Assembly (NCBI GenBank): GCA_003694635.1
Contig: RFKQ01000092.1
Coordinates: forward strand, 1-47,926
From: Planctomycetota bacterium
Lineage (GTDB): Bacteria; Planctomycetota; J132
DNA: 47,926 nucleotides
Direction of reading: 5' to 3'
Part shown: in pieces, positions 1-47,926 of the stretch
Numbering within the stretch: the first letter of the stretch is position 1
Layout of the letters: each line of letters starts with the position of its first letter
Notes under the pieces: model-generated
Database searches by the model: none
The model's input: only the letters and a program-made list of their open reading frames with translations
Told to the model about the DNA's origin: nothing
Made by a program: the position numbers and the translations under genes

Positions 1-667
1 AGGCGGCCATATTATCGCAGATAAGGGTGGTTTTCACGCCGTTTTGTTGCAGTTCCCAGGTACTGAGTCTGGCGCCTTGCCAGAGAGGTCGGGTTTCGTC
101 CACAAAGACGGAGATATCTTTTCCTTCTTGGAGGGCGGAGTAGATCACGCCGAGGGCGGTGCCGTAGTTTGCGGTGGCTAGGGCGCCGGCGTTGCAATGG
201 GTGAGGACATTGGCGCGGTGGGGGAGGAGTTTGGCGCCGTGGTAGCCGATTTTTTGGCAGCATTGGAGGTCTTCTTGGAGTATTTGTAGGGCTTTGTTTA
301 GGAGGAGAGGGAGGAGTTTGTTGGTGGGGAGGTGTTGGTTTTGGCGGTAGAGTTTTTCTTGTTGTTGGAGTGCCCAGAATAGGTTGACGGCGGTGGGGCG
401 GGAGTTTTGGAGTTCTTGAAGGACATATGGTAGGGTGATATGTTCGCCTTCTAGGATTTGTCGTGCCCCCAGTACCACGCCGAAGGCGGCGGCTATTCCG
501 ATGGCGGGTGCGCCTCGGACCACCATATTTACGATAGCTTCTTTCACTTCTTGGAAGCGGTGGCAGATTTTATATTCCAGTAGGGTGGGGAGTTTGGTTT
601 GGTTGAGGAGCTTGAGGTGTCCATAGGCGTCTCCCACCCATTCTATGGTGCAGACGGGCAGTTTCAT
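1..667 (-). CDS. mtnA: S-methyl-5-thioribose-1-phosphate isomerase (runs off the window start; not in the ORF track)
   Basis: Manual minus-strand translation from ATG at 667: MKLPVCTIEW...LLNQTKLP...MVVRGAPAIGIAAAFG...DETRPLWQGARL...LICDNMAA, all MtnA motifs. The start overlaps the purC stop (ATGA). Confidence 0.92.
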   Translation of the reverse strand, partial: MKLPVCTIEWVGDAYGHLKLLNQTKLPTLLEYKICHRFQEVKEAIVNMVVRGAPAIGIAAAFGVVLGARQILEGEHITLPYVLQELQNSRPTAVNLFWALQQQEKLYRQNQHLPTNKLLPLLLNKALQILQEDLQCCQKIGYHGAKLLPHRANVLTHCNAGALATANYGTALGVIYSALQEGKDISVFVDETRPLWQGARLSTWELQQNGVKTTLICDNMAA

Positions 668-1581
668 TTTTTTTCCTTTCGGGGGTGAAATCCGGTCCAT
701 TTTTGGCAGAAGAGGAGGTAGCGTTGTGCGATTTCCTCCACAAGTTTGGGGGGAAGTTGGGGAGGGGGGGGGTGGTTATTTTTTTGGAGTTGTCGGCAGA
801 ATCGTTGGAAGGGTTCTCTTTCGTAGGAGAGTTCTAATTCTTGGTGGTTGGGGGTGGATTGGTTGGGTTGGAGTTTCCAGAAGAGGCAATCTCCCTTGCT
901 CAGGGGTTCGCCGATCAGGAGGATATCGCCGTCTAGGAGTCCCCATCGAAAGCGCATTTGTGCTAGGATAAATCCCTTATTTTGGGAGAGTTGTTCTAGA
1001 CATTCGAAGGCGGAGAGGGATTTTTGTTGGATTTCCCAGGTGATTTTATCCCCCACCACTTCTGACATTTGGCTGAGGCCGAGGTAGGGGGTAGAATATT
1101 CTTGGTGAGAGGAGGCGTTGCGGGCGAAGATGACGGGTTCTTCCAGGCGTTCTTGGGGGGTTAGGCCGCGGGGGAGTTTGGTTTTGCGCAGGTAGGGGAG
1201 TTTGGTGTAGGATTGGGTGAGGGTTGGGGGGAGGTAGCGGCAGACCCAGAAATCGATGGGGATCACGCTAGCTTTTTTGACCAGTAGGGTACGGTCTTTT
1301 AGGATATGTCTTGCGTCGCCGAGGTCGGTAGGGATTTTTTCGATATCGGAGGTGAGGTAATGGGTTTTTAGGAAGGATTGGAGGTGTTGATACCAGAGGG
1401 CCAATATTTTGGCGATAGCGATTCCTTTGTAGGGGATGGGATAGGATTGTTGTTGATAGGTGATTTTATCCATGGCGACGAAGAGGAGGCGGTTGTCTAG
1501 GCGGTAGATATCCCAGTGGTTTGTTCGCTTTAGGATACGTACGTTTTGGAGGGTAGTTTCTGTGATAGGAAGGGAGTTCAT
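664..1581 (-). CDS. purC: SAICAR synthetase-like protein (PurC fold, catalytic motifs degenerate)
   Basis: Colinear with PurC (DIY, IPYKG, KTHYL, LVKK, IPID, LPRGL...ERLEEPVIF, KGFILA...F.WG, LPPKLVEEIAQRY), but the GKVR, DRIS, DxKxEFG and DE..TPDSSR motifs are altered. Confidence 0.75.
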   Translation of the reverse strand: MNSLPITETTLQNVRILKRTNHWDIYRLDNRLLFVAMDKITYQQQSYPIPYKGIAIAKILALWYQHLQSFLKTHYLTSDIEKIPTDLGDARHILKDRTLLVKKASVIPIDFWVCRYLPPTLTQSYTKLPYLRKTKLPRGLTPQERLEEPVIFARNASSHQEYSTPYLGLSQMSEVVGDKITWEIQQKSLSAFECLEQLSQNKGFILAQMRFRWGLLDGDILLIGEPLSKGDCLFWKLQPNQSTPNHQELELSYEREPFQRFCRQLQKNNHPPPPQLPPKLVEEIAQRYLLFCQKWTGFHPRKEKK

Positions 1582-1588
1582 AGCGTTT

Positions 1589-2002
1589 TTATTTTAGGTC
1601 TGGTGAGAATTGGGAGGCTCGTTGCCAGAGTTTTTCAATTTTTTTTTCTTGGACAGGGGGTAGTTTTTCGAGTTTAAAGTGATAGGTATGGATATCTTGG
1701 AGGGATAGGGGTAGAAGGATTTCGAACACGAAGTCTAGGGGGAAGATTTCGTAGATAGGGGGTTGGAGTTGGATGTTTTTGACGAGGAGTTGATATCCAT
1801 TTTTTTTCAGGATAATTTCTCGTCCTCCGTAGTGGGTAAATTCGAGGAAGAGGGGGGTTTTTCCTATTCGTTTGCCATCCAGGTAGGCTTCGGCCCCTGG
1901 TGGATCGGAGCGCAGAATGAGGATACGTTCCACGCAGCCGAGGAGGAGGGGGGGGAGAAGCAGGGAGATTTTCCATAATTTTGTGCAGATAGGTTCCTCC
2001 AT
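1589..2002 (-). CDS. PEGA-domain lipoprotein
   Basis: Lipobox LLLGC followed by the PEGA pattern RSDPPGAEAYLDGKRIGKTP...EIILKKNGY. Confidence 0.8.
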   Translation of the reverse strand: MEEPICTKLWKISLLLPPLLLGCVERILILRSDPPGAEAYLDGKRIGKTPLFLEFTHYGGREIILKKNGYQLLVKNIQLQPPIYEIFPLDFVFEILLPLSLQDIHTYHFKLEKLPPVQEKKIEKLWQRASQFSPDLK

Positions 2003-2056
2003 GATGGGAGTGGGTTTAGGCGTAGGGATAAGGTATTTTGAGTTAAGATTTATAGG

Positions 2057-2110
2057 TTGACGAATTTTCTAGAGTTTAAGTATAGATTAGTTTTTTTCAT
2101 GTGTTATAAT
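2057..2110 (+). promoter_or_regulatory. Putative sigma70 promoter(s) for the pnp operon
   Basis: TTGACG-N18-TATAGA (2057-2086) and an extended -10 TGtTATAAT (2102-2110) in an AT-rich divergent intergenic region. Confidence 0.45.
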
Positions 2111-2213
2111 ATAAATATTTCAAAATAACAAGAGAACTTTTAGATTTATCTAAAAAAACGTTAAGATTTTTTAAGATTTTCGAATTATTTTTTTACAAAT
2201 AAGGTAGTTTTGG

Positions 2214-4373
2214 ATGAGTTTAGAGAATTTTGTACATTTATCGAAGCCTTCGAGCTTTAGTTGGGAGGTGGAGGGGGAGAGGATTATGTTTGAGACGGGG
2301 AGGATAGCGAAGCAGGCCAATGGTGCGGTGGTTTTGCGGTATAGGGAGGCCTTTCTTTTAGCAACGGCCACGGCGGCTACTCAGCCGAGTGAGGGGATAG
2401 ATTTTGTACCGTTATCGGTAGAATATCGGGAGAAGTTTGCTTCTGCGGGTAGGATTCCGGGGGGATTTTTGCGTCGAGAGGGGCGCATTACAGACGAGGA
2501 GGTGCTGACTTCGCGTCTGGTGGATAGGTCCATACGTCCGTTATTTCCAAAGGATTATCGTTATGAGACGCAGGTCTTGGTTCATGTATTTAGCACGAGT
2601 GAGGAGTGTGATACGGAGCCGTTAGCGATTTTAGCGGCATCTGTGGCGTTGTATATTTCGGACATTCCTTGGGGAGGGCCGGTGGGAGGAGTTCGGGTGT
2701 GTAGGATTGGGGGGGAGTTTCGTTTATTTTCTTCGTTGCAGGAGAGGGAGAGGGCGGATTTAGATTTGGTGATTTCTTGTTCGCCGGAGGGGTTAATTAT
2801 GTTAGAGGGGGGGGGTAAGGAGGTGGAGGAGAGGGAGGTTTTGGAGGCGATGGAGTTTGCGCAGCGGGGTTTAGTTTCTTTTTTTGAGCGGGTATCTGAG
2901 TGGGGGAAGGAAGTAGGTAGGCCGAAGCGTGCGTTGTTGGAGGATGGGGATAGGGCGGCTGTGGAGGCGAGGGCGGAGGAGATTGGTCGGAGGTGGGAGG
3001 CTTCTTTTGCGGAGGCGTTTGGTTTTTCTGTGAAGAAGGCACGTCGGCAGGCGTTGGAGCGCTTACGAGAGGAGGTTTTGGAGGCGTATAGGGATTTGGA
3101 GGGTGAGGGGTTTGATGCGGGTTTTTGCGCCAAGGCGTTTGAGTTGGCCAAATCGGGTTTTATGCGTGCGCAGATACTTCGTGATCGGCGGCGGATAGAC
3201 GGTCGGGGGATGGGGGAGATCAGGCCGATAGAGGTGGAGGTGGGTATTTTGCCGGGGGCTCATGGCTCTAGTTTATTCACTCGTGGGGAGACTCAGGCGT
3301 TGGTGACGTGTACGTTGGGGATGGAGAGTGAGAGTCAGGTGGTGGAAACGATTTTTGGGGAAGGGCAGCGTTATTTTCTTTTGCATTACAATTTTCCGCC
3401 TTATTGTGTAGGTGAGGTGCGTCCCATGCGCGGTCCGGGTCGGAGGGAGATTGGTCATGGCAATCTTGCTCGGCGTGCGCTGTTGCCGGTGATACCTTCC
3501 CGGGATGCTTTTCCCTACACCATTCGGGTGGTTTCTGACATTACCGAGTCCAATGGTTCGTCGTCCATGGCGACGGTTTGTGGGGCTTCTATGGCGTTGA
3601 TGGATGCGGGGGTACCGATTTCGAAGCCGGTGGCGGGGATTGCGATGGGGTTGGTTTGTGAGGGAGAGGAGGTGGCGATACTTTCGGATATTTTGGGGGA
3701 TGAGGATCACTTAGGGGATATGGATTTTAAGGTGGCGGGGACGAGGGATGGGATCACGGCGGTGCAGATGGACAATAAGTTGGGTTCTGTGGAGCGTTCT
3801 GTTTTGGAGAGGGCGTTGCAGCAGGCTCGGGAGGGTAGGTTGAGCATTTTGGAGACGATGTCAAAGACTCTTGGTGCTCATCGGCAGGAGCTTTCGGAGC
3901 ATGCTCCTCAGGTGGCTTCTTTGCAGATTTGTCCGGAGACGGTTCGTCAGTTGATTGGTCCGAAAGGGAAGACCATTCAGCAGATTCAGCAAGACACGGA
4001 GACCTCCATTGAGGTATCGGAAAACGGGAGGGTTCGGATTTACGGAAGGAGTCGGGCCAGGCTTCAGGAGGCGAGGGAGTTGGTGGAATATCACACGGCG
4101 CAGGTGGAGGTAGGCAAGTACTACGAGGGTGAGGTGAGTTCCATACGGGATTTTGGTGCATTTGTTCGCATATATGCCCATGTAGAAGGTTTGATTCACA
4201 TTTCCGAGATTGATCACAAGAGGGTTCAGGCGGTTGAGGATTATCTTCGGGTGGGAGAGAAGGTGGTGGTGAAGGTTTTAGGAGTGGATAGAAAAGGGCG
4301 CTTGTCCCTCTCTCGCAAGGAGGGGCTGCATATTCAGAAAGAGTGTGTGGAAAATTGGAAGGGTAGAATGTAG
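2214..4373 (+). CDS. pnp: Polyribonucleotide nucleotidyltransferase (PNPase)
   Basis: ETGRIAKQANG, GRIPGGFLRREGR, RLVDRSIRPLFP, HGSSLFTRGETQ, RREIGHG, SNGSSSMA, DILGDEDHLGDMDFKVAGT; KH domain (IGPKGKTI) and S1 domain (DFGAFV). Confidence 0.97.
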   Translation: MSLENFVHLSKPSSFSWEVEGERIMFETGRIAKQANGAVVLRYREAFLLATATAATQPSEGIDFVPLSVEYREKFASAGRIPGGFLRREGRITDEEVLTSRLVDRSIRPLFPKDYRYETQVLVHVFSTSEECDTEPLAILAASVALYISDIPWGGPVGGVRVCRIGGEFRLFSSLQERERADLDLVISCSPEGLIMLEGGGKEVEEREVLEAMEFAQRGLVSFFERVSEWGKEVGRPKRALLEDGDRAAVEARAEEIGRRWEASFAEAFGFSVKKARRQALERLREEVLEAYRDLEGEGFDAGFCAKAFELAKSGFMRAQILRDRRRIDGRGMGEIRPIEVEVGILPGAHGSSLFTRGETQALVTCTLGMESESQVVETIFGEGQRYFLLHYNFPPYCVGEVRPMRGPGRREIGHGNLARRALLPVIPSRDAFPYTIRVVSDITESNGSSSMATVCGASMALMDAGVPISKPVAGIAMGLVCEGEEVAILSDILGDEDHLGDMDFKVAGTRDGITAVQMDNKLGSVERSVLERALQQAREGRLSILETMSKTLGAHRQELSEHAPQVASLQICPETVRQLIGPKGKTIQQIQQDTETSIEVSENGRVRIYGRSRARLQEARELVEYHTAQVEVGKYYEGEVSSIRDFGAFVRIYAHVEGLIHISEIDHKRVQAVEDYLRVGEKVVVKVLGVDRKGRLSLSRKEGLHIQKECVENWKGRM

Positions 4374-5264
4374 ATGGAAGAGAGAAAGCGAAGACGAAAT
4401 TTTTCTCAGAAGGGTTCTTTTTCTTCGAAGCATAGGAAAGGGCGGCCGGGTTTCAAAGTTCAGCGTGGGGCTAAGGGTTGGAGGCGGCGTTCTTCTTCGT
4501 CTCAGCGGCGTCGCTACCGCAGGTCACTTCCTCCCGAGATCAAGGCCAAAGCCGAGCAGTTGATGGAGAAAAATGGTTTGAGCTTTAAGTATGCGGTGGA
4601 GGTGGCGCGGGGACGCAAGAAGCTTCCTGAAGCTCTTCAGGAGATGTTTCAGCGCAGGAAGATGGAGGAGCTGATGAGGAAGCACCGCTTAGATCGGGCG
4701 ATGGCTGGTCAGGTGGTTCATCAGCGTCTTTCTCTGGAGGAGGCGAAGAGGATTGTTCATTTTAAGAGGTTCCGTCGCAAGCATATGCGCACAAGTTGTT
4801 TTACTCTTTCGTACAAGCGGAAGTTAGCGTTTGTTTTTGAGTGCCATGGCCATCGGCGGAATGTGGGTATGGTGGTGGTGGATGATCCTTATGACATTAC
4901 GTTGCAGCTGCAGGGAGAGGAGTTGCGGATGCCGAAGTTGGAGGTGAAGTATTCTTATAGGGAGGAGGAGGCTTCGTTGGTTCAGCCGAAGGTTTCTAGG
5001 GATTTGGAAGTGGTGGAGAAGGGTCTAGGTCCTATCCAGCGCATTTTGGACAGGTATCGGATTAAGGATAGGTTGTTGTTTGATTATTATCTTGCGAGGA
5101 AGCCGGTGCGGTTTACCACGTTGGAGGGGGATGTGTTGGTGGGTAGGATAGTGTGGTTTAACCAGTATGAAATTGGTTTAGATTTGGGGGAGAGGGCTAG
5201 CGTTTATCTTTTGCGTCATGCTCTTTACAGTTGGGAGCAGTTGGAGAATGGAGCGGGAGCTTGA
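4374..5264 (+). CDS. Arg-rich protein with a C-terminal Hfq/Sm-like domain and a probable second degenerate Sm domain
   Basis: aa 231-289 (KDRLLFDYYLARKPVRFTTLEGDVLVGRIVWFNQYEIGL...YLLRHAL) aligns by eye with Hfq ([39 protein letters not shown]...MVYKHAI). The ATG directly follows the pnp TAG. Confidence 0.7.
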   Translation: MEERKRRRNFSQKGSFSSKHRKGRPGFKVQRGAKGWRRRSSSSQRRRYRRSLPPEIKAKAEQLMEKNGLSFKYAVEVARGRKKLPEALQEMFQRRKMEELMRKHRLDRAMAGQVVHQRLSLEEAKRIVHFKRFRRKHMRTSCFTLSYKRKLAFVFECHGHRRNVGMVVVDDPYDITLQLQGEELRMPKLEVKYSYREEEASLVQPKVSRDLEVVEKGLGPIQRILDRYRIKDRLLFDYYLARKPVRFTTLEGDVLVGRIVWFNQYEIGLDLGERASVYLLRHALYSWEQLENGAGA

Positions 5265-6240
5265 GACTTTGCAGAGGCCTTATCGAGAGGTTGGGGTAGA
5301 CGAAGGGAGGGTGATTTCCATACTTCGGGAGGTGATGGATACTTCTTTGTCTCCGCTGCCATCTAATTTTTTTTGTCAGCTTGTTCCTCTTCCTTCTTCC
5401 CTTTCCTCTCGTTCTTCCTATTTGGCTCTTAGTACGGATGGGGTTGGTACGAAGTTATGGTTAGCACTTCAGACGGGTTATTTTCGCCATCTTGGTCAGG
5501 ATTTGGTGGCGATGGTTTACAATGACTTGATCACTTGTGGGGCTCAGCCGCTTGGTTTTTTGGACTATTACGCCGCGGGTGTATTGGAGGAGGGGGTGTA
5601 TCGGGGTATACTTTCTTCCATTCAGGAGGCTTGTTTGGAGGTTCAGATGCCGTTGTTGGGTGGGGAGACGGCACAGATGCCGGGTTTTTATCCGCGTGGA
5701 AGGTTAGATTTAGCGGGGTTTGGGGTGGGGGTGGTGGGTGAGGAGGAGTTATTGGGTCCTCATCGGGTGAGGAAGGGGGATATTTTGGTGGGATTTTCTT
5801 CTTCTGGGTTTCACTGCAATGGTTTTAGTCTTTTGCGGCGATATCTTTCTGAGGGGGAGCTTTATCGGAGTTATACCTTTGGGGGGCGGACGCGTCCGTT
5901 GTATCGTTTTCTTTTGGAGCCGGCTTATTTGTATCGTTGGGTGTTGGAGGGGAGGGAGTTTTTGCGTCCGCTTGCTTTGGCGCATATTACGGGTGGTGGG
6001 ATTTATGGCAATGTGGTACGGGTGTTGCCTTCTTCTTTACAGATGCGTTTGGATGAGGAGGTGATTTGGAGTCGTTCGGAGGCGGAGATATTTTTATGGT
6101 TTGGCAGGTTGGCGGGTTTAACACGTCGGCAGATGCTTGCGATTTTCAATTGTGGGGTGGGGATGGTGGCGGTGTTGCGGGAGCCTAGGGAGGAGGATAT
6201 TGCTAGGTTAGGTGGTTTTGTGTTGGGGGAGGTGATTTGA
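5248..6240 (+). CDS. purM: Phosphoribosylformylglycinamidine cyclo-ligase (AIR synthase)
   Basis: YREVGVD, STDGVGTK, DLVAMVYNDL, FLDYYA, GGETAQMPG, SSGFHCNGFSL, AHITGGG, FNCGVGM. Start chosen at ATG 5248. Confidence 0.93.
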   Translation: MERELETLQRPYREVGVDEGRVISILREVMDTSLSPLPSNFFCQLVPLPSSLSSRSSYLALSTDGVGTKLWLALQTGYFRHLGQDLVAMVYNDLITCGAQPLGFLDYYAAGVLEEGVYRGILSSIQEACLEVQMPLLGGETAQMPGFYPRGRLDLAGFGVGVVGEEELLGPHRVRKGDILVGFSSSGFHCNGFSLLRRYLSEGELYRSYTFGGRTRPLYRFLLEPAYLYRWVLEGREFLRPLALAHITGGGIYGNVVRVLPSSLQMRLDEEVIWSRSEAEIFLWFGRLAGLTRRQMLAIFNCGVGMVAVLREPREEDIARLGGFVLGEVI

Positions 6241-6280
6241 GGGGTTGGGGAGAGTTGGTTTTGGCGGAGGAGCAGGAGTT

Positions 6281-7042
6281 ATGTCCGGTTCGGTGTTAGA
6301 GGTTGTTCAGCTTACTTATGGGTATAAGAAGCCGTTGGGGGAGGGATTAAATTTTTGTTTGCCTTCTTCGTCGTTTTTGGCGGTGATTGGGCCGAATGGG
6401 GTGGGGAAGAGTGCTTTTTTGCGGACGTTGTTGGGGGTAATTGCCCCGTTGCGTGGGGAGGTGAGGTATAGTTTTCCGCTTAGTTGTAGGGCTCAGAACT
6501 TGGCATATTTACCTCAGCATCCTGTACTTCCTCTTGGTTTGAGGGTAGAGGAGGTGGTGGAGTTAGGGAGGTTTCCCCGTAGGCGTTGGGGTTTAGGTGC
6601 TGGAGGTGCTGTAGGGGATCGGGGTGTGGTTTGGGAGGCGATGGAGCGGGCGGGGATTTTGGAGTTGAGGGGTAGGATGGCGTCGCGGATTTCTGGTGGG
6701 GAGCGTCAGAGGATGCACATAGCTCAGTTGCTTGCTCAGGATCCTTGTATTTTTCTTTTGGACGAGCCTTTGACCCATTTGGATTTAGGTCAGCGTTGTA
6801 GGGTTTTGGATCTTTTGGGTAGTTTGCGTGAGGAGGGGAAGGTGGTGGTGGCGACGTTTCATGATCTTGAGGTAGTTTCTTCGGTGGCGGATTGGGTTTT
6901 ATTGTTGAAGCCTGGTGGGGGGTATATATTTGGGGAGGTGGAAGAGGTGTTGAGCTTAGAGCATTTGCGGGAGGCGTTTGGGGATATTTCTTTTTGGGAG
7001 GGATTGGGGGGTAGGTTTAGTTCGTTTTTTGTTCGGAGGTAG
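6281..7042 (+). CDS. ABC transporter ATP-binding protein (iron-siderophore/cobalamin/metal FepC-like)
   Basis: Walker A GPNGVGKS, Q-loop YLPQ, signature ISGGERQR, Walker B LLDEP, H-loop FHD. RBS AGGAG precedes ATG 6281. Confidence 0.88.
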   Translation: MSGSVLEVVQLTYGYKKPLGEGLNFCLPSSSFLAVIGPNGVGKSAFLRTLLGVIAPLRGEVRYSFPLSCRAQNLAYLPQHPVLPLGLRVEEVVELGRFPRRRWGLGAGGAVGDRGVVWEAMERAGILELRGRMASRISGGERQRMHIAQLLAQDPCIFLLDEPLTHLDLGQRCRVLDLLGSLREEGKVVVATFHDLEVVSSVADWVLLLKPGGGYIFGEVEEVLSLEHLREAFGDISFWEGLGGRFSSFFVRR

Positions 7043-7128
7043 TGATGGAATGGTGTGGGGGTGATAGAATATTTTTTCCTATTATAATGGAGAGGTTGTA
7101 CTGCATTGATGGATAAGGTTTTTATTTT

Positions 7129-7695
7129 ATGAGCACCGATAGCGAATTGATTGAGAGGTCACTTCAGGGGGACAAATCTGCGTTTGCTGAGTTGGTGGAG
7201 CGCTATCGGGAGAAGAGCTACTGGATTGCGTACAATATGCTTCACAATTATGAGGATGCGAGGGACATTTCGCAGGAGGCGTTTATTCGGATTTATCGTT
7301 CTTTGGACAAGTTTAATCCGAAGCGTCAGTTTTACACGTGGCTTTATCAGATTGTGGTAAATTTATGCATTGATCATTTGCGCAAGTGGGGGAAGAGGAA
7401 GTCGGTTTCGTTGGAGGAGAATCTTTCGGAGGATCCTCATTTTTCGTCGTCGCCGTATCACACTTTAGAGGAGTATGAGTTATGTGAGGAGGTGCATCAG
7501 ATTTTGAAGAAGATTCCGCCGAAATACAGGAGTGTTTTGATTTTGAGGGATTTGGAGGGGCTTTCTTGCCAGGAGACGGCGGAGATTATTGGTTGTACAT
7601 ATGCCACGGCGCGTTGGCGCTTACATCAGGCGAGGCAGATGTTCCGAGAGCTTTGGGAAAAAAAGCACACTCAATCCTCCTCGAATTCTTCGTGA
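7129..7695 (+). CDS. ECF RNA polymerase sigma factor (SigW/RpoE-like)
   Basis: Region 2: GDKSAFAELVERY, DARDISQEAFIR, FYTWLYQIVVNLCIDHLRK. Region 4.2: LILRDLEGLSCQETAEIIGC...RWRLHQAR. Confidence 0.93.
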   Translation: MSTDSELIERSLQGDKSAFAELVERYREKSYWIAYNMLHNYEDARDISQEAFIRIYRSLDKFNPKRQFYTWLYQIVVNLCIDHLRKWGKRKSVSLEENLSEDPHFSSSPYHTLEEYELCEEVHQILKKIPPKYRSVLILRDLEGLSCQETAEIIGCTYATARWRLHQARQMFRELWEKKHTQSSSNSS

Positions 7696-7722
7696 TATTT
7701 TTGTCAGAGTAGGAAGGTTTGT

Positions 7723-9189
7723 ATGTCGCAGAGTAGTTCGGGAGGTGTACTGCTTCTTTACACGGGTGGTAGTACCACTTGTTGGGGGGATGATCGTTAT
7801 GATCCGAATAGTCCGCTTGTATCGGCGCCTTGGTCTGTTTTTGAGCGTGAGGTACATTGTTTGAAGGTGATGCGGGAGAAGTTTCCGATTGATTGTTATG
7901 CGTTTTCCCAGCCGTTGGATTCGACGGACATTCAGCCGGGGCATTGGGTGGAGATGGTGGAGGTAATTGAGCGGCATTATGATCGCTATGAAGGTTTTGT
8001 GATTTTGCATGGTACGGACACGATGGCGTTTACGGCGGCAGCGCTTTCGTTTATGTTGGAGAATTTGGGCAAGCCGGTGGTATTGACGGGTTCGCAGTTG
8101 CCGATATTGGGCAATCCTCGCAACGATGGGGAGCAGAATTTGATCACGGCGCTGTTGATAGCCAATCCATCTTATTCGGGTTTGCCGGTTATTCCGGAGG
8201 TTTGTATTTACTTTGGGGGGAAGTTATTGCGTGGCAATCGGGCGCGGAAGTTGAGCAGTAAGAATTTTGATGCTTTTCATTCGCCCAATTATCCGTTGTT
8301 AGGGACGGCGGGGGATAGGATTCGGATTGAGGAGAGTCTTTTGTGTTGTTCGGAGGGTTTGGATTTTCGGACGAAGAGGTCTCTTTGCACAGATGTGATT
8401 AGCCTTCAGATTTTTCCTGGTATTCAGAACAGTGATTTGATGGAGCGGTTGCTTCATTTACCTCGTTTACGGGGGATTGTTTTGAACACGTATGGGGCGG
8501 GGAATGCTCCGACGGATGTATCGTTTTTGCAGGCGATAGAGCGTGCTCGGGAGAAGGGAGTGATTTTGCTCAATGTTTCTCAGTGTATAGAGGGGATGGT
8601 GGAGTTGGGGGTATATGAGACGAGTGTGAGTTTATTGGAGCGTGGGGTATTGAGTGGTTTTGATATTACTCCGGAGGCGGCGTTATGCAAGTTGATGGTG
8701 TTATTGGGGGAGGAGGATTTGAGCACGGAGGAGGTAGCGGGGTTAGTGCAGAGGAATTTGGCGGGGGAGCAGAGTTATAGTCTTTACAGTGTTGTTTATG
8801 ATTTGGGGTTAGTGTCTTTGGGTGGGGAGGAGAATCGTTATCGTTTTCCTGGTCGGGAGTTGGGGGGGCATTTTCGTTCTTCGGAGGTGGAGAGGGTGGT
8901 ATTGCGTTTGAGGGGTGGGGTGGTAGAGGCGGCGGAGTCGCCGTTAGAGGTTCGGATATTTTTTAATTTATCTCGGGAGGATCCGTTGGACGAGGCTCGG
9001 TCTAGTTTTTTGGGTAGGTTTTATCGTCAGGTTTCGTCTGTTCCGCGGACGTTATCGTTTGATTTAACTTCGGCTCTTCGGGGAAGGGTCTTTTCAGGTG
9101 TACGTTTATCGTTTACTGTGGCGATATCTTCTGGTGGTGGGAGGTTAAGTTGGAGGCAGGCGGAGTTATCGGTTTATGTTCGTGAGTAA
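7723..9189 (+). CDS. ansA: Type I L-asparaginase with a C-terminal extension of about 135 aa
   Basis: LYTGGS, LDSTDI, HGTDTMAFTA, KPVVLTGSQLP, RGNRARK, AFHSPNYP, TYGAGN, DITPEAALCKL. Confidence 0.85.
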   Translation: MSQSSSGGVLLLYTGGSTTCWGDDRYDPNSPLVSAPWSVFEREVHCLKVMREKFPIDCYAFSQPLDSTDIQPGHWVEMVEVIERHYDRYEGFVILHGTDTMAFTAAALSFMLENLGKPVVLTGSQLPILGNPRNDGEQNLITALLIANPSYSGLPVIPEVCIYFGGKLLRGNRARKLSSKNFDAFHSPNYPLLGTAGDRIRIEESLLCCSEGLDFRTKRSLCTDVISLQIFPGIQNSDLMERLLHLPRLRGIVLNTYGAGNAPTDVSFLQAIERAREKGVILLNVSQCIEGMVELGVYETSVSLLERGVLSGFDITPEAALCKLMVLLGEEDLSTEEVAGLVQRNLAGEQSYSLYSVVYDLGLVSLGGEENRYRFPGRELGGHFRSSEVERVVLRLRGGVVEAAESPLEVRIFFNLSREDPLDEARSSFLGRFYRQVSSVPRTLSFDLTSALRGRVFSGVRLSFTVAISSGGGRLSWRQAELSVYVRE

Positions 9190-9201
9190 GGAGTGTTTAG
9201 A

Positions 9202-9618
9202 ATGTCTGAGGTTTTGGAGCGTTCGGGCGGGGTAGTTCTTTTTCGGCGTGAGGGGGGTGAGGTTTGTTTTTTGCTTTTAAAGAGTCGAGCGCATGGGGAG
9301 TGGGGTTTTCCCAAGGGTCATTTGGAGGTAGGGGAGGATTTCCGAGCGGCGGCGTTGCGGGAGTTGCGGGAGGAGACGGGGATAGAGGGAGTCCGATTTT
9401 TAGGGCCTTTGGGGGAGCTTTCGTATCCTGTTGGGGGGCGGCAGAAGAGGGTGGTTTACTATTTAGCGGAGGTATTGGATGGTGGGGAGGTGGTTCTTTC
9501 TTCCGAGCATACGGCGTATTGTTGGGCATCTGGGGAGGAGGTGTTGCGGTTGGTACCTCACGAGAATTTACGGGTGCTTTTCCAACGTTTATGGAGGGAG
9601 TTAGAGGCGGGGGCTTAG
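9202..9618 (+). CDS. NUDIX hydrolase (Ap4A hydrolase-like)
   Basis: WGFPKGHLEVGEDFRAAALRELREETG Nudix box and LSSEH motif. Confidence 0.9.
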   Translation: MSEVLERSGGVVLFRREGGEVCFLLLKSRAHGEWGFPKGHLEVGEDFRAAALRELREETGIEGVRFLGPLGELSYPVGGRQKRVVYYLAEVLDGGEVVLSSEHTAYCWASGEEVLRLVPHENLRVLFQRLWRELEAGA

Positions 9619-10568
9619 GATTTTTTGGTGAGTCGGAGGGTGTAGAGGGTGTTTTGGAGGTCGTTTGGTAGTGGTGCGGTGAAGAGGAAGTTTTTCCCTT
9701 GCCACTGGAATTGGATGCGGTGGGCGTGTAGGGCTAGTCGAGAGAGGAGGGTTTGTTTTTTCCAGCTAAAGGTCTTTCGCCGTCCGTAGAGGGGGTCGCA
9801 GAGGATAGGGAAGCCGAGGTGTTGGAGGTGCACTCGGATTTGGTGGGTTCGGCCGGTATGAGGGTGGACTTGGAGGAGGGAGAGTTTTGGGGTGATGTGG
9901 GGGAAGGTTTCGAGGGTTTGGTAGTAGGTGAGGGAGGGTTTTCCTTTTTGGTCGTAGCGGATGGTCATTTTTTGGTGATTTCGTGGATTTCTTCCGATGG
10001 GGTCAGAGATTTTACCGGTTGGGGGGGAGGGGATACCTTCGCAGAGGGCGAGATATTCTTTGAGGATTTGTCGTTGTTGGAAGAGTTGGGAGAGGGCTTG
10101 ATGAGCGGAGGGTGTTTTGGCGGCGAGGATGACGCCGGAGGTATCTTTATCTAATCGGTGCACGATTCCCCATTTGTTGGGGTCATCGGTGGGTGCGAGG
10201 TTTGGGGTGTACCCTAGGAGGGCGTTGACGAGGGTACCGTGGTGGTTTCCGTGGCCTGGGTGGACGACCATGCCTGGGGGTTTGTGGATAGCGAGGAGAT
10301 GTTGGTCTTCGTAGAGGATATTGAGGGGGATATTTTCGGGAGAGGGTGGCGTTGATTGATTGGGTGAGGTGTTGGGGAGTTGGAGTTGTAGGGTTTCACC
10401 TGGTTTGAGTTTATAGCTAGGTTTGATGATTTTATTTTGGACGGTAGCGTGGCCGTTTTTGATGAGTTTTGCGAGGTAAGAGCGGGAGAGGTGGGGGAGT
10501 TGTTGGGCGAGGAAGGTATCGGCCCGTTGGGTTTGGGTACTGATAAAGGAGAGTTTTTTTTTATCCAT
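9615..10568 (-). CDS. rluD: RluA-family pseudouridine synthase with S4 domain (RluD-like)
   Basis: S4 domain (RADTFLA...SRSYLAKLIKNG), ILYED, KPPGMVVHPG, GIVHRLDKDTSG, TGRTHQIRVH, ALHA. The start is ATG 10568 or TTG 10610. Confidence 0.9.
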   Translation of the reverse strand: MDKKKLSFISTQTQRADTFLAQQLPHLSRSYLAKLIKNGHATVQNKIIKPSYKLKPGETLQLQLPNTSPNQSTPPSPENIPLNILYEDQHLLAIHKPPGMVVHPGHGNHHGTLVNALLGYTPNLAPTDDPNKWGIVHRLDKDTSGVILAAKTPSAHQALSQLFQQRQILKEYLALCEGIPSPPTGKISDPIGRNPRNHQKMTIRYDQKGKPSLTYYQTLETFPHITPKLSLLQVHPHTGRTHQIRVHLQHLGFPILCDPLYGRRKTFSWKKQTLLSRLALHAHRIQFQWQGKNFLFTAPLPNDLQNTLYTLRLTKKS

Positions 10569-10642
10569 GGGATTTTGGGGTTTTGGAGAAGTAGGAAATT
10601 TTATTTCCAACTGGAGTCTTGGGGCAGTTCTTGTGCACCCCT

Positions 10643-11290
10643 CTACTTTTCCACCAACAAATAAGTCTGCGCGGAAAGAAAAGGACGAGTAGGGAAAATC
10701 TTAACTATCCTAAGATTTGCGCCCTCCAGATCCTCGCGCATCCGGTGCAAAGATATTGGCACTCTATCGCGCAAATCCGCACAGCCAAAACAGCGCCTCA
10801 AAAAAAAACGAAATCCAGAAAAGGAAAAAGACCAAAAAAAAGAAAAAATCACATACCTCTGGCTAACCCTTGCCAACTCCAAAAGCGCCCTTCTTCTCGT
10901 GGATGCTTGAGTAAAATGGTGAAAAAGCCTGTTGCAAACAATTAACGGAAAGCTTTCGGAAGGATAACTCAAAGAAAAGATATCCTCCACTTCCCAGCGA
11001 ATCAGAGAAGAAGAAGTAGACACTCTTTTTGCCATTTCAATCATAGCAGGCGAATAGTCCGCCGCAATAACCCGATAGCCCAGATCGGCCAGAAAATAAC
11101 TGATCCGGCCCGTCCCGCAGGGTATATCCAGAATCGCAGCTCCCGGCAGGAGCGAAATGTATTCCATCGCCCTTTGGATACATCTCTTCTCCCTACGATC
11201 TCTAGCTGAGCCAACCAACTTTTGGCTGTATTGCTTCGCCGCCTGGGGTGAGAAAAAGCGATCCTTGCAGAGCTCTTCATCTAAACTCAT
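10643..11290 (-). CDS. Class I SAM-dependent methyltransferase
   Basis: ILDIPCGTGR, AADYSPAMIEMA, DIFSLSYPSESF, RLFHH, ELARVS. Confidence 0.9.
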   Translation of the reverse strand: MSLDEELCKDRFFSPQAAKQYSQKLVGSARDRREKRCIQRAMEYISLLPGAAILDIPCGTGRISYFLADLGYRVIAADYSPAMIEMAKRVSTSSSLIRWEVEDIFSLSYPSESFPLIVCNRLFHHFTQASTRRRALLELARVSQRYVIFSFFWSFSFSGFRFFLRRCFGCADLRDRVPISLHRMREDLEGANLRIVKIFPTRPFLSAQTYLLVEK

Positions 11291-11307
11291 TCCACTGTAC
11301 CTACCAA

Positions 11308-12003
11308 CTATTTTTTCCAGCTCAACTCAAACCTCAATCGCATATCCCCTTGGGAAGTAGGAGAAAAACCAAATTTTTGGACAAAAAACCGCGGGAAATA
11401 TTTTTTGAGCTGAAAAGGAGTACGCTGCAAAAGGGGGAGAAAAGGAATGGGAATTTGCTTCTGAATCCGAGAGAGCTTGAATCTGAGAAATTGAAGAGGA
11501 TTGATATTGGGGCGAGCTACACCGTGCTCCAAAACCAAACAAAGTGAAAACGGCCCTTGTATAAGGTTTTTTTTGCTATCCCAAACCAGATACGCCCTCC
11601 CCGAAGCCCACACCGTCGCCACATCCTTAAAACCATCGTCCACAAAACCCGCCTTGGTTTTAAATCCACGCCAGCGGATCTTCCACGTGCGCCGATCGGC
11701 GCGGATATGTATGAGCGCACTCCATTTCAACTGATTGGATTCAATATTTAGAGTAAGTCTTTCTAAAATAGGACGAAGATTGTGGTACTTAAAACGCAAA
11801 ATTTGGAAATCTCGAAAGGCTTTCTTTTTTTGAAGCTCTTGGCGCAGTAGAGAAAATAAACGATTTTCCAACTCCTTTTTGCCTATCGTTGCCTGACCAT
11901 AAATCAAAAAACCTCCTTTCGTCCTCTTATATAAAAGATAATCCAACGTGGAGGCCTGAACAGTCCCCCAGAGAAAAAGAAAACAAAATACGCCAACTCT
12001 CAT
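11308..12003 (-). CDS. Hypothetical exported protein
   Basis: RBS AGGAG before ATG 12003; signal-peptide-like MRVGVFCFLFLWGTVQA; no family recognised. Confidence 0.6.
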   Translation of the reverse strand: MRVGVFCFLFLWGTVQASTLDYLLYKRTKGGFLIYGQATIGKKELENRLFSLLRQELQKKKAFRDFQILRFKYHNLRPILERLTLNIESNQLKWSALIHIRADRRTWKIRWRGFKTKAGFVDDGFKDVATVWASGRAYLVWDSKKNLIQGPFSLCLVLEHGVARPNINPLQFLRFKLSRIQKQIPIPFLPLLQRTPFQLKKYFPRFFVQKFGFSPTSQGDMRLRFELSWKK

Positions 12004-12123
12004 CTTTGCTCTCCTTAAAAACAGGTTCTTCAAATACCTCTAGGAGTGTACGGAACGAAAACCAACCACAACACTTCTATCCTACCAATTTATTCGCCAG
12101 ATAGAGAGTTAGATGACAAAAAA

Positions 12124-12915
12124 TTATTTCTTTCTCTTTTCGATTTTTAGAGGTAAAATTATCAGAATTCCTCTCTTCAGCCCATAAAGCTCGGAATGAG
12201 ACCACTCAATAGCAGAAGAAATTTGATAAAATGATGTGGAGTTTTTTACAATGGGTTGAATAGAAACATCTAAGGGATTTTTCTCCAACATCCAAGCTAA
12301 CAAGACCTTAGAAGCCTGATAAATCGTTTTCATTCGTTTGATATTTGTAAGCTGGAAGTATTTATCTCGATAGCTAAAAAAAGAAATGTGTAGCTTGTCC
12401 AGCTCTCGCTCGGATTCAGAGGTAAAGACCAGATATTTCCCCTGCATTGTCATAAGATATTTTTCCCGAACACCACGGACCTTCATATACGGCTTATCCT
12501 TAAAGGAAATCAATATCTCGCCGCTGACTATAAATCGAATTTTGGTAGGGTCCTTCTTTAAGGGCTCAATATGGAGGCGAATTCCCTGGAAATTCTTTTG
12601 CTTTTTGGGTAAAAAATAAACAGTCAAATAAAAAACGGACAGAGGAAGTTGAATGAGGTCCTTAAATTTTTGCTGAATGAGAGTATAGGAAATAAAAATG
12701 CTCAAACACGGACGTAAAGAGGAATTTTGGAAAACCTTTCTCTTTTGATAAAATGCACTCCACATATCCTGATCGGTGATCCTCATTTTGGAGATTAGCT
12801 CTTGCACAAAAGGGGGAATGCTGGATGGCTTTTGCTTTTTGGGGGAAGGGTTTTGAGCAAAAAGTAATTGGATATAGAAGAAAAAACAAACTATAAAGCC
12901 AATTTTGATTTTCAT
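12124..12915 (-). CDS. Hypothetical exported protein
   Basis: RBS GAGGAG before ATG 12915; signal-peptide-like MKIKIGFIVCFFFYIQLLFAQ. Confidence 0.6.
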   Translation of the reverse strand: MKIKIGFIVCFFFYIQLLFAQNPSPKKQKPSSIPPFVQELISKMRITDQDMWSAFYQKRKVFQNSSLRPCLSIFISYTLIQQKFKDLIQLPLSVFYLTVYFLPKKQKNFQGIRLHIEPLKKDPTKIRFIVSGEILISFKDKPYMKVRGVREKYLMTMQGKYLVFTSESERELDKLHISFFSYRDKYFQLTNIKRMKTIYQASKVLLAWMLEKNPLDVSIQPIVKNSTSFYQISSAIEWSHSELYGLKRGILIILPLKIEKRKK

Positions 12916-13087
12916 TTTCCACTCCTCAAAACACCGAAATTGTAGAATCCTTCTTAAAAATTTTAACACTTGCAAAAAAATGGCAATCCTTTCGTCTACT
13001 TAAAAAAGTTCACAAAGCATGAATTCCATTTCCACATTTCTTCTTAGCTTGGTCTTGCTAGCCATCTAACGAGAAAGGGAAAGTCCC

Positions 13088-14350
13088 ATGAGAGAAAAAA
13101 CTTCTCATTCCAAATCTGAAGTTTACAAAGAATACTTAAGCCTGACCACGGGGAAGTGGAATTTTTGGGAATTCGCCTTTGTGGATACCCTCCAAGAAAT
13201 CCAAAATCAAACACCTGATCAAGCTCAAAAAGCCCTAGAAGCTCTCTGCTATGATCTACAGCAGCTCAGCCGCAACTCCTTTCGCAAAATGCTTCAGAAT
13301 GTAAAACTATTCGCCAACAATGAAAATGACCTAGAAGAAAGTTCCTTGGCCAATGACCGCAAAGTTCTGGAAACCTTTGATCAAAAGATCACCTCCCTAC
13401 TCTCCAGCTACTCTTCCTCTTTGCAACCTCTACATTCCCAGAATATGGGTAAAGCCACTCTCACCTTAAATCTAGAAAAAATGCAAAATAATATTTTGAA
13501 TGACTTAAAAAACGCTTTTACCGAAAGCCTCTTCCAGCTAGGAATACAGGATAAAAACATCCAAGAACGCTGCTATGAATACTTTCTTGCCAAAGGCGGA
13601 ATCGCTTTCAGAAACAAAACTCTGGAAAAAATCTTAAATCGAAATACCGAAATCTTTCAAAAAATTTTCTACTATATTTTCTTGAAAATCGCCGCTATCC
13701 CTCAAGAGGGATGGCAAGATATTTACGAAGAGTTTTATCAAGAATTTTACACCTACTTTCTAAAACATAGAAAAAAGATATTCCGGAATTTTAACCCAAA
13801 TACCTCTTCTTTTTCCACCTATTTAAATGGAATCTTCCGAAACGTTTCCCGAGATTATATCAAAAATACCCTAAAAAACAAAACGTCCAGCCTGTCTTTA
13901 GAAACTCTTCTATCCACCTATATCAACTCCTCCCATACAGCGCATGTAAACACCATCTCCAACGATCTAGAAAATGATGAGAAAAAAATAATATCCCAAG
14001 ATATTCTGAGAAAATTTCAAAAATCCTACCAAAACTACTGCAAAGAAAAAAAACTAGACAAATACTACGATATCCTTTTTAAATATTGGCTCCCGTTTGC
14101 CCTCAAATCCCTTTCCACAAAAAAGGTTAAGAGCGAAATTATCGATGAAATCGCTACCTATTTAAACTTAAAACCCAACTGTAAAAAAGACCGCAATACT
14201 GCTTCTCAAAACCTGAAGCGGGCCAAGAAACACGCCAAAAATTATCTAAAACAGTACGCGATCACCCAACTCCTTGATACAGAGGAAAAAGCGTATTTGG
14301 AAGAAATTCTAAATTTTGGAGAAAAAGTAGACGAATCAAAGCGGAAATGA
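13088..14350 (+). CDS. Large sigma70/ECF-like protein with a long N-terminal extension
   Basis: Region-2-like EEFYQEFYTYFL...FRNFNPNTSSFSTYLNGIFRNVSRDYIK; C-terminal HTH-like DEIATYLNLK...NTASQNLKRAKK. Confidence 0.6.
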   Translation: MREKTSHSKSEVYKEYLSLTTGKWNFWEFAFVDTLQEIQNQTPDQAQKALEALCYDLQQLSRNSFRKMLQNVKLFANNENDLEESSLANDRKVLETFDQKITSLLSSYSSSLQPLHSQNMGKATLTLNLEKMQNNILNDLKNAFTESLFQLGIQDKNIQERCYEYFLAKGGIAFRNKTLEKILNRNTEIFQKIFYYIFLKIAAIPQEGWQDIYEEFYQEFYTYFLKHRKKIFRNFNPNTSSFSTYLNGIFRNVSRDYIKNTLKNKTSSLSLETLLSTYINSSHTAHVNTISNDLENDEKKIISQDILRKFQKSYQNYCKEKKLDKYYDILFKYWLPFALKSLSTKKVKSEIIDEIATYLNLKPNCKKDRNTASQNLKRAKKHAKNYLKQYAITQLLDTEEKAYLEEILNFGEKVDESKRK

Positions 14351-14400
14351 TAAAATATCGCAAATAAAACCTTGAAAAAGAAAACATTAGAAAAAAGCGC

Positions 14401-16452
14401 ATGATTCCGTCTGACTGCTCCTTTCAACCCTTCTCCTCCCAACTATTCTCCTCCCACTTGCTAGAGATATATAAAAAAGCCGCCCAAAAAGTCGAAATAC
14501 AAACCCATTGGGCCAAAGGCGGAGAAGGAGTCATCGACTTTATCCGAGAAGGGCAACTCCTCCTAGCATTGAAAAAAACCTACTCTCCCCCCCCTTCCCT
14601 CTCTAGCCCCGATTTCTCCTGCCTCTCTCAACACGCCCACATTATCCCCATTTACCACATCAAACAAACCACAGATATGTCTATCATGATAATGCCGTTC
14701 CGCGCTTGGGACCTAGAAGGCCTGCTAAACGCTCTGTATAACCAAACCAAAGCGAAAGATACTCTACCTCCCTACCTGAAAAAACTCTCCCCCACCCAAT
14801 CCTATCCTATCCACCTAAGCGATGTGAAACAAATTGCCTCTGAACGAGAGACAATCTTAAAAGAAGCCCAACAAAACCCTCTCTGGTTATTTCAACGCTA
14901 TAGTGAACTGGTGGAAGCGGTCCATTACCTGCATCAAAAAGGATATGTACACCTCGACATTAAGCCTGGCAACGTCTTGCTCAGCTCCTCCTCAGCCTTC
15001 CTAACAGACTTTGGGCTTACAAAAACCGTAGGAACACCTCTCCTTATCCAAGGAAGTAAGCTCTATGCCTCGCCCCAATTGCTCTCACTTTCCAAAACTG
15101 AATTCTCCCTCGATCTCTACGCCCTAGGAATGATCCTACTCAAGATCATCTCCACCTTGCTCCACCAACCCTTTCTTCCCTACCAAGGCATCACCGAAAA
15201 TGAACTTGCTAAAATCTCCAACTACCGCCTCTCAGAATTTCTAGCGTATATCCAAAATAAACCTATCTCCTTCTGGCAAAGAGGCGCGGTGGCAGAGTTT
15301 TTTTCCAAAACCCTTCCCGCAGCCAAACAAACCAGCCAAAAAGCAGAAGAACAACTCCTCCACATTGCTCAATCATGTCTCCAAACCAACTACAACTCAC
15401 AAAAACTCCAAAACGACCTAGAGCTTTTTCTCAATCTCTTAAAAAATCCTACCTCCCCTCTAACCTTAGAAGATCCGCGGCCCCTTCCCGCCTCTATTTT
15501 CCCTCAACTTCCTACTTTTATATTTTTGGCAACCGCTCTAACAATCCCCAAACTATCTAATCTTTTTCTTCACTCAAAGCTGATACAAAAAACTCTTCAA
15601 AAACCTCCAAAGAATTTAACAGCTCAATCCCTTCTTGTAAAACTTAAAAAAGAAATAAAAAAATCCCAAATTTATTGGAAAAAAGGGCATCTTATCCCCA
15701 CCCACATTCCTCCTACCCTGCTTCAGGACTTTCACAACCTTCCCAATCCCTCTCTCTTATTCTCCTCTTTACTGCGGAAACCGCCTCTGCCGCTGAACAC
15801 GAAACAACTCCAAGCCAACTACACGATTTGGCTGCTCGAGCTTTATCGGCAAGTGAGTGCGCAATCTTTATCGGAGAAAAAAATCAACCTCCAGCAAATC
15901 GCTAAATCTGTTCCAAAACTATTGGAGCGCGCGCAAAACAAACACTGTGCCCTCATTCTGGCTAAATTTCTTTTCTTTCCTCTGCCAAACAGATATTCAG
16001 CCTTTGAGCTTATTCAAAAGTGCTCCAAAGCTCTTTGCAAAAAGTGTAAATCTTTTTTTATGCAATATTGGCTTCCCCTTCTGGAAAGAAAACTAGCAAT
16101 TCTCACTCTCTCTACAAAGGGTATCTTACCTAAACTCAAACAACTCAAAAACAACTCACCTACCGACCTCATCACCATCTCCTATAACCGCTACGCTCTC
16201 TATGCCTCCCTCCACCTCCTCCAAAGAAACCCAAAAGCCAAACAAAATATACAAAAGCTCCTCCCCCTCTTACTCCAGTTCGACGATGCCCTTTTTCAAG
16301 CTCCAAAAAGCGAAAAAAAGTCTATTGCAAAAAAAATATTGAGCAATTTTTGGAAAGAAATTCCAGACTCTACAAAAAATACTTTGCAAATCATCCTGAA
16401 AAATAGGATCTGGGATAACCCCCAACTCGCCCACTTCCTCAACCAATCCTAA
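14401..16452 (+). CDS. Hanks-type Ser/Thr protein kinase with a helical C-terminal region
   Basis: KGGEGVI, ALKK, HIIPIY, HLDIKPGNVLL, TDFGL, GSKLYASPQ, DLYALG. Confidence 0.88.
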   Translation: MIPSDCSFQPFSSQLFSSHLLEIYKKAAQKVEIQTHWAKGGEGVIDFIREGQLLLALKKTYSPPPSLSSPDFSCLSQHAHIIPIYHIKQTTDMSIMIMPFRAWDLEGLLNALYNQTKAKDTLPPYLKKLSPTQSYPIHLSDVKQIASERETILKEAQQNPLWLFQRYSELVEAVHYLHQKGYVHLDIKPGNVLLSSSSAFLTDFGLTKTVGTPLLIQGSKLYASPQLLSLSKTEFSLDLYALGMILLKIISTLLHQPFLPYQGITENELAKISNYRLSEFLAYIQNKPISFWQRGAVAEFFSKTLPAAKQTSQKAEEQLLHIAQSCLQTNYNSQKLQNDLELFLNLLKNPTSPLTLEDPRPLPASIFPQLPTFIFLATALTIPKLSNLFLHSKLIQKTLQKPPKNLTAQSLLVKLKKEIKKSQIYWKKGHLIPTHIPPTLLQDFHNLPNPSLLFSSLLRKPPLPLNTKQLQANYTIWLLELYRQVSAQSLSEKKINLQQIAKSVPKLLERAQNKHCALILAKFLFFPLPNRYSAFELIQKCSKALCKKCKSFFMQYWLPLLERKLAILTLSTKGILPKLKQLKNNSPTDLITISYNRYALYASLHLLQRNPKAKQNIQKLLPLLLQFDDALFQAPKSEKKSIAKKILSNFWKEIPDSTKNTLQIILKNRIWDNPQLAHFLNQS

Positions 16453-16600
16453 ATCCTCCTCAAAACAAATCGCGGAAAGCTCAAAAATCCACCTCTCATC
16501 CCCATAGGTTTTGCACGGCTTGTTTTTTTCTCTATAAGCACTATAATTTAGTTTCTTATCCTCAATCAAAATGCAAAAGTAAACGAAAGCGACTCTTTTC

Positions 16601-17467
16601 ATGTGGAGCGATTCTGTCCAAAAACTGATCTCCCTTGCCCTTCAAGAAGATGACGTAGAGCGCGATATCACCTCCTCCCTCCTCCTCCCTCCTCACGTCT
16701 GGGCAAAAGCCAAAGTGCAAGCCAAACAATCCGGTGTGCTTGCAGGAAATGCACTCCTCAAACCACTCTTCGAAAATACCAGCGTGGTGGGGCAACCCCA
16801 AGCAAACGACGGCGAAAATGTCCACCCTCACCAAATCGTCGCTACGCTGGAGGGAAAATTGTACGAAATTCTAAGCCGAGAAAGAGTCTTTTTGAATTTC
16901 CTTATGCGCCTCTCCGGCATAGCTACTCTCACCCAACAATTTGTCCAACAAGCCGCCCCTTTAGGCATAGAAATCCTCGACACCCGCAAAACCACCCCCG
17001 GACTACGGGAACTCGAAAAATACGCCGTACGCATGGGAGGAGGAAAAAACCAACGCCTTAACCTCTCCCACCAAATCCTGATCAAGGAAAACCATCTCGC
17101 CGCCTTTACCACCCCAAAGGAAGCCTTGAAACAACTCTACCAAAAATTAAAAAAAATGAACCAAAATATCTTTGTGCAAATCGAGGTGGAAAATCTTTTT
17201 GAGCTCCAAAATATTCTCCAGCACCCCCCACACCCCAATGCCGTCCTACTCGACAATATGACGCCCCCGCAAATCAGACAAGCCGTGGAAATCCGCAATC
17301 AATGCGCCAAAAATGTACTCCTAGAAGTCTCCGGCGGCATCCGCCTAGAAAATCTACACCACTACCTCATCCCCGGAATTAACCGCATCTCCATTGGCTC
17401 TCTCACCCACTCCGCAACCGCACTAGATTTCTCTCTGCAAGTGGAGGAAGTCCGTGCAAATGGCTAA
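16601..17467 (+). CDS. nadC: Nicotinate-nucleotide pyrophosphorylase (quinolinate phosphoribosyltransferase)
   Basis: ALQED, DITS, ERVFLNFL, SGIAT, DTRKTTPGLRELEKYAV, IKENH, LLDNM, EVSGGI, ISIGSLTHSA. Confidence 0.96.
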   Translation: MWSDSVQKLISLALQEDDVERDITSSLLLPPHVWAKAKVQAKQSGVLAGNALLKPLFENTSVVGQPQANDGENVHPHQIVATLEGKLYEILSRERVFLNFLMRLSGIATLTQQFVQQAAPLGIEILDTRKTTPGLRELEKYAVRMGGGKNQRLNLSHQILIKENHLAAFTTPKEALKQLYQKLKKMNQNIFVQIEVENLFELQNILQHPPHPNAVLLDNMTPPQIRQAVEIRNQCAKNVLLEVSGGIRLENLHHYLIPGINRISIGSLTHSATALDFSLQVEEVRANG

Positions 17468-18650
17468 ATTCTCACTGCGAAATAAACTCCTCAAAGCTAT
17501 GCGCAACTACCTCAAAGAACGTGGAGCCACCCAATTCCAAATCCAATGGCAAACAGAAAAAAACAACGAACCAAAAGAACTCCCCCATCTTCAATGCTCT
17601 TTTGGCCGTAGCCAAATCTATCTAGAAGTGGTGCCCACAAAAGAAGAAATGGTCCACAACCAACCAAGATGGAAGCAAATCTATCACAACCAAAAAGAGA
17701 AATGGGGGATTTTCCTTACCTATAAAAAATTTGGACAAGAGAGTGGAAAAACAATACTCGAACACGCCCTTAAAAACGCCCTAGGAAAATTTTCAAAAAT
17801 CCAAATCTTTACCTACCACCGGGGCAAAATTAGTGGCGATTTTTCACCTATCTATCAGGAGTACGCTATGAATCAACTCGGAAAGCTCCGATTTCAAACC
17901 ACCACCCTGGGCAAAATTCGCGTCGATGGAGGCGTAATGTTCGGAGTGGTCCCCTTCACCCTCTGGAGCAAAAAGGTGAAAGTGGATGAAAACCATACCG
18001 TACTGCTCGGCCTAAACCCCCTGGTTGTGCAAGAGGGAAATACCATCACCCTCGCCGATACTCCCGGGCCTGCACAAAAAATCTTAGATTTTTTGCAAAG
18101 CCTAGAACTTACCCCCGCCGATGTCCATTACGTCTTCCTTAGCCACCTCCACTGGGACCACACCTACGGAATCCTGAACGAAAGAGGGAAAATCCTCTTC
18201 CCGCACGCCAAAATCTTTCTGCAAAAGAAAGAGTGGGAATTCGCCAATAATCCACCTCCGCGATGCCAAAATGACTTTGATAAGGACGTCTTAAATGCCC
18301 TCCAAAACTCCCCCCAACTCGAGCTCCTAGACGGCTCCACCACCCTCGAGGGATCCCTAAAAGCTACCCTCACCGGCGGACATACCCCCGGCCACCAAAT
18401 CGCCCAGTGGCAAGACCAAGCCAACCTAATCTTTGCCGCCGACCTTATCCCTACCACCGCCCACCTCCGACTGCCCTATATCTCCAGCTTGGATATAGAA
18501 CCCAAAACAAGCTACGATGCCAAAAAACAATTGCTAGAAAATATCTCCCCCCAAGACGTCATCGCCTTTTTCCACGACGTCCATATCCCCTTAGCTTCCA
18601 TAGAAAAAGAAAGTGGAGCGATTCAACCATTCCCCACTTCCCCAAAATAA
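17454..18650 (+). CDS. MBL-fold metallo-hydrolase (YtnP/AHL-lactonase-like) with an extra N-terminal domain
   Basis: DGGVMFGVVP, SHLHWDH, GGHTPGHQ, ADLIPT, FFHD. There is an in-frame internal RBS plus ATG at 17868. Confidence 0.85.
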   Translation: MQMAKFSLRNKLLKAMRNYLKERGATQFQIQWQTEKNNEPKELPHLQCSFGRSQIYLEVVPTKEEMVHNQPRWKQIYHNQKEKWGIFLTYKKFGQESGKTILEHALKNALGKFSKIQIFTYHRGKISGDFSPIYQEYAMNQLGKLRFQTTTLGKIRVDGGVMFGVVPFTLWSKKVKVDENHTVLLGLNPLVVQEGNTITLADTPGPAQKILDFLQSLELTPADVHYVFLSHLHWDHTYGILNERGKILFPHAKIFLQKKEWEFANNPPPRCQNDFDKDVLNALQNSPQLELLDGSTTLEGSLKATLTGGHTPGHQIAQWQDQANLIFAADLIPTTAHLRLPYISSLDIEPKTSYDAKKQLLENISPQDVIAFFHDVHIPLASIEKESGAIQPFPTSPK

Positions 18651-18659
18651 GGAGAACAC

Positions 18660-19898
18660 ATGCTAGCGGAAATTATCTCCACAGGCGCAGAACTCCTCAC
18701 CGGTGCCACCCTAGATACCAACGCCCATTACCTCGCCAAAGAACTCCAGCCCCTAGGCATCCAAGTCCAACGCATCACCACCATAGGCGATGAAGAAGAA
18801 GTCCTGAGAAAAGCTTTTCAAGAAGCTAGTCAACGCTCCAAGCTCTGCCTAGTCACGGGCGGACTTGGCCCCACAGACGACGATCGAAGCGCCCAAGCCG
18901 CCGCTCAAGCCGCCGGCACAGAACTGGAACCCAATCCCACAGCTCGTAAATACATGGAGGAATTCTTCCGCACCCTCTCGCGTCCACTCACCTCCACAGA
19001 TGCCAAACAAGCCCTCCTACCAAAAGGCGCAGAAGCTATCCCTAACCCCAAAGGCACAGCGGTAGGCTTCTCCCTCCAAATCCATCAATGCCACTTCTAC
19101 TTTATGCCCGGCGTCCCTCAAGAAATGAAGGCCATGTTCGAAAAATATGTCCTGCCCAAAATAAAAAACACCCTACAAACTCCCCACCATGGCCTTCAAA
19201 CCCTCACCCTCTTCGGCTGCCGTGAAGCAGAAGCCGCTGAAATCCTCAACGACTTCCCCCAACTCTTCCCCCAAATCCAACTCGGCTACCGAGTCCACTT
19301 CCCCCAAATCCAACTCAGGCTCTACTACCCCCCCAAAGCCAATTTACAAAATGCACTCGATTGGCTCAAACAAAAAGTAGGAAAGTGGATCGTCTCTTGG
19401 CAAGGACGCTTCCTAGAAGAAGAAGTCCCCCATCTACTCCAAAAATTGGGGCTGAAAATAGCCGTGGCGGAAAGCTGTACCGGCGGACTTGTCTCTGATC
19501 TTCTGACCAATTTTCCGGGAAGCTCCCAATTTTTCTTGGGCTCGGTGGTCGCCTACTCCAACTCCCTCAAACAACACCTCCTCAACGTCTGCCCACAAAC
19601 CCTTCAAAAATACGGAGCCGTCTCCCAAGAAGTAGCTACCCAAATGGCCAAAGGCATCCAAAAACATAGCCAAGCCGACCTAGGCCTCGCCACAACCGGT
19701 ATCGCCGGACCTAGCGGCGGCAGTGAACAAAAACCAGTAGGAACCATTTGCATCGCCATCGCCTACCAAAACCTTAGCCATAGCTGGCGCTTCTGTGTGG
19801 ATTTTCGCGAAAGAGAAAAAAATAAACTCTTCTTCGCCACAATGGCACTAGAGTCCCTGAGGCGCCATATCTGCAAAAAATATAACCTCAAAACCTAA
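18660..19898 (+). CDS. cinA: CinA (molybdopterin-binding-like domain plus NMN deamidase PncC)
   Basis: GAELLTG..DTN, TGGLGPTDDD, MPGVPQEM, AESCTGG, GAVS, TGIAGPSGG. Confidence 0.95.
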   Translation: MLAEIISTGAELLTGATLDTNAHYLAKELQPLGIQVQRITTIGDEEEVLRKAFQEASQRSKLCLVTGGLGPTDDDRSAQAAAQAAGTELEPNPTARKYMEEFFRTLSRPLTSTDAKQALLPKGAEAIPNPKGTAVGFSLQIHQCHFYFMPGVPQEMKAMFEKYVLPKIKNTLQTPHHGLQTLTLFGCREAEAAEILNDFPQLFPQIQLGYRVHFPQIQLRLYYPPKANLQNALDWLKQKVGKWIVSWQGRFLEEEVPHLLQKLGLKIAVAESCTGGLVSDLLTNFPGSSQFFLGSVVAYSNSLKQHLLNVCPQTLQKYGAVSQEVATQMAKGIQKHSQADLGLATTGIAGPSGGSEQKPVGTICIAIAYQNLSHSWRFCVDFREREKNKLFFATMALESLRRHICKKYNLKT

Positions 19899-19912
19899 AG
19901 GACAACAGATCC

Positions 19913-22900
19913 ATGAGGGATACACGTTCCTATAGCCTAAAAGAAGTCCAACAAAAACTCCAACAACTTAAAGAAGAACTTGGAAAAATGGACCAACTAG
20001 ACCTAGCGCAGTGCTGGGAACGACTCCAACTGGCTATGTCCCTCGAAGCAGCGGCCCGCTACCAACAGGCAAATGAACTCCATCAAGAAGCCATTAGCCT
20101 AAGAACCCAAATCCGCCTAATCGTGGAAAGACAAGCGGAAAACGCAGATCCAGCCCTGGTCGACGAATTCTTAAACGAACGCCACGAAACCCTATTGCTC
20201 GAAATTCAAGAACAATCCGACGATATCCAAACGCAAATCAAAAACCTCTACCGAATACGCGATGAAATCCTATGGCTCATTCGACTATCCGAAAAACGTC
20301 AAGGTATCGTGCCCGAAAACCCTTTAACCTACATCGAAGAAGAATTGGAACGACTGGATGAGCAAATACGACAGCTGGAAAAACAACAATGGGACACCAA
20401 AACCGTAAAACTGGATAAAATTCACTGCGAAGAAGAACTTTTAACTGCACAAATAGAAGACCTAACCCGTATCGTGGAACAAAATCAAAATTACTCTCCC
20501 CAAGAATGGTTCCTAGTCTTCCAACGCTCCCACCACCTCCAGCGAAGCGCCAAATGGGCCCTAACAATGAATTGCCAACAAGAAAGATCCGCACAGAAAC
20601 TAAAAAATGCCTGCCAACTCCTAGAACAAAAACAAACTAAACTCCTAGAATACCTCCACCCCCAAAAAGAAGAATTTAAATCCCAATGCCTTGAGCTTTT
20701 CCTAGAATATGCCAATGGACTCAAAGTAAAAGTGGAAGAAATACCCCTACAAAAAGCCGTGGCAACCCTCCACTATTTCCAAAAAGAAATCCAAGAAGCC
20801 TACCACTTCCTCCCTCAAGATGAAAAAACAAAAGCTAAAAAATTAAAAAAACTAGAAAAATACGCCCGCACCGAAGCAATGGAAAAAGCTCTACAACATC
20901 GCCTAGAAAATATCTTTGGATACCGCTTCGTCAGCTTCTTTGAAAACCTTATCCTCTTCCTCATCCTAGCTGTCATCGCCCTCATGGTGGTGGAGGAAAC
21001 CGTGGACCTAACCCTCTCCCAACGCCTAACTCTAATGTGGACCGACGTGGGAATTTGCGCCATATTCCTCCTAGAATTTTTTACCAAACTTTTTTTGTCT
21101 AATAATAAATTCTTGTATTTTAAAAACCACTTTCTCTTTGACTTTCTGCCCTCCATCCCCTTCAGCCTCCTAACTTTGGCTGAAGCAGATGTCCTTCGAG
21201 CCGGCCGACTAGCCCGATTGGGCAGACTAACCCGAATGTTGCGCTACATACGCGTGGCACGCCCGTTTGTCCGATTATTTCGCCTCTTCCTGCTACTGGT
21301 GAGAATCCTAGACCGAGCTGTCAAACAATACTCCTCTCTTCTAAATAAAGAAATTGTCATCTTTAGCCAAAAACCCTTCCAACCTAAAGAAACAAAAAAC
21401 ACCCTCGAAAAACTCTTTCAACTCCAACAAACCACCAGTCGCCGCATCTGGCTAGCTCTACAAATTATCCCAGAAAAAGAAAAACTGGAAATTCTACAAT
21501 GGAGAATCCTCCGCCTACACCTCCTATTGGATAAAACCTCCCTTGGAGAAGGCAAATACCGTACCTTCCTAGACGATAAAATCACCAAAAATCAAGCAAT
21601 CCAAGAGGTCTCCTTAGAAAGCATTATCTACGAAATGACCCACATGGATGCCAATAAAGTACAAGAAATTCTGGGAAGACATGCCTGCCTAACCGCAGCT
21701 CGCTACCTAAAACTATTCAACGTTCCCATTGTCCGTAAACTCCCCCTAATTCGCAAAATCTGCCAAAATATGGAAAAACTAAATTCCTTCGAAATCACCG
21801 CCCAAACTGGAAGAGAAATCGGGCTGGCCCTGCAAAAAATCCTCGAAGCCATCTACTACCTAGCCGACTTTCACGGTATTGTAACCGCGCCTCAACTTTT
21901 AGATCGAGTAGGCAAAAGCTTCGTAAAAGCAACACAACGCCCAGCAATACGCCTAATCATTTTGGGAACCATCTTCTTCCTCCTACAAGGACTCGCCCAC
22001 CTAATCAAAATTCCCGCCCTTATCCACGCCACCAGCTTCCTAAGCCAAACCCTAGGTACTCCCATCATTATCCTAGGAATCCTCTGCGCCGTCCCCCTCG
22101 CCCTAGGCTACTGGTTTCTGGCAATCGCCGGGCAAGCCTCCTTCTTCTATGACCGCGTCGCAGAAGCCCAATACATCAACCTGCTAAAAGAACTCAAAAT
22201 AAAAAATTCTCAACGAGACCTAAATGTACTCTACAAAAGAGTCCTCCAAGGTGAAGAACTAGAACGAGATACCCTCTATAACAAAAATGATTTCTTCCAA
22301 CTAGTGGCCGAAAGCGCCAATATCCACACAAATAAAAAAAAATCTCATCACATATTCTGGGAAGAAGCCCAACGAATCACCCTCCTCTACCGAGATTACC
22401 TCGACGGTGCTACCCTCCATCACTCCGACGTGAAAACCTGTGAGCAACTCCTAGGAAACCTAACCATCGATGGAATCAAACGGTTTAAACTCAAATACAG
22501 TAAAAAAGAATTAAAACAACTGGAAAACCTAGATCTAAAAGAAAGTAAAAGAATTTTTGGCCCTTATATCTGGTTCCACTTTATCACCCACTCCCTCGCC
22601 CAACGCTCCGCAAGACTCCTAGTAGAATACAATCAAAACTGCTTCCCCCTCAGCGACCTCCCTCACCTAAGTCCCGAAGAAAAAACATCCATGCAAGCCT
22701 GGCTCGAAAGAAAAAAAAATCCTCAACCCCACCCCCCTACAACCAAAGAAATAAAACAAATTTCCAACCTCTACCGCACCACAGAATTCAATGCACTCTA
22801 CTTCCTAAGCAAAGATCCACAACGAGAAAAATATATCCAACAACAATTTGGACAAGATATCTATCACCTCCTCTGCCAAGATAGAAAAGCCATGTTCCGC

Positions 22901-23911
22901 GATATCTTCGGCTCCTATCCCCTCCATCATCTCCCCAAAAAATGGCGCGTCCTCAACCCCTTTCAACTGTACTCAGACTACTGCTCCCAGGGAAAAATTT
23001 TTCTCCTCCCCGTCTACTTTCTCTACCTCGGAAGCATTGCTCTAAAGTTGGCCATAAAAAAATTATTGCAAGCCATCCGGGATATTCTCCACCCCAACCT
23101 CACTCCCTTACACTTTGAAAAACTCCACAGCGGCTTCCATGTAGCCGTCAGAAAAATCAACCGAATGCGCAAACCTATCTACATGGAAATCCTAAAAATG
23201 CGAGCCCTCTTCGATCACGAATACCTCGCCATCCCTACCCCTACCTACCCCCTTCCGTTCGAAGAAAATATTGAAGATGATTTAAACTTCATCAGCGCCA
23301 CATTTGAAGAGCGACAATTCTTTGAACAACTCATCCAACAACGTGAAAAATCTATCCAACAACTCAAAACCTTTTTGGAAGAAGAAAAACTTCTCAACAA
23401 AGACCTAGAAAACTTCTTGCTCAACCTACCTAACGGAAGACAACTCGTTTCAAATAAATATCGCATCCTGCGAAATTTAACCATCGCCTACCTTATCAAT
23501 TCCAACCAACTCGCCACCCACTGCCACGAATACCTCACCGTCAAACACTTCTTCCTAGACTCCCTCCACAAACAAAACTCCCTAAAACCCACCCCTCCCC
23601 TCTTCGCCAGCCACAGAAAAAAACAACTCTTCGAAAATATCACCAACTGCCTATCCATCACCTTCCCCAAACAAACCCAAAAATACCAAACAATGCGAGC
23701 CTTCCTAAAAAACAAACAAATTCAACATGCCGCCCAAAATGTCCTAAAATTTAACGGCCTAAAAGGAATCCTAGAAACCATCCGACAAATTTGCCAACAC
23801 TGGCACATCTGGAACGAAGAACTCCTTACCCTGCGAACCCTCCAAACCCTCTCCGTAATGGATATCCAAAACTATAGAGAAATCGTTCACCAAATGGGGG
23901 AATATCCATAA
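19913..23911 (+). CDS. Giant membrane protein with an Ion_trans voltage-sensor (S1-S4) domain
   Basis: S1 FENLILFLILAVIALMVVE, S2 DVGICAIFLLEFF, S3 FDFLPSIPF, S4 RAGRLARLGRLTRMLRYIRVAR; coiled-coil-like N-terminus. Confidence 0.8.
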   Translation: MRDTRSYSLKEVQQKLQQLKEELGKMDQLDLAQCWERLQLAMSLEAAARYQQANELHQEAISLRTQIRLIVERQAENADPALVDEFLNERHETLLLEIQEQSDDIQTQIKNLYRIRDEILWLIRLSEKRQGIVPENPLTYIEEELERLDEQIRQLEKQQWDTKTVKLDKIHCEEELLTAQIEDLTRIVEQNQNYSPQEWFLVFQRSHHLQRSAKWALTMNCQQERSAQKLKNACQLLEQKQTKLLEYLHPQKEEFKSQCLELFLEYANGLKVKVEEIPLQKAVATLHYFQKEIQEAYHFLPQDEKTKAKKLKKLEKYARTEAMEKALQHRLENIFGYRFVSFFENLILFLILAVIALMVVEETVDLTLSQRLTLMWTDVGICAIFLLEFFTKLFLSNNKFLYFKNHFLFDFLPSIPFSLLTLAEADVLRAGRLARLGRLTRMLRYIRVARPFVRLFRLFLLLVRILDRAVKQYSSLLNKEIVIFSQKPFQPKETKNTLEKLFQLQQTTSRRIWLALQIIPEKEKLEILQWRILRLHLLLDKTSLGEGKYRTFLDDKITKNQAIQEVSLESIIYEMTHMDANKVQEILGRHACLTAARYLKLFNVPIVRKLPLIRKICQNMEKLNSFEITAQTGREIGLALQKILEAIYYLADFHGIVTAPQLLDRVGKSFVKATQRPAIRLIILGTIFFLLQGLAHLIKIPALIHATSFLSQTLGTPIIILGILCAVPLALGYWFLAIAGQASFFYDRVAEAQYINLLKELKIKNSQRDLNVLYKRVLQGEELERDTLYNKNDFFQLVAESANIHTNKKKSHHIFWEEAQRITLLYRDYLDGATLHHSDVKTCEQLLGNLTIDGIKRFKLKYSKKELKQLENLDLKESKRIFGPYIWFHFITHSLAQRSARLLVEYNQNCFPLSDLPHLSPEEKTSMQAWLERKKNPQPHPPTTKEIKQISNLYRTTEFNALYFLSKDPQREKYIQQQFGQDIYHLLCQDRKAMFRDIFGSYPLHHLPKKWRVLNPFQLYSDYCSQGKIFLLPVYFLYLGSIALKLAIKKLLQAIRDILHPNLTPLHFEKLHSGFHVAVRKINRMRKPIYMEILKMRALFDHEYLAIPTPTYPLPFEENIEDDLNFISATFEERQFFEQLIQQREKSIQQLKTFLEEEKLLNKDLENFLLNLPNGRQLVSNKYRILRNLTIAYLINSNQLATHCHEYLTVKHFFLDSLHKQNSLKPTPPLFASHRKKQLFENITNCLSITFPKQTQKYQTMRAFLKNKQIQHAAQNVLKFNGLKGILETIRQICQHWHIWNEELLTLRTLQTLSVMDIQNYREIVHQMGEYP

Positions 23912-23979
23912 CCTTCCCATGGTAAGGGAAACCCTTTTCATACTTTCCCCTAAAAACCCCTTTTCCAAAACTTCCCTTC

Positions 23980-24022
23980 CTCGGAACCTTTTTGAAAAAA
24001 GGTTCCGAACTTCCAAAAACTT
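23980..24022. repeat. REP-like palindromic dispersed repeat, copy 1 (may act as a bidirectional terminator)
   Basis: ctCGGAACCTTTTTgAAAAAAGGTTCCGaacttccaaaaactt; lies between convergent genes; near-identical copy at 34463. Confidence 0.75.
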
Positions 24023-24034
24023 CTCCCAAAAACT

Positions 24035-25459
24035 TTACAAAGAGTAAAGCTCATTGGAAAAATAGCGCAAAAAAGCCTCCACCAACTCAGGCGATGAGGA
24101 ATTGAGCATCTGATGAATACCTGCCATCCGCGAAGGAAGCCTCCCCTCCCTAATCCCCACCATCTCCAAAAAAGCCCCCATACTCACCTCGTCCAAATCC
24201 TCCACCTTCAGCTCACCTAAATCCACCTCCTCGGGAGGTGGCAATCTCCGAGCACTCTCCACACTTTCCTCCAAATCCTCTAAAAATGGATCCACCAAGG
24301 AAAAATGAGCCGCAGTAATACTAAGGTGAAAATTCTCCTTTCCCCCTCCCCTCGCAAACTGCGGCTGTATATACCAACCCCTTGCACGCATCTCATCAAT
24401 AATATGGAAAACATTCACCTCATCAGACGCCACAGCTAAAAGACTCATCTCCGGCTCCCCCAAAATATACAACCCCCCTATCCTCTCAATCCCCTGAGAA
24501 ATCTTTTCGGTGGCTACCAACGTCTTTCTGGATAACTCCAAATAACCCTCCTCACCAAGATAATTTAATAGCGCCCAACACGAGGCCAATGGACCACCCG
24601 ATTTGGAACTCTGAACAGTCGGATTTACCATCGCATAACCGGTCCAATGGGAACAAGTGAAAATCTGATATTTGCGCAACCCCTTGTCTCGATAAAGAAC
24701 CACTGAAGCCCCTTTGGCAGCATAAGCATACTTGTGAAAATCCATCGAAATCGAACTAACTCCCTCTACAGAAAAATCAAACGAAGGAATATCCCGCCCC
24801 AACTTGCGCCAAAAAGGAAGCAAAAAACCCCCAATACAAGCATCCACATGAAAGTAAATATTGTTTTCCAATGCCAATTGACCAATTTCCTCAATGGGAT
24901 CGATCACCCCGTGAGAATACGACGGCGCTGACGCTACCAATAAAAACGTAGATTCTGTGATAGCATCCTTCATGGCCTCCACATCCGCTTTAAACGTCCG
25001 CGGATCTACCGGCACAACGATCGCTTCCACATCCAAGTAGTGAGCCGCTTTGTGAAACGCCGCATGCGCAGTAACAGGTAAAATCATCTGAATCTGCGTC
25101 AGATGCGGATTTTCCTCTCGAAACTTGTCCCTAGCCGCCTTTACCGCCAAAAAAATACTCTCCGTCCCACCACTGGTGAAATTCCCTACCACCTCCCCAT
25201 CCCCTTGCAAATGAGAAGCCGCAATGGCCACCACCTCCCTCTCCATCTCAAGCAGACTGGGAAAAACCGTTGGATCCAACGCATTCTCTGTCAAAAAAGA
25301 AGTATACGCCTGCCGAATTACCTCCCGCACCTCCTCGTCCACATCAAAAATATACCCAAAAATCCTTCCCTCCCGCCAAGGATGATCGTTTTGACGATAG
25401 CGCTGCATCCTCTCAAAAAGAGAATCCCGATCCAATCCTTTCAAAGGTAGCCTCACCAT
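24035..25459 (-). CDS. PLP-dependent decarboxylase/lyase, sphingosine-1-phosphate lyase-like
   Basis: NALDPTVFPS, TSGGTESI, AHAAFHKAA, HVDACIGGF, DFHKYAYAAKGASV (PLP lysine). Confidence 0.88.
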   Translation of the reverse strand: MVRLPLKGLDRDSLFERMQRYRQNDHPWREGRIFGYIFDVDEEVREVIRQAYTSFLTENALDPTVFPSLLEMEREVVAIAASHLQGDGEVVGNFTSGGTESIFLAVKAARDKFREENPHLTQIQMILPVTAHAAFHKAAHYLDVEAIVVPVDPRTFKADVEAMKDAITESTFLLVASAPSYSHGVIDPIEEIGQLALENNIYFHVDACIGGFLLPFWRKLGRDIPSFDFSVEGVSSISMDFHKYAYAAKGASVVLYRDKGLRKYQIFTCSHWTGYAMVNPTVQSSKSGGPLASCWALLNYLGEEGYLELSRKTLVATEKISQGIERIGGLYILGEPEMSLLAVASDEVNVFHIIDEMRARGWYIQPQFARGGGKENFHLSITAAHFSLVDPFLEDLEESVESARRLPPPEEVDLGELKVEDLDEVSMGAFLEMVGIREGRLPSRMAGIHQMLNSSSPELVEAFLRYFSNELYSL

Positions 25460-25480
25460 CTGTCCTCCTCCTTAAAAATC

Positions 25481-27196
25481 TTACAACTTGCTACTTTTTT
25501 TCGTATTTCTCCCCTTCGCCTGCTTCTGAAGCTTGGCCCAAGTGTCCCTCAACGTAGCTGTGCGATTAAAAACCAAACCATTCTCCGTAGAATCCGGATC
25601 CAGCACAAAATACCCCAAACGCTCAAACTGATAGTATTCCCCCAACTTCGCCTCGGACAAACTAGGCTCCAAAGGACAGCTCTTTAAAACCACAAGAGAA
25701 TCCGGGTTGACAGCGGAGAGAAAATCCTCCTCCTCTTCCGGATTTTCCTTGATAAATAAATGCTCGTAAAGCCGAACCTCCGCAAAAACCGCATGCCTAG
25801 CACTCACCCAATGCAAAGTACCCTTTACCTTTCGACCATCGGGAGAATCTCCCCCTCTGGTCTGTGGATCGTAAGTGCAACGCACCTCCTGGATATTGCC
25901 CGCCTCATCTTTGACCACCTCCTGGCAGGTGATATAATACCCATAGCGCAAACGCACCTCCCTACCCGGGGCTAGACGGAAAAATTTTTTGGGCGGATCC
26001 TCCATAAAATCGCTCTGTTCAATGTAAAGCTCCCGACTAAATGGAATCTCTCGAACCCCCGAAGATGGGTCTTCGGGATTGTTGATGGCCTCCAACCACT
26101 CCTCCTTGTCCTCGGGATAATTGGTGATCACCACCCTCAACGGACGCAATACCCCCATCACACGCTTGGCGCGCTTGTTTAAATCCTCCCGCAAACAATG
26201 CTCCAACAACGCATACTCCACCGTGTTCTCTCGCTTGGAAACCCCCACCTTTTCGGAAAACATCCGGATAGACTCCGGCGTATAGCCCCGCCGGCGAAGC
26301 CCCGCAATCGTGGGCATGCGGGGATCATCCCAACCGCGAACAATTTTCTTCTCCACCAAAATCCCTAGCTTGCGCTTGCTCATCACCGTGTAGCTCAGGT
26401 TCTTCCGAGCAAACTCAATCTGCTGCGGATGGTAAAGCTCAAGCTCATCCAAAAACCAATCGTAGAGCGGACGATGATTTTCAAACTCCAACGTGCAAAG
26501 AGAATGGGTGATCCCCTCAAACGAATCGCTCATACAGTGAGTGTAATCGTACATGGGATAAATGCACCACTTCTCTCCCGTGCGATAATGAGGCACGTGC
26601 ATGATACGGTAAATCACCGGATCCCGCATATTTAAATTTGGCGAAGCCATATCAATCTTGGCGCGCAATACCTTCTCTCCATCCCTGTACTTGCCCTGAC
26701 GCATCTCCTGAAAAAGGCGTAAATTCTCCTCAACGCTCCGATTCCTATAGGGACTCTCCCTCCCCGGCTCCGTCAACGTCCCCCGGTACTGGCGAATCTC
26801 CTCCGCACTCAAATCACAAACATAGGCCTTACCCCGCTTGATCAGCTCCATAGCATATTCATAAAGCTTTTCAAAATAATCCGAAGCAAAATACATCCTA
26901 TCCCCCCAATCAAACCCCAACCAACGCACATCCTCCTGAATCGCGCGCACGTACTCCTCACTCTCTTTGGTGGGATTGGTGTCATCAAAACGCAAATTGC
27001 ACAGCCCCCCATACTCCTGGGCAATGCTAAAGTTCAAACATATCGTCGTGGCATGCCCAATATGCAAATAACCATTGGGCTCCGGAGGAAAACGTGTGTG
27101 CACCCGGCCACCATATTTCCCCGTATCTAAATCTCTATCGATGATTTGACGAATAAAATCTTTGGACTTTTGAGCTTCTCTTTTCTTTTCCATCAC
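25481..27196 (-). CDS. glnS: Glutaminyl-tRNA synthetase
   Basis: [48 protein letters not shown]-type YQFERLGYF. Confidence 0.97.
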
Positions 27197-27206
27197 AGCG
27201 AAACCT

Positions 27207-27653
27207 CTATTTACTCAAGCGAATATTGGTAATGGAGAGACGTTGACAGGTGATTTTCAAAAGCTCTAAAAGCATTTTGGCAGTGATCTTTGCCGATTTC
27301 TCCAGCAATTTCTGCATATGATCGGTGGTGATCGCATAAAGATACGTGTCCCGAACAGCCACAGCCTTGGCAGAACGCCTCGATTTTGTGGCAAAACTCC
27401 CCTCTCCAAAAACATCCCCCGGGCCCAAAATCGCCAAAACCTCCTCCAAACCCTCCCTATTCTCCAACAAAATCTCCACCTCCCCCGTCAAAATAATGTA
27501 GAGGGCCTCGCCCGGATCCCCCTTCAAAAATACACAATCCCCGCGATTGTAACGGTTGATCACCCCCTCATTCAAAAGAACACGAACCTCTCCTTCTTCA
27601 AAATTGGAGAAAAACTTGTTCTTTCTCGCTAAAATTGATGAATTTAACTCCAT
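27207..27653 (-). CDS. Stand-alone cyclic nucleotide-binding domain protein
   Basis: [33 protein letters not shown]; no HTH domain. Confidence 0.88.
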
Positions 27654-27689
27654 CCTCTTCCCTTTCCAAAAAAATAAAGACAAAAAAAA

Positions 27690-29039
27690 CTATCCAGCCC
27701 CTAGCCCCTGCAACTGTGAAGAAGCCTCGATCCCCTCACCAATCCTCTCCATCAACTCCTTTAACAAAGATACGCTCTCCCCTTCCAACATCACCCGCAA
27801 CAAAGGCTCCGTCCCCGAATACCGCAAAAGAATCCTCCCCTCCGAACCTAATCTATTTCTCACCTCCTCACAAATCTCTCGCAACGAAGTTAGCTCCTCT
27901 AAAGGTGGCTTACAACTTACCGAAAAACTTTTTAAATACTGAGGATAAGGCCGAAATCCCTCCAATAACTCCTCCAAACTCAACCCCGTCTCCACCAAAA
28001 CACGCATGAGCTCAAGAGCCGTCAATATCCCATCCCCTGTGCTATGATACCGGCGCAAAATAATATGCCCCGACTGCTCCCCTCCCAACACCACCCCTCC
28101 CGCCTCCATCGCCTCCAATACCCACCGATCCCCCACCTCCGTGCGCTCCAATTGAATACCCTTCTGCTCCAAAAAACGCTCCAACCCCACATTGCTCATC
28201 ACCGTCGATACCACCCTCGAAGAGGAAAGCCAACCATTGCGCTGGTAAAACAAAGCCAATATGGCCAGCAAATGATCCCCATCCAATACCTTCCCCGTCG
28301 GCGCAATGACTATGACTCTATCTCCATCCCCATCAAAACTAAAAGCAATGTCCGCTTCCGTCGCCTGAAGCCGCTCGAGAGCAAAGGACGGTGAAGTGGC
28401 ACCACAACCCTGGTTAATGTTCCTGCCGTTGGGAAGTACATTGTACGCATCCACATAAGCCCCAAGACGCCGAAATGCCTCCGGCGCAACCTGAAAACAT
28501 GCCCCATGGGCACAGTCCAAAAGTACCTTAAACCCCGTCAACGATAAACCAGAAAATACCTCTTCCAAAAACTGTAAATACTCCGCCTGAAAATGAGAAG
28601 AAGAAATCTCAATCCGCCCCATCCCCTTACCTTCAACTCCTCTACCCTCCTCATAAAACCTTTTAATTTGCCTCTCCTCCTCCACCTTTAACTTTTTACC
28701 CTGCGCAGAAAATAACTTAATCCCATTGTACTCGCCAGAATTGTGAGACGCAGAAATCACTACTCCCAAAGAAAAATCATTCTTCCTGCTCAAATACGCC
28801 ACCGCCCCTGAAGGCAATACCCCCCCCCAAACCACCGAAAAACCACCAGAAGTCAAACCCGCACTCAACGAAGATGCCAACATATCTCCCGACTCCCGCG
28901 TATCCTTCCCCAACAATACCGGCTGATCCAACCCCCTCTCCCGAAGAAAATGACACAATGCTCTCCCCAATCTCACCAATTTCTCCGGAGAGAAATATCC
29001 CTGATTTGGATAACCTCGAATCCCATCCGTACCAAACAT
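27690..29039 (-). CDS. glmM: Phosphoglucosamine mutase
   Basis: FGTDGIRG, ISASHN, FDGDGDR, GGEQSGH, RYSGTEP. Confidence 0.96.
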   Translation of the reverse strand: MFGTDGIRGYPNQGYFSPEKLVRLGRALCHFLRERGLDQPVLLGKDTRESGDMLASSLSAGLTSGGFSVVWGGVLPSGAVAYLSRKNDFSLGVVISASHNSGEYNGIKLFSAQGKKLKVEEERQIKRFYEEGRGVEGKGMGRIEISSSHFQAEYLQFLEEVFSGLSLTGFKVLLDCAHGACFQVAPEAFRRLGAYVDAYNVLPNGRNINQGCGATSPSFALERLQATEADIAFSFDGDGDRVIVIAPTGKVLDGDHLLAILALFYQRNGWLSSSRVVSTVMSNVGLERFLEQKGIQLERTEVGDRWVLEAMEAGGVVLGGEQSGHIILRRYHSTGDGILTALELMRVLVETGLSLEELLEGFRPYPQYLKSFSVSCKPPLEELTSLREICEEVRNRLGSEGRILLRYSGTEPLLRVMLEGESVSLLKELMERIGEGIEASSQLQGLGAG

Positions 29040-29148
29040 AACTTCAAAAACCTTCTACAAAACTCCCAACAAGCTCTTCGAAACATCTCCAAATCCACGA
29101 ATCACCAAACTCAGTTTAATAATAACCATCCTCTTCAAACTCCCCCCC

Positions 29149-30270
29149 CTACTTCACACTCCTCTCCCTTTTGACAATATAAAACTCCACCTGCAACGGC
29201 TTAACCTTGAGAATTCTAACCTTTTTCAAACCCCTGTCAAGATATACCCGCAAAGACGTCACAATCGGACTAGGCTCCCGAGCCCCCACAGAGGGAACAA
29301 CTCGAAACGAAGGTTCCGACCAATCCAATACATCCGGTGCTAAATTCTCTGGTCGAATATAGCAATCAATGTACTTTTGAGGGTGCTTCAAAACCTTTTC
29401 CATCTCTGGCCTAGGCCCCTGAAGAGTTAAATATGCCGTTTTCTTTAAAAGCTCCACAGAAAATACCGCATCCTTGGTAAGGGCCGGCGGAGCTTTTCGA
29501 CGAACATAATCGCTAAAATTATCTGAAATCAATATCCTTATGGGAATAGCTACTCGCTGAGGCGGAGGAAGCTTTTGACGACGCCTCAAAACAAGCTCCA
29601 CCTCCTGATCGCACTCTACCTCATGACGGTACTCTCTCGGAATCTCCACAGGCAATTCCAATATCCTCTGTCCAGAAGTGCTAGAAATCCCAGAAATAGC
29701 CGTCGCCAATACTCTCAGAGGCCGCTGAGAAATCTGATTTAAAATATACTCCGGCCCCTTGACCAAAACCCGCTTTGGACGGTAACTCTCCACCTCAAAA
29801 GAAGAAGGTAAGCGCAAATTAGAAATGTCTACCTCCAAACGTCTCTTTACAATTCTACTTAAAATAAAATTGACTTTGGATGGCTCAATTTTTATGCACA
29901 TCACACCTTCTGGGAGTACAGCCACATTTTCCTTTAAAATAGGCATAAGAAAAGGTGAACCAATCTGAGCTGCCTCGGGTATATGGACATAAACAAATAA
30001 ACCATTGTAATTGACCTGAGCAAGCCTAGACTTACTCCCCCGCAAAGTGACCTTTACCATTTTTACATCTTGCCAAACCGCTCGCACCCCCTTAAACTTT
30101 TCTGCACTGGGCATTTTAAACACCAAAGGTACCTGGTAAAACACCCGCTCTTCCGTAATCTCTTCGGAAACCGAATACCAAATAAACACAGCTATCAGCA
30201 AAGCAATCAGCTTGTTTTTCCAATCCCTAAATAAAAAGAAAAATATATTCTTGATCTTCCTCATTTCCAT
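29149..30270 (-). CDS. cdaR: CdaR/YbbR-like diadenylate cyclase regulator
   Basis: N-terminal TM KLIALLIAVFIWYSV; YbbR-like VKVTLRG and PKRVLVKGP repeats; located between cdaA and glmM. Confidence 0.75.
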   Translation of the reverse strand: MEMRKIKNIFFFLFRDWKNKLIALLIAVFIWYSVSEEITEERVFYQVPLVFKMPSAEKFKGVRAVWQDVKMVKVTLRGSKSRLAQVNYNGLFVYVHIPEAAQIGSPFLMPILKENVAVLPEGVMCIKIEPSKVNFILSRIVKRRLEVDISNLRLPSSFEVESYRPKRVLVKGPEYILNQISQRPLRVLATAISGISSTSGQRILELPVEIPREYRHEVECDQEVELVLRRRQKLPPPQRVAIPIRILISDNFSDYVRRKAPPALTKDAVFSVELLKKTAYLTLQGPRPEMEKVLKHPQKYIDCYIRPENLAPDVLDWSEPSFRVVPSVGAREPSPIVTSLRVYLDRGLKKVRILKVKPLQVEFYIVKRERSVK

Positions 30271-30328
30271 TTTCCATCTACAGAAAAAATTTTTCTGTTT
30301 TTGAATTTAAAGTTCTCCACCTCTTTCC

Positions 30329-31075
30329 TCATTTGGTTAAGTAAAGATCGGTAAAAAGTTTTTTCAGGCTATCTTTGTCTAAATTTTTATGAAGCTCGCC
30401 CCGGTGCGCTAGCGAAATCGCCCCCGTTTCCTCCGAAACTATAATCACAATCGCATCACTCTCCTCCGTCACCCCAATCCCCGCACGATGACGAGTACCC
30501 AACCCCTTCGCCAGCTCACCGCTCTCCGTGAGCGGAAACAAACAACTAGCCGCCAAAATCTGCTCCTCACTAATGATCACCGCCCCATCGTGAAGGGCAG
30601 TACCCGGATAAAAAATCGTCTCCAAAAGCTCACTGCTCACCAAACCCTGAATCAAAACTCCACCCTCCACATAACTCCTTAACCCCACCTCTCGCTCAAT
30701 CGCTATAATCGCTCCAATGCGGTTGCGAGACATCCTCAGCGTAGCCTTCAAAATCTCCTCAATAATCGTGTCCTCCAACGGAATAATCTTATCCAACAAA
30801 GGCGTCTGACCAAGGCGCACTAAACCACGCCGTATCTCCGGCTGGAAAATAATAATCAACGCAAAAACATATGTTGGCAAAAAATTGGATAAAATATAAT
30901 TTAACTGCTCCAGTTGAAAATACTTTGCAATATAAAAAACCACACCATACCCTGCAAAAAATAAAAAGGTAACACCCCGAAAAATGCCCTCTCCCCTGCT
31001 CCCTTTAATAAAGTTTAAAATCGGGTAAATAAATAAAAATAAAAATAAAATCTCAATAATGTTTTTCCAACTCAT
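30329..31075 (-). CDS. cdaA: Diadenylate cyclase CdaA (DacA)
   Basis: Three TM helices, IFQPEIRR, GAIIAIER, LHDGA, GTRHRA. Confidence 0.95.
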   Translation of the reverse strand: MSWKNIIEILFLFLFIYPILNFIKGSRGEGIFRGVTFLFFAGYGVVFYIAKYFQLEQLNYILSNFLPTYVFALIIIFQPEIRRGLVRLGQTPLLDKIIPLEDTIIEEILKATLRMSRNRIGAIIAIEREVGLRSYVEGGVLIQGLVSSELLETIFYPGTALHDGAVIISEEQILAASCLFPLTESGELAKGLGTRHRAGIGVTEESDAIVIIVSEETGAISLAHRGELHKNLDKDSLKKLFTDLYLTK

Positions 31076-31200
31076 TCGTCTCTACCAATGTAAACCTCGA
31101 ATCCTGCTCGCCTTCCACCACAGATTTCCCTTGAATTCTCTTTATCTTAACCCCTTGCTTGCAAAATTGCAAGACTAGTAGGAAAAGTAAAAAATTTTTC

Positions 31201-31227
31201 TTGAAAAGAAATTTTTCATGGTATAAT
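31201..31227 (+). promoter_or_regulatory. Putative sigma70 promoter (extended -10) for fusA
   Basis: TTGAAA at 31201 and TGgTATAAT at 31219-31227 (15-bp spacer, so it probably relies on the extended -10). Confidence 0.5.
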
Positions 31228-31308
31228 TCCCATTTATTTCCAACTCAATTTTTTGACACTCCACAGATTTTTATCTCATCCAACCAATAACGAGGAGAAT
31301 CTCCCCCC

Positions 31309-33435
31309 ATGATGAACCTTGCTAAACTACGCAATATCGGAATTATGGCCCATATCGATGCAGGCAAAACCACCACCACCGAGCGTATCCTCTACTACAC
31401 AGGCAAAACCTACAAGCTCGGAAACGTTGACGAAGGCTCCGCTACCATGGATTGGATGCCCCAGGAAAAAGAACGAGGCATCACCATCACCTCCGCCGCC
31501 ACCTATTGCCCATGGAAAGAACACGTTATCCAAATTATCGATACCCCCGGCCATGTGGACTTCACCGCCGAAGTGGAACGCAGCATCCGAGTGTTAGACG
31601 GCGCCCTCGCTCTGTTTTGCGCCGTTGGCGGTGTAGAACCTCAGTCGGAAACCGTCTGGAGACAAGCAGATAAATACAAAATCCCCCGCTTAGCCTTTGT
31701 CAATAAAATGGATAGAGCTGGAGCAAATTTCGAACGCGTTATCTCGATGATCTCCGAACGCTTCCATACCCTCCCTATCGCCATCCAATACCCCATCGGA
31801 GAAGGTGAACACTTCCAAGGAGTGGTAGACCTCATCGAAAAAAAAGCCATCCTCTGGCCAGAACAAAACAGCGCTACAGACTTCCAACTTAGCGATATCC
31901 CGTGGCAATGGGAAGAACCCGTACAAAAAGCACGAGAGAAAATGCTAGAAAGCCTCTGCGATCTTAGTGATCACCTCGCAGAAAAATACCTCAACGAAGA
32001 AGAAATCTCACCCCAAGAAATACGATCCCTACTCCGAGAAAAAACCCTTTCCCTCGAAATCACCCCCGTGCTGTGCGGCTCCGCCTTTAAAAATAAAGGG
32101 ATACAACCCCTCCTCGATGCCATTGTCCACTATCTCCCCTCCCCCCTAGATCTACCTCCCATCGAAGGCGTCCATCCCCAATCCAAAGAAAAAAAACAAC
32201 TTGCCACCTCCCCCAACGAACCCCTAAGCGCCCTTGCCTTCAAAATTATGGCCGATCCACACGTAGGCAAAATCACCTTCTTACGCCTCTACTCCGGTAC
32301 CCTCCAAGCCGGATCCTATGTCCATAACGCCAACAACAACACCAAAGAACGCATCGGACGCATCCTCCGCATGCACGCCAACGAACGGGAAGCTATCCCC
32401 CAAGCCACCGCCGGCGATATCGTCGCCGTCGTAGGGCTAAAACACACCAAAACAGGCCATACCCTCTGCCAAAAAGAAAATCCTATCCTGCTCGAGAATA
32501 TCAACTTCCCCGAACCCGTAATCTCCATCAGCGTCGAACCACAAAATCGCGCCGAGAGAGAAAAATTTAGCAAAACCCTCAGCCGACTGTGCGAAGAAGA
32601 CCCTACCCTCCAAGTCCATCACGATACCGAAAACGAACAAACCCTTATCTCCGGTATGGGAGAACTCCACCTAGAAGTGATCCTTCACCGCATTCAAAAC
32701 GAATTCCACCTCCCCGTCAGCTCCGGCCGACCTCAAGTGGCTTATCGAGAAACTATCTCGAAAAAATCCTCCGCCAACGTCAAATACGCCAAACAAACCG
32801 GAGGTAGAGGACAGTACGCCCACGTCATCCTCGAAATCGAACCCAATAAGGCCGGGGGCGGCTTCGAATTCCAAAACTCCATCGTTGGCGGCGCCATTCC
32901 TAAAGAGTACATTCCCGCTGTGGAAAAAGGCATCCAACAAGCCATGAAAGAAGGTGTACTCGCCTCCTTCCCCATGGTCGATATCAAAGTACACCTCACC
33001 GACGGCTCCTTCCACGAAGTGGACTCCTCCGAATTGGCCTTCCAAACAGCAGGCTACATGGCCTTTAAACAAGCTGCCGCAAAAGCCTCTCCAAAACTCT
33101 TAGAACCCGTCATGCTCGTGGAAGTGTTTACCCCCGCTGAATACCTAGGCGATGTCCTTGGCAATATCCAACAGCGACGAGCGAAAATTCAATCCATCCG
33201 AGAACAAGGTCGCACCCAACATATCCAAGCCCATATCCCCCTGGCGGAAATGTTTGGCTATGCCACCGTCTTGCGCTCCCTCACCCAAGGAAGAGCTGAC
33301 CACACCATGCAATTTTCCCACTACCAAGTGCTCCCCCAAGAACTCGCCGAAGAAGTGCGCAATACCAAAAAGAAAACCACCACAACCCCCTCAAACACAA
33401 ACGCAAAATCCAAGAAAAAAGCAAAATCCGCCTAA
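31309..33435 (+). CDS. fusA: Elongation factor G (stand-alone copy)
   Basis: [60 protein letters not shown]. Confidence 0.97.
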
Positions 33436-34388
33436 TCCTCTCCCCCCCCTTGAGGGGGGCTACCCTTCCCCGACAACTTTCCCGTGTCCAAAATATACAC
33501 CACCTTCGATGAAAAAAACGTTACCTCATGAAACAACGAATACCTCCGCAATACCAAAGGCAAATCCCAGACAACCAAACGATGCACCCCAAAAATTTTA
33601 CCTGAGAAAAGAAGTAGTAACGTCGGATTGCTCCTGAGGCAAACTCCACCAACTCCCCCCTCCAAAGGATCTGAACATAAAAAATCTAAACAAAGCTCCG
33701 CCTCTCCCCCTCTCCACCTTCCTTTTCCCAAATCGGGGGAAACTCTCCCCGGTATAACATACTCCACATCATTAGCCAAAACTCCAAAATAAACTTCCTT
33801 TACCTCCCCCTGAAATAAAAGAATAGACCTTCTACTCAACGAAGAATACAAACTCTCCAACCTCCAAAAATCTTTCTGTATGCCCATAAAATCTTTATAT
33901 AAGTCCGAAAAATTCTCTACCTTTCTCGAAAAAGCCTCTATCCTGAACGCTAAACGCCTCCAAAACTCTCCCTCCGCATAAGTCAAATCTCCCTTCTCCA
34001 ACACTTCAGAAGCGGAAAAACCTCTCTGCCTAGCCTCCAAAGAAAATCGCAACAACTCCCACCAACGGTCCATCAACAAAGATTGAGAAGAGAAAGTTCC
34101 ACTGGCAATAGAGTCAAAAAGAGTTTGAAAAAATTCTATCGACTCTAAAAAAAGCTCAAATAAAACCGGCCGACTTCCCAAAATCTCTCTCCAAAAAGCG
34201 CAAAATTCTAACAAACCCTCCACCACCGTTCCCCGACAAAGACACTCTACCTGCTCAATTACGTCCAACATCAAAGGCAAATAACCGTCCAACAGCTCAG
34301 AAGAAACGGAAAGCCTCTCTACATAAAATTTTAAACTCTGGCAATAAACCTCCAACTCCTCCCGAAGCAACACCAAATCTGAAGACAT
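33432..34388 (-). CDS. Hypothetical protein, degenerate Hpt-like N-terminus and CheW-like C-terminus
   Basis: Helical N-terminus resembling CheA P1 without the His; C-terminal [12 protein letters not shown]...[17 protein letters not shown] resembles CheW; downstream of an MCP-like gene. Confidence 0.45.
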
Positions 34389-34462
34389 ACCCTATTTCAG
34401 AACAAAATCCTTTGCAACAAGGACTGCCCGAACTCCTTCTGTCTCTGCGAAACCCTTTCTCA

Positions 34463-34506
34463 CTCGGAACCTTTTTCAAAAAAAGGTTCCGTACCTCCAA
34501 AAACTT
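34463..34506. repeat. REP-like palindromic dispersed repeat, copy 2
   Basis: ctCGGAACCTTTTTcaAAAAAAGGTTCCGtacctccaaaaactt; intergenic. Confidence 0.75.
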
Positions 34507-34572
34507 TTGCTTTGTACCCCCCCCACAAATCAAAAAACCGAGCAAAACTCATAATTTCTTCACACCTCGCAA

Positions 34573-36366
34573 CTACCCCCCAGAAAAAAAATCCTGGAAA
34601 TCCAAAAAAATATCTTCCAGCCGCTGAAACTTTCCACAAATCCGCTCCCAACCCTCCCCCAACTCTCGAAGCCTACATCCCAAATCTTTTATGACTAAAT
34701 CTTTTTCCTCTTCACTATCTCTTCCCAAACGGCTCAAAAGCTCTTCTAATCTCTTCCTCGCTGCATGCACCCCGCTCTTCCAATCCCTCCACTCTCGAAA
34801 AAGCGAAGAAAGCTCCTCAGAAAGCAAAGCTAACTTGCGCAACATACCCTCACGAAACTCCTGAAACTGAACCTGCCAACCTGCAGCTTTCTCCCTTATC
34901 CGATCCATCTTCTCTAAAACTACCTTTTGGTTTACCCTCACCTGCCTAGCCATCTCTTCCACCCCACGTCCCATCTCCCCAAGCTTGGCCGCCTCCAAAG
35001 ACGCATTTACCGCCACAAAATCTAAAGTGCTCAAATCACGAAAAACCTGTTCCACACTCTCTAATAGCACCTCAGATACATTCTCCTTCAGGTTCGGCCA
35101 AAACGAAAAACCTATCCACGTCTCCAGCTCCCCCACCAAAGAGCTGATCCTATCTTCCGAAATACGTGAATCCATTTTATCCAACAGGAGCTCTAAACTC
35201 CGAATGACCTCTTCTAATCCTTCCAATCGGAAGGACTGCTTTTGCTGAGCAATATTTTTCTGAATTTTGAATAGTTCCTTTTGCTGATTCTCACTATTTT
35301 CTTGGAAATGAAGAAAAGCCGCCTGAAAATCCCGATAACCGTGATAAACCCTTTTGATCTTTCTCTCCCTCTCAAGTTTATCATTTTCGCAAAAATAACA
35401 AATTTGCTCATAAAACTCCCTCCATAGCTCTTCTTCTTCTGCCACCCTCTTTATAGGAAATGGCTTTCCAGGGAAGAGTCCCTTCCAGATTTGACGAGCT
35501 TTCTCCACCTTCTGAGAGAGTTTTAGACTAAATCGCAAAGATAGCCAAAAACAAATGAACACTACTCCCCCGAAAATCAGACCCAAATACAGCACCATAT
35601 TCCTGAAACTCTCCATTCCCTTCTGTAAAGGTAGCAGCAACCACAAGCTACAGGGCAAAGGTGAGTGGGAAAACTCTAATTTTTTATATACACCTATCCT
35701 CCCCCACCAAAGTGCTTCAATCCAGTTGGAATCAACACAACTCTGAATAAAAAAAGACCTCTCTTCTCCTCGAACATTGGTAAAAATAGGCTCGCCCAGT
35801 TCATCCTCAAATAAAATCTTTATCCCCTTCCAAACGTCGGAAAGTTCTTGAAAGTCGAAAGCAAATTCTTGGAAAGAAAATATAAAAATCATGGAAAAGC
35901 CTGACTTAAAGGGCAAATACGCCCCTCCCTTCCACTCTGATAAAGAAGAGGCTTTAAAAAAAAATATTTTTGGCGTACTTGAAGAGAGTCGATCTAAAGA
36001 AGAGAGGTCAAAATTTTTTCGCATTTTCCCATCTCCTCCCACTAACTCCCCCTTGGAATTGAAAATATAAATATGCCTCAAATACCTAAACTTTGATTTT
36101 ATCTCCGCTAGCTTTCGAGGAAGACGTCTCACATTGTAAACCTCTGTATTACGATAAACCGCCTCTACCCGCTTCGTTAAATCTTCCATTCGTTTCTGCC
36201 ATCTTCCCTCTAAATGGTTGCTTACCTCCAGCAACTTGCTATGATAGGAGCGAAAAAGGGCCCGCCCCCAAAAATATCCAAAGCTGCCCAATAATCCCAT
36301 GATAGGCAAAAGGAAAACAAAAACATAGTAAACAAACCTTCTTATGGTCAAAAAGACTACACTCAC
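34573..36366 (-). CDS. Divergent methyl-accepting chemotaxis-like protein
   Basis: TM1, Cache-like periplasmic region (IYIFNSKGELV), TM2, then a hairpin tip LDFVAVNASLEAAKLGEMGRGVEEMARQVR similar to the canonical [24 protein letters not shown].EVR. Confidence 0.75.
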   Translation of the reverse strand: MSVVFLTIRRFVYYVFVFLLPIMGLLGSFGYFWGRALFRSYHSKLLEVSNHLEGRWQKRMEDLTKRVEAVYRNTEVYNVRRLPRKLAEIKSKFRYLRHIYIFNSKGELVGGDGKMRKNFDLSSLDRLSSSTPKIFFFKASSLSEWKGGAYLPFKSGFSMIFIFSFQEFAFDFQELSDVWKGIKILFEDELGEPIFTNVRGEERSFFIQSCVDSNWIEALWWGRIGVYKKLEFSHSPLPCSLWLLLPLQKGMESFRNMVLYLGLIFGGVVFICFWLSLRFSLKLSQKVEKARQIWKGLFPGKPFPIKRVAEEEELWREFYEQICYFCENDKLERERKIKRVYHGYRDFQAAFLHFQENSENQQKELFKIQKNIAQQKQSFRLEGLEEVIRSLELLLDKMDSRISEDRISSLVGELETWIGFSFWPNLKENVSEVLLESVEQVFRDLSTLDFVAVNASLEAAKLGEMGRGVEEMARQVRVNQKVVLEKMDRIREKAAGWQVQFQEFREGMLRKLALLSEELSSLFREWRDWKSGVHAARKRLEELLSRLGRDSEEEKDLVIKDLGCRLRELGEGWERICGKFQRLEDIFLDFQDFFSGG

Positions 36367-36422
36367 CTATAACCTACCTCCAGTAAAATTTAAAACGCTT
36401 CTTGCGTTCTAAAAAATCGGAC

Positions 36423-36956
36423 CTAAACTAAACGCCCATCAAAAGTCTTTATAAACCTTTCCCACGCCTCTCTATGCTCAAAAGAAATTTTGAATTGCAG
36501 ATAAACTCGATACGAGGAAAGCGATCGTATCCTCCAAAATACTCTAGGGTTGCTGGTCATGTAAAATACCACTGCACAAATTGACGCTACCAAACTCCAA
36601 AACCTCCATACAGAGGGTAAAAAAGGTATAAAATCTATCTGTCCAACTCCCCAAAAAAGCAAAAAAGCAAAAGCAACCCAAAGCAAAATCAAAGGATGCC
36701 TGCGCTCCAAATTATAACTATCTACGCTTGAATATGGCAGATAAATAGTAAAATTGCGAAACAACCCCTGCCGGTGAATTTGCAAAGCATCAGAATTTAA
36801 GACAATCTTAGTCTGCAATCGAGAGCGAAATATCAACCGGACGCAAGAGGAAAAAATCCCACAATTCCTCAAGACAAAAACAGGAGCATCTCTATCCTCA
36901 GACTGAATCGAAACTACTTCCTGGCAGGGGAAAACCGTCTTAGAATACCATATCAT
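36423..36956 (-). CDS. Hypothetical membrane protein (2 TM)
   Basis: 177-aa ORF with two hydrophobic segments; co-oriented with the MCP-like gene. Confidence 0.55.
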   Translation of the reverse strand: MIWYSKTVFPCQEVVSIQSEDRDAPVFVLRNCGIFSSCVRLIFRSRLQTKIVLNSDALQIHRQGLFRNFTIYLPYSSVDSYNLERRHPLILLWVAFAFLLFWGVGQIDFIPFLPSVWRFWSLVASICAVVFYMTSNPRVFWRIRSLSSYRVYLQFKISFEHREAWERFIKTFDGRLV

Positions 36957-37054
36957 TTCTTCTTCTACCTCTAGAACAAAGATTATTGTCTATTGGGTAA
37001 TTATATAAAATGATACCATTTTCGCAAACCATTTTCTCTTGGAGAGTCTAAATA

Positions 37055-38200
37055 ATGCCAAAAATTGCCGTTTTAGGCGTAGGCCGAGTTGGATATACCA
37101 TCGCCAAAACACTTTCTCAAAAATATACGGTTTACGCCGTAGATTGCAGCGAAACAGCTCTCAGAAAACTTCACTCTCTCGACAACCTCCATACCATCCA
37201 CGGCGATCTTAACAACCCTACCTCTCTCGAAAAAATAGGAAACCAGGTAGAGCTCGTGGTCAACGCCCTCCCTAGCCATTTGGGTTATTCCACCCTACAA
37301 ACGATCCTCAAACTTCAAAAAAACATTGTGGACATTTCATTCTTTTCGGAAGATCCTTTCCAACTCGATAACCTAGCAAAAAGCAACCGCGTATGTGCTG
37401 TTGTGGACAGCGGCCTGGCGCCCGGTTTGAGCAACCTCTTCCTCGGCTACTACGAAAATCAACTCCCCATTACCCATTTTGAGTGCATGGTGGGAGGCCT
37501 TCCTCTAGAGCGCACTCTACCTTTTCAATACGCAGCTCCCTTCTGCCCGAGGGATGTTCTAGAGGAATACATACGTCCAGCGCGATTTAAAAAAAACGGC
37601 AACATACTCTCCCAAGATCCACTCCAAAATCTAAATCTTATCGAAATACCAACGGTAGGCACATTGGAATGTTTCTTAACCGACGGGCTACGTACCTTAT
37701 TGTACACCTCAGCAGTTCCCAATATGGAGGAAAAAACTCTACGCTATCCCGGACACCTCCAATGTATACGAGTTTTAAAAGCCGCAAACCTACTCCAAAC
37801 AGAAAGCGTCGAGTTCCAAGGAACCTCTCTTCGCCCCATTGACTTCACCGCCCATCAGCTGAAAGAATGCTGGCAATTTAAAAATGGGCAAAAAGATATC
37901 ACTATTATGCTTCTGCGCATGAAAACTCCGTCAAAAACCCTCTCCTTTCGCCTCTGGGACACCTACGACACAATCACTTCCACCTCCTCTATGGCGCGCA
38001 CCACAGGCTTTACTTGCTGCGCTGTGGTGGAACTTCTGTTGCAAGGAAGCTGGAAATCAACAGGAGTTCAGCCGCTGGAGTTTGTTGGAAAAGACGAGAA
38101 AGCCTTCCGATGGATTTTAAACTACCTCACCAGCCGTGGTGTTCAGCTTTCTCAAAGCGAAGAAAAATTCCCAGACAAGCCAAATCCCGATTCCCCCTAA
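37055..38200 (+). CDS. Saccharopine dehydrogenase / lysine 6-dehydrogenase family oxidoreductase
   Basis: Rossmann GVGRVG, DSGLAPGLSN, VGGLP, TDGLRTL, EKTLRYPGH, SSMARTTGF. Confidence 0.9.
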   Translation: MPKIAVLGVGRVGYTIAKTLSQKYTVYAVDCSETALRKLHSLDNLHTIHGDLNNPTSLEKIGNQVELVVNALPSHLGYSTLQTILKLQKNIVDISFFSEDPFQLDNLAKSNRVCAVVDSGLAPGLSNLFLGYYENQLPITHFECMVGGLPLERTLPFQYAAPFCPRDVLEEYIRPARFKKNGNILSQDPLQNLNLIEIPTVGTLECFLTDGLRTLLYTSAVPNMEEKTLRYPGHLQCIRVLKAANLLQTESVEFQGTSLRPIDFTAHQLKECWQFKNGQKDITIMLLRMKTPSKTLSFRLWDTYDTITSTSSMARTTGFTCCAVVELLLQGSWKSTGVQPLEFVGKDEKAFRWILNYLTSRGVQLSQSEEKFPDKPNPDSP

Positions 38201-40453
38201 CATGAATAAGCTAATCCACTTGCCTAAAACCCAGCCCGGGGGAATGTAAAACAACCTCAAATAATGCCTGCCGGAGGGTACCGTTATCGCTCGAAAAAGA
38301 ATATTCGCAGGATAAATCTCCGTTTCCTCTCCATCCAAAATGGCCCTCCAACCAGGTGCATAACTATCCAAAATCAGCAACCAAGCCGGCTGAGACGTTT
38401 CCAATTCCAACTGGAGAAAGTTATAGCCATAATTCACTAGACGAATATTTTGATGGCGCGCCACCGTTGTTTCCCAAGATCTCCCCTCCCCTTGCTTTTC
38501 GATCACCACCATTTTGGAATAGGGGAGACGTTTGATGACTTTTGTAGCTTCCTTGAGATTTTTTACAAAAATAGCTTTGTAAAAAAATTTATAGCGAGGC
38601 ATAGGATTTATCGTTTTATACCAGGCAAAGCCCTTTTGATCTGAGTGATAATATAATCTAAAATTTGGGTTGAGCTGAATAGAGGAAAAAAGAGGCTTCT
38701 TCTCATAAGGGCTGATCAAGTAGTGAGTATTGGTCATTTTATAAAAGCTCACCGCCTCCAATGTTTCCTTAAGCTTATACCACCGCAAAAAGGCAAACGT
38801 GGAATACCCATCCGCCGTCTCATATCCATACGCTGCGCTGAGATTTAGCCCCATGGTCTCTCGGCCTATCTGAAGCATCACCGGAACACTAGGCTGCTGA
38901 TTTCCTAGCATCAAATGATCTTTGGGAAAACGACTAATTCGAAATGAATATAGCTTTGGCTTGGGCAACGGAGAAGAAATAGTAAGATTGTAAATCCTAG
39001 GTGAAGCCAACGGCAGCTCCCGCTGATGAAGAGAAAGCAAATCCCCTAGCGATATCCCTAAAACAAGCGCCAAAGCCAGAGAGGATCTTCGCCAAAACAA
39101 GGCAACACAGAGTAAGAAAAACAGACTGGCAAATCTGAGTAAAGCCTTCTGAGATACAAATAACTCTTTTCCCCGATACACAGGAGCTAGTTCTGGAAGC
39201 GGTAAAATCCACCAAACCAATATCGAAATGGCCAAAAACGATATCAAATGGCCTTTGGCGAACTCTCTTGCAGGAAATAGCATATCCAACCCTTTTCCGG
39301 CTAAGAGGGATGCAGAAAGGGTTAACCAGAATAAAAATTTTTCTGGATATCGAAATTTTTTAAAAAAAGGCAAGACTTCTTGCAAAATACCATAAAGAGG
39401 AGTATAGCTCCCCAAACTAATTAAAAAAGACACAAGCGCTAGGATAACCCAAAAATTTGTTTCTAAATAACGTCTTTGCTGTCCCTTTAGCCGAACACTA
39501 GCCCATATCGCCAAACACACCGCGCCTAACCCAAAGTACACAGAAGTAGTCCAGCTAATGGAAAACATATTTGAGTCCTCCACGTAGTGCGTAAGATGAG
39601 GGTCTAAACCAAAAAGTCCAGGGATAAGAAAAAGTGGGAGACGTATAAGTTCCAAGTTCCAAAAGTCACCTGATGCTTTGTATTGGCTTAGCTGAGCACT
39701 CTGAAGAAGAAAAAACGTAGGGACCCACTGACATGCGGAAATGGCGGCTCCCAAACCCATGATAAAAAAATAGAATTTAAAAAACTCTTTTGGTTTTTTA
39801 CGACGATAGGCTAGCAGATGAAAAAACAAAAAAATCGCTGTAAAATAAGACGCAAAAATGTCCCCCGAAAGCACCATCAGCCCAAAAACTATCCCTCCGC
39901 CCCCCCCCCACCGCCAGCGCTGCCTTCCTTGGGCAAGCTCCAGCTTTTTCCATATTCCAAATAGCAGAGGTATCCAGACAATCGCTCGGAACTTCATAAG
40001 GTTGATCACAGAGACAAAATATCCACTAAATGTAAAGGTTATCGCGGTGAAATACGCTCCCGGCGGACGTACTCCATAACTTCTGGCTAGGAAATAGCTG
40101 TTGAGAAAGGCTATGATAAAATGAGAAAGGAAAAAAAAACGAACGGCATCTTCAAAGCGAAAAAATAGAAAGATCCATTGGAAAGGATAAAAACAAGCAT
40201 TGGTTGCATCCGCTAAAAAAGGAGTTCCGCACTGCAAATAGGGATTCCAAAAGGGTAGCTCCCCCTTCTGAAAAGCCCAAGAATGAAAGGTAATGTTGGG
40301 AAAATTATAGAAGTAAAAATCTCGAAAAAAAGGCACTTTGCCCCCAAACACCATCCCATAGTTAAAAAATAATACCACAAAAATAGCCACCAGTCCCACC
40401 TGGCAAAAGGGCAAAAAAACAATCCAATCCTTTAATTTTTTATTGCTCTTCAT
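38117..40453 (-). CDS. YfhO-family multi-pass membrane protein (GT-C-like)
   Basis: GELPFWNPYLQCGTPFLAD...FYP, FRYPEKF, C-terminal DSYAPGWRAILDG...ANILFRAITVPSGRH...YIP. Confidence 0.88.
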   Translation of the reverse strand: MKSNKKLKDWIVFLPFCQVGLVAIFVVLFFNYGMVFGGKVPFFRDFYFYNFPNITFHSWAFQKGELPFWNPYLQCGTPFLADATNACFYPFQWIFLFFRFEDAVRFFFLSHFIIAFLNSYFLARSYGVRPPGAYFTAITFTFSGYFVSVINLMKFRAIVWIPLLFGIWKKLELAQGRQRWRWGGGGGIVFGLMVLSGDIFASYFTAIFLFFHLLAYRRKKPKEFFKFYFFIMGLGAAISACQWVPTFFLLQSAQLSQYKASGDFWNLELIRLPLFLIPGLFGLDPHLTHYVEDSNMFSISWTTSVYFGLGAVCLAIWASVRLKGQQRRYLETNFWVILALVSFLISLGSYTPLYGILQEVLPFFKKFRYPEKFLFWLTLSASLLAGKGLDMLFPAREFAKGHLISFLAISILVWWILPLPELAPVYRGKELFVSQKALLRFASLFFLLCVALFWRRSSLALALVLGISLGDLLSLHQRELPLASPRIYNLTISSPLPKPKLYSFRISRFPKDHLMLGNQQPSVPVMLQIGRETMGLNLSAAYGYETADGYSTFAFLRWYKLKETLEAVSFYKMTNTHYLISPYEKKPLFSSIQLNPNFRLYYHSDQKGFAWYKTINPMPRYKFFYKAIFVKNLKEATKVIKRLPYSKMVVIEKQGEGRSWETTVARHQNIRLVNYGYNFLQLELETSQPAWLLILDSYAPGWRAILDGEETEIYPANILFRAITVPSGRHYLRLFYIPPGWVLGKWISLFMLGGIGIWLVWEFFFALRKLNTTAGEVV

Positions 40454-40731
40454 CGCAGTATTTCCTGACGATTTTTAAAATCATAAAAAAAGATAACATC
40501 CATTCTCAAAATTCACTTACCATCCAACTCAAAATATAAAAAAAATGGCTATTTTCAACACTCAGGCCTGTTTTTATAAGATAGATCATAGAAAAACGGC
40601 AGTTAGACGGAAACATAATCTTGCAACCAAGATCCTTCTCCTCGCACACTGGAAAATTTCTGAAATATTTTTATCATATCCTCCAGCGCATGAAGAAAAG
40701 CATTTGACCTTGCAGAAGAAGGAGGAAGGCG

Positions 40732-42675
40732 ATGCCTCATCCAAGCGAAATCTCAAATGTTGTGGTCGGTGGAGCTGATCTAAGAGTGGAGGAAATTCTG
40801 GCGGTGAGCAGTTGGGGAGCAACGGTGGAACTGGATGAGGCGGCCATAGAACGAGTGGAGGAATGCCGCCAAGTGGTGGATATCCTTGTAGAGCAAGAGA
40901 CCGTGGCGTATGGGATCAACACAGGTTTCGGTGCCCTGCGGGATAAAACCATTTCCAAGGATTTGGTGAGAAAGCTGCAGAGAAATCTCATCCGCTCCCA
41001 TGCCTGTGGAGTGGGAAAGCCGTTGGGAGAAGATCTAGTTCGGGCAATCATACTTTTGCGCGCCAACACGCTAGCCAAGGGCCACTCCGGGGTGCGATCC
41101 AAGCTCATTCAAGGCTTGTTGGACCTACTCAATCTCAAGATTTATCCCTACATTCCAGAAAAGGGCAGCGTGGGCTCTAGCGGAGATTTAGCTCCTCTTT
41201 CCCACCTTGCGCTGGTGCTAATGGGCGACGAATATGGCCGTTTTCTACCACCTAGTTATGAGAAAAAGGCGGTAAATTCTTGGCGAGATTTTTTGCCTTC
41301 TACCAAAGAAAATCTACGAAAATGCGGATTTACACCTCTGGAGTTGGAGGCCAAAGAGGGTTTAGCCTTAAACAATGGGACTCAGTTTATTGCTTCTGTG
41401 GCGGCGTTTGTACTCTATGAGGCGAAAATCCTTTTAAAAGCAGCGGAATATGCTTTAAGCTTAAGCATAGAGGCAATCCAAGGCGTAAGAGATGTATTTT
41501 CTCCCCAGCTCTATGAGGTGAGAGATCATCCCTATCAAAAGCAGGTTGCCAAGCGAATGCTCGCTTATACAAAGGGAAGTGAGATTTTGAACACTCCGCT
41601 CAATACCGCTTATATCCATCGAAGTATTTTTGAGCTGCAAGAGGCCTACCACTGGCTTGAGGATAAGCACTCTAAAAAGAGACTGTGGGGACTGATAGAA
41701 GATTTAGAAGCCTTTTTGGGTTCTCTATCGCCTGTATCGGAGGGGATATCCTATGAAGAGGGTAGAGGGCTTTTTTTAAAAGATCTTGAGAAGTTGCAAA
41801 GAAGTTTGTTAAATTTGCAAAAGGAATTTTTGTCCAGATTTCAGCAAAAAGATTTTTATAAACTTTCCCAATGCCTTAGCTCGGTGCAAAAAAATCTCTA
41901 CCTCTCCCTTCCCCTCACTCGTCCTGTCCAGGACGATTACTCGTTTCGCTGCGGCTTGCAGGTTTTAGCGGCGGCGTATCAGGCACTGGAGGCCCTGGAG
42001 AGAGTTTGCCATGTGGAATTCAATGGAGCGACGGACAATCCACTGATTTTCGCTCCAAAGCGGAAAGACGCCGAAAAGGGCTCCTATCATTCTTTTTTGG
42101 AGAAAAATCTTCCCCTTTGCGAGAGGGCCATTCTTTCGGGAGGGAATTTTTATGGCGAGCCGTTAGGTTTGGTTTTGGATTATGTCGGGGTGGCTTTGGC
42201 AGAAGTAGGAAATATTGCTGAGAGGCGAGTGGCTCATTTGGTGGATGCAGCGTTGAGCAATGGTTTACCACCTTTTTTAACCCCTCGTGCGGGGGTGGAA
42301 AGCGGTTTTATGATTGGCCAGTACACCGCGGCGGCGTTGGTTTCTGAGAATAAAATCCTTTGCCATCCCGCTTCGTCGGATAGTATTCCCACCAGTGCCA
42401 ACGCAGAAGATCATGTATCTATGGCCTCGATTGCCGCGCGAAAGTGCTTTCAGATTTTGGGCAATGTGCGTAGAATAATTGCCATTGAGTTTTTAGCAGC
42501 TGCCCAAGGAGTGGAGTTTCGCAAACCTTTTTTACCCTCCAAGCAGGGCCAAAAAATTCTAGAAATTCTAAAAGAACACGGCTGGTCACCTCTTCAAGAG
42601 GATCGCCCATTGTACCAAGAAATTGAGAGGGTAGCGGAGTGCATCGCTTTAGAAGCCTTTTCTAATCCAACCTAG
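40732..42675 (+). CDS. hutH: Histidine ammonia-lyase with a large internal insertion
   Basis: YGINTGFG, LIRSHACG, GSVGSSGDLAPL (MIO), KEGLALNNGT, QDDYSFRC, DNP, EDHVSM. Confidence 0.88.
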   Translation: MPHPSEISNVVVGGADLRVEEILAVSSWGATVELDEAAIERVEECRQVVDILVEQETVAYGINTGFGALRDKTISKDLVRKLQRNLIRSHACGVGKPLGEDLVRAIILLRANTLAKGHSGVRSKLIQGLLDLLNLKIYPYIPEKGSVGSSGDLAPLSHLALVLMGDEYGRFLPPSYEKKAVNSWRDFLPSTKENLRKCGFTPLELEAKEGLALNNGTQFIASVAAFVLYEAKILLKAAEYALSLSIEAIQGVRDVFSPQLYEVRDHPYQKQVAKRMLAYTKGSEILNTPLNTAYIHRSIFELQEAYHWLEDKHSKKRLWGLIEDLEAFLGSLSPVSEGISYEEGRGLFLKDLEKLQRSLLNLQKEFLSRFQQKDFYKLSQCLSSVQKNLYLSLPLTRPVQDDYSFRCGLQVLAAAYQALEALERVCHVEFNGATDNPLIFAPKRKDAEKGSYHSFLEKNLPLCERAILSGGNFYGEPLGLVLDYVGVALAEVGNIAERRVAHLVDAALSNGLPPFLTPRAGVESGFMIGQYTAAALVSENKILCHPASSDSIPTSANAEDHVSMASIAARKCFQILGNVRRIIAIEFLAAAQGVEFRKPFLPSKQGQKILEILKEHGWSPLQEDRPLYQEIERVAECIALEAFSNPT

Positions 42676-42743
42676 GGCTGTTTTTCACTTAAGCACAAAA
42701 GTAATTTCAAAACGTTTAAAAGGCGTTTCCAAAAGGCGGTTGT

Positions 42744-45392
42744 ATGAGAAAGCTGGCGGAATGGATTCTAGAGTTTCCCAAAACACTCTTGGGAATTTTT
42801 GTATTTTGTGCCATTGTTTCTGCCTATCTTACAGCGAAGATTCCGTTTGATTTTTCCACAGAATCCCTTTTTGTATCCAACGATCCCCAGAGGCGAATAT
42901 TAGAGAAATTTAAAAAAATTTATGGCAATGATGACAATTTTATTTTCATTGCCTTTGAGCATCCTCATTTATTTAAGTTGGGGATGTTGGAAAAGATTCG
43001 GGAGTTGGAAAAGGATCTGGAAGAGGTGGAGGAAGTGGAGCAGACGTTTTCGTTGGTGGATGTGGTGATGCTAGAGGAGGTGTGGCTAAGCTTTGAGGAG
43101 GTTTTGCGATCGAAGGAGTTGGTGCTTCCGCGGGAGTGGAAGGAGGCCGAGGTGAGGTTGGAACGACTGTTAGAGGATTTTGAGAAGCGCTACCCTCGTT
43201 TTCGCAAGAGAGTGGAGGGAATCCTTTATCGAAATCTTTCCGATGACGCCAAAAAGGCGTTGGCGTCTCAGTTGGCCATGCGATCGATGATGCCGGGGGC
43301 GCCGATTCGTCGCAGCGAAATCTACAAGCAAGTCTATCGCCAGCTTCCCCTAAAAAGAAGGCAAAAGATTCTGAGAGAGATTCTATCCGAAGTGGAGCTT
43401 GCCCCGCTGTTGTACTATTCTGAGCGGCGGCTGGGGAAAGTTTTGGAGCGGATTTTGCGCCAACGTCGTTTACCAAGAAGTCAGAAAAGGCTAGAGCGCA
43501 TTCGACCAAGGGTTTTGAAAAATCGTTTATATGCAAAGAACATCGTTTCTGAGGATGGCAAAAGCACGGGGATTTTGCTGATTTTAAACCCTCATCTTCA
43601 CACCAATGCCAAGCGGGTATTGGTAATAAAGAAAATTCAAGCAGTGTTAGATAAAGACCGCTACCAAGAGCTTGCCCCGTTTTATTTAGCGGGAATTCCC
43701 GTGGTACGTACGGAGTACGCAAGGCTAATTAGCCGGGATCATTTGACATTTTTGCCGATTATTCTTCCCCTATTTTGTTTATTTTTGTATGTGAATTTCC
43801 GCAATTTTTTTCAGATGGTGGTACCTTTGTTGGTGGTGGGGGCGTCGGTAGTTTGGACCTTAGGTTTTATGCAGTTGATGGGGGAGTCGATCAACATACT
43901 TTCCAACGTAATTTACGTTTTAATTTTGGTGATAGGAGTGGCTTCCTCCATCCACGTTATCACGTGTTATAACACTGAGTTAGCGGCTTTTAAAAACAAG
44001 CGAGAGGCTGTGATAAGCACGATGGTGCACATGGGGAAGGCGTGTTTTTTTACATGTTTTACCACCGCGATAGGTTTTCTCTCACTAGCGGTGACGGACA
44101 TTCGCATCATTCGCAGTTTTGGGATTTTTTCTGCCATTGGGGTGATGCTTACCTTTGTAGCGGCGGCGTTTCTTTTGCCCATGGTTTTATTTTTTTTGCC
44201 TCTCCCCAATCTTCGTCGGCAGGAGCAAAACCTGGATCACCGGTTGATTAAACGCATTTTATGGAAGGTAGGTTATTTTAACAGCCGTTATCCTTATCTT
44301 TTGGTGGGTTTTATTTTTTTGCTCACTCTTTTTTGGATATATTTTATTCTGTTTTACTTGGTGATTGACACGCACATGTTGGAGGAGGTATCGGAGACAA
44401 ATCCTGTGGTATTGGCCAATCATTTTGTGGAGAAAAAGTTGGCGGGGGTATTGCCATTGGAGATTTTGCTTAAAGAGAAGCAGCCTTCTCTTTTGAAAAG
44501 GCCGGAGGAGTTAAGGAAGTTGGAGGCGGTGCAGGAGTATATTCGCCAGAAAAAAATGGTTTCTACGGTGGTTTCTTTTGTGGACTTGGTGAAGATGGCC
44601 AATGATTACTTATCCGGGCATTTTGCGGGTGGGGAGAAAGTTCCGGAGGATCCGGCATTGATTTCCAAGCTTTACCATCTTTTGGAGCGATTTTATCAGC
44701 GTAGGGAGTTTGGGGTTCGTCTTCATCACAGGGAGGGGGAGAAGCTAGTGTTGAGAATAACGGCTCGACTGCGTGATGATGGCTCCAATGCGCACTTTGC
44801 GCTGATTCAGGATATTGAGCGTAAGATGAGGGAATATTTTCCCTCTGAGCGGTACGAGATTATCTTCACAGGCGAGCCTCATATGGCGTCGGTATTGATC
44901 AAAAGGTTAGTGCATGGGATGTTGTCGAGTATTTTTTTGGCAGCGGGGATCATTTGCATTGTGATTTTGATTATTTTTCGCTCTTGGAAATTGGCGCTGT
45001 TGAGTATGGTACCGAATATTATTCCGATTATTTTCACATTAGGGATGATGGGTTTATTTGGTTTTGTTTTGCGCACTTCGACGGTGGTGATCTTTAGCAT
45101 TGCTTTGGGGATAGCGGTTGACGATACTATTCACTATTTAATCCGCTACAAGCATATGTTGCAGCGAGGTTTGGGGTACAAGCGGGCGATGTTTCACACG
45201 TTATTGACAACAGGCAAGGCGATGATTTGGACCTCGATTGTGATCTGCAGTGGTTTGTTTGTGCTGATAACTTCGAGTTTTTTAGCCACTTCTGATTTTG
45301 GGATTTTGGGGAGCATTACTTTGCTATCAGCGTTGTTGGGCGATTTGGTTTTATTGCCCGTGTTGTTGTTAATTTTCCGCCCTAGGATGTAG
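42744..45392 (+). CDS. MMPL/RND-family transporter
   Basis: Two repeats of TM1 + loop + 5 TM; FTTAIGFLSL, GIAVDDTIH, TGKAM. Confidence 0.9.
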   Translation: MRKLAEWILEFPKTLLGIFVFCAIVSAYLTAKIPFDFSTESLFVSNDPQRRILEKFKKIYGNDDNFIFIAFEHPHLFKLGMLEKIRELEKDLEEVEEVEQTFSLVDVVMLEEVWLSFEEVLRSKELVLPREWKEAEVRLERLLEDFEKRYPRFRKRVEGILYRNLSDDAKKALASQLAMRSMMPGAPIRRSEIYKQVYRQLPLKRRQKILREILSEVELAPLLYYSERRLGKVLERILRQRRLPRSQKRLERIRPRVLKNRLYAKNIVSEDGKSTGILLILNPHLHTNAKRVLVIKKIQAVLDKDRYQELAPFYLAGIPVVRTEYARLISRDHLTFLPIILPLFCLFLYVNFRNFFQMVVPLLVVGASVVWTLGFMQLMGESINILSNVIYVLILVIGVASSIHVITCYNTELAAFKNKREAVISTMVHMGKACFFTCFTTAIGFLSLAVTDIRIIRSFGIFSAIGVMLTFVAAAFLLPMVLFFLPLPNLRRQEQNLDHRLIKRILWKVGYFNSRYPYLLVGFIFLLTLFWIYFILFYLVIDTHMLEEVSETNPVVLANHFVEKKLAGVLPLEILLKEKQPSLLKRPEELRKLEAVQEYIRQKKMVSTVVSFVDLVKMANDYLSGHFAGGEKVPEDPALISKLYHLLERFYQRREFGVRLHHREGEKLVLRITARLRDDGSNAHFALIQDIERKMREYFPSERYEIIFTGEPHMASVLIKRLVHGMLSSIFLAAGIICIVILIIFRSWKLALLSMVPNIIPIIFTLGMMGLFGFVLRTSTVVIFSIALGIAVDDTIHYLIRYKHMLQRGLGYKRAMFHTLLTTGKAMIWTSIVICSGLFVLITSSFLATSDFGILGSITLLSALLGDLVLLPVLLLIFRPRM

Positions 45393-45539
45393 GAGGAAGC
45401 TGGAGGAGTGTTGAACTTTTTGTTTGGGTTGCTATACTGTTGAGGAATTCAGGTTGGTTTTGGAAGGAGGAGTTTTTTTGTTTTACGAGGAGAAGAGGCT
45501 TGATTGATTTTCATCCTAGAGCTGGGGAGTTGGTGAGAG

Positions 45540-46925
45540 ATGCAAGATATTTTGCGCCATTTGCCGAAGATGGATGAGTTTTTAACTCGGTGGGGGGAGG
45601 AGTTTTCTGCGGAGAGTATCAAATTGGCGGCGAAAAGGGAGCTGGATTGTTTGCGAGAGGAGGTCCTTCGTGGGGAGAGGGAGTGGGATAGGGAGCAATT
45701 GCGCCAGAGGGCTTTTGAGGGGGTACGGGCGCGTTTGGTGGAGTTGGCTCGTCCTTTTCTTCGGGAGGTGATCAATGCCACGGGGATTATTTTGCACACG
45801 GGTTTAGGGCGTGCGGTGTTGCCCTTGGTGGCGCGGGAGGGGTTGGTGGAGTGCGGTGGAGCGGGTTTATTGGAGGTGGACAGACACAGTGGCAAGCGAG
45901 GGGTTCGGGAAAAGGTGGTGGCTCAGCTTTTGTGCGAGCTAACGGGTGCGGAGGCGGCCACGGTGGTAAACAACAATGCGGCGGCGGTTTTATTGGCGTT
46001 GCGGGCTTTGGCGGCGGGGAGGGAGGTGGTGATTAGCCGTGGGCAGATGGTGGAGATTGGGGGGAGTTTTCGCATCCCCGAGGTGATGGCTCAGAGTGGC
46101 TGTATTTTGGTGGAGGTGGGGTGCACCAACCGGACGCATCCGCGGGATTATGAGGAGGCCATTGGGGAAAGGACGGCGTTGTTGTTGGAGGTACATCCGT
46201 CGAATTATCGGGTGGAAGGGTTTACGGCTTCTGTGGACACGAGGACGTTGGTTGAGATTGGTCGTCGGCGGGGTGTGCCGGTAATGTGTGATTTGGGGAG
46301 TGGTTGTTTGGTGGATTTAGAGCGGTATGGACTGCCCCATGAGCCAACGGTTCAGGAGAAGATGGAGAGTGGGGTGGACTTGGCTACGTTTAGTGGGGAC
46401 AAGTTGTTGGGGGGGCCGCAGGCGGGGATTTTGGTAGGGAAGCGTTCGTTGATTGAGAAGGTTCGGCGCCATCCTTTATTTCGGGCTTTGCGTCCGTGCA
46501 AGTTGACGTTAGGGGCGTTGGAGAGGACGTTGAGGGTATATCGTTGTTCTCCCCGTTTGGAGGTAGAGTTGCCGGTGTTGCGGATGTTGACGTTAGGGCA
46601 AGAAGAGATTGCCGAGCGGGTGGAGGCCTTTTGTCAGAGGGTGTCTTCTTGTTGGGAGGTGGAGAGGGTGGAGGGGGTATCTTGTGTAGGGAGTGGGGCT
46701 TTACCGGGGTTGGAGTTGCCGACGGTGTTGGTGTCTTTGCGTTGGCCGGGCAAGTCGGCGGAGGAGGTATCGGGGGCGTTGCGGGGGAGTGAGCCACCGG
46801 TTTTTGGTCGAATTCAGGGGGAGCGGGTGTTATTGGATTTCCGCACCGTTTGGCCTTCGCAGGAGGAGGGCTTATTGTCCGTTTTAAATGGTTTCACGTC
46901 TATGAATTTCCCAAAAGCAAAATAA
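45540..46925 (+). CDS. selA: L-seryl-tRNA(Sec) selenium transferase
   Basis: VINATGIILHTGLGRA, VVNNNAAAV, SRGQMVEIGGSFRIPEVM, EVGCTNRTH, DLGSG, FSGDKLLGGPQAG. Confidence 0.96.
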   Translation: MQDILRHLPKMDEFLTRWGEEFSAESIKLAAKRELDCLREEVLRGEREWDREQLRQRAFEGVRARLVELARPFLREVINATGIILHTGLGRAVLPLVAREGLVECGGAGLLEVDRHSGKRGVREKVVAQLLCELTGAEAATVVNNNAAAVLLALRALAAGREVVISRGQMVEIGGSFRIPEVMAQSGCILVEVGCTNRTHPRDYEEAIGERTALLLEVHPSNYRVEGFTASVDTRTLVEIGRRRGVPVMCDLGSGCLVDLERYGLPHEPTVQEKMESGVDLATFSGDKLLGGPQAGILVGKRSLIEKVRRHPLFRALRPCKLTLGALERTLRVYRCSPRLEVELPVLRMLTLGQEEIAERVEAFCQRVSSCWEVERVEGVSCVGSGALPGLELPTVLVSLRWPGKSAEEVSGALRGSEPPVFGRIQGERVLLDFRTVWPSQEEGLLSVLNGFTSMNFPKAK

Positions 46926-46978
46926 TGGCGAAAGCCGGTTATTGTCCGTTTTAGATGATTTTGTGCTCTAAGAATTTT
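46872..46978 (+). repeat. Direct duplication of the selA 3' end (67-bp period)
   Basis: TTATTGTCCGTTTTA is exact at 46872 and 46939, with further partial similarity over about 38 bp. Confidence 0.75.
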
Positions 46979-47018
46979 GAGTGGGGGGAGGAAGGGGGAG
47001 ATTTTTAAAAATCACCTC

Positions 47019-47046
47019 TTGCCAGAGGGGGAAAATGGATTATAAT
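47019..47046 (+). promoter_or_regulatory. Sigma70 promoter for acpP
   Basis: TTGCCA-N16-TATAAT, preceded by the perfect palindrome GATTTTTAAAAATC (47000-47013). Confidence 0.6.
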
Positions 47047-47138
47047 ACAGCATCTTCTGAAAGTTCTGGTGGATAGGATAGGGAGAGATGTATGTTGTGG
47101 TGGTATACTTAAATTATTTTGATAAGGAGAAGAAAGTT

Positions 47139-47384
47139 ATGTCTGAAGTACGAGAGAAAGCGTTAAAGATCATTTCCAATAGACTTGGTGTACCTGTGGA
47201 GAAGTTGAAGCCGGAGAATGAGTTTATGAAGGACTTGGGTGCGGATTCGTTGGAGATTGTGGATTTGGTGATGGAGTTTGAGGATGAGTTTGAGATCACC
47301 ATTCCGGATGAGGTGGCGCAGAAGATTCGAACGGTAGGTCAGGCGATTGAGCACATTGAGCAAGCGGTGAAGGAAAAGGGCTAA
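47139..47384 (+). CDS. acpP: Acyl carrier protein
   Basis: DLGADSLEIVDLVMEFEDEFEITIPDE; RBS AAGGAG before ATG 47139. Confidence 0.96.
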   Translation: MSEVREKALKIISNRLGVPVEKLKPENEFMKDLGADSLEIVDLVMEFEDEFEITIPDEVAQKIRTVGQAIEHIEQAVKEKG

Positions 47385-47396
47385 AGGGGAGATTTG

Positions 47397-47424
47397 AGCG
47401 GGCGAGAGAGCCCGCTAATTTTTT
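47397..47424 (+). terminator. Intrinsic terminator after acpP
   Basis: AGCGGGC-gagaga-GCCCGCT stem followed by AATTTTTT. Confidence 0.7.
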
Positions 47425-47473
47425 GCTTGTTTGGGTATGTTGTTTAGTGGAGTATGGAAGAGAGATAGAGAAA

Positions 47474-47899
47474 ATGAAGAGACGTGTTGTGATCACGGGG
47501 CTGGGGGTAGTTACGCCGTTAGGGCATCAGGTGGATGTGTATTGGAAGGGGTTATTGGAGGGGGCGAACGCGGTAGATACGTTGCAGAATTTTTCTCCAG
47601 AGCGGTTGTTGGTAAGGTTTGGGGCGGAGATAAGGGGATTTAATCCATTGGATTATTTTAGCAAATCCGAGGCAAATCGGATGGATAGGGTGAGTCATTT
47701 TGCGGTTGTGGCGGCGATGTCTGCGATAGAGGACAGTGGGCTTGAGTTGGAGAAGATGGTGGGATTTAGGAACAGAATCATCCATCGGTATTGGGAGGTA
47801 GATTTGGAAGAAGTGTATAGGATCTTCAAGGAGCGTATCGAAGACTTTAAGCGCTTTGAAAGGGAAATCATCAGGTTCATAGAGAGGCTACCTGATTGA
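47474..47899 (+). pseudogene. fabF: Truncated fabF (N-terminal ~94 aa) fused in frame to the C-terminal half of a HepT/DUF86 RNase
   Basis: MKRRVVITGLGVVTPLG...RMDRVSHFAVVAAMSAIEDSGL is FabF; from ~47756 MVGFRNRIIHRYWEVD is the HEPN R-X4-H-X-Y motif. No FabF catalytic Cys/His region is present. Confidence 0.8.
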
Positions 47900-47926
47900 C
47901 CCAAACCAAGTAAGGATGTGCTTCAG

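Follow-up and report, generated by a model that had tools for sequence, protein, structure and literature searches.

Strand skew that switches sign many times along the genome of a moderately thermophilic Planctomycetota bacterium

Strand skew is a standard computational read-out of bacterial replication, which is assumed to start from one origin. The stretch of DNA analysed here (the window, 47,926 nucleotides) raises the question of which process can produce a strand skew of extreme strength that ignores the direction of genes and changes sign twice within a single contig. The window is one entire contig of a metagenome-assembled genome (MAG) of a Planctomycetota bacterium (158 contigs, 67% complete), and the sequencing run that contains the MAG carries the label “hot springs metagenome”. 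The organism is moderately thermophilic, and its replication genes are those of an ordinary bacterium. Open reading frames (ORFs) were called by a crude procedure for this analysis; the ORFs of the window are intact and 26 out of 34 have Pfam matches. All of the 30 nearest GTDB genomes are related at the level of “same phylum” only (RluD-like protein identity ≤47%), and metagenome contigs reach ≤37% identity. Strain variants in the data consist of nine transitions and three transversions.

Two changes of sign within one contig

The GC skew in 1-kb windows ranges from +0.30 to +0.54 between 1 and 11 kb, from -0.01 to -0.50 between 11 and 40 kb, and from +0.03 to +0.46 between 40 and 47 kb, and the AT skew is its mirror image, which bears out the three-block pattern described in an earlier note made from the letters of the window (table 1). 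The hand counts in that note, checked by back-calculation from GC fraction and skew, were exact for all four lines (G29/C6 at line 1201, G33/C5 at 6601, G4/C25 at 23521, and G3/C38 at 28081). Its claim that the skew is set by position and not by transcription is also correct, as genes of both strands within a block share the sign of the + strand. Codon position 3 carries the strongest skew (magnitude up to 0.87), ahead of positions 1 and 2. At third positions the GC skew stays between +0.55 and +0.91 until 10.54 kb, drops to -0.28 in the following bin, has fallen to about -0.8 by 22 kb, passes through zero near 40.5 kb and rises to +0.77 by 46.5 kb.

Table 1. Blocks, switches and repeats along the window (keto3 and GC3, third-position skews of the + strand)
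Position	Feature	Genes and context	Skew and composition
1..10568	G/T-rich + strand block at saturation	genes on both strands: IF-2B-like, SAICAR synthase (-); PNPase to asparaginase (+); RluD-like (-) (Pfam)	keto3 +0.67
10559..10642	abrupt downward step (+ to -)	spacer between the RluD-like 5' end and the methyltransferase stop, both genes -	
10595..10607 (+)	13-nt near-palindrome GAAATTTTATTTC	on the step	
10643..16100	weakly C/A-rich, lower-GC block	methyltransferase, three ORFs without a Pfam match, Ser/Thr kinase	keto3 -0.27; GC 0.36-0.45 (1-kb windows)
16100..37500	strongly C/A-rich block	genes on both strands: NadC to 1332-aa protein (+), decarboxylase to CdaA (-), EF-G (+)	keto3 -0.52; GC3 -0.4 to -0.8
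23944..24022	copy of REP-like hairpin family (blastn)	between convergent genes	left/right -0.61/-0.58, no step
34466..34508	second hairpin copy, GGAACCTTTTT-loop-AAAAAGGTTCC		left/right -0.49/-0.46, no step
37500..45500	upward ramp (- to +), zero crossing near 40.7 kb	YfhO-like (-), aromatic amino-acid lyase (+), MMPL transporter (+), all intact	
45500..47926	second G/T-rich block	SelA and a short ORF	keto3 +0.55; GC3 +0.69 to +0.77

Both of the flips that had been described in the window are real, but only the first is a step; the second is a ramp that extends over about 37.5-45.5 kb. The first has its change point at 10584 (2-lnL support interval 10559-10589, ~30 nt), the best single step in the model comparison was placed at 10559, and a ramp model fits worse. 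A further skew step is located near 16.1 kb. For the second flip, a ramp (lnL -3074.5, four parameters) was compared with one step (lnL -3116.3) and with two steps (lnL -3080.8). A search for repeats flanking either switch returned only low-identity, composition-driven matches, none of them at 10.6 kb or at 37-46 kb; no inverted repeats or IS elements were found at the two switches, and the hairpin described below is absent from both. The near-palindrome GAAATTTTATTTC on the step has three exact copies in the genome (C2:10595, C118:16627, and C111:472) and the left skew exceeds the right skew at all three, a pattern that is anecdotal as two out of the three copies came from the discovery set.

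A genome-wide mosaic without hysteresis

The skew was also followed across the genome, as the earlier note had proposed, and neither of the results that would have spoken against the reading in that note (chimeric junctions, or a genome with only two flips) was obtained. A total of 54 flips within contigs were identified in 2,460,325 bases by a first measure and 38 strong sign changes (21 up, 17 down) by a second, and 21 out of 33 contigs >25 kb contain at least one flip. The per-gene GC3 and AT3 skews are correlated with r = -0.88 over 1633 ORFs and, since this holds genome-wide, the pattern in the window is not due to chance. The skew of intergenic sequence follows the third-position skew of the flanking genes (r = 0.87, 454 gaps). 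The coding strand is G-rich in 647 ORFs and C-rich in 681, so that the G-rich strand holds no surplus of genes. Four-fold sites on the G-rich strand of saturated genes are composed of G 0.604, T 0.231, A 0.111, and C 0.054 (70,359 sites). Ramps of 3-20 kb cross intact genes, some switches fall within conserved genes that are themselves intact (LigA, TopA, and a PPDK-like protein), and 37 out of 61 large jumps are located ≤100 nt from an ORF boundary (21% expected). Away from hairpin loci, 21 sharp steps lead up and 16 lead down (250 sites per side). The skew is a position-dependent mutational strand asymmetry that extends through the genome and is neither an artefact nor a consequence of codon usage.

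The widths of upward and downward transitions follow the same distribution (medians of 3133 nt up and 2911 nt down, p = 0.60). A picture of sharp origins and broad termini fails on these equal widths overall, and the window shows the reverse, a sharp down-step and a broad up-ramp. Some local resets go past zero to +0.5 or +0.6 within 1-2 kb, and such overshooting is poorly explained by canonical origins or by simple priming.

Hysteresis was assessed by comparing the purine skew with the keto skew of each gene, on the premise that transitions equilibrate sooner than transversions. With a fitted relaxation model, a purine skew of -0.22 to -0.37 is expected at the zero crossing of the keto skew after a strand switch. 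Across 1043 genes the purine skew equals 0.48 times the keto skew with a flat residual SD (0.115-0.145), and the genes of the window fall on the same line. The purine sign is opposite to the keto sign in nine out of 700 genes with an absolute keto skew of at least 0.3, and the other discordant class contains 18 out of 225 genes. Intermediate keto skews are found in a third of the genes, and the purine skew of these genes still lies on the equilibrium line. Furthermore, positions 1 and 2 scale with position 3 with a constant spread. Since the slow purine skew is proportional to the fast keto skew without hysteresis, the intermediate skews are near equilibrium. The purine/keto ratio is slightly low in weak-skew genes (0.35-0.40 vs. 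0.48-0.51), for which reason some of these genes may be young or imported.

A hairpin family with polar skew steps

The genome contains a family of REP-like hairpins at about 140 loci (134 by blastn), composed of extragenic palindromes of 25-30 nt in units of ~60 nt that are often arrayed. Perfect hairpins number 148 in 104 loci, and 52 exact matches to one hairpin pattern were found (0 for the reversed control). The right-minus-left skew is at least +0.3 at 30 out of 90 hairpin loci and at most -0.3 at two out of 90, compared with 58 up and 47 down among 613 control loci (Wilcoxon p = 9e-9). This upward bias is present in all four flanking gene arrangements, and a measure that does not depend on ORFs gives 23 up and three down among 96, with 0 out of 2000 shifted nulls reaching the observed mean. 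The polarity of a step is invariant under reverse complement and, therefore, inversions or misjoins would yield equal numbers of up and down steps instead of 30:2.

Skew profiles with a sawtooth shape are reset at successive hairpin arrays, each reset extending over 1-2 kb. On a negative background the skew is most negative immediately left of the array and is reset immediately right of it, and on a positive background it is depressed left of the array. About half of the arrays carry no step, including both in the window. The copy at 23944..24022 also surfaces as repeat D4/D12 in the repeat search of the window. A further genome (G393) contains 171 copies of the same hairpin and has ordinary skew in the two 3-kb stretches examined. 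The family resembles REP/BIME elements, which are associated with a RAYT (a Y1 HUH transposase), in its many short extragenic palindromes of one kind. The genome also has one Y1_Tnp-like gene, which may be a RAYT (a single match at C99:8282-8554, 28-29 bits with a cut-off of 23). A limited literature search found no description of a link between REP elements and skew steps.

The replication and repair genes in the MAG include one dnaA, one dnaE, dnaG, mutS, and UDG, a gene set that gives no hint of an unusual replication mode. At dnaA on contig C99 the skew changes from about -0.5 to about 0 and then stays near 0 for 12 kb. No clusters of DnaA boxes were found at upward steps in this 67%-complete genome, and nowhere in it are more than three near-consensus boxes clustered.

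Explanations for the mosaic

The explanation put forward here, with a probability a little short of even, is a deamination-type mutation pressure on single-stranded DNA whose direction switches in place many times. The strand that is more often exposed as a single strand would lose C and A and gain G and T. Both the sign and the strength of the pressure would belong to the chromosomal place, at or near compositional equilibrium, and would change along the DNA at intervals of a few kb to tens of kb, in the form of steps or ramps. The prevailing local direction of replication-type synthesis would fix which strand stays single-stranded and would switch often, with many initiation sites or zones (upward) and termination sites or zones (downward) in place of one ori/ter pair; hairpin-linked priming would be an alternative to such zones. 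The hairpin family would mark a good share of the upward switches and would reset the skew locally. Applied to the window, this would place a convergence of forks or of exposure at 10.58 kb and a divergence across 37.5-45.5 kb; the 10.58-kb step may also be the edge of an insertion or rearrangement. Closely spaced initiation and termination zones and a domain-wise, strand-specific mutational process had both been listed as options in the earlier note and are favoured by the new evidence. The composition, its independence of genes, the genome-wide mosaic, the lack of hysteresis and the polar link with the hairpins are observations; replication direction as the cause, multiple initiation and a role of the hairpins in priming or initiation are inferred. 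It is possible, if doubtful, that DNA synthesis starts at dozens of sites or zones with one strand left single-stranded for long and some of the starts marked by hairpin arrays. The arrays might then be true origins, break- or recombination-primed starts, or OriL-like priming sites, and deamination at about 59 °C would write the local direction of synthesis into the sequence with kilobase resolution.

A genome with one ori/ter pair and an extreme replication-strand bias that was cut up by many inversions, translocations and insertions would also show blocks of both signs, which would differ in age, and the hairpin effect would be a separate matter. The accumulation of sharp steps near ORF boundaries is what breakpoints would give, up and down steps are equal outside hairpins, the 10.58-kb step lies between genes and gives way to a lower-GC block with ORFs that lack Pfam matches, and inversions are well known to cause skew anomalies, as described for SkewDB (PMC8941118). 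This origin of the blocks is a serious rival but less likely than not, because the model expects an absolute purine skew of 0.2-0.37 of the old sign at intermediate keto skew and no such hysteresis is seen, and because steady inversions should leave many middle-aged discordant segments where only the few discordant genes counted above were found. It also has to contend with the ramps across intact genes, the lack of inverted repeats and IS elements at the switches of the window, and a hairpin polarity that inversions cannot yield. The single inversion of ~30 kb that the earlier note had considered is supported neither by the second boundary, an 8-kb ramp through the intact HAL, MMPL, and SelA genes, nor by the number of flips in the genome; of the two sharp, intergenic edges expected of an inversion, the window has the one at 10.58 kb. 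Assembly chimeras, mixed bins or chemical damage to the library are a most improbable source of the pattern. The MAG is indeed a fragmented short-read assembly of ~17-19x depth in which many contigs terminate in hairpin arrays, and misassembly had been among the earlier options. However, the Logan assembly (same run, different assembler, contigs instead of raw reads) has a contig that is continuous over 10003-17000 with no joint reported and thereby spans the 10.58-kb junction, at an even depth of 14.6-20.9 (a single figure per contig) and with no flanking repeat. Misjoins cannot make ramps or switches inside genes, fold-back flanks were found at 0 out of 104 hairpin loci, chemical conversion would affect all codon positions and destroy ORFs whereas the skew is concentrated at third positions, and the proteins match Pfam with E-values down to 1e-163 (the aromatic amino-acid lyase in the ramp).

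Strand exposure might also arise domain by domain without replication, ordinary fork direction playing no part, for example through long-patch repair, the uptake of single strands or, in a polyploid thermophile, recombination-dependent or break-induced synthesis that starts from hairpin arrays. The absence of an excess of genes on the G-rich (“leading”) strand would be unusual if fork direction had been fixed for the time needed to saturate the skew, the polarity of the hairpin steps corresponds to synthesis that proceeds outward from the hairpin, the length of the resets (1-2 kb) is on the scale of repair or of Okazaki fragments, and a Y1 (HUH) transposase-like gene is present. Such exposure is improbable all the same, as the saturated blocks of 10-40 kb demand a very regular process and the resection of double-strand breaks, judged from its 5'-to-3' direction, would give the opposite polarity; we know of no non-replicative exposure process that dominates substitution in any bacterium. 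The mitochondrial OriL and the single-strand origins of plasmids are comparison models for a further mechanism, in which one ori/ter pair is combined with hairpin arrays that act as preferred priming sites of the lagging strand. The lagging-strand template immediately downstream of an array would be covered quickly, resulting in a sawtooth and an extreme skew, and the skew on either side of the arrays would fit the exposure times derived for Okazaki synthesis from the array, as would the Okazaki-like reset length. Priming of this kind is quite unlikely to account for the mosaic: protection alone cannot produce resets that cross zero and reach +0.5 or +0.6, about half of the arrays are stepless, the 171 copies of G393 coexist with ordinary skew in the stretches examined, and the sign flips would need rearrangements and thus inherit the hysteresis problem.

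The composition can be set beside that of several known systems. Vertebrate mitochondrial DNA has a deamination gradient on the displaced heavy strand and a stem-loop OriL, and shares with the present genome the almost complete depletion of C and A at four-fold sites of one strand, the graded skew and the discontinuities at stem-loops, but here they occur in a bacterium whose genome measures at least 2.5 Mb and includes dnaA, dnaE, and dnaG, the sign flips repeatedly and any role of the hairpins is putative. The skew “N-domains” and fork-directionality profiles of mammals extend over megabases, stepping up at particular sites and declining in between; the sawtooth-like shape and the steps at particular sites are shared, whereas the domains described here measure kb to tens of kb, have a far larger amplitude and have up and down transitions of equal width. 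Irregular skews of cyanobacteria are weak, in contrast to the extreme amplitude and the sharply resolved domains of the present genome. Cyanobacteria with irregular GC skew, for which DnaA-independent or multi-site initiation is described (PMC7198777), are also bacteria whose chromosomes lack the two-replichore skew pattern. In the account of Ch65, a Microgenomates bacterium from a deep thermal aquifer (Kadnikov et al. 2020, PMC7143001), one strand contains 29.83% C and 14.97% G, the disparity is unrelated to gene strand (449 and 389 genes per strand), has a single sign along the whole chromosome and is not accompanied by an A/T disparity, and unidirectional replication is proposed. The thermal habitat and the extreme, gene-strand-independent G/C disparity of that account are shared, but here GC and AT skews are both strong and the sign flips dozens of times. 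Classical two-replichore skew likewise enriches G and T on the same strand independently of gene direction, is maximal at third positions and includes intergenic sequence; the present genome differs from it in the dozens of sign changes instead of two, the ramps, the lack of a leading-strand gene bias and an amplitude roughly ten times the usual, with a (G-C)/(G+C) of 0.3-0.5 when every site is counted and as much as 0.9 at third positions, where typical skew is given as ~2.5% by SkewDB's own measure (PMC8941118). Anomalies caused by inversion, insertion or misassembly (SkewDB; SkewIT) share local flips with sharp edges at gene boundaries but not the lack of hysteresis, the ramps inside genes, the polar steps at a repeat family and the bridged junction.

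The genome combines a skew as extreme as in animal mitochondria with a sign that changes every few tens of kilobases, apparently at equilibrium, and with a polar relationship to hairpins. Checks for misassembly and searches for origins that are based on skew would fail on such genomes. Were the blocks a product of rearrangement after all, the genome would still be an exceptional system for the study of amelioration and rearrangement rates, given a mutational signal about ten times the usual. The claim about replication direction that goes with the preferred explanation, a deamination-type pressure bound to chromosomal place, is testable from sequence data alone. If the skew records replication direction, this lineage would be the first example among bacteria of multiple initiation zones like those of eukaryotes, or of long-lived single-stranded intermediates primed at hairpins, and if synthesis does start at many sites, its skew profile would be a map, made by nature and averaged over evolution, of the direction of bacterial forks.

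Strand skew along the window and throughout the genome

The all-site GC skew in 1-kb windows ranges from +0.30 to +0.54 between 1 and 11 kb of the window, from -0.01 to -0.50 between 11 and 40 kb and from +0.03 to +0.46 between 40 and 47 kb. The AT skew is its mirror image at the same resolution, and GC skew at third codon positions reaches extremes of +0.91 and -0.82. The four hand counts of 60-nt lines in the earlier note were reproduced exactly on recounting, and its statement that the skew tracks position and not transcription holds, as ORFs of both strands carry the same + strand sign within each block. Both of the flips it described are present and the first is sharp, but the second is a ramp of 8 kb and not a step. 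The first switch (change point 10584, support 10559-10589) lies in a short spacer that separates two - strand genes, with the start of an RluD-like gene on one side and the stop of a methyltransferase gene on the other, and a smaller second step is found near 16.1 kb. The ramp (approximately 37.5-45.5 kb; lnL -3074.5, with one-step and two-step fits at -3116.3 and -3080.8, respectively) crosses the genes for an aromatic amino-acid lyase, which is intact (Pfam E = 1e-163), and for an MMPL transporter. A search for a common motif at 17 sharp down-steps (+ to -, read left to right on the + strand) returned nothing except one 13-mer. The 13-nt near-palindrome GAAATTTTATTTC is present in three copies in the genome and the skew drops from left to right at all three, a small number of cases identified post hoc; a copy with one mismatch lies within the down-step interval of contig C21.

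The genome does not have only two flips, the ordinary case considered in the earlier note: a total of 54 sign flips were identified within contigs over 2,460,325 bases (2-kb windows), with skews from below -0.6 to above +0.6. At least one flip occurs in 21 out of 33 contigs longer than 25 kb, and complete internal skew blocks measure approximately 1 to 29 kb, the longest being that of the window. Under stricter criteria, 38 sign changes count as strong, of which 21 are up and 17 are down. GC and AT skew at third codon positions are tightly anticorrelated (r = -0.88, 1633 ORFs), and four-fold sites on the G-rich strand of saturated genes contain G, T, A and C at frequencies of 0.604, 0.231, 0.111 and 0.054, respectively. 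In 647 ORFs the coding strand is rich in G and in 681 it is rich in C, and the skew therefore has no link to transcription and there is no gene excess on the G-rich strand. Intergenic skew follows the neighboring skew (r = 0.87, slope 0.48, 454 gaps). Among phylum-level relatives, |GC skew| is at most 0.06 in nine loci of 2.6-3.9 kb.

The assembly consists of 158 contigs (2,523,738 bases; 66.8% complete, 0.24% contaminated), and long ORFs make up 88% of the genome. The window corresponds to contig C2 over its full length. The window carries bacterial genes (PNPase, ECF sigma factor, CdaA, GlnRS, EF-G, and SelA), and the presence of SelA makes selenoprotein synthesis by the organism probable. 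The 30 nearest GTDB genomes are all related at the level of the same phylum only, the closest metagenome-contig match to the RluD-like protein has at most 37% identity, and EF-G shows 53-58% identity to proteins of several phyla, with Poribacteria, Myxococcota, Thermomicrobiales, and Actinomycetota among the matches listed. A fraction of 0.98 of sampled window words was present in one public run labeled hot springs metagenome, which may be the source sample, and window words were next to absent from two other runs of that study (X2 and X3). The IVYWREL fraction of the proteome is 0.420 and the growth optimum is presumably about 59 C, an estimate from proteome composition only (IVYWREL formula).

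Coordinates of features in the window and on other contigs of the assembly
Feature	Location	Remarks
Near-palindrome GAAATTTTATTTC	window 10595-10607; C118:16627; C111:472	
Methyltransferase, three ORFs without Pfam match, 683-aa Ser/Thr kinase	window 10643-16452	lower GC (0.36-0.45), weaker skew; candidate acquired island next to the sharp step
Start of the kinase ORF	window 14442-14461	three bases omitted and five substitutions in 20 nt between the assembly and a Logan contig (independent assembly, same run); may reflect microdiversity among strains or a difference in local assembly
1332-aa ORF	window 19913-23911	sole Pfam match an ion-transport domain (residues 341-465)
Hairpin copy	window 23944-24022	between convergent genes; no skew step
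Hairpin copy	window 34466-34508	between convergent genes; no skew step
SelA (selenocysteine synthase)	window 45540-46925	E = 9e-136
158-aa ORF at contig end	window 47423-47899	partial matches to beta-ketoacyl synthase N-terminal domain and HepT-like RNase; the reading frame may be spurious or a fusion
Hairpin locus (example)	C85:10236-10415	
Hairpin locus (example)	C39:12434-12707	
dnaA, mutS and Y1 transposase-like gene	C99:1-17203	the three genes within ~6 kb

Skew steps at a hairpin repeat family

A REP-like repeat was discovered as shared sequence in the gaps adjoining sharp up-steps (- to +). Its units of approximately 60 nt consist of palindromes such as GGAACCTTTTT-loop-AAAAAGGTTCC and a spacer and often occur in arrays. 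A total of 134 loci were identified by blastn and 104 by a perfect-hairpin search (140 in the union), and many of them lie at contig ends, indicating that the assembly was broken there. The window and three hairpin-bearing loci gave no Rfam match at the gathering score. The same hairpin was present in one of 400 other sampled genomes of the phylum (G393, with 171 exact pattern sites, for example at its loci L108 and L110) and in none of the other sampled members of the family of that genome (f39). G393 has a GC content of approximately 62% and a GC skew of at most 0.18 in the two 3-kb stretches examined; it carries the hairpin and displays ordinary skew in these stretches, and the hairpin alone therefore does not create the skew.

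The right-minus-left difference in third-position skew is at least +0.3 at 30 and at most -0.3 at 2 of the 90 hairpin loci with enough flank, compared with 58 up and 47 down among 613 control gaps (Wilcoxon p = 9e-9). The perfect-hairpin definition gives 20 up and 3 down among 67 loci, and an ORF-free all-site measure 23 up and 3 down among 96, with the observed mean reached by none of 2000 shifted-position nulls. The association is post hoc and survives two definitions and the permutation control. The up-bias is kept whether the flanking genes are convergent, divergent or in either tandem order, and transcription was rejected as a cause of the hairpin steps because the step is seen in all four. 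Up and down are invariant under reverse complementation, so inversions and misjoins predict equal counts. Contigs C70 and C98 display a sawtooth pattern of upward resets at successive arrays and relaxation over 1-2 kb, and 7 out of 11 gradual in-gene downward switches lie directly to the right of an array. In the far flanks, the right side exceeds the left by >0.4 at 16 out of 57 hairpin loci, with the reverse at 4 out of 57. Approximately half of the arrays have no step, the two in the window included.

Rearrangement, artefact and composition near equilibrium

The skew blocks pose the question of whether they arose by a single inversion or as a REARRANGEMENT mosaic. The single inversion of ~30 kb, one of the options listed in the earlier note, is not supported, as its second edge is a ramp through intact genes and flips occur throughout the genome. 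A mosaic of rearranged segments would fit the position of 37 out of 61 large jumps no more than 100 nt from an ORF boundary (chance expectation 21%), and outside the hairpin loci sharp up-steps are as frequent as down-steps. However, 15 of the 61 jumps fall within ORFs, 250 nt or more from the edge, and the ORFs concerned include LigA, TopA, and a PPDK-like gene, which are intact and have full domain sets; the ramp of the window is also inside intact genes. Further evidence comes from a hysteresis test, which uses the property that transitions restore the keto skew K (G+T vs. A+C) once the strand has switched, whereas the purine skew R (A+G vs. C+T) requires transversions. Under a rate model fitted to the equilibrium composition, R is predicted to retain the old sign when K crosses zero, at -0.22, -0.32, or -0.37 for transition:transversion ratios set at 1, 3, and 6, respectively; strain-level differences between the assembly and the Logan contig comprise 9 transitions and 3 transversions. 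The observed relation is R = 0.48 K (1043 genes) with a flat residual SD (0.115-0.145) in all |K| bins. R is opposite in sign by >0.10 in only 9 out of 700 genes with |K| of at least 0.3, and |R| is at least 0.25 in only 18 out of 225 genes with |K| <0.2. The ramp genes and weak-skew genes of the window fall on the same line, and codon positions 1 and 2 scale with position 3 with constant spread. The common line and flat residuals thus place intermediate skews at or near equilibrium and not in segments in transit. The ratio of R to K is slightly low in weak-skew genes (0.35-0.40 vs. 0.48-0.51), so that some of them may have arisen recently or been imported. The model used is a simple one, and inversions from a very recent burst would go undetected; overall, a rearrangement mosaic is considered unlikely, albeit a serious contender.

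Misassembly, also raised in the earlier note, is countered by a contig from a different assembler, made from the same run, that crosses 10003-17000 without a joint. This contig shares the read set and is not raw reads, and it therefore excludes an assembler-specific misjoin but not every error. Depth is even (14.6-20.9, Logan contigs) and no genuine repeat was found at either of the two window switches. The skew concentrates at third codon positions, with positions 1 and 2 shifted less; chemical conversion or damage is ruled against because protein sequence would not be spared. Fold-back misassembly at the palindromes was rejected, as fold-back flanks were present at 0 out of 104 loci. An artefact is thus a highly improbable source of the skew.

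A replicative reading and its implications

The genome is subject to a strand-asymmetric substitution pressure that depends on position in both sign and strength, is near equilibrium and displays polar steps at hairpin arrays. C and A deaminate on exposed single strands, and the depletion of both appears to match the direction expected from deamination on the exposed strand, which would be the lagging-strand template or some other strand that stays single for long. In either case, the skew sign would show in which direction synthesis runs locally, a reading that we infer; upward switches would then have the polarity of origins and downward switches that of termini. The hairpin steps would fit initiation at the arrays or preferred lagging-strand priming there. 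Reasoning from exposure times correctly predicts the side on which the reset is seen, in both backgrounds, and leaves resets that overshoot zero unexplained. The sharp down-step and broad up-ramp of the window count against a replicative reading, as does the equal width of up and down transitions, on which a pattern of sharp origins and broad termini was rejected. Irrespective of hairpins, no significant genome-wide excess of sharp up-steps was found (41/32, 30/17, and 21/12; p = 0.35, 0.08, and 0.16), and none of nine DnaA-box clusters, with exactly three near-consensus boxes each, is at an up-step, a further point against the replicative reading. Multiple switching in place is our tentative reading, with a probability somewhat short of even. 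A non-replicative process that exposes single strands is improbable, and replication from a single origin combined with hairpin priming and rearrangements is more improbable still.

The replication and repair genes look ordinary (dnaA, one dnaE, dnaG, two mutS, and two UDG genes), which also counts against the replicative reading. UDG, MutS, and DnaG are present, and a loss of primase or of the repair of uracil or mismatches was therefore rejected as a cause. No endonuclease V was detected in the 67%-complete genome, and 7 out of 14 control genomes lack it as well. Near dnaA the skew changes from approximately -0.5 to approximately 0 and remains near zero for 12 kb, which is unusually skew-free for this genome; the one Y1 transposase-like gene (29 bits) lies ~2 kb from dnaA.

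Classical replication skew is the same kind of signal, with G/T and C/A separated by strand, but the present case is not classical in its amplitude, number of switches, ramps, equilibrium behavior and hairpin polarity. SkewDB gives ~2.5% as typical skew in bacteria by its own measure (PMC8941118). A depletion of C and A similar to that at the four-fold sites of saturated genes is known from mitochondria. The nearest bacterial precedent found is Ch65, a member of the Microgenomates from a thermal aquifer, for which the report gives 29.83% C and 14.97% G on one strand, describes a single skew sign and no A/T disparity and suggests unidirectional replication (PMC7143001). In the freely accessible literature searched, neither a bacterial genome with extreme multi-domain skew nor a link between REP elements and skew steps was found.

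Across the whole genome, the GC skew of codon positions 1 and 2, corrected for orientation, varies from approximately -0.3 to +0.3 following the local third-position skew, and protein composition therefore varies with gene location. If the skew sign reports the direction of synthesis, synthesis in the window would converge at 10.58 kb and diverge over 37.5-45.5 kb, and the chromosome would contain dozens of such zones.

Follow-up and report, generated by a model that had tools for sequence, protein, structure and literature searches.

A tandem Hfq-family protein encoded directly behind a second polynucleotide phosphorylase gene in a Planctomycetota genome

Gene content of the locus

We examined a 47,926-nt stretch of a Planctomycetota genome, below called the window (GenBank assembly GCA_003694635.1, contig RFKQ01000092.1, positions 1 to 47,926). 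It carries a polynucleotide phosphorylase (PNPase) gene, here termed pnp-A, a gene for a tandem-Hfq protein, and purM, all on one strand (Table 1). The TAG stop codon of pnp-A (4371-4373) directly abuts the ATG of the 296-aa tandem-Hfq ORF (4374), with 0 nt between; the original prediction had read the junction in this way and the coordinates agree. An alternative purM start, ATG 5218, lies in the same open frame, and with either start purM overlaps the tandem-Hfq stop. A Shine-Dalgarno-like string precedes the tandem-Hfq start from within the end of pnp; strings of this type are common here because the whole strand is G-rich. Neither miaA nor hflX lies near the tandem-Hfq gene.

Neighboring genes in the window are separated by short gaps (6240/6245, 18650/18660, 19898/19913). 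A scan for terminators and promoters gave no excess of sites over shuffled sequence; the 2003-2213 gap 5' of pnp held no promoter-like site, and a weak terminator-like site at 4813-4834, inside the tandem-Hfq ORF, was discounted. Read from the sequence, the tandem-Hfq gene would be co-transcribed with pnp-A and purM, and is probably translationally coupled. No RNA sequencing run was listed as containing the locus; the one run listed is of DNA, is labelled hot springs metagenome and may be its source.

Table 1. Features of the pnp-A/tandem-Hfq locus; domain rows refer to the tandem-Hfq protein
Feature	Position	Strand	Basis
pnp-A, polynucleotide phosphorylase, full-length, 719 aa	2214..4373	+	TIGR03591, NF008805, Pfam
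GGAAGGG, Shine-Dalgarno-like string, 10 nt 5' of ATG 4374, within the pnp end	4357..4363	+	read from sequence
Tandem-Hfq protein gene, 296 aa, TGA 5262-5264; 3' end overlaps purM start	4374..5264	+	
aa 1-40, Arg/Lys/Ser-rich tail, predicted disordered	4374..4493	+	pLDDT blocks 56, 47, 48, 55
aa 41-137, helical region, two repeats: helix, G-[IL]-P, short helix, G, long helix	4494..4784	+	
aa 138-198, first degenerate Sm/Hfq fold; Y173, K188 kept; Leu at His57 position	4785..4967	+	
aa 199-229, linker, two short helices and invariant R227 (D-R motif)	4968..5060	+	
aa 230-291, second Sm fold, closer to Hfq; G252, G257, W261/F262, Y265, R281-H282-A283 conserved	5061..5246	+	
purM (AIR synthase-related)	5248..6240	+	AIRS and AIRS_C domains; start ATG 5248 inferred

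Two PNPase paralogues

The pnp-A product scores 898.8 bits against TIGR03591 (cut-off 525) and 898.9 bits against NF008805, also above cut-off, and carries the Pfam domains RNase_PH (twice), PNPase, KH and S1. No S15 ORF lies upstream of pnp-A (2214). The other pnp of the genome, on contig C119, forms a canonical rpsO-pnp pair, with S15 292 nt upstream, and is 42% identical to pnp-A. In a quick tree of 35 PNPase rows, a branch with 100% SH-aLRT separates 20 rpsO-linked rows from 15 others, and pnp-A falls on the rpsO-less side, where three rows (L084, L092 and L094) either are partial or have an upstream flank that is cut or short. pnp-A is the second, rpsO-less paralogue of the two in this genome.

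Architecture of the tandem-Hfq protein

The AlphaFold2 model of the protein (pLDDT 90.3, pTM 0.79) contains the Sm topology, a helix and five bent strands, twice: helix 142-149 with strands in 153-196, and helix 232-241 with strands in 244-289. Hfq chains are the top structural matches for both domains. The C-terminal one (aa 230-291) superposes on E. coli Hfq with Z 7.4 and rmsd 1.1 Å over 60 aa at 27% identity, and all of its top Foldseek matches are Hfq (target TM 0.65-0.92). The middle domain superposes on Synechocystis Hfq 3hfo (aa 136-198; Z 6.0, rmsd 1.4 Å over 63 aa), on Caulobacter Hfq (Z 6.0, rmsd 1.4 Å over 61 aa) and on S. aureus Hfq (Z 5.8). An Hfq-like fold had been proposed at aa 231-289 and a second, degenerate Sm fold at aa ~140-195. 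Comparison of structures and profiles with Hfq finds an Sm fold in each segment: the former is now placed at aa 230-291, and the latter is confirmed by its superposition on Hfq and by the family profile. Complex prediction with three copies of aa 125-296 gave 0.60, 0.24 and 0.00 in separate runs (median 0.24 against a mark of 0.42), which speaks neither for nor against a trimer.

The regions before the Sm folds also came out as had been proposed. The disordered basic N-terminal tail is reflected in pLDDT below 60 over about aa 1-40 in the model; the basic tails of homologues vary in length in the family alignment. For the helical repeat, the model has helices at 54-67/71-78/84-104 and 108-115/121-137, and the family alignment has conserved repeat columns at G68, A74, G80 and at L100, A111, G117; modelled alone, the region reaches pLDDT 94.7, and repeat number differs among homologues. 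BLASTP of repeat 1 against repeat 2 found no alignment; the case for a repeat is therefore built on the model together with the alignment of the family. The best matches in a fold search with the helical region (EF-Ts N-terminus, DSX and UBA/CUE-like three-helix units) have Z of 4.7 or lower, leaving the region without a clear fold match, and an ESM Atlas feature search with aa 45-140 gave no usable match.

Relationship to Hfq

When the family profile was compared with the PDB, its C-terminal domain matched the M. jannaschii Hfq-like protein (E 1.2e-6) and its positions 90-158, the first Sm fold, matched Caulobacter Hfq 6gwk (E 8.3e-5). By hhalign, the family aligns with E. coli Hfq (70%, E 4.1e-5; residues 230-294 of the window protein on Hfq 7-69), and the first Sm domain aligns with the C-terminal one (96.4%, E 1.3e-9); the match of the middle-domain profile to E. 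coli Hfq is weak (probability 2.4%). Homology connects the two Sm domains with each other as well as with Hfq.

The hhalign mapping places D232, G252, G257, F262, Q264, Y265, R281, H282 and A283 on D9, G29, G34, F39, Q41, F42, K56, H57 and A58 of E. coli Hfq, respectively. H282 is invariant across the family, and R281 and A283 are nearly so. The C-terminal domain has both the Sm2 motif (L280-R281-H282-A283-L284) and the proximal-pocket aromatic (Y265), and the middle domain has K188 and Y173, with Leu at the Sm2 His position. Distal-face residues are not kept in the same alignment, T248 standing at Y25; on the rim, Y239 and L240 stand at R16 and R17, and an arginine (R242) is found at R19 only. 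K231 stands at Q8.

Taken alone, the window protein misses every curated threshold: it reaches 18.5 bits against PF21979 (E 0.0023; cut-off 27) and 18.3 bits against NF047718 (cut-off 52), and does not match PF17209. Single-domain phmmer searches of the PDB reached Hfq-like chains only at E about 1, and the best match of the middle domain to any chain, 'NF4' (7bqc, E 0.006), was taken as chance. Among 80 family members, PF17209 matches 25 and PF21979 24 (E<=0.01), Hfq_rel_Cyano 38 and TIGR02383 22; NF010691 matches 10 weakly (best 5.6e-5; cut-off 270 bits).

The conserved Arg/Lys-His-Ala motif and pocket aromatics are hard to explain without Hfq-like ligand binding. They bear on a reading in which the adjacency to pnp-A means nothing, the ORF merely sitting in a compact operon and its tandem Sm protein having a role outside RNA. 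Such a reading would suit the short gaps across the window and the overlap of the ORF by the unrelated purM, and Sm folds do occur outside RNA biology, as in MscS (PMC3710371); since family members show little or no variation at the motif or at the aromatics of the pocket, we consider it very improbable.

Family and distribution

An exhaustive phmmer search recovered 299 representatives at E<=1e-3, of which 153 reach <=1e-10 and 4 reach <=1e-30; the last set includes the window protein itself, and the best other member has 2.9e-34. Most family representatives align over their full length with the window protein, and by this conservation the 296-aa ORF is a real gene. One candidate member (L004, from genome G021) was dropped as a low-complexity Arg-rich match, and in a word-index protein search the window protein matched only itself. 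The family is present in 16 of the 301 sampled genomes of the window's phylum and in 3 of 14 from a second phylum. It is almost unannotated (JGI/IMG gives 2 of 10 close homologues the name 'sRNA-binding regulator protein Hfq'), and we found no paper on a tandem-Hfq family in the literature searched. The tandem-Hfq protein belongs to a conserved, unnamed and uncharacterised family of at least two phyla. Among ESM Atlas clusters, those nearest the tandem-Hfq protein are commonest in Myxococcota.

Judged by profile matches, few genomes of the window's phylum show a canonical Hfq: PF17209 occurs in only 11 of the 301 genomes, several of the matches being the tandem proteins themselves, and it has no match in the window's own genome (67% complete).

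Many genomes carry two family paralogues, which suggests specialisation and would fit a specific regulator better than a general chaperone, such as a translational repressor of particular mRNAs of the FljA kind, FljA being a protein that binds mRNA, or a DNA- or nucleoid-binding protein acting through the tail and repeats. An ESM Atlas cluster named 'Repressor of phase 1 flagellin gene' (179 aa, PF03614) aligns with aa 137-294 (TM by row 0.67), conservation is lacking at the residues of the distal face and rim on which E. coli Hfq relies for mRNA and annealing, and the helical repeats, variable in number, weakly resemble protein-binding units of the UBA/EF-Ts type. However, PF03614 matches neither the window protein (E<=1) nor any of the 80 family members (E<=0.01), the Atlas matches are leads without statistics drawn from predicted models only, and the low Z of the helical-region matches is not meaningful. 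We regard a specific regulator of this kind as doubtful.

Linkage to PNPase

Neither pnp nor purM occurs in the fetched flanks of tandem-Hfq homologues (0 of 25 loci), and no family member lies within about 1.5 kb of the other PNPase loci (0 of 34). The neighbors of the homologues vary: recJ (4 cases), DUF445 (3), ABC-F, cinA and a divergent ECF sigma factor (2 each), and an rlmN-like gene and nrdD (1 each). In two families (f45 and f9) the genes that come after pnp-A are a pseudopilin-like gene, def and ribF. The neighborhood survey thus goes against the conserved, dedicated PNPase/Hfq module of the original prediction, the adjacency being found in this genome only. On present evidence the pnp/tandem-Hfq gene order is lineage-specific, a feature of one genome.

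Two PNPase matches were found in 11 of the 16 family-positive genomes vs 28 of the 285 family-negative ones, a comparison in which kinship is a confounder (the positives come from 8 GTDB families) and which counts matches rather than gene copies. Eight other family-positive genomes have both an rpsO-linked and an rpsO-less copy (G008, G037, G046, G072, G120, G139, G158 and G175), and in G125 the upstream side of the second copy is cut by a contig end. Four family-positive genomes have a single PNPase match, as does G106, where the match is a single-domain ORF; pnp-A is also present in many genomes where the tandem-Hfq family was not found.

In its narrowed form, the original idea is a decay module in which a three-fold tandem-Hfq ring docks on the PNPase-A trimer and hands over RNA 3' ends, an arrangement that would parallel, with fused subunits, the PNPase-Hfq-sRNA carrier complex of E. 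coli. The abutting stop and start codons would favor matched synthesis, the partner is a separate paralogue rather than the housekeeping rpsO-pnp gene, two PNPase matches are commoner in family-positive genomes, and E. coli has a known PNPase-Hfq-RNA complex (PMC8294330 and PMC4748814). Set against this are the confinement of the adjacency to the present locus, the different genes behind pnp-A in f45 and f9, the kinship that confounds the co-occurrence, the frequency of pnp-A without the family, the genomes with one PNPase match, and the packing of purM, which is equally tight against the tandem-Hfq ORF. We consider the decay module unlikely. Since pnp-A is the second, rpsO-less paralogue, a weaker and lineage-specific idea of a PNPase partner stays alive.

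Comparison with known systems

Canonical Hfq (PF17209/TIGR02383) shares with the tandem protein the helix and five bent strands and, in the C-terminal domain, the two glycines, the aromatic pair and the K/R-H-A motif. It differs in having one Sm domain, about 70-110 aa long, and in assembling as a homohexamer, whereas here there are two folds in 296 aa, with helical repeats and a basic tail added, the first fold lacking His57, and the distal-face Y25 and rim arginines absent. E. coli Hfq has 102 aa and is encoded in miaA-hfq-hflX. The cyanobacterial Hfq-related proteins (PF21979 Hfq_1/NF047718; Synechocystis Ssr3341 3hfo, Anabaena 3hfn) are the best curated-model matches of the window protein, although under cut-off, and together with the M. 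jannaschii Hfq-like protein (2qtx, 5dy9) are the best PDB profile matches of the family; by structure 3hfn gives Z 7.1 and 3hfo Z 6.0 against the tandem protein. All of these are single-domain proteins of about 70 aa, unlike the two-domain tandem protein.

Short two-domain proteins do occur, as ESM Atlas clusters of 150-194 aa that are commonest in Pseudomonadota and Nitrospirota and bear names such as 'putative RNA-binding protein Hfq' and 'Hfq protein domain-containing protein'. Their models span aa 134-292 of the tandem protein with 125-128 aligned residues, that is, both Sm folds, so tandem Hfq as such is not unprecedented. They differ in lacking the helical repeats and basic tail and in matching PF17209 in 100% of members. 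NCBIfam PRK14091 (NF010691) is possibly another short two-domain Hfq. E. coli Hfq matches only positions 19-90 of the 176 of this model, which has no match in the window's genome (E<=0.01). A two-repeat Hfq is said to have been reported by Sun et al. in 2002.

The E. coli PNPase-Hfq-sRNA complex likewise brings together PNPase and an Hfq-type protein possibly acting on the same RNAs. Its genes are unlinked and its Hfq is a homohexamer, whereas the genes here are back to back, and the link is a genomic one, in one genome and with a second paralogue. Eukaryotic Sm/LSm hetero-rings resemble what a trimer of the tandem chain would give, with diverged Sm paralogues placing non-equivalent RNA pockets around a pore; they differ in being heptamers of separate chains, and for the tandem protein the ring itself is inferred.

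Proposed function

The reading that we favor, and hold to be fairly probable, is a tandem Hfq-family protein with an Hfq-like role on RNA, encoded in a pnp operon that is lineage-specific rather than conserved. The C-terminal Sm fold keeps most of the proximal-face uridine pocket of Hfq, and would bind single-stranded, probably U-rich RNA; the protein may be the Hfq-like RNA chaperone or regulator of this lineage. The two Sm folds of a chain may occupy adjacent places in a ring, in which case three chains would give a pseudo-hexamer.

A further step would make that pseudo-hexamer a dedicated partner of PNPase-A, a ring that would deliver RNA 3' ends to the enzyme or protect them there. Such a ring would present three intact and three altered uridine pockets, and its three-fold symmetry would fit the PNPase-A trimer. 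We think this decidedly unlikely; if true, a partnership would underlie the joint occurrence of pnp-A and the family in the phylum, and would have become fixed in the hot-spring lineage as one translationally coupled operon.

Significance

Many bacteria rely on Hfq as their central sRNA chaperone. The protein described here is a genuine and novel form of Hfq whose operon is lineage-specific, and a family with two fused Hfq domains would fill part of the gap left by canonical Hfq in this phylum. If it forms a ring, it would be a natural example of alternating pockets, between the homohexamers of bacteria and the Sm hetero-rings of eukaryotes. The second PNPase paralogue, enriched in the same genomes, offers a testable starting point for learning how these lineages organise RNA decay and chaperoning.

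Gene layout at the locus

Upstream of the 296-aa ORF lies the gene of a full-length PNPase, which scores 898.8 bits on TIGR03591 (cut-off 525) and contains two RNase PH domains together with PNPase, KH and S1 domains. The stop-start abutment of these two genes, on which the original prediction was built, is confirmed, and purM, whichever of its two starts is used, begins inside the 3′ end of the 296-aa frame, so that no gap separates the three genes. Terminator-like sites were no more numerous in a consensus scan than in shuffled sequence.

Coordinates of the three packed genes in the window
Gene	Position	Strand	Description
pnp-A (window's PNPase gene)	2214-4373, stop TAG 4371-4373	+	719 aa, PNPase
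tandem-Hfq ORF	ATG 4374, stop TGA 5262-5264	+	296 aa, ATG immediately 3′ of pnp TAG
purM	frame open from ATG 5218, probable start ATG 5248	+	AIRS and AIRS_C domains

Domain plan and fold

An alignment of 80 family sequences (A1) shows an N-terminal basic tail of variable length among homologues; a repeat unit (helix, G-[IL]-P, helix, G, helix) that occurs twice, with conserved columns G68, A74, G80 and L100, A111, G117; a middle β-domain with nearly invariant K188; a linker carrying invariant R227; and a C-terminal β-domain with G252, G257, E266, R281, the invariant H282 and A283. AlphaFold2 run on A1 (mean pLDDT 90.3, pTM 0.79) gave low confidence for aa 1-40, helices over 41-137, and a helix with five strands twice, at 142-196 and 232-289. 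The basic tail and the helical repeat in the first half of the chain, both predicted originally, are thus present in alignment and model.

All top hits listed by Foldseek against the PDB were Hfq structures (target TM 0.65-0.92). VIA-align superposed 60 residues of aa 230-291 on E. coli Hfq with 27% identity, at Z 7.4 and rmsd 1.1 Å. The middle domain matched Synechocystis Hfq 3hfo through aa 136-198 (63 residues, Z 6.0, rmsd 1.4 Å) and S. aureus Hfq through aa 138-196 (Z 5.8, rmsd 1.3 Å). In absolute terms such Z values are modest, but each match covers a whole small domain at low rmsd. A structure search independent of Foldseek left the picture of two Hfq-like domains unchanged.

Sequence evidence agrees with the structural matches of both domains. 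The A1 profile matched Hfq chains among PDB sequences at two places: at profile positions 190-249 the M. jannaschii Hfq-like protein (1.2e-6) and Listeria and B. subtilis Hfq (about 2-4e-4), and at positions 90-158 Hfq of Caulobacter (8.3e-5), S. aureus (5e-4) and Aquifex (5.5e-4). PF17209 (Hfq) matched 25 and PF21979 (Hfq_1) 24 of the 80 A1 members at E<=0.01, and the NCBIfam models Hfq_rel_Cyano and TIGR02383 matched 38 and 22. Taken alone, the window protein gives a weak signal (PF21979, E 0.0023, 18.5 bits, below the cut-off of 27; NF047718, 18.3 bits, below the cut-off of 52), and neither of its Sm domains alone had a significant Hfq match in the PDB. When alignments of the middle and C-terminal domains (A4 and A5, 22 sequences each) were compared with hhalign, the profiles matched at 96.4% probability (E 1.3e-9, 47 columns), which indicates that the tandem Sm pair arose by internal duplication. 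The original claim of two Sm-type folds in one chain is upheld by the structural superpositions, the profile matches and this domain-against-domain comparison.

The helical region (aa 52-140), modelled alone from 21 sequences, folds confidently (pLDDT 94.7); no clear structural match to it was found, the best, at Z<=4.7, being the EF-Ts N-terminal domain, DSX and UBA/CUE-like three-helix units. Repeat number differs among homologues. At locus L036 (G143:C15:26948-28132), whose open frame spans 416-423 aa (408 aa as called), three further A1-profile matches to the repeat region lie upstream of the two Sm folds; the helical repeat is therefore a variable-number module.

Hfq residues kept and lost

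Aligned by hhalign with E. coli Hfq (the annotated K-12 record), A1 places window residues 230-294 on Hfq 7-69 (E 4.1e-5, 70% probability). D232 corresponds to D9, G252 to G29, G257 to G34, F262 to F39, Q264 to Q41, Y265 to F42, R281 to K56, H282 to H57 and A283 to A58, a set that we take to be the proximal uridine pocket and Sm2 motif of Hfq. In contrast, Q8 of E. coli Hfq is replaced by K231, the distal-face Y25 by T248 and, of three rim arginines, two by Y239 and L240. The middle domain keeps the lysine (K188) and an aromatic residue (Y173), with leucine at the histidine position. Should three chains close into a ring, three of its pockets would resemble those of Hfq and three would be altered.

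Distribution and naming of the family

A word-index protein search matched nothing beyond the protein itself. Exhaustive phmmer against 1.84 billion representatives returned 299 proteins with E<=1e-3, of which 153 reach <=1e-10 and 4 reach <=1e-30; the query is one of these four (best other 2.9e-34, 35% identity). Most matches have lengths of 225-400 aa, and their alignments run from the helical region through to the C-terminus. Among 301 genomes sampled from the phylum, 16 had matches to the A1 profile, a lower bound, the first look used having been stricter. Several genomes have two paralogues. The closest homologue, P0002, comes from a different, small phylum, in which the family was found in 3 of 14 genomes. 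The nearest ESM Atlas clusters are unnamed "hypothetical" proteins, commonest in Myxococcota, and JGI/IMG names two of ten close homologues "sRNA-binding regulator protein Hfq", leaving eight without a name.

Canonical Hfq (PF17209) matched in just 11 of the 301 genomes, six of them above cut-off, and several of the 11 matches are tandem-Hfq proteins themselves; none was found in the window's own genome (67% complete). The A1-profile match in genome G106 is a single-domain ORF of 111 aa. ORFs with one Hfq-like domain, of about 106-123 aa and some above the PF17209 cut-off, were seen in G115, G066, G106, G178, G243 and G288; single-domain and tandem forms therefore coexist in the phylum.

A structure search of the Atlas also returned "Hfq" clusters of 150-194 aa whose models aligned across both Sm folds, a lead, from predicted models, to shorter two-domain Hfq proteins in the databases. 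Among the predicted models listed was the FljA family PF03614 ("Repressor of phase 1 flagellin gene", 179 aa). These models align over both Sm folds (TM by row 0.67), and one cluster contains PF03614 and PF17209 members together; FljA itself may be a tandem Sm-like protein. Our literature search found no publication describing a tandem Hfq. Passages of one Sm review mention Sm domains fused to other domains, with no tandem bacterial Hfq among them (PMC3710371).

Two PNPases

By tblastn the window's genome encodes another PNPase, on contig C119, which shares 42% identity with the window's copy over 690 aa and has the S15 gene (rpsO) 292 nt upstream; no S15 gene precedes the window's pnp. C119 shares the unusual base composition of the window and therefore belongs to the same organism. 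Its PNPase (L065:3783-6549) is flanked by genes for a pentapeptide-repeat protein, an FHA-Ser/Thr kinase and an EF-hand protein and by upp; the PF03726 "PNPase" domain (Pfam E<=1e-4) was reported for the window's copy and not for this one.

PNPase loci were retrieved from 20 genomes. In a quick IQ-TREE search of 35 rows (L080 omitted as too short), a branch with 100% SH-aLRT support separated all 20 S15-linked rows, including the C119 copy and all five single-copy genomes, from the remaining 15, among them the window's pnp; L084, L092 and L094, with cut or short upstream flanks or partial, have long branches. From the lack of upstream S15 and its side of the tree, the window's pnp is therefore the rpsO-less paralogue, pnp-A. 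In GTDB families f45 and f9 a pseudopilin-like gene, def and ribF lie 3′ of pnp-A. At seven such loci (L066-L069, L076-L078) the pseudopilin-like gene (roughly 210 aa, N_methyl/T2SSG) follows with mostly overlapping or near-abutting ends, with peptide deformylase next in six and ribF in four, an odd yet conserved neighborhood for a PNPase.

The GC skew of the window is extreme and independent of coding strand: +0.38 to +0.49 over 1-10 kb, with a sudden change of sign near 10.6 kb, in the interval separating ORFs 9615-10610 and 10643-11290, then -0.28 to -0.44 over 14-38 kb and reverting near 40.5 kb. Just past the first flip (12000-14000) GC content is 0.37, against about 0.5 nearby. Genome-wide, 1175 windows of 2 kb have a mean |skew| of 0.26, and the sign changes 40 times in 2.52 Mb; among 1023 ORFs of at least 300 aa (overlaps kept) the coding strand is G-rich in 404 and C-rich in 409. 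Possible causes are assembly joins, or a strong mutation bias between replication strands combined with many rearrangements. The skew shapes amino-acid composition, as in the Arg/Gly/Glu-rich proteins of the window's + strand.

Genomic context and the PNPase link

We surveyed 25 homologue loci (20 at about ±4 kb, that of P0002 at ±5 kb and four at ±1.5 kb, some flanks ending early at contig ends), and tblastn searches with the window's PNPase and PurM gave no match at any of these loci. Conversely, no family member was found within about 1.5 kb of 34 other PNPase loci. The dedicated PNPase/Hfq module of the original prediction is thus not borne out, as a conserved system, by gene neighborhood. 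Neighbors vary by lineage. In four f45 genomes (L045, L046, L047, L053) recJ lies directly 3′ of the homologue, which is preceded by a set of SecF, LysM, BMC-like and aldehyde dehydrogenase genes. The gene of RecJ, an exonuclease specific for single strands, was the sole recurrent nuclease neighbor observed. Others were DUF445 (three loci) and an ABC-F ATPase (two) upstream, cinA (two) and an rlmN-like radical-SAM gene (one) downstream, and a divergent ECF sigma factor (two) or nrdD-nrdG (one).

TIGR03591 matched at E<=1e-60 in 293 of the 301 phylum genomes. Two PNPase matches occurred in 11 of 16 family-positive genomes versus 28 of 285 others, a weak, suggestive co-occurrence, the positives lying in just eight GTDB families, matches not being copy numbers and pnp-A being wider than the family. 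This association, the stop-start junction and the non-housekeeping nature of the adjoining paralogue would all suit a protein that is a functional partner of pnp-A, as would the PNPase-Hfq-RNA complex known from E. coli (PMC8294330, PMC4748814); however, gene order between the family and pnp is not conserved, and we consider such a partnership improbable. The operon with pnp-A and purM is most likely an arrangement particular to the window's lineage, and the protein itself, judged from its sequence and predicted fold, is most likely a tandem Hfq-family RNA-binding protein of an uncharacterised family.
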